Below the pieces are notes generated by a model. It ran no database searches and had not been told where the DNA came from. It saw only the letters and a program-made list of their open reading frames with translations. Positions 1 through 64,000 of a stretch of 64,000 nt of DNA are shown piece by piece (position 1 is the first letter of the stretch; every line of letters begins with the position of its first letter). The stretch comes from Pristiophorus japonicus (lineage: Eukaryota). Made by a program: the position numbers and the translations under genes. The DNA is taken from the NCBI RefSeq assembly GCF_044704955.1, contig NC_091977.1, positions 12,462,001 through 12,526,000 on the forward strand, given 5' to 3'.

Positions 1-244
1 CTCCATTCCACTGAATAGTTGACAGCTTCAAAAATGGTTTAAAAGCTGGATACAGTTATTTGCACTGTGAAAATGGTCTGATTGGCTCTCCATTATCACA
101 TGACCTGATTGATGAATGGTCCCCTTGCAGGATAAGCCGCACCTAGAGGTTTCTGTGGAATGTGTAAATGGAACCACTCAGCCCAAGTTTTGAGTGACTT
201 TGCAAAGTGTAATTCGAGCCATTCTGACTTCAGAACCCAGAGAG

Positions 245-455
245 TGTCATGTTCAGAATAACTCCACAAGACTATACTGTAAGGTTAAACTGTTGTGACC
301 TTGGTCTCTTTAATGTAACTCCAGAGTAAGGAAGCAGCTTGGTAGACTGCCTTTTATACTTGCTTGCCCGGGGTGTGCAGGTGACCTTTGGGTCTCCAAC
401 AGGTGTGCCCCCTGGTGGCAAGTCTTACACACTAGTAAAGTTTACATACATAACA
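245..455 (-). mobile_element. Solo LTR (Gypsy-type), 211 bp, 5-bp TSD GAGAG
   Basis: TG...CA termini; GAGAG at 240-244 and 456-460; minus strand has TATAAAA and ATTAAA; resembles the LTRs at 56760 and 46922. Confidence 0.85.
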
Positions 456-469
456 GAGAGGATAGATAT

Positions 470-870
470 CCACCAACCCAGCAAATGTTCCTGACCCCAG
501 CCCAGCCCAAGAGCACGCCTCCCCCAGCCAAAGTTCCTGACCCCAGCCCAAGTTTAAGATGGAGATAGGCAGATTTTTGAGCGATAATGGAGTGAAGGGT
601 TATGGGGGGCTGAGCCCATGATCTTATTAAATGGCGGAGCAGGCTCAAGGGGCCAAATTGCTTACTCCTGCTCCTATTTCTTATGTCCTTATGTAATTTC
701 ATGCCTCCTCCAATCGAAGTTCCTGTCACCCCCAGCCCAAGTTCATCCACGCCCCCCCCCCCGCCAAGCCCAACATCATGCCTCCCCCAGCCTAAGTTCC
801 TTACCCCCACAGCCCAAGTTCATGTCCACCCCCCAGCAGCACATGTTCCTGTCCTGATCACCCCACAACC
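470..870. repeat. Degenerate minisatellite (CCCCAGCCCAAGTTC-like units), interrupted by a CR1 3' tail
   Basis: Variants of ccccagcccaagttc recur at ~495, 521, 541, 731, 785 and 806. Confidence 0.6.
553..697 (+). mobile_element. CR1 LINE 3' end fragment
   Basis: ggcggagcaggctc...actcctgctcctatttcttatgtccttatg matches the 3' UTR and tail of other CR1 copies in the window (e.g. 39470-39532). Confidence 0.8.
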
Positions 871-1053
871 CCACCACAGATGGGGCATTTTGTGTTGGTC
901 ACAGATTGTTAACAGGTTTATTGGTATGAAGTGAATAGTGACAGTGTTGTGACTTCCGGATTTCATCCACTCTTAACGATGTCTCTTCCACTTTCCAAGA
1001 AATTGAGTGTGGATGCAAAGGGGTTTGGAAGAACGTGATACGTCTTCCCTGAA

Positions 1054-2226
1054 TTCCCTCTCTCCCCTCCGATCCCCCCCCCTCCCGCTTCCCCCCTCTC
1101 TCCCCCTCCTTTCTCTTTCCATCCTCCGTGTCTCTCTCTCCCCCCGCCGTGTCTCTCTCTCGCCCCCCACCACCCCATGTCTCTCTCTCTCTCTCTCCCC
1201 CCTGTACATCTTTCCCTCCTCCCATGTCTCTCTCTCTGTTACCCGACCCCCCGCCGTGTCTCTCTCTCATTCACCCAATGTCTCTCTCTGTCTCTCCCCC
1301 CATCGCGCCGTGTCTCTCTCTCTCTCTCCCCCCGTGTCTCTCTGTCTCTCTGCCCCCCCATCTCTCTCTCTCCCCCTGCCCCCCACCTCTCTCTCCCCCC
1401 TGCCTGCCGCCACTTTCTCCCCCTTCGCCTGCTGCCTCTCTCTTCCCCCACCCCCGGCCGCTGCCTGCTCTCTCTCTCTCTCTCCCCCAGTTCTCCCCCG
1501 CACCCCCCACAGCCGTGTGTCTCGCTCTCTCCTCCCCCACCCTCCCCGTGTCTCTCTTTCTGTCTCCTCCCGCCTCGTGTCTCTCTCTCCCTCCCCATGT
1601 TGCTCTTTATCTCCCCTCCCAGCCTCTCTCTCTCTCTCTCTCTCTTCCCAGTCTCCCTCTCTTCCTCTCCTCAGTCTCTCTCTCTCTCTTTCACCCACCG
1701 TGTCTCTCTCTCTCTCTCCCCCGTGTCTCGCTCTCTGCCTACCGCCTCGCCTTTCTCCCCCGGCCCATCGCCTCTCTTCCTCTGCCCACCACCTCTCTCC
1801 CTCCCGCCCGCCTCTCTCTCCTCCCCGCTCGCCACCTCTCTCTCCTCCCCGCCCATCACCTCTCTCTCCTCCCCGCCCATCGCCTCTCTCTCCCCCCCTC
1901 CGCCGCCTCTCTCTACCCTCTGCCTATCACCTCTCTCTCCTCGCCTGCTCACCTCCTCTCTCTCCCCCCCCCCCGCCCACCACCTCTCTATGTCCCCGCC
2001 CGCCGCCTCTCTCTCCTCACCTCCCCGCCTGCCGCCTCTCCCCCCCCCCTCCCACCCGCTGCCTCTCTCTCCCTCCACCTCCCACCCACTGCCTCTCTCT
2101 CACCCCCAGCCACCGCCTCTCACTCCCCATTCCCCGGCTGCCGCCTGCTGCCTCTCTCTTCCTCCACCTCCCACCCGCTGCCTCTTCCTCACCCCCCAGC
2201 CTCCGCCTCTCACTCCCCCTCCCCAG
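1054..2226. repeat. ~1.2 kb C/T-rich low-complexity polypyrimidine tract
   Basis: Almost only C/T on the + strand, with (CT)n and cctctctctcctccccgcc-like units; the long S/L/P-rich ORFs are compositional artefacts. Confidence 0.95.
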
Positions 2227-2339
2227 GGCATCAGCAGCTGACCACGTTGCTGCCTGGAAGGCCAGGGATGGCCTCACCATTGCCTGATTTACTTCACTTG
2301 ATGCTGTACACACTGGCTACCACATGATGCGCCAGGTTG

Positions 2340-2946
2340 GTATGATATATTCTTACTACATCACTAACAAACATACTTTACAAGGTGGCTCTGATACAGA
2401 AACTGTCATCATGTGACTTTGCCACGTCATCCTTTATTATTTACATCAGTAGTTGCAGTACATCAGTAGTCCACTAGGTGGAGCAGTAGTCCACTTGGGG
2501 GAGCTTTATTACACTTCTCCCTCTTTAATGAAAAAGTAATCATGTCAAAATAATCATCTTACATAAACTTGCATGGTTATACACAAACAAAGATCAACTT
2601 ATTTTTCCATATTTACAAATCAAACTTAACCATTGGTTTTCTGTTTGAAGAGGATACCTTCCCTCTCAAACAGAACTTTCCAAACTTGTTGTCGAACCTA
2701 GACTCATTCTAGGCTGAGCCTGAGGAGAGTTTTTCTCCAAAGGCAGCCCTTGATCTACATTTGAACTCTCCACAACTTCAGACTATTTGTCTGCCTGACT
2801 CGGACTCAGACTTACATTCTGACTTTCTCTTGGACTTGCTTCTCGTACTCTCGTACTTCTGATGTAAGATTTGCTACTGGTACTCTACTTGTAACAAGAC
2901 TATCTGAATCATCAGAAATAATCGAACCATTCCAACTTTCAACTCC
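2340..2946 (-). mobile_element. Gypsy 3' fragment (integrase tail, PPT, start of 3' LTR)
   Basis: ~2598-2946 aligns with 47288-47628, which adjoins integrase-like ORFs; minus-strand purine tract GAGGGAGAAG then TG at 2513. LTR far end approximate. Confidence 0.65.
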
Positions 2947-4355
2947 TGGTGAGAGAGGAAAACCAGGGAATTATAGACCAGTTAGCCTAACATCTGTTGT
3001 CAGGAAATTGCTATCGTCTATAATTAAGGATAGGGTGACTGAACACCTCGAAAATGAGAGCCAGCATGGATTTGTGAAAGGTAGGTCATGCCTGACAAAA
3101 CTGATTTAATTTTTTGAGGAGGTGACTATAGTAGTGGACAGGGAAATGAAATGTCTATGGAGGTTATTTATATGGACATCCAGAAGGCATTTGATAAAAT
3201 CACACATAAGAGACTGTTAACTAAGGTAGAAGCCCTGGGAATTGAGGGCAAATTATTGACCTGGTTAGGAAATTGGCTGAGCGGTAGGAGACAGGCAGTA
3301 GGGATAATGGGTAGGTACTCAAATTGGCAAGCTGTGTCTAGTGGTGTCCCGCAAGGATCTGTGTTGGAGCCTCAACTATTCACCATATTTATTAAAACAT
3401 GATGATGGGATAGAAAGTCATAAATATCCAAATTTGCTGATGACACAAAGATAGGCAGCATTGTAGGCAGTGTAGATGAAAGCATAAAATTACAAAGGAT
3501 ATCGTAGGATTAATTGAATGGGCAAAACTGTGGCAAATGGATTTCAATGTAGGCAAATGTGAGGTCATCCACTTTGGACCTAAAAAGGATAGAACAGGGT
3601 ACTTTCTAAATGGTGAAAATCTATAAACAGTGGAGGTCCAAAGAGACTTGGGGGTTCAGGTAAATAGATAATAAAAATGTCATGAACAGGTACAGAAAAT
3701 CATTGTTAAAAGGCCAAAGGAATGCTGGCCTTTATATCTAGAGGACTATAATCCAAGTGGGTAGATGTTATGCTGCAGCTATATAAAACCTTGGTTAGAC
3801 CACACCTGGGATACTGTAAGCAGTTCTGGCACCACACCTTAGGAATTATATATTGGCTTTACAAGGAATGCAGCCTAGATTTATCAGAATAAAACCCGGA
3901 CTTCAAGGGTTCAGTTCAAGGGAGAGATTACACAAATTATGGTTGTATTCTCTTGACTTTAGAAGGTTGAGTGGTTTCATCAAAGTTTTCAAGATATTAC
4001 GGCGAACAGATAGGGTCGATAGAGAGAAACCACATCCACTGGTTGGGAATTCTAGGATTAGCAGGTGTAGACTAGAAATTAGAACCAGACCTTTCAGGAG
4101 TGAAATCAGGAAACATTTCTACACTCAAAGGGTGGTAAAAGTTTGGAACACTGTTCCGCAAACGACAATTGATGCTAGATCAATTGTTAATTCTAAATCA
4201 AATTTTGATAGCTTTTTATTAACCAAAGGTATTAAGGGATATGGACCGAAGGCCGATATACAGAATTAGGTCGCAGATCAGCCATAATCTCATTGAATGG
4301 CAGAACAGGCTCAAAGAGCTCAATGGTCCACTCCTGTTCCTATATTCTATGTATA
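2947..4355 (+). mobile_element. CR1 LINE, degenerate RT and 3' end
   Basis: DIQKAFDK, SGVPQGSVL, KFADDTK and FYTQRVVKVWN motifs with frameshifts and stops. Confidence 0.9.
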
Positions 4356-4635
4356 GGCCATCCAAACCACTTGATTAGATTCTAGCCTTTAACTCACTCC
4401 CAGGTATCCATTATTCTGTACATAAACCACTTGAACCCCTTAATTAGATTCCAGCCTGTAATTCACTACCAACTATTCATTATTCCATATATAAACAACC
4501 TAACCGCTCAATTGGATTCCAGCCTGTAACGCACTCCCAATTATCCATTATTCTGTACAGAAACCACGTGAACCCCTCGATTAGATTCCAGCCTGTAACT
4601 CCCTCCACAGTGTCCGATGTCTATCTATAAACAAT
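4356..4635. repeat. ~65-bp tandem repeat (about 4 units), copy A
   Basis: attagattccagcctgtaactcactccc...atccattattc...aaaccac.tgaacccct repeated; homologous array at 49813-50095. Confidence 0.85.
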
Positions 4636-7600
4636 GCCAATCTGACTGTGATATTTTATCTGTTGACACTAAATAACAGACACCAAGGGGGCAAAATTCG
4701 GTAGTGCACTGTTTGGGGCGCTAAGTCGTTATCTTTTTGAACAGTTCGCGCCCTGTAAGATGGGTTGCAAAATTGTGGGAAATTGGGCACTTTCGCCTCT
4801 AAATGAAGGGAGGTGGTATCTGAGGCACTTATGGCCTCAGTGGGGCACTGCAGGGGTGCTATTACCAGAGAGCTGCACCCAATTTCAGATGATTTTTATT
4901 CAGTGATAATCAGCCTCCTGCTCATTCCAGTTCTTAAAGGAGATGTCGTTTCAGGCAGCACCTGGTCATTTTCATCATTGCTGGAGTTCAATGAGAGCTG
5001 GAAGGAAGTTCTGCGATGGCTGCTCCAATGTCTCTTAGATGGGCCACATGGGTCAATGACCTGGGATTGGAGACATTGGTGGGGGCAGTAAAGAGAATGA
5101 TAAATGCTCTGTTCCCTCTAGCTGGGAGAAGGCCAACCCCACAGGTTTTTAGGGCCATGTGGGCAGAGGTGGCCGCAGAGGTGTCGGTCAGTGCCGTGGT
5201 CGACAGAAGCCCAACACCGTGCTGGAAGAAATTCAACGATATGATTCGGGTGGTCAAGGTGAGTACATGTTTGCACAATTCTTACATTCCAACCTGAGCC
5301 TCAGTCTGTGCACACACTGCGAACCAGCACTTAACCCAGCAGGCAACCACCAACCATCTGTACCTACCCACAGTCACATCCTCATTTCACTCCTTGCCTA
5401 CGTTCACAGCTATTTAACCATGGATGACATAACTTCCATATACATAACTAGACACTTACTCACACAGATTCCTTTCTTTTGCAGGCCAAGATGGCACACA
5501 ACAGAAGGGAGCAGCAGCAGACTGGAGGAGAGAAGCTGAACTGCTCCAGCTGACTGACTTGGAGGAGCGAGTGCTGCGGCTTATTGGCCCGCAGGGTGTG
5601 GGCACTGTGGCCGGCGGAGACATCGAGCTCCCTGGGGGCAACAATGGTATCTTTATCCCCTCTTCTTATCTCACTTTCCTGTTACACCAGAAGGCCTTAT
5701 CACTTTCCAGCTCCTCATACTGTCTGCCTTCCTTGCTCCATTCCTGCCCCCCTGCCCTCACCTTAATGCAACTCTTGTGCCATTTATGTTTTCAGATAAC
5801 CACGCAGCAGATGAGCAGCCTGTTCCTGAGCCCCCCCCCTAACTGAGTCACGAGCGAGAAGAGGGGGACGAGGATGAGGATGAGGAGCCAAGCACTGTAT
5901 CACTGCTTCTCTCACCCACAGGCACTAGCTCAGATACTGGCATTACACGGTCCTTAGAGGTTAGGTTAGTAGAGGGGTCTGCACTGGGTGATGCACCTGG
6001 TCCTAGCCGGCTGCAGCATGATGAAGGGGAAACGGAATCTCAGGAGCCATTTCCCCAGAGGGCGAGTTTCCACGCGAGTTCTTTGGTACAGGACTCAGAT
6101 GAAGACCTCGATGAGGAGGCGGTCACACAAAGGGTGATGATCATGCACTCCAACATGAGAGGTGCAATGGGAAGGATGCCCGAGAGCCTGTCGGTAGCAG
6201 TAAGGAGCATGGAGGAGTCCACTTTCCACATTGTACAGACCTCTGTGTACACCATGGAGCTCATCATTGCCAGTGTGCAGACAACGGTAGACTCCCAGAG
6301 ACCGTACAGATCCAGACCTCATGACGCGTGTCATGGGCGATGTGGCAGCTTCCATTGCAGAACAGGCGGAAGCAACGCAATGTCTTGGTGCTGCATAGAG
6401 TCGATGGTTGCTTGCATGGTAGCTTAGACTGCTCTCGTGCAGTCTCAACTTGATGCCGCACAATGTCTTGGTGCTGTCTTTCAGTCTCAGCTGCATGCCA
6501 CGCAAGCTCTGACTGCTGCCATCGTCACTGGGTCCACCAGTCAACCGGGGATCTCAGTGTCACAGCAGCCCAGCAATCTGTCCTGCAGCAGGTTGGTGGG
6601 GATGCTGAGGTGCTGGCCCGGGCGATTGAACACAATAAGAACATAAGAACATAAGAATTAGAAACAGGAGTAGGCCATCTAGCCCCTCGAGCCTGCTCCG
6701 CCATTCAACAAGATCATGGCTGATCTGGCCATGGACTCAGCTCCACTTACCCACCCTCTCCCCGTAACCCTTAATTCCCTTATTGGTTAAAAATCTATCT
6801 ATCTGTGACTTGAATACATTCAATGAGCCAACCTCAACTGCTTCCTTGGGCAGAGAATTCCACAGATTCACAATCCTCTGGGAGAAGAAATTCCTTCTCA
6901 ACTCGGTTTTAAATTGGCTCCCCCGTATTTTGAGGCTGTGCCCCCTAGTTCTAGTCTCTCCTACCAGTGGAAACGACCTCTCTGCCTCTATCTTGTCTAT
7001 CCCTTTCATTATTTTAAATGTTTCTATAAGATCACCCCTCATCCTTCTGAACTCCAACGAGTAAAGGCCCAGTCTACTCAATCTATCATCATAAGGTAAC
7101 CCCCTCATCTCCGGAATCAGCCTAGTGAATCGTCTCTGTACCCCCTCCAAAGCTAGTATATCCTTCCTTAAGTAAGGTGACCAAAACTGCACGCAGTACT
7201 CCAGGTGCGGCCTCACCAGTACCCGATACAGTTGCAGCAGGACCTCCCTGCTTTTGTACTCCATCCCTCTCACAATGAAGGCCAACATTCCATTTGCCTT
7301 CCTGATTACCTGCTGCACCTGCAAACTAACTTTTTGGGATTCATGCACAAGGACCAATGGTGGAGCTTTGGAGGCATGGCCTAATGAGTTGGAGCCGTGA
7401 GCAGTGAGAGAAGGAGCTGCTGCTTTAGCTCCTGTCTGGGAGGCCTTTGAGAGCCCTGAGACCAGCCCAGGAAGAGGAGGAAGGAAGGGGCTTCATTTCC
7501 ATTCATCCAGAGGGAGAGTAGGAGAGCAGAAGACTGCAACACCTTCATTATTTCAACAAAGAGTTGGAGAGAGGGGGAAAAAAAAGAACAACTTACCAGT

Positions 7601-8280
7601 GTGGAAGGAGGGAAAGACTTCTTCAGCCAAAGGTGGGTGTGTTTTGGTGCATTCCCCAAAAAGACTTTGTTGTATCGGTGGGGGGAGGAAAGAAGACCAA
7701 TCGAGGGCCGGAACATCGCGGGGGGTGTGTGTGTGGAAGTGTATGTGGGAGTCTTGCCTACAGCTAGGCCCACACACCACTGAAGCACCACTCCCCCATT
7801 GCCTAGCCTGGGATAGCTGGAGCTGCCAGGCTGAAGAAACTCAATTACCCTAATTAACATCGTTGGGAGTGTGTACCTGTGTGGCTCCAGCTGCCCCAGG
7901 TGAAGACATCTTCTCCCCCCACCCGAAGACCACCCCAAAGACTGTTTTGTTTGCCATCTGGGGAGTGCACCCACCCATTGCTGTGAGGGGAGACCTGCCC
8001 TCGCAGTTTCCCTCTTTCTCACCCCCCCCTCCCTCTTTCTCTCTTTCTCTGTCTCTCCCCTCTCTCTCTGAGAGCCCTACTCCCAATTGATTGAAAAAAA
8101 ACCCCCCAAAAAAACAATTAAGACAACTGAGCAGAGGGAGCAAGGCCCCTCCCCAATTGCCAACTAGGGGAGAGGAGTGCCTCTTTCAGAGCTCCCTCTG
8201 TTAAATACTTAAACGAGGCCACTTAAGACCATTAAGGCCTGTGACTTTGGGGTGGGTGTAGCCCTTAAAGGGACCCCGTG

Positions 8281-9991
8281 ATGGCGACCCCATCTACGCC
8301 GGTGGCAGGGCCAGCTAGGACATATGCGCAGACGGCATCCACATCCACGGCGCCTCCTGCGCCTTCTGCTGCCCTGCCACCATTCAGACTGATAACTAAA
8401 AAACACGGGGTCAAGCGCTACACTCACCCCACAATGAGCATTGAGGAGTGCGTGCGGGCGATGGCTGGGGTAGTCGGCCCCTCGGCCATTGTCGCAGCCT
8501 CCAAGATGTCTGGGAAGGCTGTGTTCTTCCTGGGGTCGGAGCGGGCGGTATCCCTGGCCCTTGAAAAGGGGCTCACGGTGGGCGGGACGTTCCTGCCGGT
8601 GGACCCTCTCGAGGCCACCGTGCAGAGGGTCATTCTATCGAACGTCCCGCCCTTTGTTCCCGCTGAGCTCCTCCTCCCTCACCTACACCAACTGGGGGAG
8701 GTAAGGTCGGGGATCAACCCCATACCGCTTGGCCTCAGGGAGAACAGCCTGCGCCACGTGTTCTCCTTCCGCCGCCAACTCTTTGTCCGGCTGGCGCGGG
8801 AGGAGACGACGGAGGGAAATTTTAATGTGGTGCACGAGGGGACTGCCTACTGCGTCTTCTGGACGTCGGACAGCGTGCGGTGCCATGCCTGCAGGGAGGT
8901 GGGGCACGTTCGCAAGAACTGCCCCGCCTCCAAAGCCGCCAAACCACCAAAGGCGGCCAAGGCTGGCGCCGCCGCCACCCCTCCCCCTAGTAGCGTCCGC
9001 GTGCGGGGGCATCGTCGGGGGCCTTTGTTTTCACGGTCCCAAACTGCGCCGTAGGCACGAGGAATCTGTCCCCGGGGAGGGTGAGGCAGTCGAGGCTGCC
9101 CAGCCTCTGCCTCCCGGGGATGGCGTGGAAGATCTGCCTGTCGTGGGGGGCGTGGGGCCAGCGGAGGAATGTGTAGCCGCCGGGTCGAGCGTCCCGGGGA
9201 CTGAGGCGGGCGGGGCCGGAAAGGCCGCACCTGAGCCCGCCCAGCCAATAACCGACTTCCCCCGGGATTTGCTCGACTCGGCAGAAAATGAAACCGCAGA
9301 CAATTTTAACATACATCCACACGCTGGGCCGGGGGGTGGCGGCGGGGAGGGGGAAGAACAACAACCCTCGCCCCCTACTTTGGAGCTGAGGGACTTGGTG
9401 GACCTGGAGAACTTCCTAAACCAGGTCGCTCCGTGTTCCCCGGCTCCTGGGGCGGAGGAGGAACCCCTTCCGCTGTCGCTTCCCGACCCAGCACCAATTT
9501 TAAAAGAGCCCAGTGGGGACTCCTCTGCCGACGATCCTGGGGGTGGGATCGGGGCAGAGCCAGGGCCGGATGGAGTGGCCGGGCCGTTTGCCGTACCTCG
9601 TGCGGTCGATGGGCTGGCTGCTAGCGGCGACCTCCCGGAGGGGGACGGGGACTCGGTGGGGGACGCGGGAGAAGATCTCGAGTCCATCGCCAGTGAGGCG
9701 GTGGATCTGCTCGCGTCTGCCGCTGAGACCCTCCTCATTCCTGCAAAGGAACTCTGGGACTTTTTGGTCCAGTGCCGGGGTCGCCGCGACCGAGCTCATC
9801 TGGCCCTGGAAAGATGTTCCGAGCCGGTGTTGATCATCGCGTCCGTCCGCGCCGCCGCTAAAACCATGGCCGCGGGCGGGCCCTTATCAAAGGCGCAAGG
9901 CCTTGAGCTGCGCCGGCTCAAAAAGTTCCTCGCTGGGCTGCTGAAGGAGTGGAGGTCAACAAATGACTCCACTGCCCCCCCCAGACAATAG
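8281..9991 (+). pseudogene. Tx1 ORF1 (nucleic-acid-binding, CCHC knuckle), frameshifted near 9000-9060
   Basis: MATPSTP...VILSNVPPF...SFRRQLFV...CHACREVGHVRKNC; C-terminal acidic part lies in another frame. Confidence 0.8.
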
Positions 9992-10021
9992 GTTAGGTAG
10001 AGGTTGCACTATGCTTTTGCC

Positions 10022-12094
10022 ATGAAGATAACCATAGCCAGCCTCAACATCAATGGCAGCAGAGAGGCACGCCGTAGATTTGACAATTTTTTGCTCCTGC
10101 GGGAGGGGAAATATGCGATGTGCTTCCTGCAAGAAACCCACACCGTTCCGGGAGACGAAGCCACGTGGCTCCTGGAATGGCAAGGAGAGGTCCGCATGAG
10201 CCACCTCACCGCCACTTCTAGTGGGGTGGCCATCTTGCTGGCCCCGCATTTTCAGCCGGAGATCTTGGGGGTCGAGGAGCCCGTGCCAGGCCGCTTGCTG
10301 CACGTAACGGTTCACCTGGGGGACGTGCCGCTCCATCTCGTGAACGTGTACGCCCCTCATCCCGGCCCGCAGCAAACGCGCTTCTTCGAAGAGGTGTCCG
10401 CTCTTCTTGGCTCCGTCGATGTCGGCGACTGCATTGTCCTCGGGGGGGATTTTAACTGCACCCTCGAGGCGAGGGACCGCTCCGGTGCCCCGCAGTGCAT
10501 GACGGCGATGGAGAAGTTGAGGGACCTGGTCGGGTCCTTCGACTTGGTGGACGTCTGGCGAAATCTCCATCCCGACTCCAGCGCCTTTACTTGGGTGAAG
10601 CCTGGAGTAGGATGGTCCAGAGTCGACCGCCTTTACGTGTCTCGGGCGTACGTTTCCTGCGTCCCGGCGGCCTCCATGCGGCCGGTGCCGTGTTCGGACC
10701 ACCACCTGGTGTGGGCGGAGCTCGCTTCGCTCCGCGCGAGGACGGGGTCCGCGTACTGGCACTTTAACAACCGGCTGCTGGAGGACGTGCGGTTCCAGGA
10801 CTCGTCCCGTCGATTCTGGTCCGACTGGAGAAGGAAGCAGGGGGGCTTCCCCTCCTTGAGGCTGTGGTGGGACGTGGGCAAGGCTCACGTCCACGTCTTC
10901 TGTCAAGAGTACGCGAGGGGGTCGACCAAGAGGCGGGCGGCCAGGGTCGGGCGCCTAGAAAAAGAGGTGCTCGACCTAGAGTCCCGTCTCGGTCAAGTCG
11001 TCCAGGACCCGGCCCTGCGGACGGTATACGAAGCGAAGAAGGCCGCGCTGAAGGACCTGCAGCTCGTCGGGTCCCGAGGCGCGTTCGTGAGGTTGCGGAT
11101 CCGGTTCCTGCGGGATCTGGACCGCGGCTCCCCCTTCTTCTACTCGCTGGAAAAAAGACAGGGTGTCCGTAAGCAGCTCTTGACGCTGCTGGCCGACGAC
11201 GGCTCTCTCGTCTCGGATCCGGAGGGCCTCAACAACAGGGCCCGTGAATATTACGGGGCCCTGTTCTCTCCGGAGCCGTCCAGCGAGGAAGCGCGTAGAG
11301 TTTTGTGGGAGGATCTGCCGAAGGTCAGCCCGGAGGGCGCTGAAAATCTGGAAGCTCCGCTAAGCCTGGCGGAGCTGACCGGTGCCCTCGACCGGATCTT
11401 GAGGGGAAAATCCCCGGGGCTGAACGGGCTGACCGTGGAGTTCCACAGGGCGTTCTGGGACGTCCTGGGGGGCGACTACGCGCGGGTCCTGGGGGATAGT
11501 CTGGCGACCGGGGAGATGCCCCTCTCTTAGCGCAGGGCAGTCATCGTCCTGCTGCCTAAGAAGGGCAATCTCCGCCTCCTTAAGAACTGGCGCCCGGTCT
11601 CCCTCCTCAGCACGGACTACAAAATCTTCGCCAGGGCGATGTCTGCTCACCTTGGCGCCGTGCTGGACCACATAATCCACCCCGACCAGTCCTACACGGT
11701 CCCGGGCCGGACAATCCACGATAACATCCATCTGGTCCGGGACCTCATCCATCATTCCCAGGAGGCTGGTCTGTCGGTCGCCTTCCTATCCCTCGACCAA
11801 GAGAAGGTGTTCGACAGGGTGGATCACGACTACCTGCTCGGAACTCTGCGCGCTTTTGGGTTCGGGACGCATTTCGTCGCCCGGATCCGACTTTTGTACG
11901 CCGCCGCGGAGTGTCTGATTAAGGTTAACGGGTCCATGACGGCGCCCCTTCGCTTTGGGAGAGGGGTGCGCCAGGGATGCCCCATGTCCGGCCAGTTATA
12001 CGCCGTCTGCATGGAGCCTTTCCTGCGCCTCCTGCGGACGAGGTTGACGGGACTGGCTCTGCAAGGGCCGGGCGTGGAGGTCGTCCTCTCGGCT
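10022..12094 (+). pseudogene. Tx1 ORF2 (APE endonuclease + N-terminal RT), in-frame TAG at 11528-11530, ends before YADD
   Basis: MKITIASLNING, LQETH, VNVYAP, GGDFN, SRVDRLY, SDHH, KNWRPVSLL, LDQEKVFDRV, GVRQGCPMSG, then VVLSA and truncation. Confidence 0.9.
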
Positions 12095-15000
12095 CCAAAA
12101 AGAGTTTCATGCACAAGGACCCCCAGGTCCCCCTGCACCTCAGCATGTTGTAATTTCTCCCCATTCAAATAATATTCCCTTTTACTGTTTTGTTTTCTAA
12201 GGTGGATGACCTCATATTTTCCGACATTGTATTCCATCTGCCAAACCTTAGCCCATTCGCTTAACCTATCCAAATCTCTTTGCAGCCTCTCTGTGTCCTC
12301 TACACAACCCGCTTTCCCACTAATCTTTGTGTCATCTGCAAATGTTGTTACACTGCACTCTGTCCCCTCTTCCAGGTCATCTATGTATATTGTAAACAGT
12401 TGTGGTCCCAGCACCGATCCCCGCGGCACACCACTAACCACCGATTTCCAACCTGAAAAGGACCCATTTATCCCGACTCTCTGCTTTCTGTTCGCCAGCC
12501 AATTCTCTATCCATGCTAATACATTTCCTCTGACTCCGCTTACCTTTATCTTCTGCAGTAACCTTTTGTGTGGCACCTAATTGAATGCCTTTTGGAAATC
12601 TAAATACACCACATCTATCGGTACACCTCTATCCACCATGCTCGTTATATCCTCAAAGAATTTCAGTAAATTAGTTAAACATGATTTCCCCTTCATGAAT
12701 CCATGCTGCATCTGCTTGATTGCACTATTCCTATCTAGATGTCCCGCTATTTCTTCCTTAATGAAACTTTCAAGCGTTTTCCCCACTACAGATGTTAAAC
12801 TAACCGGCCTATAGTTACCTGCCTTTTGTCTGCCCCCTTTTTTAAACAGAGGCATTACATTAGCTGCTTTCCAATCCGCTGGTACCTCCCCAGAGTCCAG
12901 AGAATTCTGGTAGATTATAACGAATGCATCTGCTATAACTTCCGCCTCTCTTTTAATACCCTGGGATGCATTTCATCAGGACCAGGGGACTTGTCTACCT
13001 TGAGTTCCATTAGCCTGTCCAGCACTAACCCCCTATTGATAGTGATTGTCTCAAGGTCCTCCCTTCCCACATTCCTGTGACCAGCAATTTTTGGCATGTT
13101 TTTTGTGTCTTCCACTGTGAAGACCGAAGCAAAATAATTGTTTAAATTCTCAGCCATTTCCACATTTCCCATTATTAAATCCCCCTTCTCATCATCTAAG
13201 GGACCAACATTTACTTTAGTCACTCTTTTCCATTTTTTTTATATCTGTAAAAGCTTTTACTATCTGTTTTTATGTTTTGCGCAAGTTTACCTTCGTAATC
13301 TATCTTTCCTTTCTTTATTGCTTCTTTAGTCATTCTTTGCTGTTGTTTACATTTTTCCCAATCTTCTAGTTTCCCACTAACCTTGGCCACCTTATACACA
13401 TTGGTCTTTAATTTGATACTCTCCTTTATTTCCTTGGTTATCCACGGCTGGTTATCCCTTCTCTTACCGCCCTTCTTTTTCACTGGAATATATTTTTGTT
13501 GCGCACAATGAAAGAGTTCCTTAAAAGTCCTCCACTGTTCCTCAGTTGTGCCACTGTTTAGTCTGTGTTTCCAGTCTACTTTAGCCAACTCTGCCCTCAT
13601 CCCACTGTAATCCCCTTTGTTTAAGCATAGTACTCTCGTTTCTGACACAACTTCCTCACCCTCAATCTGTATTACAAGTTCAACCATACTGTGATCACTC
13701 ATTCCGAGAGGATCTTTTACTCGGAGATCGTTTATTTTTCCTGTCTCATTACACAGGAAATGACAAGATCTAAGATAGCTTGCTCCCTTGTCGGTTCTGC
13801 AACATACTGTTCTAAGAAACAATCCCGTATGCATTCTATGTATTCCTCCTCCAGGCTACCCCGTGCGATTTGATTTGACCAATCAATATGTTGGTTAAAA
13901 TCCCCCATGACTACTGCCGTTCCTTTTTCACATGCCTCCATTATTCCGTCTCACCCTGAAGTTATTATTTGGGGGCCTATAAACTACGCCGACCAGTGAC
14001 TTTTTCCCCTTACTATCTCTAATCTCCACACACAGTGATTCAACATTTTGTTCATTCGAGCCAATATCGTCTCTCACAACTGCCCTGATATCATCCTTTA
14101 TTAACAGAGCTACCCCACATCCTTTCCCTTCTTGTCTATCTTTCCGAATCGTCAGATACCCCTGTATGTTTAATTCCCAGTCTTGGCCACCCTGCAACCA
14201 TGTTTCTGTAATGGCCACCAAATCATACCCATTTGTAATGATTTGTGCCATCAACTCATTTCCTTTATTTCGAATATTGCGTGCATTTAGGTAAAGTGTT
14301 TTGATCCGAGTTTTTAAACCATGATTTTTAGTTTTGACCCCTCCTGCAGCCCCTTTATATTCAGTGGCCCTTTTTGTTTTTTGCCTTGGGTTTCTCTGCC
14401 CTCCACATTTACTCATCTCCTTTCTGTCTTTTGCTTTTGTCTCCTTTTTGTTTCCCTCTGTCTCCCTGCATTGGTTCCCATCCCCCTGTCATATTAGTTT
14501 AACTCCTCCCCAACAGCACTAGCAAACACTCCCCCGAGGACATTGGTTCCGGTCCTGCCCAGGTGCAGACCGTCCGGTTTGTACTGGTCCCACCTCCCCC
14601 AGAACCGGTTCCAATGCCCCAGGAATTTGAATCCCTCCGTACTGCACCACTGTTCAAGCCACGTATTCATCTGAGCTATCCTGTGATTCCTACTCTGGCT
14701 AGCACGTGGCACCGGTAGCAATCCCGAGATTACTACTTTTGAGGTCCTATGTTTTAATTTAGCTCCTAGCTCCTTAAATTCGTCTCGTAGGACCTCATCC
14801 CTTTTTTTAACCTATATCATTGGTACCAATGTGCACCACGACAACTGGCTGTTCACCCTCCCTTTTCAGAATGTCCTGCACCCGCTCCGAGACATCCTTG
14901 ACCCTTGCACCAGGGAGGCAACATACCATCCTGGAGTCTCGGTTGCGGCCGCAGAAACGCCTATCTATTCCCCTTACAATCGAATCCCCTATCACTATCG

Positions 15001-15559
15001 CTCTCCCACTCTTTTTCCTGGCCTCCTGTGCAGCAGAGCCAGCCACGGTGCCATGAACTTGGCAGTGGGTCAGTGGAGCAGGAATCTGCTGTCCTCTCTC
15101 AGGTTGACAGCATTCCTGATCCCACCACTGCCACTCCACCATTGCCCTTGTTGCTGCCTGTCACCCAGCCAGCCCAGACAGCCGCTGCCCAGCCTGAGGT
15201 GTTGCAGTCTGCATCCGGGCCTTCCAGGCCCAGAGCTGGTCGAGGGCATCCTGCAAGGCCATCTGTAGTCTCTTGCCCCGACACACAACAAGCATCCACC
15301 AGCCATGCTGCTGCCACAGGGGACACTCTGCGAAGGAGTATTAGGATAGGTCAACGAAAGAGGGAATATAAGGAAATGCACAAGGGTGATGAATAACACA
15401 CATTTATACATTTTATTGTTGTTTGATAAATGTTGATTGGAATGTTTAATGTTTGGTGTTATCTCTCATTTCCATCTTCTGGTTTTGGTAAGGAAGGGCA
15501 AAGTGATGTGGTGATGGGGACGTCCAGAGGAACCGGGAAGTAGGATGGAAATCAGTGGA

Positions 15560-16620
15560 AACGACCTTCCTTGCAGGATTGTAATGGAGTCGCTGCCTCC
15601 TCCTTCACGGCTTTTGCTGCTCCTCCTCGTCCTCCTGCTGTTGCTCCTCCACCTACTCCTCCTGGTCCTCCTGGTCCTCCTCCTCCTCCTGAGGTGGTGC
15701 TGCTATGCCTGGTGGCAATGGCTGTGCCCCCATGTTGGCCAGGTTGTGCATGATGCAGCTGACAACGATGAATAGGGACATCCGGTCAGGCAAATACTGC
15801 AGGACTCCTCCAAAGCGGTCAAGACAGCGGAACCGTTGCTTCAGCACTCCGATGGCCTGCTCAATGATCTTCCAGACGGCGGTGTGGCTCTCATTGTGCG
15901 AGTGATGGGCAGGAGTGGTGTGGTTGCAGAGGGGAGTGATGAGTCAGGTGGATAGCCGGCTCATTTGGGGCTGAAACAGAGCTGGCACATGGTCTGGTGC
16001 AGAATGAAGGTATCGTGGCTGCTGCCAGGATAACGGGTGTTGACGCTGAATATTCCGTGTGTCTGGTCGCACACCAACTGCACACTCAGTTGGCGTTGGC
16101 CTTTGCGGTTATGGAAGATCTCAGGATTGTGGTGCGATGCCCTCAAAGTGACGTGGGTGCACTCGATGGCACCCTGCACCATGGGGAAGCCCGCTATCCT
16201 GGCAAAGCCACAGGCACGCTCGTGCTGCTTCTCTCTGCTCATGGGGATGGAAATGTAATCCCTCCTCCTTCTGTGCAGAGCATCTGTGACCTCGCGGATG
16301 GAGCAATGGACGGCAACTTGGGAGAGTTGGAGATGTCTCCTGTTGCACACTGGAACGATCCATTGCTGTAGAAATTGAGCACAATGGTGACCTTGACTGC
16401 CACAGAGAGCTGTCCTTAGCCTGGTCTGAGACTCGAGGTCTGGTTGCAGCAGATGACAGAGCTCTGTGACCACGTCCTTGCAGAAACGCAGCCTTTACAC
16501 ACACTGCTCCTCAGTGAAATCGATATAGAACTGCTGCCGGAATACCCGGGGAGAGTAAGGCCTCCTGTTGCCAGCCCTCTGGTGCCTTCTTCCTCTGGCA
16601 ACATGCCAGCATAGCGCCCA
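15560..16620 (-). pseudogene. Harbinger (HARBI1-like) DDE transposase, frameshifted, copy A
   Basis: AGFPMVQGAIECTHV, HNRKG, VQLVCD, YPGSSHD, LKQRFRCL and CIMHN motifs spread over several frames. Confidence 0.85.
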
Positions 16621-17121
16621 TGAAGCGACAGAAATGTTTTAACATCAAAGCTGCTGTGAGTTATGCAGGGGAAAAGTTAGGAGGCAGGAGACTCTCTGAG
16701 GTAAACATCGTTGCTATGGGTCCACCAGCCACTCTGCCTAACTGTTGGCAAACATTAAAAAGTAATGGCCGACAGAAAATAGTTTTCAAGATGGCACTTT
16801 AAATAGCGCTCTCCATCCGGCTCCTGACTACAAGCTGAAGCTGTCGTTGTCAACGCCAGGCGCTAAGGTAGGTTGCTCGGGGCAATTTAACTTCCGGGGC
16901 GGTAAGGGGACGATGACATCATCATCACCGCGCTGCCTCGTAGCGCCTCCGCAAAACCCAATTCCGCGGGGGGCGATTTTTGCTCCGCGCCCGGGCGGAA
17001 ACCATTTCCCGGCGATAAAAGGGGCAATTTTGCCCCCTCAGTATATTGTCTCGCAGTATGTTTTCCAAACACTGAGTCTGCTCCCATGCTGATTTAATGT
17101 TGTCTCTCTCTCTCTCCACAG

Positions 17122-17508
17122 AGCTTTCTGTCAGTGGTTGGACAATGACCATCGCGGATACAGTGAGTGCTGAGGAAGGGAGGTCCGCTGTCTTACCGTG
17201 CAGTTTCACCCACCCACCCACTGATCGCCCGCTCACCGGCACTGTGAAATGGTTCAAAGGTCACAAAGGGAAGGTTATTTTTACCTGCACGTATTCTGGT
17301 CTGGGCCATTCACAGATCGAGCTGTGTGAGAATGTGAGACAGCAGGAAGGTGGGAATCGATTCAGATTCGTGGGAAACCTCAGCAATAATGATGTCTCGA
17401 TAATGATGGAATGGCTGAGCCAGGCGGACAATGCTGGTTATCTGTGTCTTGTGAAGCTCAATATTGACAAATTTGGAACATCGTTAGGAACGCGTCTGAG
17501 TGTGAGAG
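17122..17508 (+). CDS. Ig V-set exon V1, Siglec-15-like, paralogue A (phase 1/1, 387 nt)
   Basis: Acceptor ...ctctccacag|, donor AGAG|gtgagg; WTMT..VSAEEG.SAVLPCSFTHP, KWF, extra Cys pair IFTC...ELC, RFRFVGN..NDVSI, D...YLC, GTRLSV. Matches the recalled Siglec-15 V-domain pattern. Confidence 0.88.
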
Positions 17509-18339
17509 GTGAGGAGCACTGCTCAGGGGCTGTCGCTGCTCCGATAGCTCAGTGAGGAAAGGCTCCACCTGGTCTGGTCCTGAGCCACACGGATCAATAA
17601 ACTCTCAGCAACCCCGGGCTATGAAGAGGGAATATTGCCCGGGGTTCCTGCTCCTGATCATTTTCCAGTGACTCCTGCTGGAAGGTGTGTTCTTGGACAT
17701 TGGATGAGACATTGGGCCTGCCTGTGATGCTCTCCACAGTCAAATATTCCATTGACACACATTGACCAGGCTTGTGCTCTAAGGAAGGCCATTTGGGTGA
17801 GGCAGATACACATTAGATACATTTCTTTCAGTTATACTATTTTGGGATACAGTATATGAGTAATTTGATATGGCATTTAATCTAGACAAATGCAGTGTGA
17901 TGCAGGTAGGTAGGATCAATGGTCCTTACCATTTACAGGGAACAACACTGAAAGTGGTTCAGAGAGAAAGGGATCCAGGTTTTATTGTGCACGCATCACT
18001 CAAGGTACAGGAACAATGCAGAGAGCCATAGCCAAAGCAGACAGTGTATTGGGTTGTACTAATAGAACCATTCAATGTAAGTCAAAGGACACCACCTCCC
18101 ACTTTCTGCTAGTCTGAGAAACTTTCCTTACCTCCTATCCTCTATTTTCTGTTTTGTAGCCATCTCTCAATCCGTTCTGCTACCCGGCCCCCTGACCCCA
18201 CATCCCCTGGGACCCTTACTGACTGAGTACTACACTGGGCAATGCCTCTACCCATAGACCACAGGGAGAACTCTGAACTGAAACAAATTAAAGTTCTCAT
18301 CAAAACGCTGATATATTGTGATGTCTGTCCTTTCCTCAG

Positions 18340-18690
18340 CTGCTAGTGGAAATGGCTCAGTGGTGAGAGGGACCAAGGGAGCTTCGGTTACATTGCCCTG
18401 TATGTTCACACCCAGCAACTACACCAACCTGACCACTGTTACATGGATGAGGAAGGAGCCCTACCAACACTTAGTCACATTTAGAGCCCAATCAAATGGG
18501 TCTTGGACAACTGTAAACTGTGGAAATCGGTACGAGCTCATCGGGAACCCAAAGGAGGGAAACGCTTCAACCAGGATAAAGCAGCTGAGTGTGAAAGACA
18601 ACCACACTTACCTGTGTCTGGTGGAGTACAAGCCATGGCTCAATTATTAACGTCTGATCCAGACTGAGACATGTCTGCAGCTCGTACATG
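18340..18690 (+). pseudogene. Ig V-set exon V2, paralogue A, in-frame TAA at 18648-18650
   Basis: Acceptor tttcctcag|, donor CATG|gtaaga, 351 nt; GASVTLPC, VTW, RYELIGNPKEGNAS, D..TYLC; TAA where copy B has CAA. Confidence 0.85.
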
Positions 18691-18771
18691 GTAAGAAACC
18701 ATCCCTATATTCTCCAGTATATAGAGGTTGTACAGTGAGGACGGGCGGTGTAACACAAAACACTCATTTGC

Positions 18772-19330
18772 CGTGGCTCAGTGGGTAGCACTCACCAAGG
18801 TCTTGTTTTCAAATCCCACTCGAGCACATAATCTCGGCTGACTTTCCCAGTGCAGTACTGAGGGAGCACTGCACTGTCAGAGGTGCTGTCTCTCGGATGA
18901 GATGTTAAACCGAGGCCCCGTCTGCCCTCACAGATGGATGTAAAAGATCCCATGGCACTATTTTGAAGAACAGTGATTCTCTCCGGTGTCCTGGCCAATA
19001 CCAATTCCTGAAAAAAGCAAAAATATACAGGATATCTGCTCAGTTATCACTTTGCTATTTGTGAGAGCTTGCTGTGTGCACAAATTGGCCCTGTGATACC
19101 ATACATCACAACAGTGACTGCACTTCAAAAAAGTACTTCATTGGCTGCTTTCTTATTAATTCATGGGATGTGGGCATCGCTGGCAAGATTGGCATTTATT
19201 GCCCATCCCTAATGACCCTCGTAGAAGGTGGCGGTGAGCTGCCTTCTTGAACCGCTGCAGTCCATGCAGTGCTTTGTGAGGGCCTAAGGTTGTGAAAGGT
19301 ACTGTATAAATACAAGCACTTTTTCTTCTT
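18772..19330 (+). mobile_element. DeuSINE (SacSINE1/AmnSINE1-like) containing a minus-strand LINE 3' tail at ~19150-19268
   Basis: tRNA-like head gtggctcagtgggtagc; Deu-domain-like gttaaaccgaggccccgtctgcc...aaagatcccatggcactat; tail ggttgtgaaaggt..tataaa. Family assignment is from recall. Confidence 0.75.
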
Positions 19331-19496
19331 AACTGACCGAATCCATCAGTTCCTGCAAACTGTGCCATTTTGGGGACGTTGGGGCCAAAAATCCCCCTGG
19401 TCTCTATTGAAATACGCAGTGTCTGGGGGTAGTCCTTAATTTAAACATGAAAGGTGGGTGCCTGAAGTACAAGGTGCAAAAATCATGGGCACCCAC

Positions 19497-20088
19497 TGTT
19501 GGGGCAAAAGGAGGCTTCGCTCCCTGAAGGTGGACGAACTGATATAGTTAATCGACACCTCGCCCAGCTTTCCACCGTATAACGACCACGGAAGTAAACA
19601 ACCAAAACCTCAGGTTTACCGGTTTTATTACGAACAATGCACGGGAAGGTTCAGTCGTGGAACCTCCGAAACACAAGATTTATATAGGTTTTGGAGAGGA
19701 GCACCCTCCTACAATAAGTCTAATTCTGTCAGCGAAGTTACATTGATTTGTCGACTCTTATCAAACTGTCTCTGAGTGGCATATGCAGTTGTCCATCTTC
19801 TATGGTGTTGTTCCATCACTTGCACTCTGCCGCAGTATAATAGATGCCTAAACTGGCATCCTTATCTCTTCCTCAGAGACTTCTGATCAACGCCTGCTGA
19901 TTTTGCTGTTTAAGTATTAAAGAAGTTACGGATTCAGCTTAATGCATCATTATACATTTGTGCTATACCTGCATAAACAAGTGTTACATACATAGGCAAT
20001 TATACAGACTCTCCTAACACTGATAAGTTCACTACCTTCAGCATAATTCTGACCACCAATTTGCAATTTTTACAATTTATCCCTTACA
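19497..20088 (-). mobile_element. Solo LTR, 592 bp, 5-bp TSD CCCAC, present only in copy A
   Basis: TG...CA; CCCAC at 19492-19496 and 20089-20093; empty site gggcacccactaacc at ~59900; minus-strand TATA (~19684) followed by AATAAA (~19628). Confidence 0.9.
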
Positions 20089-20129
20089 CCCACTAACCGA
20101 AGGAGACTGCGCACATAGTAAACGGGTCG

Positions 20130-21848
20130 TAAGATGAGGGGCAGAGGCGATTCGGAACTAGAAAACAGACGGACGCATTGAGGCAGAGGGTATGGCTGAG
20201 GTGATAAATGAACACTTTACATCTGTCTTCACCAAGGAAGAAGATGCTGCCATAAACATAGTGAAGGAGGAGGTAGAGGAGATACTGAATGGGATAAAAG
20301 TTATGAAGAGGAGGAGATACTAGAAAGGCTGGCTGTATTTAACCTAGATAAACCACCAGGATTAAATAGGATGTATACTAGGACACTGAGGGAAGTGAAG
20401 GAAGAAATCGCAGAGGTACTGGCCACAATCTTCCAATCCTTCATAGAAACAGGGCTGGTGCCGGAGGACTGGAGAATTGCAAATGTTACACCATTGTTCA
20501 AAAATGGGTGTAAAGATAAACCCAACAACTACAGGCCAGTCATTTTAACCTCGGTAGTGGGGAAGCTTTTGGAAACAATAATTAAGGACAAAATGAACAG
20601 TCACTTGGACTGTTTAAGAAAAGCCAGATATGTTAAGGCAAATTGTGTTTAACCAACTTGATTGAGTTTTTTGATGAGGCTACAGAGAGGGTTGATGAGG
20701 GCAATGCAATTGATGTGGTGTACATGAATTTCCAGAAGGCGTTCGACAAAGTGCCACTTAATAGGCTTGCCAGCAAAGTTGAAGCCCAGTGGCAGCATGG
20801 ATACAAAATTGGCTAAGTGACAGGAAACAGAGAGTAGTAATGAATGGTAGTTTTTCGGACTGCAAGAAGTTATACAGTGGTGTTCCCCAGAGGTCGGTTC
20901 TAGGACCACTGCTTTTCTTGATATATATTAATGACTTGGATGCAGGTGTATAAGGGCACAATTTCAAAATTTGAAGATGACACAATATATGTATAGTGTA
21001 CAGTGAGGAGGATAGTGATAGACTGCCAGAGGACATAGACAGGCTGGTGGAATGGACAGACAAGTGGTAGATTACATTTAATGCAGAAAATGCTCATTTA
21101 TATAATTTGGTAGAATGAGGAGAGACCATATAAACTAATGGGTACAATTCTAAAGAGGATGCATGAGTAGAGAGACCTAGAGGTATATGTGCACAGGGCA
21201 GGTTGAGAAAGCAGTAAAGCATAAAAAAATCAGAAAGCTTACGGGATCCTGGGCTTCATGAATAGAGGTATAGAGTACAAAAGCGAGGAAATTATAATGA
21301 ACCTTTATAAAACACTAGTTCAGCCTCAACTGGAGTATTGTGTCCAATTCTGGGCACCGCATTTTAGGATGGATGTGAAGACCTTAGAGAGGGTGCAGAA
21401 AAGATTTACGAGAATGATTCCAGGGATGAGGGACTTCAGTTACATGGCTTGACTGGAGAAGCAGGGGTTGTTCTCCTTGGAGCAGAGAAGATTGAGAGGA
21501 GATTTGATAGAGATGTTCAAAATCTTGAGGGGTCTGGATAGGATAGAGAATAAACTGTTCCCATTGGCGGAAGGGTCAAGAACCAGAGGACACAGATTTA
21601 AGGTGATTGGCAAAAGAACCAAAGGCGACATAAGAAAACACTTTTTTCCGCAGTGAGTGGTTAAGATCTGGAATGCACTGCCTGAAATCGTGGTGGAGGC
21701 TGACTCAATACGGCTTTCAAAAGGGAGTTGGATAATACCTGAAGGAAGAAAATTTGCAGGTGCAACGGGGAAAGTGTGGGGAGTGGAACTAGCTGAAATG
21801 CTCTTGCAGAGAGCCAGCACGGGCTCAATGGGTCAAATAGCCTTCTAT
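20130..21848 (+). mobile_element. Degenerate CR1 ORF2 and 3' end
   Basis: PEDWRIANVTPLFK, NYRPV, LEYCVQFWAPH and VKIWNALP motifs with many disruptions. Confidence 0.88.
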
Positions 21849-21904
21849 ATTATTGGTACTCTCCATTTGTCGTTCTTCATTGACAATCCATACTCTTTGC
21901 CTCT

Positions 21905-23100
21905 TAAACAAATACTTTGCGTCTGTCTTCACGGAAGAAGATGCAAAAAATATCCCTGTAAATAATGGAGAACCAAGAGGAACTGAATTAAATTAGTATT
22001 AGTAAAAAAATAATATTGGAGAAATTATGGGCCTACATCCCAGGGTTTTAAAAGAGGTGGCTGTAGAGATAGTGGATGCATTGGTTGTCATCTTCCAAAA
22101 TTCCATAGATGTTAGAACAATTCCTGCGGATTGGAAGGTAGAAAATGTAACCTCATTATATAAGAAAGGAGACAGAAACTGGGGAAATACAGACGAGTTA
22201 GCCTGACATCACTTGTAGAGAAATTGCTCGAATCTATTAAGGATGTGGTAACAGGGCACTTAAATAATAATAGGAATGGGCAGAGTCAACACGGATTTAT
22301 GAAAGGGAAATCATGTGTGCCATATCTTTTCGAGTTCTTTGAGGTTGTAACAAACAGAATAAATAAAGGTGACCAGTGGATGTAATGTATTTGTATTTTC
22401 AGAAGGCATTCGATAAGGAGCCACACAAGAGGTTATTAAACAAAATTAGGGCTCATGGGATTGGGGGTCATATAATAGCATGGATTAAGGATTGGTTAAT
22501 GGACATAACACATAGAGTAGGAATAAACATTTTCGGATTGGCAGGCTGTAACTAGTGATGTGCCGCAAGGATCGGGGCTTGGGCCTCAGCTATTCACAAT
22601 CTATATCAATGATTTGAATGAGGGGACCAAATGTAATAATATATCCAAGTTTGCTGATGATACAAAGCTAGGTGGGAATGTAAATTGTGAGGAGGATGCA
22701 AAGAGGCTTCAAGGGGATATAGACAGGCTAAGTGAGTGGGCAAGAACATGACAAATGGAGTATAATGTGGAGAAATATGAAGTTATCCACTTTGGTTGGA
22801 AAAGTAGAAAAGCAGAGCATTTTTTAAATGGTGAAAGATTGGGAAATGTTGGTGTTCAGGGGACCTGGATGTCCTTGTACATGAATCACTGAAAGTTAAC
22901 ATGCAGGTACAGCAAACAATTAGGAAAGCAAATTAGGAAAGCAAATTTATTACAAGAGGATTTGAGTATAAGAGTAAAGACGGCTTACTGCAATTATATA
23001 GGGCCCTGGTTAGACCGCACCTGGAGTATTGTGTACCTTTTTTGTCTCCTTACCTAAGGAAGGATATACTTGCCATAGAGGGAGTGCAATGAAGGTTCAC
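21905..23100 (+). mobile_element. Degenerate CR1 RT fragment
   Basis: [28 protein letters not shown]. Confidence 0.85.
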
Positions 23101-24109
23101 ATTGTGCTCAGGCCTCACAGTGCAACAAGCAATTTGTTGTGCACACCCATCAGCCTTCCTCTGTAGCCTGGCCCATCGAAGTACCCATCTGAGTCCTCTA
23201 CAGCAGAACTAGTGTATGACCATACCCTCCAGTGAGCACCACCTGTGGTGTCCTTTCTCCTCCCTCCCTCAGCCCTGGCTCCTTTGCACATTTCCCCAGT
23301 GACCACACGCAGGATCCCCCTCTATCTGAGCCCCTGAAGTGCAGAGGTCAGTCTCTGAGCTGGCAGAGTGAAATCAAGGGACAGTGCATCTTTATCATCG
23401 TTCTCTTCTTCCTCCGCCTCTGGCTGAGGAGCTTCCACTTCTTGGGAGCTTAAATTAAAAAGGGACAAAGGTTAATGCTGTGGTGAGAGGAGAGAGGAAG
23501 AAGTGTGTGCTGACACCATCTGTAACCTCTCATTCAGTGTGTGTGGGGTGAGGGGGGAGTGAGGAGAGGAAGATTAGATTGGTAGAACCCATGATCATCG
23601 ATCCCTCCAGTGTCACCAGTGACCACGGCCTCAGCGACGCCCCCTCCCATTGCCATTATTGCAAAGACTGTCTGCTCCAGTTTCTTGCTGCTGTCTGCTG
23701 TTGTGTGTCACCCACCACAAGAAAGAGGGAAGTGTGTTAGAGTGTTGTGCAACTTGTCTGGGTGATGTCACTGACTGAATAGCTCAGAATGTGTGTGTGT
23801 CAGTGTGTGAGAAGCAAACAAATTGTTGGTGTGAGGTTTTCTACAGTACAGAGTGTGAGAGGGTGATATCTAGCATGTTGATTGAAGTGTTCAGTCCCGA
23901 TTAATAGAGATTGTAGGCGGTGGGGAATGGGGATGGTGTTAATTCAGCAGTGATGAGGCTAGCGGAGCAGCTGTTATGAGAAACCATTTGAAGATTGATC
24001 GTACCTTGACAATTATTGTCAGATAATTGAACTTGTTCCGACTGCATCCAGGTAGTTGGCCCACATTGCTTGCATTCACCTCCTGTGATCTTCTCCCACT
24101 GCGTCCTAG

Positions 24110-27100
24110 GCATGTGGTATAAGTGCTAGTAATCCAGAGGCCTGGACTATTGATCCAGAGACATGAGTTCAAATCCTACCACAGCAGCTGGGGAATTTAA
24201 ATTCAGTGAATTAAATAAATAAATCTGGCATTAAAAAGCTAGCATCAGTAATAATCCAGCAAATTGTCACAAAAACCCATCTGTTTCACGAATGTCCTTT
24301 AGGGAAGGAAATCTGCCGTCCTTACCCGGTCTGGTGTAGATGTGACTCCAGACCCACGGCAATGTGGTTGACTCTTAACTGCCCTAGCAAACCACGCAGT
24401 TGTACACAACCGCTACGTAAAATTAGAAAAAAACCACCCGGCATCGACCTCGACCTCGGCTACGGACACGATAACGGCACACCCAGCCCAATCAACACGG
24501 CAAAGTTGTTCACACAAACATCTGGAGACTTGTGTCAAAATTGGAAGAGCTGTCCCACAGACTAGTCAAGCAACAGCCTGACATAGTCATACTCTCAGAA
24601 CCATACTTTCAGCCAATGTCCCAGACTCCTCCATCACCATAACTGGATATGTCCTGTCCCACTGGCAGGACAGACCCACCGGGGGTGGCGACACGGTGCT
24701 ATACAGTCGGGAGGGGGTGACCTTGGGAAACCTCAACATTGACTCCGGACTCCATGAAGTCTCATTGGCAAGGATGGGCATGGCCAAGGGAACCTTCTGC
24801 TGATTCCCACCGACCGCCTTCCCTCAGCTAATGAATCAGTACTCCTCCGTGTTGATCACCACTTGGAAGAAGCACTGAGAGTAGCAATGGCACAGTATGT
24901 ACTCTGGGTGAGGGACTTCAATGTCCATCACCAAGAGTGGCTCGGTAGCACCACTACTGACCGAACTGGTTGAGTCCTGAAGGGCATAGCTGCAAGACTG
25001 GGCCAGCGACAGGTGGTCACGGAACCAACACGAGGGAAAAACCTACTTGACCTCGTCCTCACCAATCTACCTGTCGGAGATGCACCTGTCCATGACAGCA
25101 TTGGTAGCAGTGACACCGCATAGTCATTGTGGAGATGAAGTCCCATCTTCATACTGAGGACACCATCCATCATGTTGTGTGGCACTACCACCGTGCTAAA
25201 TAGGATAGATTCAGAACAGACCTAGCAGCTCAAAACTGGGCATCCGTGAGGTGCTGTGGGCCATCAGCAGGAGCATAATTTTATTCCACCACAATCTGTA
25301 ACCTCATGGCCCGGCATATCCCTCACTCTACCATTACCATCAAGCCAGGGGACCAACTCTGGTTCGATGAAGAGTGTAGAAGATCATGCCAGGAGCAGCA
25401 CCAGGCATACCTAAAACAAATTAGGTGCAAATCTGAGGAAGCTGCAACACAGGACTACATACATGCTATAGACAAGGCTACGTGATCCCACAACTAACGA
25501 ATCAGATTAAAGCTCTGCAGTCCTGCCACATTCAGTCGTGAATGGTGGTGGACCATGAAACCACTAACAGGAGGAGGAGGCTCCATGAAATTCCTATCCT
25601 CAATGATGGCGGAGCCTAGCACGTGGGCGCAAAAAACAAGGCTGCAGCGTTTACAACCATCTTCAGCCAGAAGTCCATATCGGCCTCCTCCCAAGGTGCC
25701 CACCACCACAGAAGCCACTCTTCAGCCAATTCGATTCACACCACGTGATATCAAGAGATGACTGAGCACACTGGATACAGCAAAGTCTATGGGCCCCAAC
25801 AACATCCCAGCTGTTGTGCTGAAGACTTGTGCTCCAGAACTAGCCGTGCCTCACGCCAAGCTGTTCCAGTACTACTACAACACTGGCATCTATCTGACAA
25901 TGTGGAGAACTGCCCAGGTATGTCCTGTCCACAAAAAGCAGGACAAATCCAATCTGGACAATTACTGCCCCTTCAGTCAAACCTCAATCATCAAGTGATT
26001 GAAGGTGTTATTGACAGTGCTATCAAGTGGCACTTACCAATAACCTGCTCACCGATGCCCAGTTTGGATTCCACCATGACCACTTGGCTATCGACCTCAG
26101 TACAGCCTTGATCCAAACACGGACAAAAGAGCTGAATTCCAGAGGTGAAGTGAGAGTGACTGCTCTTGCTATCAAGGCAGCATTTGACCAAGTGTGGCAT
26201 TATGGAGCCCGAGTAAAACTGAAGTCAGTGGGAATCAGAGGGAAAACTCTCCACTGGCTGGAGTCAGACCTAGCACAAAGGAAGCTGGTTGTGGTGGTTG
26301 GAGGTCAATCATCACAGCCCCAGGACATTGCTGCAGGAGTTCCTCAGGGCAGTGTCCTCGGCCCAACCATCTTCAGCTGCTTCATCAATGATCTTCCCTC
26401 CATCATAAGGTCAGAATTGAGGATGTTCACTGACAATTGCACAGTGTTCAGTGCCATTCACAACTCCTCAGATAATGGAGCAGTCCGTGCCCGCATGCAG
26501 CAAGACCTGGATGACATTCAGGCTTGGGCTGATAAGTGCCAAGTAATATTCGTGCCACACAAGTGCCAGGCAATGACTATCTCCAACAAGCGAGAGTCTA
26601 AACATCACCACTTGACATTCAACGGCATTACCATCGCCGAATCACACACCATCAACATCCTGGGAGTCACCATTAACGAGAAACTTAACTAGACCAGCCA
26701 CATAAATACAGTGGCAACAAGAGCAGGTCAGAGACTTGGTATTCTGCGGCGAGTGTCTCACCTCCTGACTCCCCAAGGCCCATCGTGTCCGCGCCGGCCG
26801 ACCAAGAGCTATCCAGCCTAATCCCACTTTCCATTTTTTGGTCCATAGCCCTGTAGGTTACGTCACTTTAAGTGCACATCCAAGTATTTTTTAAATGTGG
26901 TGAGGCAGTGAGTTCCAGACCCACACCACCCTCTGGGTGAAGAAATTTCCCCTCATATCTCCTCTAACCCTCTCTGCAATTACTTTAAATCTATTTCCCC
27001 AGGTTGTTGACCCCTCTACCAATGGAAACACGTCCTTCCTATCCACTCTATCCAGGCCCCCCATAATTTTATACACCTCAATCAGGTCTCCCTTCAACCT

Positions 27101-28197
27101 CCTCTGTTCCAAAGAAAACAGACCCAGCATCTCCAATCTTTCCTCATAACCAAAGTTCTCCAATCCAGGCAACATTCTTGTAAATTTCCTCTGCACCCTT
27201 TCCAGTACATCTTTCCTGTAATGTGGTGATCAGAACTACATACAATATTCCACCTGCGGCCTAACCAGTGTTCTATACAGTTCAAGCATAACGTCCTTGT
27301 TCTTGTATTCTAATAAAGGCAAGTATTCCATATGGCTTCTTAACCAACTTATCTATCTAGCCTGCTAACTTCAGGGATCTGTGGACCTGCACTCCAAGGT
27401 CCGTTTGTTCCTACCATTTAAGGTGTATTCCCTTGCCTTGTTAGACCTCGCCAAATGCATTACCTCACACTTCTCCGGTTTGAATTCCATTTGCCACTGT
27501 TCTGCCCACCTGACCAGTACAGTGATATCTTCCTGCAGTCCGCAGCTTTCTTCTTCATTATCAACCACACGGCCGATTTTAGTGTCATTTGTAAACTTCT
27601 TAATCATACCCCCAATATTCAAGTCCATGTCATTGATATAGACCACAAAAAGAAATGGACCCAGCACTGGGCCCTCAGAGTGTGATGTAATACTCTCCCC
27701 TTGCCTGGATGAGTGCAACTGCAACAACACTCAAGAAGCTCGACAATCCAGGACAAAATAGCCCGCTTGATTGGCACCCATCCACCACCTTAAACATTCA
27801 CTACCTCCATCATCGATGTACCGTGGCTGCAGTGAGTACCATCTACAAGATGCACTGCAGCAACTCACCAAGGCTTCTTTGGCAGCACCTCCCAAACCCG
27901 CAACATCTACCACCTAGAAGGACAAGGGCAGCAGGTGCATGGGAGCACCACCACCTCCACGTTCCCCTTATAGTCACACACCATCCTGACTTGGAAGTAT
28001 ATCGCCGTTCCTTCATCGTCGCTGGGTCAAAATCCTGGAACTCCCTCCCGAACGGCACTGTGGGAGTACCTTCACCACACGGACTGCAGTGGTTCAAGAA
28101 GGCGGCTCACCACCATCTTCTCAAGGGCAATTAGGGATGGGCAATAAATGCCGGCATCGCTAGCGATGCCCACATCCCATGAACAGATAAAATAAAA
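24110..28197 (+). mobile_element. APE-RT LINE (CR1/L2 group) with tRNA-like 5' head, near full length, decayed
   Basis: B-box-like GAGTTCAAATCC at ~24165; endonuclease remnants; AGVPQGSVLGPTIFSCFINDL...MFTD; SKSWNSLP; 3' end cccacatcccatgaacagataaaataaa. Confidence 0.8.
26779..27668 (-). mobile_element. CR1 3' fragment nested in the LINE above
   Basis: VLGPFLFVVYINDMD, KFTNDTK, FFTQRVVWVWNSLP. Confidence 0.85.
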
Positions 28198-28549
28198 GCT
28201 TAATGTTCCACCTTTGTATTGTCAGCAAACATGGATACACCTCTAGACACTCCAAATCCACATCCCCTTTAAGAAGAGCTGGCTGCCTTTAAATGGCATT
28301 GTGCATTCCTGATTTTGATCTCCCTCCTGGTGCCTGCAACCGATCAACAGCACGGGTAGCGCTGGCTGCACACAGCAATGGTGGAAATCAGCAGGCAGCA
28401 TGGATTTTATGGGCCTGGGTTCATCGCGTACAGCCATCCCCACGCCCGTTCTCCCCGCGAATCAATTTAACCCCCTGGAGCTCGATGGACATTCTGCCAA
28501 CAATATTGGAAGCTGATGCAGTATCTCTCATTCTCACTTGATGCTCAAC

Positions 28550-28709
28550 ATAAAGACACTTCCTGTTAGCCTGTTAAATTCAGTGAGACTGATCAACAGT
28601 TTCCACAGATTGCACAAGAAGTGAAGGAACACTTCGAGCAACTTCTGTATTTCGGTGTCAGGAGACAAGAAGCAGCGAAGGAGAAGGACGAAACAGCGGA
28701 GAGCTGGCG
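28550..28709 (+). promoter_or_regulatory. Candidate promoter/5' UTR of paralogue B with an ETS motif
   Basis: CACTTCCTGT at 28557-28566 (reverse complement ACAGGAAGTG, ETS consensus) and AGAAGTGAAGG at ~28617, in apparently non-repeat sequence just upstream of the leader exon. Confidence 0.4.
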
Positions 28710-28770
28710 ATGAATTCTCTCTACGTTTGGCTTCCCACAGTCCTGCTGTCGGTCTCGGTGCAGGGTCGCA
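28710..28770 (+). CDS. Candidate signal-peptide (leader) exon of Siglec-like paralogue B
   Basis: ATG with G at -3; MNSLYVWLPTVLLSVSVQ(GR); two phase-1 donors (G|gtcgca after 28764, A|gtaggt after 28770); both join in frame to V1 LSVSG-WTM, completing a plausible cleavage site. Confidence 0.62.
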
Positions 28771-28929
28771 GTAGGTGCTTTCCATTAACAACTGTTCACT
28801 TTCATTTTGTTGCATAAACTGCTCCTTTTTACTATTTCACCGTTGGGTCGCAGTGGGTGAAAGTCCAGGGGAGCGACGGTCAGTCAGAGAAACAGGGAGG
28901 GGTAGAGCGAGTGTCAGGGTTTCGAGTGA

Positions 28930-29590
28930 GACACAAGGAACATAGGAAGAGGGGTCGGCCATTCAGCCCCTCGAGTCTGTCCTGCCATTTAATGAGATCC
29001 TGGCTGATGTGTACCTTAACTCCATTCACCTGCCTTGGCTCCATATCCCTTACTCCACTTGGCTCGCAAAAATCTATCGATCTCAGATTTAAAATTATTT
29101 CTTGAGCTGGGGCTTTTTACAGAGAGAGTTCCACACAGTTCTACCACCCTTTGCGTCAAGAAGTTTTTCCTGACCTCTGGTGGAAGGTCTGGCTCTGAAT
29201 GTGAGGTTATGTTCCCTTATCCTCAACTTCCCCACCAGCAAAAAAGCTTCTCTTGATCTACCCGAACAAGTCCTTTCAATATCTTAAAAACCTCAGTCAA
29301 ATCACCCTTTAACCTTCTATATTCCAGGGACTACAAGTCTACATTATGTAATCTCTCCTCAAAATGAAACCCTTGGAGCCCTGGTAACATTCTGGTGACA
29401 CTGCGTTGCACTGTTCCAAGGCTAATATATCTTTTCTTACATGTGGTGCCCAGAGCTGTACCCAATATGTGGTCTAACCAGAGTTTTATATAGCTGTAGC
29501 AAAACATCTTCCTTTTCTATTCTAGCCCATTCGATATAAAGGCTAATATTCCATCAGCCTTTTTGATTAATGTTTCTACCTGTCCTGTGG
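28930..29590 (-). mobile_element. Old CR1 3' end
   Basis: ggccattcagcccctcgag 3' UTR motif and degenerate ORF2 C-terminus. Confidence 0.7.
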
Positions 29591-29930
29591 CGTGACCATT
29601 GTATAGCTGGGTAACCAAGGGTGGTGGAGGTATTGGAAGTGGCAGAGGGAGCTGAGAGCTGGTGTAGGCAGCTGTCGGTGTCTGGGAGAAGTGATCATTC
29701 TCTCTCTCTTTATCTCTGAAGGTGCCAGCTGGTCTTTTTTGTCTGCTCATATGTATCACCCCCTGACCTTCTCTGGCAGCCCATCCCATCAAACATTCAA
29801 TTTAAATCTCTTGTCCTTGTCTATAAATCCCTCCATAGCCCTGTAACTCCCTACCTCTGCATAGGGACCGGAGAAGGCCATTCAGCCCCTCGAACCTGTT
29901 CTGCAATTTAATTAGATCATGGCTGATCTG

Positions 29931-31712
29931 TATAGAAACATAGTACATAGGTGTAGGAGTAGGCCCTTCGAGCCTTCACCACCATTCAATAAGATCATGG
30001 CTGATCATTCACCTCAGTACCCCTTCCCTGCTTTCTCTCCATACTCCTTGATCCCTTTAACCGTAAGGGCCATATCTAACTCCCTCTTGAATATATCCAA
30101 TGAACTGGCATCAACAACTCTCTGCGGTAGGGAATTCCACAGGTTAACAACTCTCTAAGTGCAGAAGTTTCTCCTCATCTCAGTCCTAAATGGTTTACCC
30201 CTTATCCTTAGACTGTGTCCTCTGACTCTGGACTTCCCCAACATCGGGAATATTCTTCCTGCATCTAACCAGTCCAATCCCATCAGAATGTTATATGTTT
30301 CTATGAGATCCCCTCTCATCCTTCTAAACTCCAGTGAATACAAGCCCAGTCGATCCAGTCTCTCCTCATACGTCAGTCCAGCCATCCCGGGAATAAATCT
30401 GGTGAACCTTCGCTGCACCCACTCAATAGCAAGCATGTCCTTCCTCAGATTAGGAGACCAAAACTGCACATAATACTCAAGGTGTGGTCTCACCAAGGCC
30501 CTGTACAACTGCAGTAAGACTTCCCTGCTCCTATACTCAAATCCCCTCGCTATGAAGGCCAGCATGCCATTTGCTTTCTTTACTGCCTGCTGTACCTGCA
30601 TGCCTACCTTCAATGACTGATGTACCATGACACCCAGGTCTCTTTGCACCTCCCCTTTTACTAATCTGTCACCATTCAGATAATAGTCTGCCTTCCTGTT
30701 TTTGCCACCAAAGTGGATAGCCTCACATTTATCCACATTATACTGCATCTGCCATGCATTTGTCCATTCACCTAACCTGTCCAAGTCCCCCTGCAGCCTC
30801 GTAACATCCTCCTCGCAGCTCGCACTGCCACCCAACTTAGTGTCATCGGCAAACTTGGAGATATTACCTTCAATTCCTTTGTTCCCGATGTTGGGGAAGT
30901 CCAGAACCAGGGATCACAGTCTAAGGATAAGGGGTAAGCCATTTAGGACCGAGATGAGGAGAAACTTCTTCACCCAGAGAGTGGTGAACCTGTGGAATTC
31001 TCTACCACAGAAAGTTGTTGAGGCCAATTCACTAAATATATTCAAAAAGGAGTTACATGTAGTCCTTACTACTAGGGGGATCAAGGAGTATGGCGAGAAA
31101 GCAGGAATGGGGTACTGAAGTTGCATGTTCAGCCATGAACTCATTGAATGGCGGTGCAGGCTCGAAGGGCCGAATGGGCTACTCCTGCACCTATTTTCTA
31201 TGTTTCTATGTTTCCTACTCTTTGCTTCATGTCTGCCAACCAGTTCTCTATCCATGTTACTATATTACCCCCAATACCATGTGCCTTAATTTTGCACATT
31301 AATATCTTATGTGGGACCTTGTCGAAAGCCTTTTGAATGTCCAAATACACCACATCCACTGGTTCTCCCTTATCCACTATACTAGTTACATCCTCAAAAA
31401 ACTCTAGAAGATTTGTCAAGCATGATTTTCCTTTCATAAATCCATGCTGACTTGGACCGATCCTGTCACTGCTTTCCAGATGCGCTGCTATTACATCTTT
31501 AATAATTGATTCCAGCATTTTCCCCACTACCGATGTCAGGCTGACCGGTCTATAATTTCCTGTTTTCTCTCTCCCTCCTTTTTTAAAAAGTGGGGTTACA
31601 TTAGCTACCCTCCAATCCATAGGAACTGATCCAGAGTCCATGGAATGTTGGAAAATAATCACCAATACATCTACTATTTCTAGGGCCACTTCCTTAAGTA
31701 CTCTGGGATGTA
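29931..31712 (-). mobile_element. CR1 ORF2 fragment (minus) containing a plus-strand CR1 3' piece at ~30879-31212
   Basis: ORFs 30155-30835 and 31198-31712 are CR1 RT; the internal piece ends in a (TTTCTATG)n tail; ~110 bp of RT appears missing at the junction. Confidence 0.85.
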
Positions 31713-32283
31713 ATGGGCAAACACCCATCGGGAGCACACAGGTCCAGTGAGCTACCCAATCCTGTAGCCTGTGTCCCTGGAACCAGAGTGATGCACCACG
31801 GAGTGTGGCCACAAGCAGCTAATATAGACAAGCTGCAGAACAAGCGATCTCAGGAGGGCAATGGCACCGGTATCGATACCCTTACCCTTAACATCTCCAC
31901 CTCTCAGGCACCCGATGGCACCAACCGCCACGAGCCTGAAATGCAAAACGTGCTAAGGCGCAGCTCCCAGACCGCATCGCTACACCCGGGAACGAAGGGT
32001 CACGCGCAACGGTTCTCCCAAATGGGATCGGGACCAGCCAGGATCTCAAACCAAATAAAGCCCAGGCAAGTGAGTCAGCAGTTCCCTGCGCACTGCCAGA
32101 CGACTGCCCCTCAGGGAGGAGCAGCGACCTGGGGCGCAAGGAAAGGACAGGGAGGTCACAGGCATCTGTGAACCTGCCCGACGCTAGGAGCAATGGTAAA
32201 GGCCCCGAGAGCAGGCAACTTGAGCCAACCGGGTTCCCACTGCCAGCACTGGGCACCGCGCCACCACCAGACTACCTGGACAC

Positions 32284-32551
32284 TGTCATGTATCTCACAT
32301 TACTGTATATAACTGTATCTTACCATGCTATACATGACTGTAACTGGATATGACCTGTAACAATAAGCATACCTTACCACCAGGGGTGCACTTGCAGGAG
32401 ACACTCCATACCTGTCCCACTGAGGTATATAAAGGCAGGTCTCAGGCAAGTGCAACACTGGAGAGCTGTAAATTAAAGGTGCAGGTCCTGAGTGACCTTG
32501 ACTTCAGCATGTGTCTCGTGTAAGTCAGTACATTAGAGTCAGGATTTAACA
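32284..32551 (+). mobile_element. Solo LTR, 268 bp, 5-bp TSD GACAC
   Basis: TG...CA; GACAC at 32279-32283 and 32552-32556; TATATAAA and ATTAAA; similar to the LTR at 60485-60743. Confidence 0.9.
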
Positions 32552-34750
32552 GACACCATCCAGCAATTCTGGTATTAGTTTGCCCCGGTGCTGACCCCAG
32601 CACTGACTCCAAGTGTGTATCAAGAATGTACCTCACCAGTCAAAGGTACTTGCCTCACAACTGTACCACAAATGTAATGATATAAATGCACATTTTTTTC
32701 TGGACTTGATAGGGAATGGAAGGCCAGCAGGAAGAGCAGTGCAAGGAATGTAGTGCAGGGGTCCCCTGCGGTCATCCCCCTGCAAAACAGATACACCGCT
32801 TTGAGTACTGTTGAGGGGGATGACTCATCAGGGGAGGGCAGCAGCAGCCAAGTTCATGGCACCGTGGCTGGCTCTGCTGCACAGGAGGGCAGGAAAAAGT
32901 GTGGGAGACCGACAGTGATAGAGGATTCAATTGTAAGGGGAATAGATAGGCGTTTCTGCGACCGCAACCGAGACTCCAGGATGGTATGTTGCCTCACTGG
33001 TGCAAGGGTCAAGGATGTCTCGGAGCGGGTGCAGGACATTCTGAAAAGGGAGGGTGAACAGCCAGTTGTCGTGGTGCACATTGGTGCCAACGAAATAGGT
33101 AAAAAAAGGGATGAGGTCCTACGAGAAGAATTTAGAAGCTAGGAGCTAAATTAAAAAGTAGGACCTCAAAAGTAGTAATCTCGGGATTGCTACCAGTGCC
33201 ACGTGTTAGTCAGAGTAGGAATCGCAGGATAGCTCAGATGAATATGTGGCTTGAGCAGTGGTACAGCAGGGAGGGATTCAAATTCCTGGGGCATTGGAAC
33301 TGGTTCTGGGGGAGGTGGGACCAGTACAAACCGGACGGTCTACACCTGGGCAGGTCCGGAACCAATGCCCTAGTGGGAGTGTTTGCGAGTGCTGTTGGGG
33401 AAGAGTTAAACTTATATGGCAGGGGATGGAAACCAATGCAGGGAGACAGAGGGAAATAAAATGGAGACAGAAGCAAAGGATAGAAAGGAGATGAGTAAAA
33501 GTGGAGGGCAGAGAAACCCAAGGTAAAAAACAAAAAGGGCCACTGTACAGCAAAAGTCTAAAGGGTCAAAGTGTTGAATCATTGTGGGTGGAGATTAGAG
33601 ATAGTAAGGGGAAAAAGTCACTGGTGGGCGTAGTGTATCGGCCCCCAAATAATAACTTCACGGTGGGGCGGGCAATAATCAAGGGAATAATGGAGGCATG
33701 TGAAAAAGGAACGGCAATAGTCATGGGGGATTTTAACCTACATATCGATTGGTCAACTCAAATCGCACGGGGTAGCCTGGAGAAGGAATTCATAGAATGC
33801 ATACGGGATTGTTTCTTAGAACATTATGTTACAGAACCTACAAGGGAGCAAGCTATCTTAGATCTGGTCCTGTGTAATGAGACAGGAAAAATAAACGATC
33901 TCCTAGTAAAAGATCCTCTCGGAATGAGTGATCACAGTATGGTTGAATTTGTAATACAGATTGAGGGTGAGGAAGTTGTGTCAGAAACGAGCGTACTATG
34001 CTTAAACAAAGGGGACTACAGTGGGATGAGGGCAGAGTTGGCTAAAGTAGACTGGAAACACAGACTAAACGGTGGCACAATTGAGGAACAGTGGAGGACT
34101 TTTAAGGAGCTCTTTCATAGTGCGCAACAAAAATATATTCCAGTGAAAAAGAAGGGTGGTAAGAGAAGGGATAAACAGCCGTGGATAACCAAGGAAATAA
34201 AGGAGAGTATCAAATCAAAGACCAATGCGTATAAGGTAGCCAAGGTTAGTGGGAAACTAGAAGATGGGGAAAATTTTAAACAACAGCAAAGAATGATTTA
34301 AAAAGCAATAAAGAAAGGAAAGATAGATTACGAAGGTAAACTTGCGCAAAACATAAAAAACAGATAGTAAAAGCTTTTACCGATATATAAAACCGAAAAG
34401 AGTGACTAAAGTAAATGTTGGTCCCTTCGAAGATGAGAAGGGGGATTTAATAATGGGAAATGTGGAAATGGCTGAGACCTTAAACAATTATTTTGCCTCG
34501 GTCTTCACAGTGGATGACACAGAAACCATGCCAAAAATTGCTGGTCACAGGAATGTGGAAGGGAGGACCTTGAGACAATCACTATCACTAGGGGGGTAGT
34601 GCTGGATAGGCTAATGGGACTCAAGGTAGACAAGTCCCCTGGTCCTGATGAAATGCATCCCAAGGTATTAAAAGAGATGGCGGAAGTTATAGCAGATGCA
34701 TTCGTTATAATCTACCAAAATTCTCTGGACTCTGGATTGGAAAGCCGCTA

Positions 34751-37700
34751 ATAGAAATATTGGGCCCAAATTTCCACAGGATAAAAAACGGACGCCCCTT
34801 CGAGCTGGGCGCCCGTTTTTCGCGCCTAAAAACGGCGCCGGAAAAAAAACGCGCGATTCTGGAGCGCCCTGCAGCTCCTTGTCTGTTTGGCGCGGCGCCC
34901 AGGGGGGCGGAGCCTACACTCGCGCCGATTTTGTAAGTGGGAGGGGGCGGGTACTATTTAAATTAGTTTTTTTCCTGCCGGCAATGCTGCGCATGTGCGT
35001 TGGAGCGTTCACGCACGCGCAGTGTGAAGGAAACAATGGCACTCGGCCATTTTTGTAGTTCTTTGTAGCTGTTTAATTTTTGAACTTTTTTTAATAAAAG
35101 CACATTGCCATCAGCACATCAGCACTTGCAACCTTCTCACTGTCTCCTTCCTCCCCCCGCGGGAACGAACGGGCGCCTCCTCCTCCTCCCCCCGCGGGAA
35201 CGAATGGGCGCCTCCCCCCGCTCCCCGCGGGAATGTACGGGTGCCTCAACTTGTGAGGCTTTCTGCAGAATTCTCCGTGGCTGGAGCACTTTCACACAGG
35301 TAGGAAGATGGTTTATTTAATCTTTTCTTTGCTTATAAATGTTTATTCAAGTTGGATTTATTTGTATAATATTTGTAGAAGTATAAATAAGGATTTATTG
35401 TAGAATTTAATGGCTTCCCATTCCCCCCCCCTCCCCCCCCACCTCGTTCTGGACGCCTAATTTGTAACCTGCGCCTGATTTTTTAATGTGTAGAACAGGT
35501 TTTTTCAGTTCTACAAAAATCTTCACTTGCTCCATTCTAAGTTAGTTTGGAGTACGTTTTCACTGTGGAAACTTTCAAATCAGGCGTCAGTGGCCGGACA
35601 CGCCCCCTTTTGAAGAAAAAATTCTGTTCCAAAGTAGAACTGTTCTACCTGACTAGAACTGCAGAAAAAAAAATGTGGAGAATAGCGATTTCTAAGATAG
35701 TCCGTTCTCCACCAGTTGCTCCTAAAAATCAGGCGCAAATCATGTGGAAACTTGGGCCCATAGAAACATAGAAAATAGGTGCAGGAGTAGGCCATTCGGC
35801 CCTTCTAGCCTGCACTGCCATTCAATGAGTTCATGGCTGAACATGCAACTTCAGTACCCCATTCCTGCTTTCTCGCCATACCCTTTGATCCCCCTAGTAG
35901 TAAGGACTTCATCTAACTCCCATTTGAATATATTTAGTGAATTGGCCTCAACTACTTTCTGTGGTAGAGAATTCCACAGGTTCACCACTGAAGAAGTTTC
36001 TCCAGGTGAAGAAGATTCTCCTCATCTCGGTCCTAAATGGCTTACCCCTTATCCTCAGACTGTGACCCCTGGTTGTGGACTTCCCCAACATTGGGAACAT
36101 TCTTCCTGCATCTAACCTGTCTAAACCCGTCAGAATTTTAAACATTTCTATGAGGTCCCCTCTCATTCTTCTGAACTCCAGTGAAGTAAAGCCCAGTTGA
36201 TCCAGTCTTTCTTGATAGGTCAGTCCCACCATCCCGGGAATCAGTCTGGTGAACCTTCGCTGCACTCCCTCAATAGCAAGAATGTCCTTCCTCAAGTTAG
36301 GAGACCAAAACTGTACACAATACTCCAGGTGTGGCCTCACCAAGGCCCTGTACAACTGTAGCAATACCTCCCTGCGCCTGTACTCAAATCCCCTCGCTAT
36401 GAAGGCCAACATGCCATTTGCTTTCTTAACCGCCTGCTGTACCTGCATGCCAACCTTCAATGACTGATGTACCATGACATCCAGGTCTTGTTGCACCTCC
36501 CCTTTTCCTAATCTGTCACCATTCAGATAATAGTCTGTCTCTCTGTTTTTACCACCAAAGTGGATAACCTCACATTTATCCACATTATACTTCATCTGCC
36601 ATGCATTTGCCCACTCACCTAACCTATCCAAGTCACTCTGCATACTCATAGCATCCTCCTCACAGTTCACACTGCCACCCAACTTAGTGTCATCCGCAAA
36701 TTTGGAGATACTACATTTAATCCCCTCATCTAAGTCATTAATGTACAATGTAAACAGCTGGGGCCCCAGCACAGAACCTTGCGGTACCCCACTAGTCACT
36801 GCCTGCCATTCTGAAAAGTACCCATTTACTCCTACTCTTTGCTTCCTGTCTGACAACCAGTTCTCAATCCAAGTCAGCACACTACCCCCAATCCCATGTG
36901 CTTTAACTTTGCACATTAATCTCTTGTGTGAGACCTTGTCGAAAGCCTTCTGAAAGTCCAAATATACCACATCAAATGGTTCTCCCTTGTCCACTCTACT
37001 GGAAACATCCTCAAAAAATTCCAGAAGATTTGTCAAGCATGATTTCCCTTTCACAAATCCATGCTGACTTGGACCTATCATGTCACCTCTTTCCAAATGC
37101 GCTGCTATGACATCCTTAATAATTGATTCCATCATTTTACCCACGACCGATGTCAGGCTGACCGGTCTATAATTCCCTGTTTTCTCTCTCCCTCCTTTTT
37201 TAAAAAGTGGGGTTACACTGGCTACCCTCCACTCGATAGGAACTGATCCAGAGTCAATGAAATGTTGGAAAATGACTGTCAATGCATCCACTATTTCCAA
37301 GGCCACCTCCTTAAGTACTCTGGGATGCAGTCCATCAGGCCCTGGGGATTTATCGGCCTTCAATCCCATCAATTTCCCCAACACAATTTCCCGACTAATA
37401 AGGATTTCCCTCAGTTCCTCCTCCTTACTAGACCCTCTGACCCCTTTTATATCTGGAAGGTTGTTTGTGTCCTCCTTAGTGAATACTGAACCAAAGTACT
37501 TGTTCAATTGGTCTGCCATTTTTTTGTTCCCCGCTATGACTTCCCCTGATTCTGACTGCAGGGGACCTACGTTTGTCTTTACTAACCTTTTTCTCTTTAC
37601 ATATCTATAGAAACTTTTGCAATCCGTCTTAATGTTCCCTGCAAGCTTCTTCTCGTACTCCATTTTCCCTGCCCTAATCAAACCCTTTGTCCTCCTCTGC

Positions 37701-38094
37701 TGAGTTCTAAATTTCTCCCAGTCCCCAGGTTCGCTGCTATTTCTGGCCAATTTGTATGCCACTTCCTTGGCTTTAATACTATCCCTGATTTTCCTTGATA
37801 GCCACGGTTGAGCCACCTTCCCTTTTTTATTTTTACGCCAGACAGGAATGTACAATTATTGTAGTTCATCCATGCGGTCTCTAAATGTCTGCCATTGCCC
37901 ATCCACAGTCAACCCCTTAAGTATCATTCGCCAATCTATCCTAGCCAATTCATGCCTCATACCTTCAAAGTTACCCTTCTTTAATTTCTGGACCATGGTC
38001 TCTGAATTAACTGTTTCATTCTCCATCCTAATGCAGAATTCCACCATATTATGGTCACTCTTCCCCAACGGGCCTCGCACAACGAGACTGCTAA
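34751..38094 (-). mobile_element. CR1 LINE of a second subfamily ((CATAGAAA)n tail on +), with a 635-aa open RT frame at 35948-37855
   Basis: KSPGPDG, YRPVSLTS, LDFQKAFDKV, GVPQGSVLGP, FADDTK; nested in the plus-strand CR1. Confidence 0.92.
34762..35759. mobile_element. Non-autonomous TIR element (Harbinger-type MITE), 998 bp
   Basis: TIRs GGGCCCAAATTTCCACA / TGTGGAAACTTGGGCCC (1 mismatch); inserted in the CR1 tail repeat; CpG-rich, with three ~30-bp ccccgcgggaacgaa units at ~35150-35245. Confidence 0.85.
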
Positions 38095-39532
38095 TTAATG
38101 TAACGCCTCTGTTTAAAAAAGGGGGCAGACAAAAGGCAGGTAACTATAGGCCGGTTAGTTTAACATCTGTAGTGGGGAAAATGCTTGAAACTATCATTCA
38201 GGAAGAAATAGCGGGACATCTAGATAGGAATAGTGCAATTAAGCAGACGCAGCATGGATTCATGAAGGGGAAATCATGTTTAACTAATTTACTGGAATTC
38301 TTTGAGGATATAACGAGCATGGTGGATAGATGTGTACCGATGGATGTGGTGTATTTAGATTTCCAAAAGGGATTCGATAAAGTGCCACACAAAAGGTTAC
38401 TGCAGAAGATAGAGGTACGCGGAGTCAGAGGAAATGTATTAGCATGGATAGAGAATTGGCTGGCGAACAGAAAGCAGAGAGTTGGGATAAATGGGTCCTT
38501 TTCAGGTTGGAAATCGGTGGTTAGTGGTGTTCCACAGGGATCGGTGCTGGGACCACAACTGTTTACAATATACATAGATGACCTGGAAGAGGGGACAGAG
38601 TGTAGTGTAACAAAATTTGCAGATGACACAAAGATTAGTGGGAAAGCGGGTTGTGTAGAGGACTCAGAGAGGCTGCAAAGAGATTTGGATAGGTTAAGCG
38701 AATGGGCTGAGGTTTGGCAGATGGAATACAATGTCGGAAAGTGTGATGTCATCCACCTTGGGAAAAAAAACAGTAAAAGGGAATATTATTTGAATGGGGA
38801 GAAATTACAACATGCTGAGGTGCAGCGGGACCTAGGGGTCTTTGTGCATGAATCCCATAAAGTTAGTTTGCAGGTGCAGCAGGTAATCAGAAGGCGAATG
38901 GAATGTTAGCCTTCATTGCGAGAGGGATGGAGTACAAAAGCAGGGAGGTCCTGCTGCAACTGTATAGGATATTGGTCAGGCCACACCTGGAGTACTGCGT
39001 GCAGTTTTGGTCACCTTGATCAAGGAAGGATATACTGGCTTTGGAAGGGTTACAGAGACGATTCACTAGGCTGATTCCGGAGATGAGGGGGTTACCTTAT
39101 GATGATAGATTGAGTAGACTGGGTCTTTACTCGTTGGAGTTCAGAAGGATGAGGGGTGATCTTATAGAAACATTTAAAATAATGAAAGGGATAGACAAGA
39201 TAGAGGCGGAAAGGTTGTTTCCACTGGTCGGGGAGACTAGAACTAGGGGGCACAGCCTCAAAATACGGGGGAGCCAATTTAAAACCGAGTTGAGAAGGAA
39301 TTTCTTCTCCCAGAGGGTTGTGAATCCGTGGAATTCTCTGTCCAAGGAAGCAGTTGAGGCGAGCTCATTGAATGTATTCAAGTCACAGATAGATAGATTT
39401 TTAACCAATAAGGGAATTACGGGTTACGGGGAGCGGGCGGGTAAGTGGATCAGCCATGGTCTTATTGAATGGCGGAGCAGGCTCGAGGGGCTAGATGGCC
39501 TACTCCTGTTCCTAATACTTATGTTCTTATGT

Positions 39533-42500
39533 AATAACAAGGCCAGCATGAAAGCTGAATGCGAGGTGTATTCGGAACCCAGGAGAGGGCTCTGAGCTAG
39601 TTAGAGTGGGTGAGAGCTCAGATGAACAGGACCCCAAGAAAGAATTCAAAAGGCAGGAGGTAACAGAGCAGAGTAGCACTGGGGTAAGTGTAAACCACAA
39701 GGTGATAGGAAGGGACAATATGTATGAATATAAAAGGGCTGTAGGAGGGGTCAAAACTAAAAATCATGCTTTAAAAACTAGTAATAAAACACTCTACCTG
39801 AACGCACGCAGCATTTGAAATAAAGTAAATGAGTTGATGGCACAAATCATTACAAATGGGTATGATTTGGTGGCCATTACAGAAATGTGGTTGCAGGGTG
39901 GCCAAGACTGGGAATTAAACATACAGGGGTATCTTACAATTTGGAAAGATAGACAAGAAGGGAAAGGAGGTGGGGTAGTTCTGTTGATAAAGGATGCTAT
40001 CAGGACAGTTGTGAGAGATGATATTGGCTCTAATGAACCAAATGTTGAATCATTGTGGGTGGAGATTGAAGATAGTAAGGGGAAAAAGTCACTGGTGGGC
40101 GTAGTTTATAGGCCTCCAAATAATAACTTCACGGTGGGGCGGACAATAATCAAGGAAATAATGGAGGCATGTGAAAAAGGAACGGCAGTAATCATGGGGG
40201 ATTTTAACCTACATATTGATTGGTCAAATCAAATCACATGGGGTAGCCTTGAGGAGGAATTCATAGAATGCATACGGGATTGTTTCTTAGAACAGTATGT
40301 TACAGAACCTACAAGGGAGCAAGCTATCTTAGATCTGGTCTGGTGTAATGAGGCAGGAATAATAAACGATCCCCTAGTAAAAGATCCTCTCGGAATGAGT
40401 GATCAACAGGAGTGGTTTTATTTATAATACAGATTGAGGGTGAGGAAGTAGTGTCTCAAACAAGCTTACTATGCTTAAACAAAGGGGACTACAGTGAGAT
40501 GAGGGCAAAGTTCGCTGAAGTAGACTGGAAACACAGACTAAACGGTGGCACAATTGAGGAACAGTGGAGGACTTTTAAGGAGCTCTTTCAAAGTGTGCTC
40601 AAAAATATATTCCAGTGAAAAAGAAGGGCGGTAAGAGAAGGGATAACCAGCCATGGATAACCAAGGAAATAAAGGAGAGTATCAAATTAAAAACCAATGC
40701 GTATAAGGTGGCCAAGGTTAGTGGGAAACTAGAAGATTGTGAAAATTTTAAACGACAGCAAAGAATGACTCAGAAAGCAATAAAGAAAGGAAAGGTAGAT
40801 TACGAAAGTAAACTTGCGCAAAACATAAAAACAGATAGTAAAAGCTTTTACCGATATATAAAACGGAAAAGAGTGACTAAAGTAAATGTTGGTCCCTTAG
40901 AAGATGAGAAGGAGGATTTAATAATGGGAAATGTGGAAATGGCTGAGACCTTAAACGATTATTTTGCTTCGATCTTCACAGTGTAAGACACAAAAACCAT
41001 GCCAAAAATTGCTGGCCAGGGAATGTGGGAAGGGAGGATCTTGAGATAATCACGATCACTAGGGGGGTAGTGCTGGACATGCTAATGGGACTCAAGGTGG
41101 CCAAGTCCCCTGGTCCTGATGAAATGTATCCCAGGGTATTAAAAGAGATGGCGGAAGTTATAGCAGATGCATTCGTTATAATCTACCAAAATTCTCTGGA
41201 CTCTGGGGAGGTACCAGCGGATTGGAAAGCAGCTAATGTAACGCTTCTGTTTAAAAAGGGGGGCAGACAAAAGGCAGGTAACTATAGGCCAGTTAGTTTA
41301 ACATCTATAGTGAGGAAAATGCTTGAAGCTATCATTAAGGAAGAAATAGCGGGACATCTAGATAGGAATAGTGCAATCAAGCAGATGCAACATGGATTCA
41401 TGAAGGGGAAATCATGTTTAACTAATTTACTGGAATTCTTTGAGGATGGTGGATAGAGGTGTACCGATGGATGTGGTGTATTTAGATTTCCAAAAAGCAT
41501 TCGATAAGGTGCCACACAAAAGGTTACTGCAGAAGATAAAGGTACGCGGAGTCAGAGGAAATGTATTAGCATGGATAGAGAATTGGCTGGCTAACAGAAA
41601 GCAGAGAGTTGGGATAAATGGGTCCTTTTCGGTTTGGAAATTGGTGGTTAGTGGTGTGCCACAGGGATCGGTGCTGGGACCACAACTGTTTACAATATAC
41701 ATAGATGACCTGGAAGAGGGTACAGAGTGTAATGTAACAAAATTTGCAGATGACACAAAGATTAGTGGGAAAGCGGGTTGTGTAGAGGACACAGAGAGGC
41801 TGCAAGGAGATTTAGATAGGTTAAGCGAATGGGCTAAGTTTTGGCAGATGGAATACAATGTTGGAAAATGTGAGGTCATCCACCTTGGAAAAAAAAACAG
41901 TAAAAGGGAATATTATTTGAATGGGGAGAAATTACAACATGCTGCGGTGCAGAGGGACCTGGGGGTCCTTGTGCATGAATCCCAAAAAGTTAGTTTGCAG
42001 GTGCAGCAGGTAATCAGGAAGGCGAATGGAATATTGACCTTCATTGCGAGAGGGATGGAGTACAAAAGCAGGGAGGTCCTGCTGCAACTGTATAGGGTAT
42101 TGGTGAGGCCGCAGCTGGAGGACTGCATGCAGTTTTGGTCACCTCACTTAAGGAAGGATATACTAGCTTTGGAGGGGGTAAAGAGACGATTCACTAGGCT
42201 GATTCTGGAAATGAGAGGGTTACCTTATGATGATAGATTGAGTAGACTGGGTCTTTACTCGTTGGCGTTCAAAAGGATGAGGGGTGATCTTATAGAAATA
42301 TTTAAAATAATGAAAGGGATAGACAAGATGGATGCAGAGAGGTTGTTTCCACTGGTCGGGGAGACTAGAACTAGGGGGCACAGCCTCAAAATACGGGGGA
42401 GCCAATTTAATGCCGAGTTGAGAAGGAATTTCTTCTCCCAGAGGGTTGTGAATCTGTGGAATTCTCTGCCCAAGGAAGCAGTTGAGGCTAGCTCATTGAA

Positions 42501-42692
42501 TGTATTCAAGTCACAGATAGATAGATTTTTAACCAATAAGGGAATTAAGGGTTACGGGGAGCGGGCAGGTAAGTGGAGCTGAGTCCACGGCCAGATCAGA
42601 CATGATCTTGTTGAATGGTGGAGCAGGCTCGAGGGGGTAGATGACCTACTCCTGTTCCTAATTCTTATGTTCTTATGTTATGTTCTTATGTA
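39533..42692 (+). mobile_element. CR1 LINE, full ORF2 span with stops and frameshifts, head-to-tail with the previous copy
   Basis: LYLNARS through GERAGKWS*; (TTCTTATG)n tail. Confidence 0.92.
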
Positions 42693-43147
42693 TATGAATG
42701 TAAGGAGCCACCAGCATAATCTATATGTGGGGGCAGAGAATGGAGTGGTCATGGACTCACAAACAGAAACCACCAGCACCTCTACTCCCAACAAAACACC
42801 ACCAACTCATCCAAGATGGAAACGACCCTCCAAGGGTCAACCAGATAGAACTAAGCCCAGAGCACTGTCAATGCATGAAGGCGATTTGCACTAAGGACTA
42901 GGGGGAGAGTGATGTCACGTATCACGCATGTTTACTGCTTTTACTATTACATATGATGTGCCACCAGAGGGCACTGCAGTGGGAGACTTGTAGGTTACCT
43001 GTACAGGTGTGCCTGGCCTAGTATAAAAGGCAGGCCACCAGGTGTGGTCCTCACTCTGGAGTTATATTAAATGGACTCAGTTTACTAAAGTTCAAGTGCA
43101 ATACATCGCCTCGTGGAGTCATTATCAGAGCATCCAAAGACATAACA
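42693..43147 (+). mobile_element. 3' end of an LTR element (internal stub, PPT, LTR 42913-43147)
   Basis: PPT agggggagag, then TG...CA with TATAAAA and ATTAAA; the stub resembles 59475-59610. Confidence 0.7.
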
Positions 43148-46100
43148 CTCCCTTCTTTGGCTACGACAGTGCCAGCAAGCCATTTGGGACCATGTCCATA
43201 TTTGAGTATAAATACAGGGTCATTGACTTCAATATCACGTGACAAATTTGCGCGATCATGGTATATGTTTTGTTGATGTTGCCTGCCCTCGACATGATCA
43301 TGGAGATCAGGGTGGACTAGAGAGAGCCTTGTTTTGAGTGCCCTTTTCATGAGCAGTTCGGCAGGGGGAACCGCGGTGAGCGAGTGGGGTCTTTTGCGGT
43401 AGCTGAGCAGGACTCGGGACAGGCGGGTCTGCAGGGAGCCTTCCGACACACGTTTCAAGCTTTGCTTGATGGTTTGGACTGCCCGTTCTGCCTGGCCGTT
43501 AGGTGCGGGCTTGAACGGGGCAGATGTGACGTGCTTGATCCTATTGCGGGTGATGAATTTCTTGAATTCAGTGCTGGTAAAGCACGGCCCATTGTCGCTG
43601 ACAAGGACATCAGGCAGGCCGTGTGTTGGCAAACATGGCTCGTAGACTTTCGATGGTGGCAGTGGACATGCTTACAGACATTATTACACACTCAATCCAT
43701 TTTGAATAAGCATCCACAACAACCAAAAACATTTTGCCTAGAAACGGGCCAGCGAAGTCAACGTGGATCCTAGACCACGGTTTGGAGGGCCATGACCACA
43801 AACTTAGTGCTGCCTCCCTAGGTGCATTGCTCAGTTGAGAGCAAGTGTTGCATTGGCGCACGCAAGACTCCAAATCTGAGTCGATGCCAGGCCATCACAC
43901 ATGGGATCTGGCTATAGCTTTCATCATTACTATGCCTGGGTGGGTACTGTGTAATGTTGCGTATGAATGTTTCCCTGCCTTTCTTGGGCAAAACCACACG
44001 ATTACCCCACAAAAGACAATCCGCCTATATGGACATTTCGTCTTTGCGCCACTGGAACGGCTGGATCTCTTCATGCATCTCCGCTGGGATGCTGGACCAG
44101 CTCCCATGGAGGACACAGTTTTTTTTACAAGGGACAGTAAAGGATCCTGGCTGGTCCAGGTCCTGATCTGGCGGGTCGTAATGGGTGACATTTCGTTTTC
44201 GAATGCATCTATCACCAAGAGCAAGTCTGCAGGCTGTGCCATTTCCACCCCGGTGATAGACAATGGTAGCCGACTGAGCGCATCAGTGCAGTTCTCTGTG
44301 CCTGGCCTGTGGCGAATTACATAGTTATTTGCAGACAGCGTGAGCCCCATCTTTGGATGCGAGCAGAGGCAGTGGTAATAATACATTTGCTCTCTGAGAA
44401 AAGCAATATGAGTGGCTTATGGTCAGTTTCTAACTCGAACTTAAGCCCAAGCAGATACTGGTGCATTTTTTTCACCATATAACATATAAATGCATGCCAG
44501 AGCTTCCTTTTCAATCATGCTGTAGGCCTTTTCGGCCTTGGACAAACTCCTGGACGCATCAGCGATTGGTTGCAATGTTCCCGATTTGTTTGCTTGTTGT
44601 AACACACACCCGACCCCGTACAAAGACACATCGCAAGCTAGCACTAAATGTTGACATGGGTCATACAGAACAAGCAGTTTGTTGGAACATAACAGATTTC
44701 TGGCTCTATCAAAAGCAGCCTCTTGTGATTTCCCCCATACCCAGTCAACTCCCTTGCGTAGCAACACATGTAGAGGTTCTAGCAAGGTGCTTAAACCAGG
44801 TAGGAAATTACTAAAATAATTGAGGAGTCCCAGGAACGACCGCAGCTCCGTCACGTTCTGTAGTCTTGGCGCGTTCTTGATGGTCTCTGTCTTGGTGTCG
44901 GTGGGTCTGATGCCGTCTGCTGCAATTCCTCTCCCTAAGAACTCGACCTCTGGTGCCAGGAAAACACACTTTGAGCGTTTCAACATGAGTCCCATATGAT
45001 CGAGCCGACTTAGAACCTCCTCCAGGTTCTGCAAGTGTTCGATGGTGTCCCGACCTGTGATCAATTTGTCATCCTGGAAAAGCACGGTGCACGGAACCGA
45101 CTTTAGCAGACTCTCCATGTTCCTTTCAACAATAGCCACGGCCGATCAAATCCCAAATGGGCATCTATTGTAGATGAACAGACTTTTGTGCGTGTTGATG
45201 CAGGTGAGGCCTTTCGAAGATTCCGCCAGCTCCTGCGTCATGTAGGCCGAGGTCAGTCCAGCTTGGTGAACGTCTTCCCTCCTGCCAGCATCGCAAATAG
45301 GTCGTCTGCCTTGAGTAGCGGGTAATGGTCCTGCAGCGAAAAACAGTTAAACGTTACCTTATAGTCCTCACAAATTCTGACTGTGCCATCGCCCTTGAGA
45401 ACCGAAACAATCAGACTGGACCACTCGTTGAACTCAACTGGCACGATGATGCCCTCTCATTGCAACCTGTCCAGCTCGATCTCCACTTTCTCTCGCATCA
45501 TGTATGGCGCCGTACGTGCCTTACATGACGATGGTTGGGTCGTGTATAGGGAACCAAGTGGTTCTGCACCTTCGCCGCAGAAAAATTTCCAATGCCTGGC
45601 TCAAACAACGACAGGAACTTGCTCAAAACCTGGGCACATGAGCCGTCGTCGACGGACGAGAGCGCTCGGATGTTGTCCCAGCAGATTTTTCCCAGCCAGC
45701 TTCTGCCGAACAGTGTGGGGCCATCTCCTGGTACAATCCACAGTGGTAGTTCGTGCACCGTTCAATCATTGGAGACTTTTACTGCTGCACTGCCAATTAC
45801 AGGGATCAGCTCTTTAGTGTAAGTTCTCAGCTTGGCAGGAATAGGGCTCAGCTTGGGCCTTTGTGCCTTGTTGCACCACAGCCTCTCGAAGGCCTTTTTG
45901 CTCATGATAGACTGACTTGCACCCATGACCAATTCCATGGATACTGGAATTCCGTTTTAACATGATCGATGGATATTTCATGGTGAAGGTGTGTACCCCA
46001 TACACTTCTGCCTTCTCGGTTCGAGTCTCTAGTTCAGTTTGATCCGCCATGGATCGGTCTTCCTCTGCAACGTGGTGGTTTGCAGGGTTTGCAGCTCGTC

Positions 46101-47126
46101 TGCACACTCGCTGGAGGTGTCCCATTGTTCCACAGTCTTTGCACTCATAGTGTTTGAAGCGGTATTGATGGGCTCGATGATCACCTCCGCAGCACCAACA
46201 AGATATTAATTGCCTCGCATTCACCCTTGATGGCAGACTCTGAGTCATCTGAGGTCTTGCAGCTGCGGGCGTGTACGTTCTGCCAAATGCATTCCTGCCT
46301 GAAGACGACGTTACTTTGTGTACAGGACTTGCTGATGCAGCTTTATGCTGTGAAATTTGTTTGGTGTTATCGCTGATGGACATAAATGCTTGGCTATCGT
46401 TATGGCTTTGCTCAGGTTCGGTGTTTCAACAGTCATTAGTTTGCGAAGGATAACCTCATGGCCAATGCCAAGCACAAAAAAATCTCTTAGCATTTGCTCC
46501 AGGAATCCACCGAATTTGCAGTATCTTGCAAGGCGCCTTAGTTCGGCGACGTAGCTCGCTATTTTCTGGCCTTCAGACCGTTGACATGTATACAATCGAT
46601 ACCTTGCCATCAGAATGCTCTCCTTCGGGTTTAGGTGCTCCCGGACCAAAGTACACATTTCTTCATTACGATTTGGCTGTTGGTTTCACTGGAGCAAGAC
46701 GATTCTTCATGAGGCCATAGGCTGTTGCCCTGCAGAAGGTGAGCAAGATTGCCCTTCATTTGGCTGCGTTCTCATTCCCTTCCAGCCCGTTGGCCACAAA
46801 GTATTGGTCGAGCTGCTCCACGAAGGCTTCCCAATTGTCGCCTTCTAAGAATTTCTCCAGGATACCAACAGTTCTCTGCATTTCCGCGTGATGGTTCGTT
46901 ATCTATTACTCGTCACCCAGTTGTTGTATCTCAAATAAAGCAACGTGACAGAGTACTGTAGACTTGAATAAGTGTGACCTTAGTCTCTTTATTCTGACTC
47001 CAGAGTGCTGACACAGCATGGGAGACCTGCTTATATGCAGTGCTTCCAAGGGATGCTGTGATCCCTTGGGTCTCCAACAGATGCGCCCTCTGGTGGCGGT
47101 AGAATATTGGTTACAAGGTGTTGCAT
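43148..47126 (-). mobile_element. Gypsy retrotransposon (5' LTR, PBS, gag, PR, RT, RNase H, IN), decayed, 3'-truncated
   Basis: FQDD RT motif, LACDVS.YGVG, ETDHKPL, RIHVDFAGP, VSDNGPCF, NGQAER; PBS-like site at ~46910-46920; partial LTR from 46922. Confidence 0.92.
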
Positions 47127-47287
47127 TTGATATCGCTCGCGGTAATGCCCATTTTCAAAAATGGAAACTAGGTGTTTTGAGAATGGGTGAGAAGCCGGCG
47201 ATCAGAAAACCCTTTTTTATCGCCCATGCCGGAAATAACGCCCATTTTTGTGCGATAAGCACAAAAGTGGTGGTTCTAGCCCACAGA

Positions 47288-48120
47288 TTTATTTTTCCAT
47301 CCTTACAAGTCAAACTTAACCACTGGTTTTCTGTTTGAAGAAGATACCTTCCCTCTCGAACAGAACTTTCCAAACTTGTTGTCGAACGTAGACTCATTCT
47401 AGGCTGAGCCTGAGGAGAGTTTTTCTCCAATGGCAGCCCTTGATCTACATTTGAACTCTCTACAACTTCAGATGGTTTGTCTACCTGACTCGGACTTGGA
47501 TTTAAATTCTGACTTTCTCTTGGAATTGTTTCTCGTACATCTGATGTAGGATTTGCTACTGATACTCTTCTTGTAACAAGACAATCTGAATCATCAGAAA
47601 TAATCGAATCATTCCAACTTTCAACTCCTTCCACATCTGTAGTTGATCAATGTGAACAAACCTAACCTTTCCATGATCAAACATCTTGACCAAATATGTG
47701 GGAGGGCCACATATCTTCACTACTCTTCCTGGTAACCACTTTAACCATTTATGGTGATGGTTCTTCACTCTAACCTTCTGATTCAATTTCACACTTCTCT
47801 CTCTTACTCTAGCTCTATCATGATTATCTTTCTGTCTTAATTGTTTCTCTTCTACTGACTGTGCTGAGTTTGGCTTTAACAATGAGAACCTGCTTCGTGG
47901 CTGTCATTTGAGAAACAACTCTGCTGGTTTTCTACCAGTAGTTATATGAGGAGTATTATGATAAGTAATCAGAAAATTAGCCAATGTGTGGTCCAATGAC
48001 AACTGCCATTTCTTTGGATTTGGACACAACATTTGCTTGATGAGGGCACGTTTTGCAATTTGTCCTATGCACTCTGCTGCACCATTTGAAGCAGGGTGGT
48101 ATGGTGGAACTTTGGTATGT
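47288..48120 (-). mobile_element. Gypsy integrase C-terminal fragment
   Basis: PYHPASNGAAE, YHNTPH.TTG..PAEL, KW.PG.VVK..GP.TY; homologous to 2598-2946. Confidence 0.85.
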
Positions 48121-48445
48121 AAGCGTATGGAGGGAGTCATGGGAGTGCCTGGGTGCAGCTGTGCACCTTTGTGCCGTGCTTGTCAGTGTGCTGCAAAATA
48201 CTGACAACATAACTGTCAAAATGATTGTGAAAATGGTCCTTTAAGGAAACTGTCTGATGACATGTCATCAAATAACGTCATCAAACCCGCTTTTTTTTAA
48301 TTGGCCAGGAACCTCGCAGGCCCCAATAAGCCTCATCAACGTAAAATTATTTTTAGAGAGTGGGAAGGAGCTGGAAGTGGGGTCCCAATCGACCACCTAT
48401 TTCGCCACACTGAGCCCGCCTCGGTAGGTGAAATCACGGCTTAGG

Positions 48446-49812
48446 TTCAAGATTGGGTAAGGCCCATTTTAACGGGATGAGACAGAGACTGTCCACAGTA
48501 AACTGGGAAAATCTGTTAACGGATAAAATGACAGAAGACCAGTGGGGGATGGTCCAAAAAGAATTTAAGATGATACAGAACCAGTTTATACCCCTGAGGG
48601 GCAAGAACTGTACTTGCCCAAAAAACAGCCATTGACGACTAAAGAGGACAGCATAAAACTAAAAGAAAAAGCGTACAACAATGCAAAGTAGCAAAGTAGA
48701 TGCTGGCAAATGGGAAAGATACAAAGAACAGCAAAGGGTCACAAAACAGATAGTAAGAGCTACAACAACGGAATACGAGAAGAAACTTGTAAGGGAAATC
48801 TAAATCAACACAAAGAATTTTTACAATTACATTAGGAAAAAGAGGGCAGTCAGGAGCAATGTTGGCCCCATAAAAACTGAAAGTGGTGATACTGTCAATG
48901 ATGAGGAAATGGTGGACATGTTGAATAATTACTTTGTGTCAGTATTTACAGCAGAAGAGGATGATAGCATGCCAGAAATCTCAAGTGAACTAATATTGAA
49001 TCAGGGATAGGGATTCAATAAAATTAACGGTAAGTAAAATAACAGTAATGAAGAAAATAATGGCACTGAGGAGTGACAAATCCCCAGGGCCAGATGGTTT
49101 CCATCCCAGGGTTTAAAATAAGTCAGTGAGCACATTGCAGATGCCCTAACTTTAATCCTCCAAAGTTCTCTCGATTCAGGAACTGTTCCTTTAGATTGGA
49201 AAATTGCGTACGTCACTCTGCTAATTAAGAATGGTAAGAGAGGAAAACCGGGGAATTATAGACCAGTTGGCCTAACATCTGATGTCGTGAAATTGCTAGG
49301 GTCTATAATTAAGTATAGGCTGACTGATCACCTCAAAAATTTTTAATTGACCAGAGAGATTTATCAGAATAAAACCCAGACTTCAAGGGTTAAGTTACGA
49401 GGAGAGATTACACAAATTATGGTTGTATTCTCGAATTTAGAAGGTAGACTGGTTTCATCAAAGTTTTCAAGATATTAAGGCGAACAGATAGGGTAGATAG
49501 AGAGAAACTATTTCCGCTGGTTGAGGATTCTAGGATTAGCGGGTGTAGACTAGAAATTAGAGCCAGACCTTTCAGGAATGAAATTAGGAAACACTTCGAC
49601 ACTCAAAGGGTGGTAAAAGTTTGGAACACTGTTCCGCTAATGACAATTGATGCTAGATCAATTGTTAATTTTAAATCGGATTTTGTTCGCTTTTTATTAA
49701 GGGATATGGACCAAAGGCCAATATATGGAGTTCGGTCACAGATCAACCATGATCTCAAAAAATGGCGGAACAGGCTCGACGGGCTCAATGGCCTGTTCCT
49801 ATATTCTATGTA
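48446..49812 (+). mobile_element. CR1 fragment with ~0.8 kb internal deletion (homologue of 2947-4355)
   Basis: ~49232-49340 matches ~2947-3055 and ~49357-49812 matches ~3878-4355. Confidence 0.85.
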
Positions 49813-50095
49813 TAAACCAGCGAAACCCCTTGACTAGATTCCAACCTTTAGCTCACTCCCAGGTATCCATTATTCTATATATAAAACATCTGAACCCCTC
49901 GATTAGAATCCAGTTTGTAACTTAATCCCAGGTATGCATGATTTTATATATAAACCATGCAAACCCCTCAATTAGATTCCAGCCTACAACTCACTCCCAG
50001 TTATCCATTATTCCATACAGAAATCACCTGAACCCCTCGATTAGATTCCAGCCTGTAACTCCCTCCACAGTGTCTGATGTCCATATATAAACTAT
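49813..50095. repeat. ~65-bp tandem repeat, copy B
   Basis: Same unit as 4356-4635. Confidence 0.85.
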
Positions 50096-51684
50096 CCCAA
50101 TCTGCCCATGTGATGTTATATCTGTTGTCACTATATAACAAGGGGGCAAAATTCATTTGGGGCGCTAAGTATTATCTTTTTGAACATTTAGCGCCTTGCA
50201 AGGTGGGTTGCAAAATTGTGGAAAATTGGGCACTTTCATCTTAAAATGAAGGGAGACAGTATCTGAGGCGCTTATGGCCTCAGTGGGGCACTGCAGGGGT
50301 GCTATTAACAGAGAGCTGCACCCAATTTCAGATGATTTTCATTCAGTGATAATCAGCCTCCTGCTCATTCCAGTTCTTAAAGGGGATGTCGTTTCAGGCA
50401 GCACCTGGTCATTTTCATCATTGCTGGAGTTCAAAGAGAGCTGGAAGGAAGTTCTGCGATGGCTGCTCCAATGCCTCTTAGATGAGCCACATGGGTCAAT
50501 GACCTGGGATTGGAGACATTGGTGGGGGCAGTAAAGAGAATGACAAATGCTCTGTTCCCTCTAGCTGGGAGAAGGCAGGTTTTTAGGCCCATGTGTGCAG
50601 AGAAGGCTGCAGAGGTGTCGGTCAGTGCCGTGGTCGACAGAAGCCCAACACCGTGCCGGAAGAAATTCAACGATATGATTCGGGTGGTCAAGGTGAGTAC
50701 ATGTTTACACAATTCTTACATTCCAACCTGAGCCTCAGTCTGTGCACACACTGCGAACCAGCACTTAACCCAGCAGGCAACCACCAACCATCTGTACCTA
50801 CCCACAGTCACATCCTCATTTCACTCCTTGCCTACGTTCTATTTAACCATGGCTGGCATATCTTCTACATACATAACTAGACACTTACTCACACAGATTC
50901 CTTTCTTTTGCAGGCCAAGATGGCACACAACAGAAGGGAGCAGCAGCAGACTGGAGGAGAGAAGCTGAACTGCACCAGCTGACTGACTTGGAGGAGCGAG
51001 TGCTGCGGCTTATTGGCCCGCTGGGTGTGGGCACTGTGGCTGGCGGAGACATCGAGCTCCCTGGGGGCAACAATGGTATCTTTATCCCCTCTTCTTATCT
51101 CACTTTCCTGTTACACCAGAAGGCCTTATCACTTTCCAGCTCCTCATACTGTCTGCCTTCCTTGCTCCATTCCTGCCCCCCTGCCCTCACCTTAATGCGA
51201 CTCTTGTGCCATTTATGTTTTCAGATAACCACGCAGCAAATGAGCAGTCTGTTCCTGAGCCCCCCCCCTAACTGAGTCACGAGCGAGAAGAGGGGGACGA
51301 GGATGAGGATGAGGAGCCAAGCACCGTATCACTGCTTCTCTCACCCACAGGCACTAGCTCAGATACTGGCATTACACGGTCCTTAGAGGTTAGGTTAGTA
51401 GAGGGGTCTGCACTGGGTGATGCTCCGGGGCCTAGCCGGCTGCAGCATAGTGAAAGGGAAAGGGAATCTCGGGAGCCATTTCCCCGGAGGGCAAGTTTGT
51501 ACATGAGTTCTTTGACACCGGACTCAGATGAGGACCTCGATGGAGAGGCGTTCACACAAAAGGTGATGACCATGCACTCCAACATAATAGGTGCAATGGG
51601 AAGGCCCGAGAGCCTGTCGGAAGTGGTAAGGAGCATTGTACATACCTCTGCGCACACCATGGAGCTCATCATTGCCAGTGTGCA

Positions 51685-52149
51685 TCATCATCATCATCAT
51701 AGGCAGTCCCTTGAATCGAGGATGACTTGTTTCCACTGCAAAAAGTTCACAGGCGTTTCAATGAAGGACCTAAAATTCCAGCTCCGAACTCAATCTTGAA
51801 GGGCGGAAGATGCCTGTTCTTGAATTTTTTTAACATGTGGGGACATTTGCACACCAGCCACCACACAGGCTTGACAGAGCTAGGTTTTGGCCTAGTAGCA
51901 AGGAGTAACCAAGACGACTGAAGACCAACTCTGCAACCCGGATCTAGCGCGCACACATATCGCAGTGTGGGCTGGCCCGTGCTGCCCCTGGGCCCTCGCC
52001 TCTTCTGGGCCCCGAACTCATGCCTCCCCTGGGTCCCGATATCGTCCCTCTACAATCTCTCGCTGTTCCTTCGCCCCGACCTCGTCGCTCCTGTAGTATC
52101 TGCCCACGCTCCAATCACAGACCTGGACCTTGATGACATCCCTTTTCAC
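51685..52149 (-). mobile_element. Short retroposon with (TGA)n tail (probably RTE-mobilised), only in copy B
   Basis: (CAT)n then aggcagtcc...aatcgagg; TSD TGCCAGTGTGCA / TGCCGGTGTGCA at 51673-51684 and 52150-52161; empty site at ~6270. Confidence 0.8.
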
Positions 52150-52979
52150 TGCCGGTGTGCAGACAATGGTGGACTCCCAGAGAGACCGCACAGATCCAGA
52201 CCTCATGATGTCATGGGCGATGTGGCAGCTTCCATTGCAGAACAGGCGGAAGCAACGCAACGTCTTGGTGCTGCATAGAGTCGATGGTTGCTTGCATGGT
52301 AGCTTAGACTGCTATCGTGCAGTCTCAACTTGATGCCACACAATGTCTTGGTGCTGTCTTTCAGTCTCAGCTGCATGTCTCGCAAGCTCTGACTGCTGCC
52401 ATCGTCACTGGGTCCATCACAGTCAACCGGGGATCTCAGTGTCACAGCAGCCCAGCAATCTGTCCTGCAGCAGATTGGTGGGGATGCTGAGGTGCTGGCC
52501 CGGGTGATTGGCAGTGGGTCAGTGGAGCAGGAACCTGCTGTCCTCTCTCAGGTTGACAGCATTCCTGATCCCACCACTGCCACTCCACCATTGCCCTTGT
52601 CGCTGCCTGTCACCCAGCCAGCCCAGACAGCCGCCGCCCAGCCTGAGGTGTTGCAGTCTGCATCCGGGCCTTCCAGGCCCAGAGCTGGTCGAGGGCGTCC
52701 TGCAAGGCCATCTGTAGTCTCTTGCCATGCTGCTGCCACAGGGGACACTCTGCGAAGGAGTATTAGGATAGGTCAACAAAAGAGGGGATATAAGGAAATG
52801 CACAAGGGTGATGAATAATACACATTTATACATTTTATTGTTGTTTGATAAATGTTGATTGGAATGTTTAATGTTTGCTGTTGTCTCTCATTTCCATCTT
52901 CTGGTTTTGTAAGGAAGCGCAAAGTGATGTGGTGATGGGGACATCCAGAGGAACCGGGAAGTAGGATGGAAGTCAGTGG

Positions 52980-53925
52980 AAACGACCTCCCTTGCAGGAT
53001 TGTAATGGAGTCGCTGCCTCCTCCTTCACGGCTGTTGCTGCTCCTCCTCGTCCTCCTGCTGTTGCTCCTCCACCTGCTCCTCCTGGTCCTCCTCCTCCTC
53101 CTCCTGAGGTGGTGCTGCTATGCCTGGCGGCAATGGCTGTGCCCTCATGATGGCCAGGTTGTGCATGATGCAGCAGACAACGATGAATCGGGACACAGGC
53201 GAATACTGCAGGACTCCTCCCAAGCGGTGAAGGCAGTGGAAACGATGTTCCTGGTGGCAGCATGGCTCTCATTGTATGAGTGCTGGGCAGGAGTGGTGGG
53301 GTTGTGGAGGGGAGTGATGAACCAGGTGGATAGCGGGCTCATTTTGGGGCTGGAACAGAGCTGGCACAAAATGAAGGTGTCGTGGTTGCTGCCAGGATAG
53401 CGGGTATTGACGCTGACTATTCTGCATGTATGGTCGCACAGCAACTGCACATTCAGAAGCGTTGGCCTTTGCAATTATGGAAGATCTCAGGATTGCGATG
53501 CGGTGCCCTCAAAGCGACGTGCAGTCGATGGCACCCTGCACCATGGGGAGGCCCACTATCTTGGCAAAGCCCTGCATCATGGGGAAGGAAATGTAATCCC
53601 TCCTCCTTCTGTGCAGAGCATCTGTGACCTCGCGAATGGAGCAATGGACGGCAACTTGGGAGAGTTGGAGATGTCCCCTGTTGCACACTGGAACGATCCA
53701 TTGCTGTAGAAATTGACCTTGACTGCCACAGAGAGCTGTCCTTAGCCTGGTCTGAGACCCGAGGTCTGGTTGCAGCAGATGACAGAGCTCTGTGACCACG
53801 TCCTTGCAGAAACGCAGCCTTTACACACACTGCTCCTCAGTGAAATCGATATAGAACTGCTGCCGGAATACCCGGGGAGAGTAAGGCCTCCTGTTGCCAG
53901 CCCTCTGGTGCCTTCTTCCTCTGAT
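52980..53925 (-). pseudogene. Harbinger DDE transposase, copy B, multiple deletions
   Basis: PMVQGAIDC, NVQLLCDH, YPGSNHD, CCIMHNLA. Confidence 0.82.
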
Positions 53926-54446
53926 GAAACGACAGAAATGCTTTAACTTCAAAGCTGCTGTGAGTTATTCAGGGGAAAGGTTAGGAGGCAGGAGACTCTT
54001 TGAGGTAAACATCGCTGCTATGGGTCCAACAGCCACTCTGCCTAACTGTTGGAAAACAGAAAAAAGTAATGGCCGACAGAAAATAGTTTTCAAGATGGTG
54101 CCTTTAAATAGCGCTGCTCCATCCCGTTCCCGACTGCGACTAGACAGCTGAAGCTATCATTGTCATCGCCAGATGCTAAGGTAGGTTGCTCGGGGCAATT
54201 TAACTTCCGGGGCGGTAAGGGGACGATGACATCATCATCGCCGTGCTGCCTCGTAGCGCCTCCGCAAAACCCCCCGCCCAATTTCGCGGGGCCGATTTTT
54301 GTGCCGCGACCGGGCGAAAACCATTTCCCAGTGATAAAAGGGGCAATTTCACCCTCTCAGTATAGTGTCTCGTACCCGTAGTATGTTTTCCAAACACTGA
54401 GTCTGCCCCCGTGCTGTGTTAATGTTGTCTCGCTCTCTCTCCACAG

Positions 54447-54839
54447 AGCTTTCTGTCAGTGGTTGGACAATGACCACCGCGGATACAGTGAGTGCTGAGG
54501 AAGGGAGGTCCACTGTCTTGCCGTGCAGTTTCACCCACCCACCCACTGATCGCCCGCTCACCGGCACTGTGAAATGGTTCAAAGTGCACTCACCATTTAA
54601 CAGGGTTATTTTTAACTGCACATATTCTGGTCTGGGCCATTCACAGGGCGAGCTGTGTGAGAATATGAGACCGCAGGAAGGTGGGAATCGATTCAGATTC
54701 ATGGGGAACTTCAGGAACAACGATGTCTCGATAATGATGGAGCGGCTGAGCCAGGCGGACAATGGTCGTTATTGGTGTGGTGTGGAGCTCAATATTGACA
54801 ACTTTCAAGCATCGATAGGAACGCGTCTGAGTGTGAGAG
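54447..54839 (+). CDS. Ig V-set exon V1, Siglec-15-like, paralogue B (phase 1/1, 393 nt, open)
   Basis: ccacag| acceptor and AGAG|gtgagg donor; VLPCSFTHP, KWF, IFNC...ELC, RFRFMGNFRNNDVSIMMERL..AD..RYWCGVE, GTRLSV. Confidence 0.9.
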
Positions 54840-55676
54840 GTGAGGAGCACTGCTCAGGGGCTGTCGCTGCTCCGATAGCTCAGTGAGGAAAGGCTCCACC
54901 TGGTCTGGTCCTGAGCCACACGGATCAATAAACTCTCAGCAGCCCCAGGCTATGAAGAGGGAATATTGCGCGGGGTTCCTGTTCCTGCTCATTTTCTAGT
55001 GACTCCTGCTGGAAGGTGTGTTCTTGGACATTGGATGAGACATTGGGTCTGCCTGTGATGCTCTCCACAGTCAAATATTCCATTGACACACATTGACCAG
55101 GCTTGTGCTCTAAGGAAGGCCATTTGGGTGAGGCAAACACAAATTAGATAGCTTTCTTTCAGTAATACTATTTTGAGATACAGTATATGAGCAATTTGAT
55201 ACGGCATTTAACCTCGACTAATGCAGTGTGATGCAGGTAGGTAGTATCAACACAAAGTACACTTATCATTTACAGGGAACAACACTGAAAGTGGTTCAGA
55301 GAGAAAGGGATCCAGGTTTTATTGTGCACACATCACTCAAGGTACAGGAACAATGCAGAGAGCCATAGCCAAAGCAGACAGGGTATTGGGTTGTATTAAT
55401 AGAACCATTCAATGTAAGTCAAAGGACACCACCTCCCACTTTCTGCTAGTCTGAGAAACTTTCCTTACCTCCTATCCTCTGTTTTCTGTTTTGTAGCCAT
55501 CTCTCAATCCGTTCTGCTACCCGGTCCCCTGACCCCACATTCTCTGGGACCCTTACTGGCTGAGTACTACACTGGGCAATGCCTCTACCCATAGACCACA
55601 GGGAGAGCTCTGAACTGAAACAAATTAAAGTTCTCATCAAGATGCTGATATATTGTGATGTCTGTCCTTTCCTCAG

Positions 55677-56027
55677 CTGCTAGTGGAAATGGCTCAGTGG
55701 TGAGAGGGACCAAGGGAGCTTCGGTTACATTGCCCTGTCTGTTCACACCCAGCGACCCCACCAACCTGACCACTGTTACATGGATGAGGAAGGAGCCCTA
55801 CCAACACGTAGTCACATTTAGAGCCCAATCAAATGGATCTTGGACAACTGTAAACGGTGGAAATCGGTACGAGCTCATCGGGAACCCAAAGGAGGGAAAC
55901 GCTTCAACCAGGATAAAGCAGCTGAGCGTGAAGGACAACCACACTTACCTGTGTCTGGTGGAGTACAAGCCACGGCTCAATTATCAATATCTGATCCAGA
56001 CTGAGACATGTCTGCAGCTCGTACATG
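55677..56027 (+). CDS. Ig V-set exon V2, paralogue B (phase 1/1, 351 nt, open)
   Basis: cctcag| acceptor and CATG|gtaaga donor; B-strand Cys, C-strand Trp, D-x-x-x-Y-x-C; five N-x-S/T sequons. Confidence 0.88.
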
Positions 56028-56089
56028 GTAAGAAACCATCCCTATATTCTCCAGTATATAGAGGTTGTACAGTGAGAAAACATTCATCA

Positions 56090-56660
56090 GCTGTGGCTCA
56101 GTGGGTAGCACTCTCGCCTCGGAGTCAGAAGGTCGTGTTTTCAAATTACACTTGAGCACATAGTCTAGGCTGACTTTCTCAGTGCATTACTGAGGGAGCG
56201 CTGCACTGTCAGTGGTGCTGTCTCTCGGATAAGATGTTAAACCGAGGCCCCGTCTGCCCTCACAGATGGATGTAAAAGATCCCATGGCACTATTTTGAAG
56301 AACAGTGATTCTCCCCGGTTTCCTGGTCAATACCAATTCCTGAAAAAAGCAAAAATATACAGGATATCTGCTCATTTATCACATTGCTATTTGTGAGAGT
56401 TTGCTGTGTGCAAATTGGCCCTGTGATACCATACATCACAACAGTGACTGCACTTCAAAAAAGTACTTCATTGGCTGCTTTCTTATTAATTCATGGGATG
56501 TGGGCATCGCTGGCAAGGGTGGCATTTATTGCCCATCCCTAATGACCCTCGCAGAAGGTGGCAGTGAGCTGCCTTCTTGAACCGCTGCAGTCCATGCAGT
56601 GCTTTGTGAGGGCCCGAGGTTGTGAAAGGTACTGTATAACTACAAGCACTTTTTCTTCTT
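56090..56660 (+). mobile_element. DeuSINE with nested LINE tail (homologue of 18772-19330)
   Basis: Collinear with copy A; tRNA-like head more complete. Confidence 0.75.
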
Positions 56661-56759
56661 AACTGACCGAATCCATCAGTTCCTGCAAATTGTGCCATTT
56701 TGGGGACATTGAGGCCAAAAATCCCCCTGGTCTCTATTGAAATACGTAGTGTCTGGGGG

Positions 56760-59700
56760 TGTTATGTATTGTCCAGGTACATTAAATGTATAGTTACAAT
56801 GGTGCGCCACAAAGGACACTGTGGTGGGAGACCCGAAAGTACCTGCGAGACAGAGTATAAAAGGCTGCCCACCACACCTGTGAGGCACTCTGGAGTTACA
56901 CAATAAAGGACTAAGGTCACAGCAGTTACTACAACACCAGACTGTGTGGAGTCAGTGATTTGGGTGCGACATACATCACATTGGCGACAAGGACACAGAC
57001 GAGCTCTTCACACAACCATGGCTACTTTGGGCAGGCTAAAGGATTTCACAGAGGGTAATGACTGGGATGCCTTTACGGAAAGGCTCGAGTACTACTTTAT
57101 CGCAAACGACCTGACAGGGAACACGAACGCACTGATGGAGAAGCGTAAGGCGATATTGCTGTCCAGTTGTGGCGATGAGGTTTACCGTCTCGTCAGGGAT
57201 TTGCTGGCACCCGCGAGCGCCAAGGACAAATGATATGAGCAGCTGATTGAACTCATTCATAACCAACTGAAACCGAAGGAGAGCATTCTCACGTCCAGAC
57301 ACAAATTCTACCACCACTGCAGACCTGAGGGCCAGGATGTCACCAAATATGCTGCGGACATCAGGCGACTTGCGGCGCCGTGCGATTTTGGCACATACCT
57401 TGACGAGGCGTTGCGAGACGTCTTTGTTATGGGGATTGGCCATGAGGGTCTCCTTCACAAGCTGCTATTTGCTGAATCTACAGTCAGCCTGCAGCAAGCC
57501 ATCATCATCAGCCGGGCATTTATGACCTTGACTTGCAGCACCCCAAGCAGATGATCCACACGGTCTCGAACCCGGCAGGTACTATTCACAGGATAGCGCC
57601 CGTCACGGACAAAACTGCAGAATGTGTCTCTGCCCAGGGCAGGGAGCACGGACCTCCGGGTCCTGGAACTCAGAGTCCGCCGAGGGGGGGCTAATCGAGT
57701 GGCACCATGCTGGCGCTGCGGAGGAAGCCATGGGGCTCACCGGTGCAGGTTTGTGGAGTATACGTGCAATACCTGCCACACGAAAGGCCACCTTCGGCGT
57801 ATGTGCAAAAGAAACACGACTCACCGTGTGGCTGAGGAGATGGTAGATGATCCGCTATCCAGCGAGGAGCATTGTGGCTTGGCTCTACGGGCATCCCAGC
57901 CCCAGGTAGAAGAAGATGATGCGTTTGGACTGTATACGTGTACCGACGATTCAGCCCCAGTGATTATGGAAGTCAAGATTAGCGGAGTCCCAGTGAGTAT
58001 GGAAGTGGACACGGGGTCGGGTCAGTCGCTGATGAGTCAGGAAACTTTTGATAAACTGTGGATTAACCCGGCTGCACGACCCAAGCTGGTCCCGGTCACG
58101 GCGAAGCTGCGTACCTACACCAGGGAACTGATACCTGTTCTCGGCAGAGCGGATGTGCAGGTATCTCACGGGGGCGAGACGCACGGTTTACCTTTGTGGA
58201 TCATTGCAGGCGATGGGCCGACGCTACTCGGCAGGAGATGGATGGGGAAGGTCCGTGGGAGCTGGGAAGACTTCATTGCTCCACAGACCGCTGTCCCCCC
58301 GTGTTCACAGGCAGAGCAGGCCTCCACCTTCGGATCGGATGGCAGTGAAGGAAGCGTGTGTGGGGTTGGGCAGAGCAGCGGTGGCTGCCGACTCTCCCCC
58401 TGCAAAGTCTGAGAGTGAGAAAGTGGCGCTGGAACCAGCAGCAGCACCGACCGAGCTGGAGAAGAGAGAAGGGCTTCGACGGGCTGCTCCAGCAGGCACC
58501 ACCGGCCCGCAGGCAGAGGCGGCCGTTCGCGGGGCTTGCAGTGGGAGGAGCGGTGAATCGGCAGTTTCGGGAGCGGGACTCGCTCGGCGACATGGTGAGG
58601 GCCGGTGCTCCGAGGAGCGGGGCTCGTTCAGGATCGGCTGCGGCAGTGAGGAGGTCAGCTTCGGAGGACGTGTGTGTGTGTGTGTGTGTGTGGCGGATCT
58701 CGAGAGAGAGAGGGAGAGCAGGCAGCAGCACAGCGAGTTCAAGATGGCGGCGAGCCTCGTGGCAGAAGAGTTCTGCAGAGAGAGGCAGGCAGGACCAGCA
58801 GAGCACCTAAAATGGTGGCGCCCAGTCGAAACCTCGTGGGAAAAACAAAATGGCGTCTTAAAAGGGAAATGTACCCGGGAGTCTTAAAGGGGCCTTACAC
58901 CGTTGGTGGTCCCCACAAAGAGACTTTTGTAAGGGCAAGAGCGAGTCAAAATGATTATTGTGATTTGTATGATGACGTGATTTATGACAAGAGTTAATAT
59001 TTTGGTGCTAAAATGATTACTGTGATTAAAATGATTGATATGATTGGTGAAAAGAGATAATATCACAATGCACAGTTAAAAGGGTTAATGGATCTGTGAC
59101 TAACATGACTAATGGATTAATGTGAGTTCTGATTTTATGTGATTTATGCAATGGTTCAGCGGTTGCAGACAAGCTGCAAAGGCAACTATTTTCTGAGAAT
59201 AGAGGCAACGCACTAGTTGCGATACCCTGTCTCAGCGCAGCCCATTACCTCAGGCAAAAAGGGTCAGTATGCCACCACCATACCTCACCCAGTGGAGCTG
59301 GGATTAAATAACTATTCAGTGTACCTGCAACCTTTTGATATAATTCTTCAATGCATCTATATGTATCATAGAAATATACTCTCTATGTGTACCTGCTTTC
59401 TATTGGAGATTATGTTTGTGTACTTGTATCACCCATGTAAGGACTGCGAATACCACATACTTGCACCGGATCGCAAACATAATCTCTACATGGGGGCTGG
59501 GGGGAGAGAGGGAAGTGGATGTCATGGACTCACACTCCCAAATCAACCAGGACCAACAAAGCCGAGGTTACCGACAATGTGCTTTTGGAACTGGGGGGGC
59601 GGGGAGTGAGATGTTATGTATTGTCCAGGTACATTAAATGTATAGTTACAATGGTGCGCCACAAGGGGCGCTGTGGTGGGAGAACCGAAAGTACCTGCGA

Positions 59701-59832
59701 GACAGAGTATAAAAGGCTGCCCACCACACCTGAGGGGCACACTGGAGTTACACAATAAAGGACTAAGGTCACAGCAGTTACTACAACACCATACTGTGTG
59801 GAGTCAGTGATTTGAGAGCTACATACATCACA
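56760..59832 (+). mobile_element. Non-autonomous Gypsy element (LTR-PBS-gag-protease-noncoding-PPT-LTR), only in copy B
   Basis: 221-bp LTRs 56760-56980 and 59612-59832; PBS TGGCGAC; gag ATG 57018; two CCHC knuckles; MEVDTGSG protease; no RT or IN; flanks GGGGG / GAGAG; empty site at ~19425. Confidence 0.92.
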
Positions 59833-59939
59833 GAGAGTGGTCCTTATTTTAAACATGAAAGGTGGGTGCCCGCAATATAAGGTGCGAAAATCATGGGCAC
59901 CCACTAACCAAAGGAGACTGCGTACATAGTAAACGGGTA

Positions 59940-60298
59940 GTAAGATGAGGGGCAGGGCCGATTCGGGACTAGAAAACAGACGGACGCATTGAGGCAGAGG
60001 GTATGGCTGAGGTGATAAATGAACACTTTACATCTGTCTTCATCAAGGAAGAAGATGCTGCCATAAACATAGTGAAGGAGAAGGTAGAGGAGATACTGGA
60101 TGGGATAAAAATTATGAAGAGGAGATAGTAGAAAGGCTGGCTGTACTTAAAATAGATAAACCAACAGGACAAGATAGAATCCATCCAAGGACGCTGAGGG
60201 AAGTGAAGGAAGAAATCACGGAGGTACTGACCATAATCTTCCAATCCTTCATAGATACGGGGCTCATGCCAGAGGATTGGAGAATTGAAAATGTTACA
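59940..60298 (+). mobile_element. CR1 fragment (homologue of 20130-20490)
   Basis: PEDWRIENVT; collinear with copy A up to 60298. Confidence 0.8.
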
Positions 60299-60484
60299 GC
60301 AAGCGCAGGCAGCGGAAAGAGCGTGCGGCAAACCTGTCCCACCCAACCTTTCCCTCAACGACTATCTGTCCCACCTGTGACAGGGACTGTGGTTCTCGAA
60401 TTGGACTGTTCAGCCCCCCGAGGACTTATTTTAAGATTGGAAGCAAGTCTTCCTCGATTCCGAAGGACTGCCTATGATGATGAT
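60299..60484 (+). mobile_element. RTE-type LINE 3' end
   Basis: RRQRKERAAN...CPTCDRDCGSRIGLFS zinc-finger-like C-terminus and ggactgcctatgatgatga tail. Confidence 0.75.
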
Positions 60485-63400
60485 TGTCATGTTTGTAACC
60501 TTCACATAACTGTAACCAATATGTAACAACACTGTACACTGTATACAACTGTGAAATACACACCTTGACCACAGGGGGTGAACTTGTGGGAGACACTCCT
60601 TACCTGGTCAGCCAGGTGCTTAAAGGGAGGTTCCACGCAGGCTCAGCACTCCTTGGTCCCGGGGAATAAAGGTGCAGGTCATGAGTGACCTTGTCTGCAG
60701 TATATGCCTCATGTGAATATGTTCTAGAGTTGAGAACTCTACATCTGGCGACGAGAAACGGGAATCACTGAACCACAAGGATGGCCACCGGTAGCACAGA
60801 GGAACGTTACTGTGTGGGTGAGGACTGGGACGATTTTGTGGAGCGACTCCAGCAGACCTTTGTCACAAAGGACTGGCTGGGAGTGGAAGCGGCTGACAAG
60901 CGGAGGGCGCATCTACTGACAAGCTGCGGGTCAAAAACGTACGCGCTGATGAAAGACCTGCTTGCACCTCTCAAGCCGGCCGACAAGTCCTTCGAAGAGC
61001 TCAGCCAACACCTGAAACCGGCGAGCAGCGTACACATGGCCCGGCACCGGTTCTACACACACAGGCGTCGGGAAGGGCAAAACATCTCGGACTTCGTTGC
61101 AGACCTGAGGTGCTTGGCCAGCTTCTGTAAGTTCACAGACGCCTGCAGGGGGGGAGATGTTAAGGGACTTTTTCATTGAGGGCATTAGTCCTGCCGGTAT
61201 TTTCAGGAAGCTTATTGAGGATAAGGACTTGACTTTGGAAAGGGCAACTTTGATAGCTCAGACCTTCTTGGCAGGGGAAGAGGAGACCAAGATAATTTGC
61301 GCAGCAGCCCTGGTTTTAACGTTGCGATGAACCAGGGAGTTAATGTTGCAAAAGTGATACAGAACCCCGCAGGCAGGCAAGGGCAATTCGACACCGCCCA
61401 GGCAGCAACAGGCTCTAGGGTGGGACAGCAACAGAGACAATGGCAGGAGGATCGGCAGTTCACGCCATCAAGAGGAACAATGCGTCCCGTGATGCGACCA
61501 TTGACACCCACCACCAGAGTGCTTAGAAACAACCAAGGGGACAATCAGAGAGGAATTCCTGGTAACAGCCCCTTTGTGAACAACAGTCTCAGCCAATGCT
61601 GGAGATGCAAGTTCCAGCAGTTCACCTGCAGGAATTGTAATGCCAGAGGACATTTGGGTAGAATGTGTCAAAAGGCTGCAGCGAGGCTAATCTATGAAAC
61701 AGAGGAATCAGACGAGGGGTCTGCAATGCAGGATGATGCCTGGGGCCAAGCCATGGATGCTGAGGTTCAGAGGGTTCATGTGGCTGACGTCCGCAGCTCA
61801 TACACCAAAACGCCACCCATGATGCTGAAAGTTTTATTGAATGGCATCCCGGTGCACATGGAGCTGGATACGGGAGCCAGCCAGCCTTATGAGCGTCCAA
61901 CAATTTGAGAGACTATGGCCACACAGAGCTATCAGGCCCAAACTGGAACGCATTGACACGCAGCTGCGCACGTACACCAAAGAAATCATCCCTGGGCAGT
62001 GCAAACCTGGTGGTAACACACAATGGATCACAGAACCGCCTGCCACTCTGGATTGTTCCGGGAAATGGCCCCGCACTTTTGGGAAGAAGCTGGCTAGCCG
62101 AGATGAACTGGAAATGGGGAGATGTGCACACCATTTCGTCTGTGGAGCGAAGTTCATGCTCGCAGGTCCTACAAAAATTCGAGTCACTGTTTCAACCCGG
62201 TGTCGGAACATTCAAGGACACTAAAGTAGTGATACGCATCACTCCGGATGCCAGACCAGTGCACCACAAAGCCAGAGCGGTGCCGTACGTGATGCGTGAG
62301 AAAATTGAGAGTGAATTGGACAGACTGCTCAGAGAGGGCATAATTTCACCCATTGAATTCAGTGACTGAGCAAGTCCCATCATTCCTGTCCTTAAAGCAG
62401 ATGGCTCGGTCAGGATCTGCGGCGACTACAAAGCCACCATCAACCAAGTGTTGCTGCAAGACCAATACCCGCTACCGAGAGCGGAGGACCTTTTTGCCAC
62501 GTTGACAGGTGGCAAGCTGTTCACTAAGTTGGACCTCACTTCAGCCTACATGACTCAGGAACTGGCTGAAGAATCCAAGCTTCTGACCACCATCACGACG
62601 CACAAGGGACTATTCATCTACAACAGGTGTCCATTTGGGATTCGTTCAGCGGCTGCAATCTTCCAGAGGAACATGGAAAGCTTGCTCAAATCTATTTCCG
62701 GCACAATCGTATTCCAAGACGACATCCTTATAACGGGTCGAGACACCGAGGAACACCTCCACAACCTGGAGGAGGTGCTATGCCGACTGGACCGAGTCGG
62801 CTTGCGGCTGAAAAAGGCCAAGTGTGTGTTTTTGGCCCCAGAGGTCGAGTTTTTGGGCAGGAGGGTTGCCGCAGATGGGATCAGGCCTACCGAATCAAAA
62901 ACGGAGGCGATCCATCGTGCGTCCGGCCCGGCAACACATCGGAGTTGCGATCGTTCCTGGGACTTTTGAACTATTTTGGGAAATTCCTGCCTAACTTAAG
63001 CACATTGTCGGAGCCGTTACATGTGCTCCTGCATAAGGGTTGTAACTGGTTCTGGGGGGACTGTCAGGAACGGGCTTTCAACAGGGCGCGGAATCTGCTT
63101 TGTTCTAACAAACTGTTGACTTTGTATGACCCCTGTAAAAAACTAGTTTTAACATGCGATGCATCATCATGCGGGGTTGGGTGTGTGTTGCAGCAGGGAA
63201 ATGACGACGGCCGACTACAACCGGTGGCTTATGCCTCCAGGTCGCTCTCCCCGGCAGAGTGTGATTACGGCATGGTCGAAAAGGAAGCACTCGCTTGTGT
63301 TTATGGTGTGAAAAAGATGCACCAATATCTTTTCGGCAGGCCATTCGAGTTAGAAATGGATCACAAGCCGTTAACATCCCTGTTGTCCGACAGCAAGGCT

Positions 63401-64000
63401 GTCAACGCCAATGCGTAAGCTAGCATACAGCGATGGGCTCTCACGCTGGCTGCGTATGACTACACCATACGGCACCGGCCTGGCACTGAAAATTGTGCTG
63501 ACGCACTCAGCAGGCTTCCGCTGGCCACCACCGAGGGGGCAGCGGAGCAAAGCGCTGAGATGGTCATGGCTGTTGAGGCTTTTGACACCGCAGGCTCCCC
63601 CATCACAGCCCGCCAGATCAAAATCTGGACAAACAGAGATCCCCTCCTATCCATGATAAAGAAATGTGTCCTGACTGGGAATTGGGCGCCCGCCCACAGG
63701 GCGTGCCCCGATGAGGTCAGACCGTTTTAGAGATGGATGGATGAGCTCCCCATCCAAGCCGACTGCCTACTATGGGGCAGCCAGGTGGTCATGCCCCAGA
63801 AAGGAAGGGAAGCGTTCATCAGGGAACTCCACAGCGAGCACCCTGGCATTGTGCTAATGAAGGCCATTGCCCGGTCACATGTATGGTGGACGGGGATTGA
63901 CTCAGACCTGGAACACTGGGTTCGCAGGTGCACGACGTGTGCCCAGCTGGGCAATGCCCCCAGGGAGGCCCCGCTCAGCCCGTGGCCCTGGCCCACCAGG
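60485..64000 (+). mobile_element. Gypsy retrotransposon, 5' LTR to start of integrase (runs off the window), frameshifted
   Basis: LTR 60485-60743; PBS TGGCGACGAG 60746-60755; gag ATG 60781; MELDTGAS; FQDD; LTCDASS; DHKPL; integrase HHCC near the window end. Confidence 0.93.

Follow-up and report, generated by a model that had tools for sequence, protein, structure and literature searches.

Siglecs are defined functionally by the binding of sialylated glycans. In mammals, Siglec-15 is a single-copy receptor with an ectodomain composed of a V and a C2 domain and with a transmembrane lysine that serves in pairing with DAP12/DAP10. Siglec-15 contains two disulfides, the canonical C64-C142 and an extra C'-C'' pair (C95-C104), and directly following its F-strand cysteine is R143, which forms the salt bridge with sialic acid (PMC10264397). 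The CD33-related Siglecs are clustered and fast-evolving, with paired ITIM-bearing and DAP12-type members of similar ectodomain; they undergo gene conversion, contain pseudogenes and have repeatedly lost the essential arginine (PMC6288428). Skate MDIRs are a multigene immunoglobulin family with activating and inhibitory forms, the domains of which are CD300/TREM/pIgR-like (PMC3031540).

Analysed here is a 64-kb stretch of DNA, referred to as the window, which probably holds the 5' parts of two tandem, recent duplicates belonging to a Siglec-15-lineage family of type-I receptors of sharks and rays. Similar to the MDIRs, teleost NITRs and comparable families of early-branching vertebrates, this is an immunoglobulin multigene family with activating (charged transmembrane segment) and inhibitory (ITIM) members.

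Organization of the locus

Located on the same strand are two pairs of V-set exons, each consisting of V1 followed by V2 (Table 1). The arrangement described by the first-pass annotation, with pairs ~37 kb apart, exons of phase 1/1 and introns of ~830 bp, was recovered with exact coordinates: V1a and V1b are spaced by 37,325 bp, all four exons are in phase 1 at both ends, and the copy 1 intron is 831 bp long. The splice sites comprise polypyrimidine-AG acceptors and donors reading GTGAGG or GTAAGA, and every V exon matches the Pfam V-set profile (E-values from 1.7e-11 to 3.4e-15; about 4e-15 for V2a and V2b). This exon-pair pattern is well above chance expectation. The codon predicted at the V1/V2 junction, G/CT (Ala), matches ...SVR-A-ASGNG... 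in gene models of the closest species (P0221, Pristiophorus japonicus). The window carries just the 5' parts of the two genes; a transmembrane or cytoplasmic-tail exon was sought within its 64 kb and none was found.

Table 1 Features of the two gene copies and of the surrounding duplication (window coordinates).
Feature	Positions	Strand	Length	Description	Evidence
Segmental duplication arm 1	2599-19430	+		LINE insertions at about 6.6-15.1 kb	Self-BLASTN
V1a exon	17122-17508	+	387 nt	Siglec-15-type V-set, open frame	Pfam V-set, E 1.7e-11
V1a R143-equivalent codon	17448-17450	+		CTT (Leu), after F-strand Cys	
V2a exon	18340-18690	+	351 nt	V-set domain broken by nonsense codon	
In-frame TAA	18648-18650	+		G-strand region of V2a; CAA in copy 2 at 55985-55987	
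Segmental duplication arm 2	47289-56760	+			Self-BLASTN
Copy 2 leader exon	28621-28770	+		Conserved 5' UTR 28621-28704, ATG at 28710, 20-codon signal peptide	
V1b exon	54447-54839	+	393 nt	Siglec-15-type V-set, intact	Pfam V-set, E 4.8e-13
V1b R143-equivalent codon	54779-54781	+		GGT (Gly), after F-strand Cys	
V1b-V2b intron	54840-55676	+	837 bp	95.5% identical to copy 1 intron	
V2b exon	55677-56027	+	351 nt	V-set, intact	Pfam V-set, E 3.4e-15

The arms of the segmental duplication are ~90-96% identical at the nucleotide level, and LINE and LTR elements occupy most of the window, one LTR element lying 0.7 kb past V2b. Identity is 90.4% between the V1 exons and 95.5% between the introns (Fisher p = 7.6e-4), a divergence of V1 about twice that of its intron (2.2x), and the dN/dS ratio is about 1 in the V1 pair (dN of 0.105 and dS of 0.096) and in the V2 pair. 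Comparison with paralogues places the V1b-specific changes mainly in the C-C', C'' and F-G regions. Tandem duplication (the duplication arms), fast change of the putative ligand-binding domain (the V1 rate) and probable pseudogene formation (the V2a nonsense codon), as in paired activating/inhibitory receptor families, are found together at this locus.

V1 and V2 compared with Siglec-15

The Siglec-15-like character of V1 proposed in the first-pass annotation is borne out by both sequence and structure comparisons. The best PDB sequence match of V1a is Siglec-15 (phmmer, 7zoz, E-value of 2.1e-15), followed by CD33 (6.4e-6), and the same entry is the first Foldseek match of an AlphaFold2 model of V1b (pLDDT of 82; E-value of 5.7e-11, TM-score of 0.82 and 36% identity). 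V1 aligns all four of its cysteines with C64/C142 and C95/C104 of Siglec-15, and these cysteines (C26, C57, C70 and C110 in V1b) show little or no variation across 30 family sequences. In HMMER alignments to human Siglec-15 (Q6ZMC9; 7ZOZ), the motifs that had been quoted are present, namely VSAE.G..AVLPC.FTHP, the extra cysteine pair and RFR..GN..ND.S in V1, and W..EPY and RY.L.GNP in V2; GW.M is a further motif of this four-cysteine V-set likeness.

The second domain is, as had been claimed, a V-set instead of a C2 domain: it matches the Pfam V-set profile, and the V2b model (pLDDT of 88) matches V-set structures, including TIM-3 (Foldseek E-value of 8.5e-8) and Siglec-15 (1.1e-7, with the top TM-score of 0.82). 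Bird Siglec-15 aligns with Heterodontus P0210 in V1 (38%, E-value of 2e-24), in V2 (31% identity, E-value of 4e-17) and in the transmembrane segment (IPLGVKLLALIVM aligned with VPLGIKLLILLVM; E-value of 1e-4). As V2 aligns to the Siglec-15 V domain, the data are compatible with the internal V duplication suggested earlier.

The residue equivalent to R143 is replaced in both copies, and P0221, an annotated gene model, also has Gly at this position. Within the family, the arginine is kept in 68 of 87 distinct V1 domains, including 23 of 24 ITIM forms and 15 of 25 forms with a transmembrane lysine (Fisher p = 0.0046; the sequences are not independent). Owing to the substitution by Leu in V1a and Gly in V1b, both window copies should, on sequence grounds, lack canonical sialic acid binding, in parallel with the arginine-less Siglecs of primates.

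Coding state of the two copies

Between V2a and the next leader exon, no 3' exons were found. Owing to the V2a nonsense codon and the absence of a transmembrane or tail exon before that leader, copy 1 (V1a and V2a) most likely represents a pseudogene or partial duplicate, the product of which could at best be a V1-only isoform. Comparison with paralogues also shows V1a to have unusual residues where the family is otherwise conserved (R to W in MERL and E to K in VEL). The in-frame TAA had been overlooked in the first-pass annotation.

The leader exon of copy 2 ends in a phase 1 donor (A/GTAGGT after 28770). Its signal peptide is identical to that of P. japonicus P0221 at 19 of 19 positions, with 68-79% for other family members (tblastn), and its 5' UTR is 75% similar to an N-terminal extension of Heterodontus P0216, in a frame differing from that of the ATG. 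The codon formed at the leader/V1b junction (A+AG, Lys) agrees with ...QG(Y/R)K-LSVSGW in P0221, and V2b is 92% identical to V2 of that protein. With leader, V1b and V2b all intact, copy 2 appears to be a live gene, the 3' exons of which would be situated past the end of the window. It could be decaying as well, because dN/dS is about 1 and V1b differs from near-invariant family residues at three sites (A22T, Q75P and V85M). The protein collections searched gave no sequence flagged as identical to the window exons, and copy 2 may therefore be absent from annotation.

We infer the receptor type of both copies, because the transmembrane/cytoplasmic exon is absent from the window. Copy 2 probably encodes an activating receptor, as its nearest relative, P0221, bears a tail typical of activating members and as arginine loss is concentrated in such members.

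The family in sharks and rays

The plan leader-V1-V2-transmembrane segment recurs in at least 87 distinct models, drawn from more than 20 sharks and rays, with either an ITIM-bearing tail or a Siglec-15-type transmembrane lysine; the lysine motif PLG(I/V)KLL is common to Siglec-15 and the activating members. A search of 1.84 billion representative proteins yielded 72 matches at E<=1e-10. Two copies are present in the 64 kb of the window, the closest species has three further paralogues, and at least ten family loci lie on one chromosome of Hemiscyllium. Some models are multi-cassette, with P0002 being V1-V2-V1-V2 and P0191-P0195 containing 2-3 V2 domains. ITIM-bearing and charged-transmembrane members with similar ectodomains occur in the same genomes, the arrangement of paired receptors: in the V1 clade as well as in the V2 clade, P0196 (ITIM) of Heterodontus is sister to P0210 (transmembrane lysine), and P0197 of S. 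torazame to P0212.

As the first-pass annotation had it, the genes are members of an innate-receptor family that is expanding in cartilaginous fish. Its suggestion that the family is possibly undescribed holds insofar as no published description was found, but RefSeq and UniRef contain many of its models. Their RefSeq names are inconsistent (Siglec-15, -12, -10, pIgR-like, A33-like and uncharacterized), with HAVCR1-like and JAML among the other automatic names.

In the tree, the family V1 and V2 clades each have a support of 99, V1 joining domain 1 and V2 joining domain 2 of V-V-C2 proteins of cartilaginous fish. These 'Siglec-15/12' models (Heptranchias P0026, Pristis P0264, Mobula P0049 and Callorhinchus P0032) have the same V1-then-V2 order, but differ in having a third, Siglec-15-like C2 domain, an uncharged transmembrane segment and long Tyr-rich tails, and their V domains score 37-62 bits with V1b/V2b queries, compared with >100 bits within the family. 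Because the family spans sharks and rays and its V-V-C2 relatives reach the chimaera Callorhinchus, the V1/V2 split and the V-V arrangement are ancient, and the earlier label 'lineage-specific' does not apply.

The shark and ray family is distinguished from Siglec-15 by its V-set second domain, by being multi-copy where Siglec-15 is a conserved single gene, by its ITIM-bearing inhibitory members and, in the window copies, by Leu or Gly at the R143 position. In the traits listed above for CD33-related Siglecs it resembles the mammalian members (the Siglec-5/14 and Siglec-11/16 pairs and Arg-mutated Siglec-XII), but it is independent in origin, from the Siglec-15 and not the CD33 branch, with the canonical B-F disulfide in its V domain and a V-V instead of a V-C2(n) ectodomain.

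Discussion

Some of the evidence could be read as marking both copies as dead relics, with V exons decaying within transposon-rich DNA that contains no functional gene. Consistent with such decay are the dN/dS of about 1 in both exon pairs, the arginine missing from both copies, the V2a stop codon, the three near-invariant residues changed in V1b, the predominance of LINE/LTR sequence, including the element after V2b, and the lack of an identical protein in the databases searched. This reading is nevertheless unlikely: copy 2 retains an intact leader with an ATG and a good donor, its two V exons are open and its four splice sites canonical, V2b shares 92% identity with annotated paralogues, the same Gly is found in the annotated P0221, and a dN/dS near 1 is also expected with one neutral partner or with diversifying selection on V1. 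The exons might instead form a single gene with a four-domain V1-V2-V1-V2 ectodomain, similar to the 540-654-residue 'pIgR-like' models of other sharks, as phase 1/1 throughout would permit V2a-to-V1b splicing, multi-cassette models are known (P0002; P0191-P0195) and V2a is not followed by 3' exons. This is very improbable, as the V2a TAA would terminate the protein, and as the ~36 kb between the cassettes is mostly transposon sequence and contains a first exon of the family type that has an ATG and a 5' UTR of its own.

Even less probable is that the copies represent the single true SIGLEC15 orthologue of the species or its alleles. Siglec-15 is the best match of V1, several family members were automatically named Siglec-15 by NCBI, and activating members keep the Siglec-15-like transmembrane lysine, but there are dozens of paralogues per genome (such as the Hemiscyllium loci), the second domain is not C2, ITIM forms exist, separate V-V-C2 genes in the same species keep the Siglec-15-type C2 domain, and the arginine is lost from the window copies. 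We give least weight of all to an origin from another V-set family (the CD300/pIgR/TREM-like skate MDIRs, or TIM) with a superficial likeness to Siglec-15. V2 matches TIM-2/TIM-3 about as well as Siglec-15, some models carry the names pIgR-like, HAVCR1-like or JAML, and the MDIRs are already described with activating and inhibitory forms (PMC3031540). Against this, the V1 E-value for Siglec-15 is nine orders better than that for any other solved protein, V1 has the Siglec-15-specific C'-C'' disulfide pair and the transmembrane lysine motif is common to Siglec-15 and the family; a search with skate Leucoraja P0012 gave 90 relatives, none from Raja eglanteria or named MDIR.

For the tandem Siglec-15-lineage duplicates that we favour, homology shows a body plan of signal peptide, V1, V2 and transmembrane segment. 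V1, a Siglec-15-type V-set with the canonical B-F and the extra C'-C'' disulfide, would be the membrane-distal, ligand-binding domain, and V2 an older second duplicate of the same V type. Inhibitory forms have a long tail with an ITIM (V-x-Y-A-A-V) at its end, and activating forms a Siglec-15-like lysine transmembrane segment (IPLGVKLL) with a short tail, presumably partnered by a DAP12-like adaptor. The family would evolve through tandem duplication and paralogue exchange, together with rapid change on the ligand face of V1 and the decay of some copies.

More tentatively, Siglec-15, a conserved single gene elsewhere, may have become the main fast-evolving paired receptor family of sharks and rays, with a V-V ectodomain and both ITIM and transmembrane-lysine members. 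It would be an independently evolved counterpart of the mammalian CD33-related Siglecs, with activating members repeatedly shedding the arginine. If this is true, the window shows the turnover of the family live, with a fresh tandem duplicate, a fast-changing V1 face and a sister copy decaying through a nonsense mutation.

Gene organization of the tandem copies

Two tandem copies of a Siglec-15-like receptor gene lie in the window, which contains no runs of N. The first-pass annotation had placed two same-strand V1–V2 pairs about 37 kb apart, with exons of phase 1/1, and this layout is borne out: the V1 exons are spaced by 37,325 bp, and the V1–V2 introns measure 831 bp in copy 1 and 837 bp in copy 2. 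Translations of all four exons match the Pfam V-set domain (E of 1.7e-11 to 3.4e-15), and no further V-like exon was found in the window. To be added to this layout is an in-frame stop codon in V2a. The exon pairs lie in the two arms of a segmental duplication, both of which also carry a minisatellite; a low-complexity array lies close to the start of the window.

Features of the window (window positions)
Feature	Position	Strand	Remarks
C/T-rich low-complexity tandem array	1500–2230		Periods 24–89 bp; long spurious ORFs in three frames; strong negative GC skew
Duplication arm 1	2599–19430		Split by LINE insertions
69-bp minisatellite	4374–4606; 49802–50066		3.4–3.8 copies; one in each arm
LINE fragments	6640–7355; 10004–11527; 12106–15063		Insertion dividing arm 1
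LINE endonuclease ORFs	10004–11527; 33501–34298
CTG-rich stretches	15584–15694; 53002–53106		Rejected as TM exons
V1a exon	17122–17508	+	Open; phase 1/1; polypyrimidine-AG acceptor; donor TGAGAG/gtgagg
V2a exon	18340–18690	+	Phase 1/1; polypyrimidine-AG acceptor; donor TACATG/gtaaga
In-frame TAA in V2a	18648–18650		CAA at matching site of V2b
Conserved 5′ UTR	28621–28704
Leader (first) exon, copy 2	ATG 28710	+	20 codons; phase-1 donor A/GTAGGT; P0221 match at 28710–28766
Apparent V1 relic	29.7–29.9 kb		Rejected
LINE fragments	29900–42700		Leader-to-V1b intron
LINE reverse-transcriptase ORF	35948–37852	−
LINE reverse-transcriptase ORF	37848–38906	+
LINE reverse-transcriptase ORF	41440–42579	+
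Duplication arm 2	47289–56760
V1b exon	54447–54839	+	Open; phase 1/1; polypyrimidine-AG acceptor; donor TGAGAG/gtgagg
V2b exon	55677–56027	+	Open; phase 1/1; polypyrimidine-AG acceptor; donor TACATG/gtaaga
LTR-type retroelement	56760–63418		Gag-like ORF 56946–57233; aspartyl protease 57624–58409; RT-RNase H 62627–63415

The nearest proteins are three Pristiophorus japonicus gene models, among which P0221 stands out. Over the aligned columns used for the tree, its V1 domain shows 93% identity with V1a and 86% with V1b; its V2 domain reaches 92% with V2a and V2b alike. The leader exon of copy 2 encodes the first 19 residues of P0221 without a difference. Preceding this exon is a conserved 5′ untranslated region whose conceptual translation matches the N-terminal extension of P0216, a model from the horn shark Heterodontus, at 75%. 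The region is out of frame with the leader ATG in the window. In the horn-shark model, the extension is probably an annotation artefact, or else an upstream open reading frame. Homology searches were run exon by exon, with translation across exons confined to single junction codons. The leader–V1 codon (A+AG, Lys) and the V1–V2 codon (G+CT, Ala) agree with P0221 (...QGYK-LSVSGW... and ...SVR-A-ASGNG..., respectively), and this agreement is the best available support for V1-to-V2 splicing.

No credible exon encoding a transmembrane (TM) segment or a tail of either type was detected in the window, by tblastn using tail sequences from 15 relatives, both inhibitory and activating, or by six-frame pattern searches for TYA, ITIM and TM motifs; only low-complexity leucine-rich matches were returned, upstream of V1. 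Among these, the CTG-rich stretches, each some 1.4 kb ahead of a V1 exon and with a poly-leucine, TM-like reading frame, gave false tblastn matches to TM segments, and their position upstream of V1 excludes them as receptor TM exons. An apparent V1 relic about 1 kb past the leader (weak tblastn, E of 0.2–1.3) was set aside as a chance match after reading of all frames. For copy 2 the lack of a TM/tail exon is unsurprising, because the window ends 8 kb past V2b and an LTR retroelement occupies this space. Copy 1 has a nonsense codon and is followed by no 3′ exons up to the next leader, a combination suggestive of a pseudogene or a partial duplicate.

The LTR retroelement begins 0.7 kb downstream of V2b, within the presumed V2-to-TM intron. 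LINE fragments, many of them in mutual inverted or direct repeat, make up most of the 25.7-kb leader-to-V1b intron.

V1 and V2 are Siglec-15-type domains

In a sequence search of the PDB, the best solved relative of V1a is human Siglec-15 (PDB code 7zoz, E of 2.1e-15), followed by CD33 (6.4e-6). The alignment spans the motifs GW.M, VSAE.G..AVLPC.FTHP and RFR..GN..ND.S, and takes in all four cysteines of the Siglec-15 disulfides C64–C142 and C95–C104 (PMC10264397). The AlphaFold2 model of V1b (pLDDT of 82) likewise has 7zoz as its first Foldseek match (E of 5.7e-11, TM-score of 0.82 and r.m.s.d. of 2.3 Å), with Siglec-7 and sialoadhesin ranked next.

V2 is also a V-set domain (model pLDDT of 88), and its affinity, to Siglec-15 or to the TIM proteins, is judged here from PDB, Foldseek and BLASTP comparisons. 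The PDB matches are divided between Siglec-15 (E of 8.8e-9) and TIM-2 (E of 9.9e-9), and in Foldseek TIM-3 is about level with Siglec-15 by E-value, the top TM-score (0.82) belonging to Siglec-15. Direct BLASTP aligns V2 of a family member with bird Siglec-15 at 31% identity (E of 4e-17), taking in W.(R/I)KEPY and (K/R)Y.L.GNP. With these matches and a mutual identity of about 31%, V1 and V2 are both Siglec-15-type V domains, and their likeness fits an old internal duplication of the V exon; an internal V duplication had been proposed from the window's sequence.

A receptor family of sharks and rays

With V1b as query against 1.84 billion representative proteins, 72 matches reached E ≤ 1e-10, the top ones being RefSeq models from sharks and rays. 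Family models are found in, among others, the sharks Heterodontus, Mustelus, Heptranchias, Chiloscyllium, Hemiscyllium, Stegostoma, Scyliorhinus, Rhincodon, Carcharodon, Cetorhinus and Pristiophorus, and the rays Narcine, Leucoraja, Amblyraja, Rhinoraja, Mobula, Hypanus, Hemitrygon and Pristis. Automatic naming has labelled them variously as uncharacterized, Siglec-15, -12 or -10, sialoadhesin-like, CD33-like, pIgR-like, JAML, A33-like or HAVCR1-like. These inconsistent names mask one family, which deserves a single name.

The common plan is a signal peptide (M.SLY..L..VLLSVSV.G), V1, V2 and a TM segment; V1-only isoforms and models with several V1–V2 cassettes also occur. Tails are of two types. 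The first is long, with CTYA motifs and a terminal canonical ITIM (ENV(T/I)YAAV); the second follows a TM segment of the form IPLG(V/L)K(L/T)L..LVM and is short. This lysine-containing segment aligns to the TM lysine segment of bird Siglec-15 (VPLGIKLLILLVM, E of 1e-4). In the maximum-likelihood tree, inhibitory and activating members from one species pair as sisters, and they do so in the V1 clade as well as in the V2 clade. Judged from these sequences, the family is a paired-receptor family.

The first-pass annotation had described an expanding, lineage-specific and possibly undescribed family. Expansion is supported, but the lineage must be widened to all sharks and rays. No published description was found in a literature search covering Siglec-15 in sharks and other cartilaginous fishes, Siglecs in Callorhinchus, and MDIRs. 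Public databases do contain the gene models, a few of them under the automatic name Siglec-15; this window contributes two partial members, not the discovery of the family itself. Identity with the skate MDIRs is unsupported: these have been described as CD300/pIgR/TREM-like (PMC3031540) and a search with a skate family member returned 90 relatives with no MDIR in their number, this reading being drawn from those descriptions and that search.

The sialic-acid arginine and receptor type

In Siglec-15, R143, directly after C142, forms a salt bridge with sialic acid, and the R143A mutation abolishes binding (PMC10264397, PMC7226832). At the matching position V1a has CTT (Leu) and V1b has GGT (Gly), each one step from CGT. 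That the two copies lost the arginine separately is no more than a possibility, since P0221 has the same glycine as V1b and the tree leaves the branching among V1a, V1b and P0221 unresolved. Across the family the arginine is kept in 68 of 87 distinct V1 domains, including 23/24 members with ITIM tails versus 15/25 with a lysine TM segment (Fisher p of 0.0046), a contrast that is indicative only because the sequences are related. We infer the activating subtype for the window copies because the C terminus of P0221 (...SRTDPPQEAEKPNVQTAV) matches the tail after the lysine TM exon in the Heterodontus model P0210.

Divergence between the two copies

Arm-to-arm nucleotide identity is 95.5% in the V1–V2 intron, 96.3% in the V2 exon and 95.3% in the downstream flank, and falls to 90.4% in the V1 exon (37/387 differing sites versus 37/831 in the intron; Fisher p of 7.6e-4). 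Nei–Gojobori estimates are dN 0.105 and dS 0.096 for V1, and dN 0.035 and dS 0.038 for V2; with dN/dS near 1 in both and few sites, selection is indistinguishable from relaxation. The raised dS of V1, and the residues V46, S48, G71 and N123 that V1b has in common with the paralogue P0207, suggest exchange between paralogues. About 12 V1b-specific changes, including a two-codon insertion, are concentrated in the C–C′, C″ and F–G regions, which form the ligand face of Siglec-15. At conserved positions, V1a carries replacements of its own (R to W and E to K), as expected of a decaying copy.

Relation to Siglec-15

Siglec-15 of tetrapods, coelacanth and birds has the arrangement V-C2. Cartilaginous fishes possess V-V-C2 proteins (Heptranchias P0026, Pristis P0264, Mobula P0049 and Callorhinchus P0032), the third domain of which resembles the Siglec-15 C2 domain in P0026 and P0264, the two whose domain make-up was checked. 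Relationships among 81 V domains were assessed by maximum likelihood, in a tree built by a quick search without an outgroup and silent on whether the V1/V2 duplication came before or after the bony-vertebrate split. The family V1 clade (SH-aLRT of 99) adjoins the domain 1 sequences of V-V-C2 proteins at weak support (76), and the V2 clade (99) groups with their domain 2 (87); in this unrooted arrangement, bony-vertebrate Siglec-15 V domains fall between the V1 and V2 groups. The V1/V2 pair therefore predates the family and extends to the chimaera. Most simply, the V-V-TM family would have arisen from a V-V-C2 ancestor through loss of C2.

Repeated V1-type domains also occur in Siglec-15-like models of non-amniote bony vertebrates (P0001, P0016, P0018 and P0019/P0020, from lungfish, gar and salamanders): two each in gar, in a lungfish 'Siglec-15' model and in salamanders; a second lungfish protein has seven. 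The repeated domains cluster within species (gar, lungfish) or group (salamanders) in the tree, and thus seem to stem from separate internal duplications of more recent date. The tail of a caecilian 'Siglec-15', P0267 (CTYADI...VTYAAV), is like the ITIM tails of sharks.

Few Siglecs are regarded as conserved, and Siglec-15, against which drugs are now directed in cancer and bone disease, counts among them: it is described as a single V-C2 gene that has stayed stable between fish and humans and whose lysine couples to DAP12. In sharks and rays, its V domain and TM motif recur across dozens of V-V genes, activating and inhibitory, suggesting that the Siglec-15 branch was formerly as prone to change as the CD33-related one. 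There are parallels with the CD33-related Siglecs of primates, for which paired receptors, gene conversion and members with a mutated arginine have been described (PMC6288428). The family offers a second independent case in which to ask why paired receptors arise, and why their activating members drop the sialic-acid arginine.

Follow-up and report, generated by a model that had tools for sequence, protein, structure and literature searches.

Two copies of a V-V receptor unit

The window analyzed here is a 64,000-nt stretch of the Pristiophorus japonicus genome (G000:C1:12462001-12526000). It contains two copies (A and B) of a unit consisting of a first V-set exon (V1), an intron, and a second V-set exon (V2); the copies are approximately 90% identical across 4.3 kb. 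Copy B, on the plus strand, comprises a leader exon (28710..28770), V1 (54447..54839; a Siglec-15-like V-set domain with an open frame and canonical splice sites), an 837-nt intron (54840..55676), and V2 (55677..56027; a second V-set domain that lacks the Siglec arginine and is 3.7% different from that of A). Spliced together, the leader, V1, and V2 give 268 codons with no stop. A transmembrane exon encoding a lysine and a short tail exon are located at G000:C1:12530085 and 12530565, 4 kb beyond the end of the window, and the tail is only a few residues long and lacks a tyrosine motif. With its leader, both V domains, the lysine-bearing transmembrane segment, and a short tail all present, the gene of copy B is intact, and its product is predicted to be an activating receptor. 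The C-C' loop of its V1 (54584..54604, plus strand) reads VHSPFNR. The VHS portion is common to the paralogues c3 and c5 (see below), and two extra codons (54593-54598) are private to B among the seven copies compared; they place a Phe at the position of the Siglec-15 contact residue Tyr87, restoring a longer loop.

Copy A has an open V1 frame (17122..17508, plus strand), and its V2 exon (18340..18690, plus strand) is interrupted by an in-frame TAA (18648-18650). The leader of A, which lies immediately upstream of the window, carries a 1-nt insertion that leads to a stop at codon 5, and no transmembrane exon for A was found between its V2 and the leader of B. Copy A is a triple-broken pseudogene (leader frameshift, V2 stop, and absent transmembrane exon).

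Mobile-element debris is dense in the window (10001-11527, 35951-37855, 52500-54050, and 56760-64000). On the basis of motifs, we take the debris to include frames of LINE type, insertions resembling LTR elements downstream of V2 of copy B, and, upstream of each V1 exon, a decayed segment resembling a transposase. Degenerate tandem repeat arrays are present at window positions 1055-2227 and at G000:C1:12536150-12538534. A further fragment (L039; G000:C1:12445861-12446541) is located upstream of the window and presumably resembles a retroviral envelope transmembrane subunit.

Relationship to Siglec-15

Siglec-15 was the best match of V1 among PDB sequences (E value, 6e-17; next match, 9e-8) and also its best fold match (E value, 3e-11; TM, 0.76), using a structure model with a pLDDT of 87 (approximately 60 at residues 60 to 80). 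CD33-type matches to V1 were weak (E values of approximately 3e-4 or worse). Features shared with Siglec-15 (PDB 7zoz; available text of PMC10264397, PMC6941304, and PMC7226832) include the V-set fold with an extra disulfide pair in the C' region, the equivalents of Trp44 and Tyr154, and the FTHP and ELC motifs. C57 and C70 of V1 align to the extra pair C95-C104 and hardly vary across a 66-row alignment; the Trp and aromatic contact positions of Siglec-15 likewise align in V1. The transmembrane lysine of B and c2 (not c5) is located in a similar PLGxK context, and in Siglec-15 this lysine couples the receptor to DAP12 (PMC6941304, available text). The shark genes differ from Siglec-15 in that both domains of B are V-set (the second being PF07686; E value, 1e-15), whereas the second domain of Siglec-15 is C2-set; in that they form a multicopy family with an ITIM-tailed member; and in that the equivalent of Arg143 has been lost in B, c2, and A.

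The available text of PMC10264397 describes Arg143 on strand F of Siglec-15 as binding sialic acid, with W44, Y87, R153, Y154, and E155 nearby, and reports that R143A abolishes binding. The equivalent codon 111 is CGT in c3, c5, c6, and c7, GGT (Gly) in B (54779..54781, plus strand) and c2, and CTT (Leu) in A (17448-17450, plus strand, within V1). Arg is present at this position in 52 of 60 outside homologues.

A family with two receptor types

A search of the genome returned 13 matches, of which seven (B, A, c2, c3, c5, c6, and c7) were at 76 to 100% identity; these seven V1 copies, all from one assembly, were compared. UniRef proteins labelled Pristiophorus japonicus match the c2 exons and the c5 transmembrane and tail exons at 100%. 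The transmembrane exon of c2, with its lysine, is the same as that of B, and c5 has an uncharged transmembrane segment and a tail ending in VIYAAV, consistent with the ITIM pattern described in the available text of PMC7226832. Similar ectodomains (B and c5 are 80% identical in V1) are thus joined to opposite types: a transmembrane lysine with a short tail in B, and an uncharged segment with VIYAAV in c5. V2 of c3 carries a frameshift, and two of the seven copies are broken. No transmembrane exon was seen for c3, c6, or c7 in the DNA examined; the contigs end 4.6 kb from c6 and 6.9 kb from c7. The seven copies form a Siglec-15-related V-V receptor family with transmembrane-lysine (B) and ITIM-tailed members, which we predict from their sequences to be paired activating and inhibitory receptors.

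In a 43-row tree, in which labels other than source names were assigned by us, the seven V1s formed one clade (96/97) inside a 14-row clade (96/84). All named rows of the larger clade are from sharks or rays, and bony-vertebrate Siglec-15 rows form a separate branch. Named relatives from Heterodontus, Chiloscyllium, Mustelus, Narcine, Hemitrygon, and Stegostoma comprise both transmembrane types; both transmembrane/tail types recur in other elasmobranchs while the seven V1s cluster together.

The family is part of a wider cluster at 11.2-13.3 Mb of G000:C1 (L008, L009, L012, L023, L024, and L031), where less closely related Siglec-15-like genes have V-V, V-C2, and V-V-C2 layouts; V exons are paired with Siglec-15-like C2 exons in other genes of the cluster. 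A V-C2 gene near 12.72-12.74 Mb retains the Arg and has an uncharged transmembrane segment, and the pair L009 and L012 also differs (Arg versus Gly) at the Arg143-equivalent site. Another dead relic of the family, a truncated V2 fragment with a stop, is located on the minus strand at G000:C1:12405861-12406031 (L022). With a Siglec-15-like query, the 14 best matches in the genome were all in this cluster or its unplaced copies. Two unplaced contigs (G000:C4015 and G000:C4093) repeat the region downstream of B at approximately 99% identity, and each has a further V1-V2 gene, which suggests tandem units of roughly 200 kb or structural haplotypes. We take ATP5F1A and SLC14A to be neighbors of mammalian SIGLEC15; in this genome, matches to both families are on C2, separated by 54 Mb and not beside the C1 cluster.

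Divergence of V1 between copies A and B

V1 differs between A and B at 37 of 387 aligned nt (9.6%). Outside the C-C' loop, 19 codons change an amino acid, with four more inside it, and six changes are synonymous; the loop itself (VHSPFNR in B; GHKGK in A) includes a 6-nt indel. The first 295 nt of the intron contain seven differences (2.4%; Fisher p 1e-4 versus the exon), and codons 25 to 45, the B-C segment, are the same in both copies. All of these counts agree with the original prediction, which had been made from the window. Its further claim that the exon diverges faster than the intron describes a real contrast but overstates it. The whole intron differs at 37 of 831 positions (4.5%; p 8e-4 versus the exon) and all non-coding DNA in the A/B block at 190 of 3468 (5.5%; p 0.003), and the 485 nt upstream of V1 are as diverged as the exon (40/463; 8.6%; p 0.72). 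Within the contiguous A/B block, conservation equal to that of the chosen slice is seen in only 8.5% of 295-nt intervals, and a 126-nt run identical in A and B across the V1 donor (54816..54941, plus strand) accounts for much of its low divergence. Exon-sized intervals reached 37 differences in 8.8% of cases outside V1 in this block and in 22.6% of cases over all aligned A/B DNA. The contrast is inflated because the intron slice is conserved and because V1 and its flanks have different genealogies.

Four multinucleotide codon pairs do exist between A and B, as had been claimed (codons 67, 109, 111, and 120), but two of them are not single events. Judging from the paralogues, codon 111 reflects two separate single changes from CGT (to Gly in B/c2 and to Leu in A) rather than one double change, and codon 109 likewise changed from CGG to TGG or CTG by separate single changes. 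The pairwise A/B dN/dS was 1.06 to 1.41, which was not significant under any kappa, with a V1 dS of approximately 0.08. All four outward codons of strand F differ between A and B. The claimed clustering of changes on the ligand-binding face was borderline in this pair alone (11 of 19 changes on the front sheet versus 7.1 expected; p 0.056). The A/B pair by itself proves little; the seven genomic paralogues carry the case.

Probable gene conversion among V1 exons

Among the 29 informative sites of V1 in the seven copies, 42 to 43% of site pairs were incompatible, compared with a mean of 15% (sd, 13%; maximum, 52%) in 25 simulations without recombination. When B, A, and c2 were compared, the site labels occurred in runs (140 changes of 271; p 0.0002). 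Upstream of V1, 12 consecutive informative sites (54330..54432, plus strand) are identical in A and c2 and different in B, which likely represents a conversion tract (p 0.002); the longest run of sites shared by A and B (7 sites) had a p value of 0.06. Within V1, B differed from both other copies at 23 of 39 sites in this comparison. With respect to origin, 16 of the 37 A/B differences involve alleles that other paralogues also carry; the remainder comprise 13 B-private and 8 A-private changes. The copies c3 and c5 align with B over the exons and <100 nt of flank only, so that exchange with them would be confined to exons. A PHI-like permutation test was not significant (p 0.08 to 0.95). From the site patterns, V1 is likely a gene-conversion patchwork among the paralogues.

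The near-identical pair c6 and c7 independently repeats the excess of V1 divergence over its flanks. These copies align over 35 kb at 0.8% mismatch, and their V1s differ at 20 of 387 positions (5.2%) versus 14 of 1802 (0.8%) in adjacent non-coding DNA (p 7e-8); V2 differs at 6 of 351. Mismatches become more frequent toward the contig end, and 3% of the intervals there match the count in V1. Nine of the 20 V1 differences are alleles of other copies, many matching c5, and the 11 private ones comprise nine nonsynonymous and two synonymous changes. Approximately 20 kb upstream of the two V1s is almost identical, followed by an abrupt rise in divergence.

Probable selection on the predicted GFCC' face

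Codon models and conversion tests were self-written, in place of codeml and GENECONV; for the codon models, branch lengths were scaled from M0, with F3x4 frequencies and 6 beta classes, and codons 46 to 52 were dropped. For the seven V1s, M2a improved on M1a by a 2dL of 24.4, with approximately 24% of sites at an omega of 5. In this likelihood ratio test (LRT), nominal false positives were frequent among neutral simulations that included recombination, but no run reached 24.4 (0/35, maximum 21.4; 0/21, maximum 18.7). These nulls are few (56 runs), and the 35-run set was matched on total distance at a higher mutation setting (approximately 31 synonymous changes versus 17 observed). For V2, the corresponding 2dL of 16.4 was inside the range of the neutral recombination nulls. 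In V2, too, the variation is clustered, falling in the B-C loop (codons 26-27; window positions 55755-55762) and the F-G loop (codons 98-104; window positions 55970-55990).

We also counted distinct mutations, a measure that conversion cannot multiply. The whole-domain V1 ratio was 1.1 to 1.6 and never significant (p ~0.25), and the nonsynonymous density of V1 was twice that of V2 (p 0.002 to 0.025). Variable codons were found at 11 of the 13 predicted outward positions of strands C, C', F, and G (16 changes), compared with a single one of 13 on strands A, B, D, and E (p 1e-4). Outward positions were set by strand alternation after the alignment had been seen, and this was one of six site sets tried. 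The ratio of distinct mutations at the front outward codons to the domain synonymous rate was 3.3 (2.9 to 3.9 in subsets without B or without pseudogenes), with p values of 0.001 to 0.01 in five fully neutral settings with recombination (700 runs each; simulations without a CpG hypermutability term). The other five site sets gave p values of 0.003 to 0.27, with the whole front sheet borderline (p 0.046 to 0.069), and a circular-shift control of the enrichment at sheet level was not significant (p 0.33). Synonymous changes were not enriched on the front sheet.

Across all paralogues, a site-restricted excess and mosaicism were found; neither the whole-domain dN/dS nor the PHI-like test was significant.

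Interpretation and alternatives

The most probable reading, which we hold with reasonable though not strong confidence, is that copy B encodes a predicted activating receptor of an expanded Siglec-15-related family in sharks and rays, whose V1 exon has likely been shaped by both conversion and diversifying selection on predicted outward residues of the GFCC' face. The original prediction had named diversifying selection or gene conversion; with the paralogues added, both are supported, acting together rather than as alternatives. The exons would be the only long stretches alignable among all copies, and conversion from distant paralogues, including the inhibitory-type c5, would be exon confined. 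Selection may retain newly arisen residues on the ligand-binding surface, with the back sheet left unchanged.

It is rather unlikely that no positive selection was involved, with V1 being a homology island in which a neutral conversion mosaic and relaxed constraint let the front face drift and kept the back face constrained. Such a process fits the nonsignificant whole-domain dN/dS (~1.2), the raised synonymous divergence of V1 and the equally diverged upstream flank, the 16 shared alleles among the 37 A/B differences, the two broken copies, and the circular-shift result. It accounts poorly for V2, which is equally a homology island and yet has half the nonsynonymous density of V1, and for the front outward codons, which exceed fully neutral simulations with recombination and 5 to 10% double mutations (p ≤ 0.01). 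The lack of synonymous enrichment on the front sheet and the 9:2 private changes of c6/c7 against a 0.8% background also argue against it.

We consider it quite improbable that A and B diverged adaptively as two functional receptors and that A was inactivated only recently. The V1 frame of A is open with its core residues intact, and four private replacements are present, three of them at codons 111, 113, and 123. However, A carries three separate lesions, its eight private V1 changes are evenly divided (4 synonymous and 4 nonsynonymous, versus 0:9 in B outside the loop; Fisher p 0.03), and its V1 shows no excess of divergence from c2 (17/387 differences versus a 5.5% background). That copy A was once functional, as the original prediction had concluded from the exon/intron contrast, does not follow from that contrast, given that most private change is in B and that A is triple broken; A is a dead duplicate, and its V1 is for the most part that of the A/c2 lineage. 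Least probable of all is an assembly or haplotype artefact, with mosaic exons made from collapsed or misphased copies: two copies occur on unplaced contigs whose sequence duplicates a portion of the C1 region (approximately 99% identity), and c6 and c7 could be allelic or could have duplicated very recently, but A, B, c2, c3, and c5 are in distinct insertion contexts on one contig, and the differences respect codon and structural position, unlike assembly error.

The combination of conversion and selection favored here has known parallels. As described in the available text of PMC6288428, the paired CD33-related Siglecs 5/14 and 11/16 have activating and inhibitory members with similar first Ig domains and gene conversion; Ig1 evolves fast relative to Ig2, the essential Arg has been lost repeatedly, and dead activating copies are frequent. 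The shark family shares all of these features (paired types, conversion, a fast first domain, Arg loss, and dead copies). It differs in that CD33-related Siglecs are V-C2, whereas the shark genes are V-V on a Siglec-15-like V domain with weak CD33-type matches, and the likeness is likely convergent. In common with the paired-receptor homogenization described in the available part of PMC3210942, V1s of opposite types cluster within the species while transmembrane/tail types are common across species; the shark conversion differs by mostly shuffling short tracts, and V1 of close copies is more, not less, diverged than the flanks. Skate MDIRs (PMC3031540, available text) are also multigene activating/inhibitory V-domain receptors of cartilaginous fish. 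They are described there as CD300/TREM/pIgR-like. The shark V1s are Siglec-15-like, and in the 43-row tree, their clade was separate from rows that we labelled pIgR/CD300-like by motif, with long branches.

The evolutionary process itself is already well known from mammalian Siglecs. Its operation on a Siglec-15-like V-V scaffold in elasmobranchs looks new: no description of such a family was found in the open-access main texts searched. The available part of a whale-shark paper contains one generic mention of Siglecs, and that of PMC13358205 contains no shark passage.

By analogy with Siglecs 5/14 and 11/16 and with paired receptors, microbes may exploit the inhibitory member, conversion may keep the activating copies similar, and selection may remodel the binding face, including loss of the Arg. 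Activating copies without the Arg have probably left classical sialic acid binding and could act as decoys or counter receptors when a microbial ligand exploits the inhibitory member that retains the Arg. We tentatively propose, while thinking it somewhat doubtful, that sharks and rays independently built an arms race resembling that of the CD33-related Siglecs on the otherwise conserved Siglec-15 scaffold, in which an Arg-bearing ITIM receptor is accompanied by activating copies that repeatedly drop the Arg under positive selection and switch to nonsialic microbial ligands, with exon-confined conversion. Siglec-15 has been described as a Siglec of high conservation, and mammals are known to have paired Siglecs that evolve fast. 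If the proposal is true, a paired Siglec-15-derived family across sharks and rays, in which the binding face is under selection and the Arg has been lost more than once, would represent the same solution to host-pathogen conflict arisen twice.
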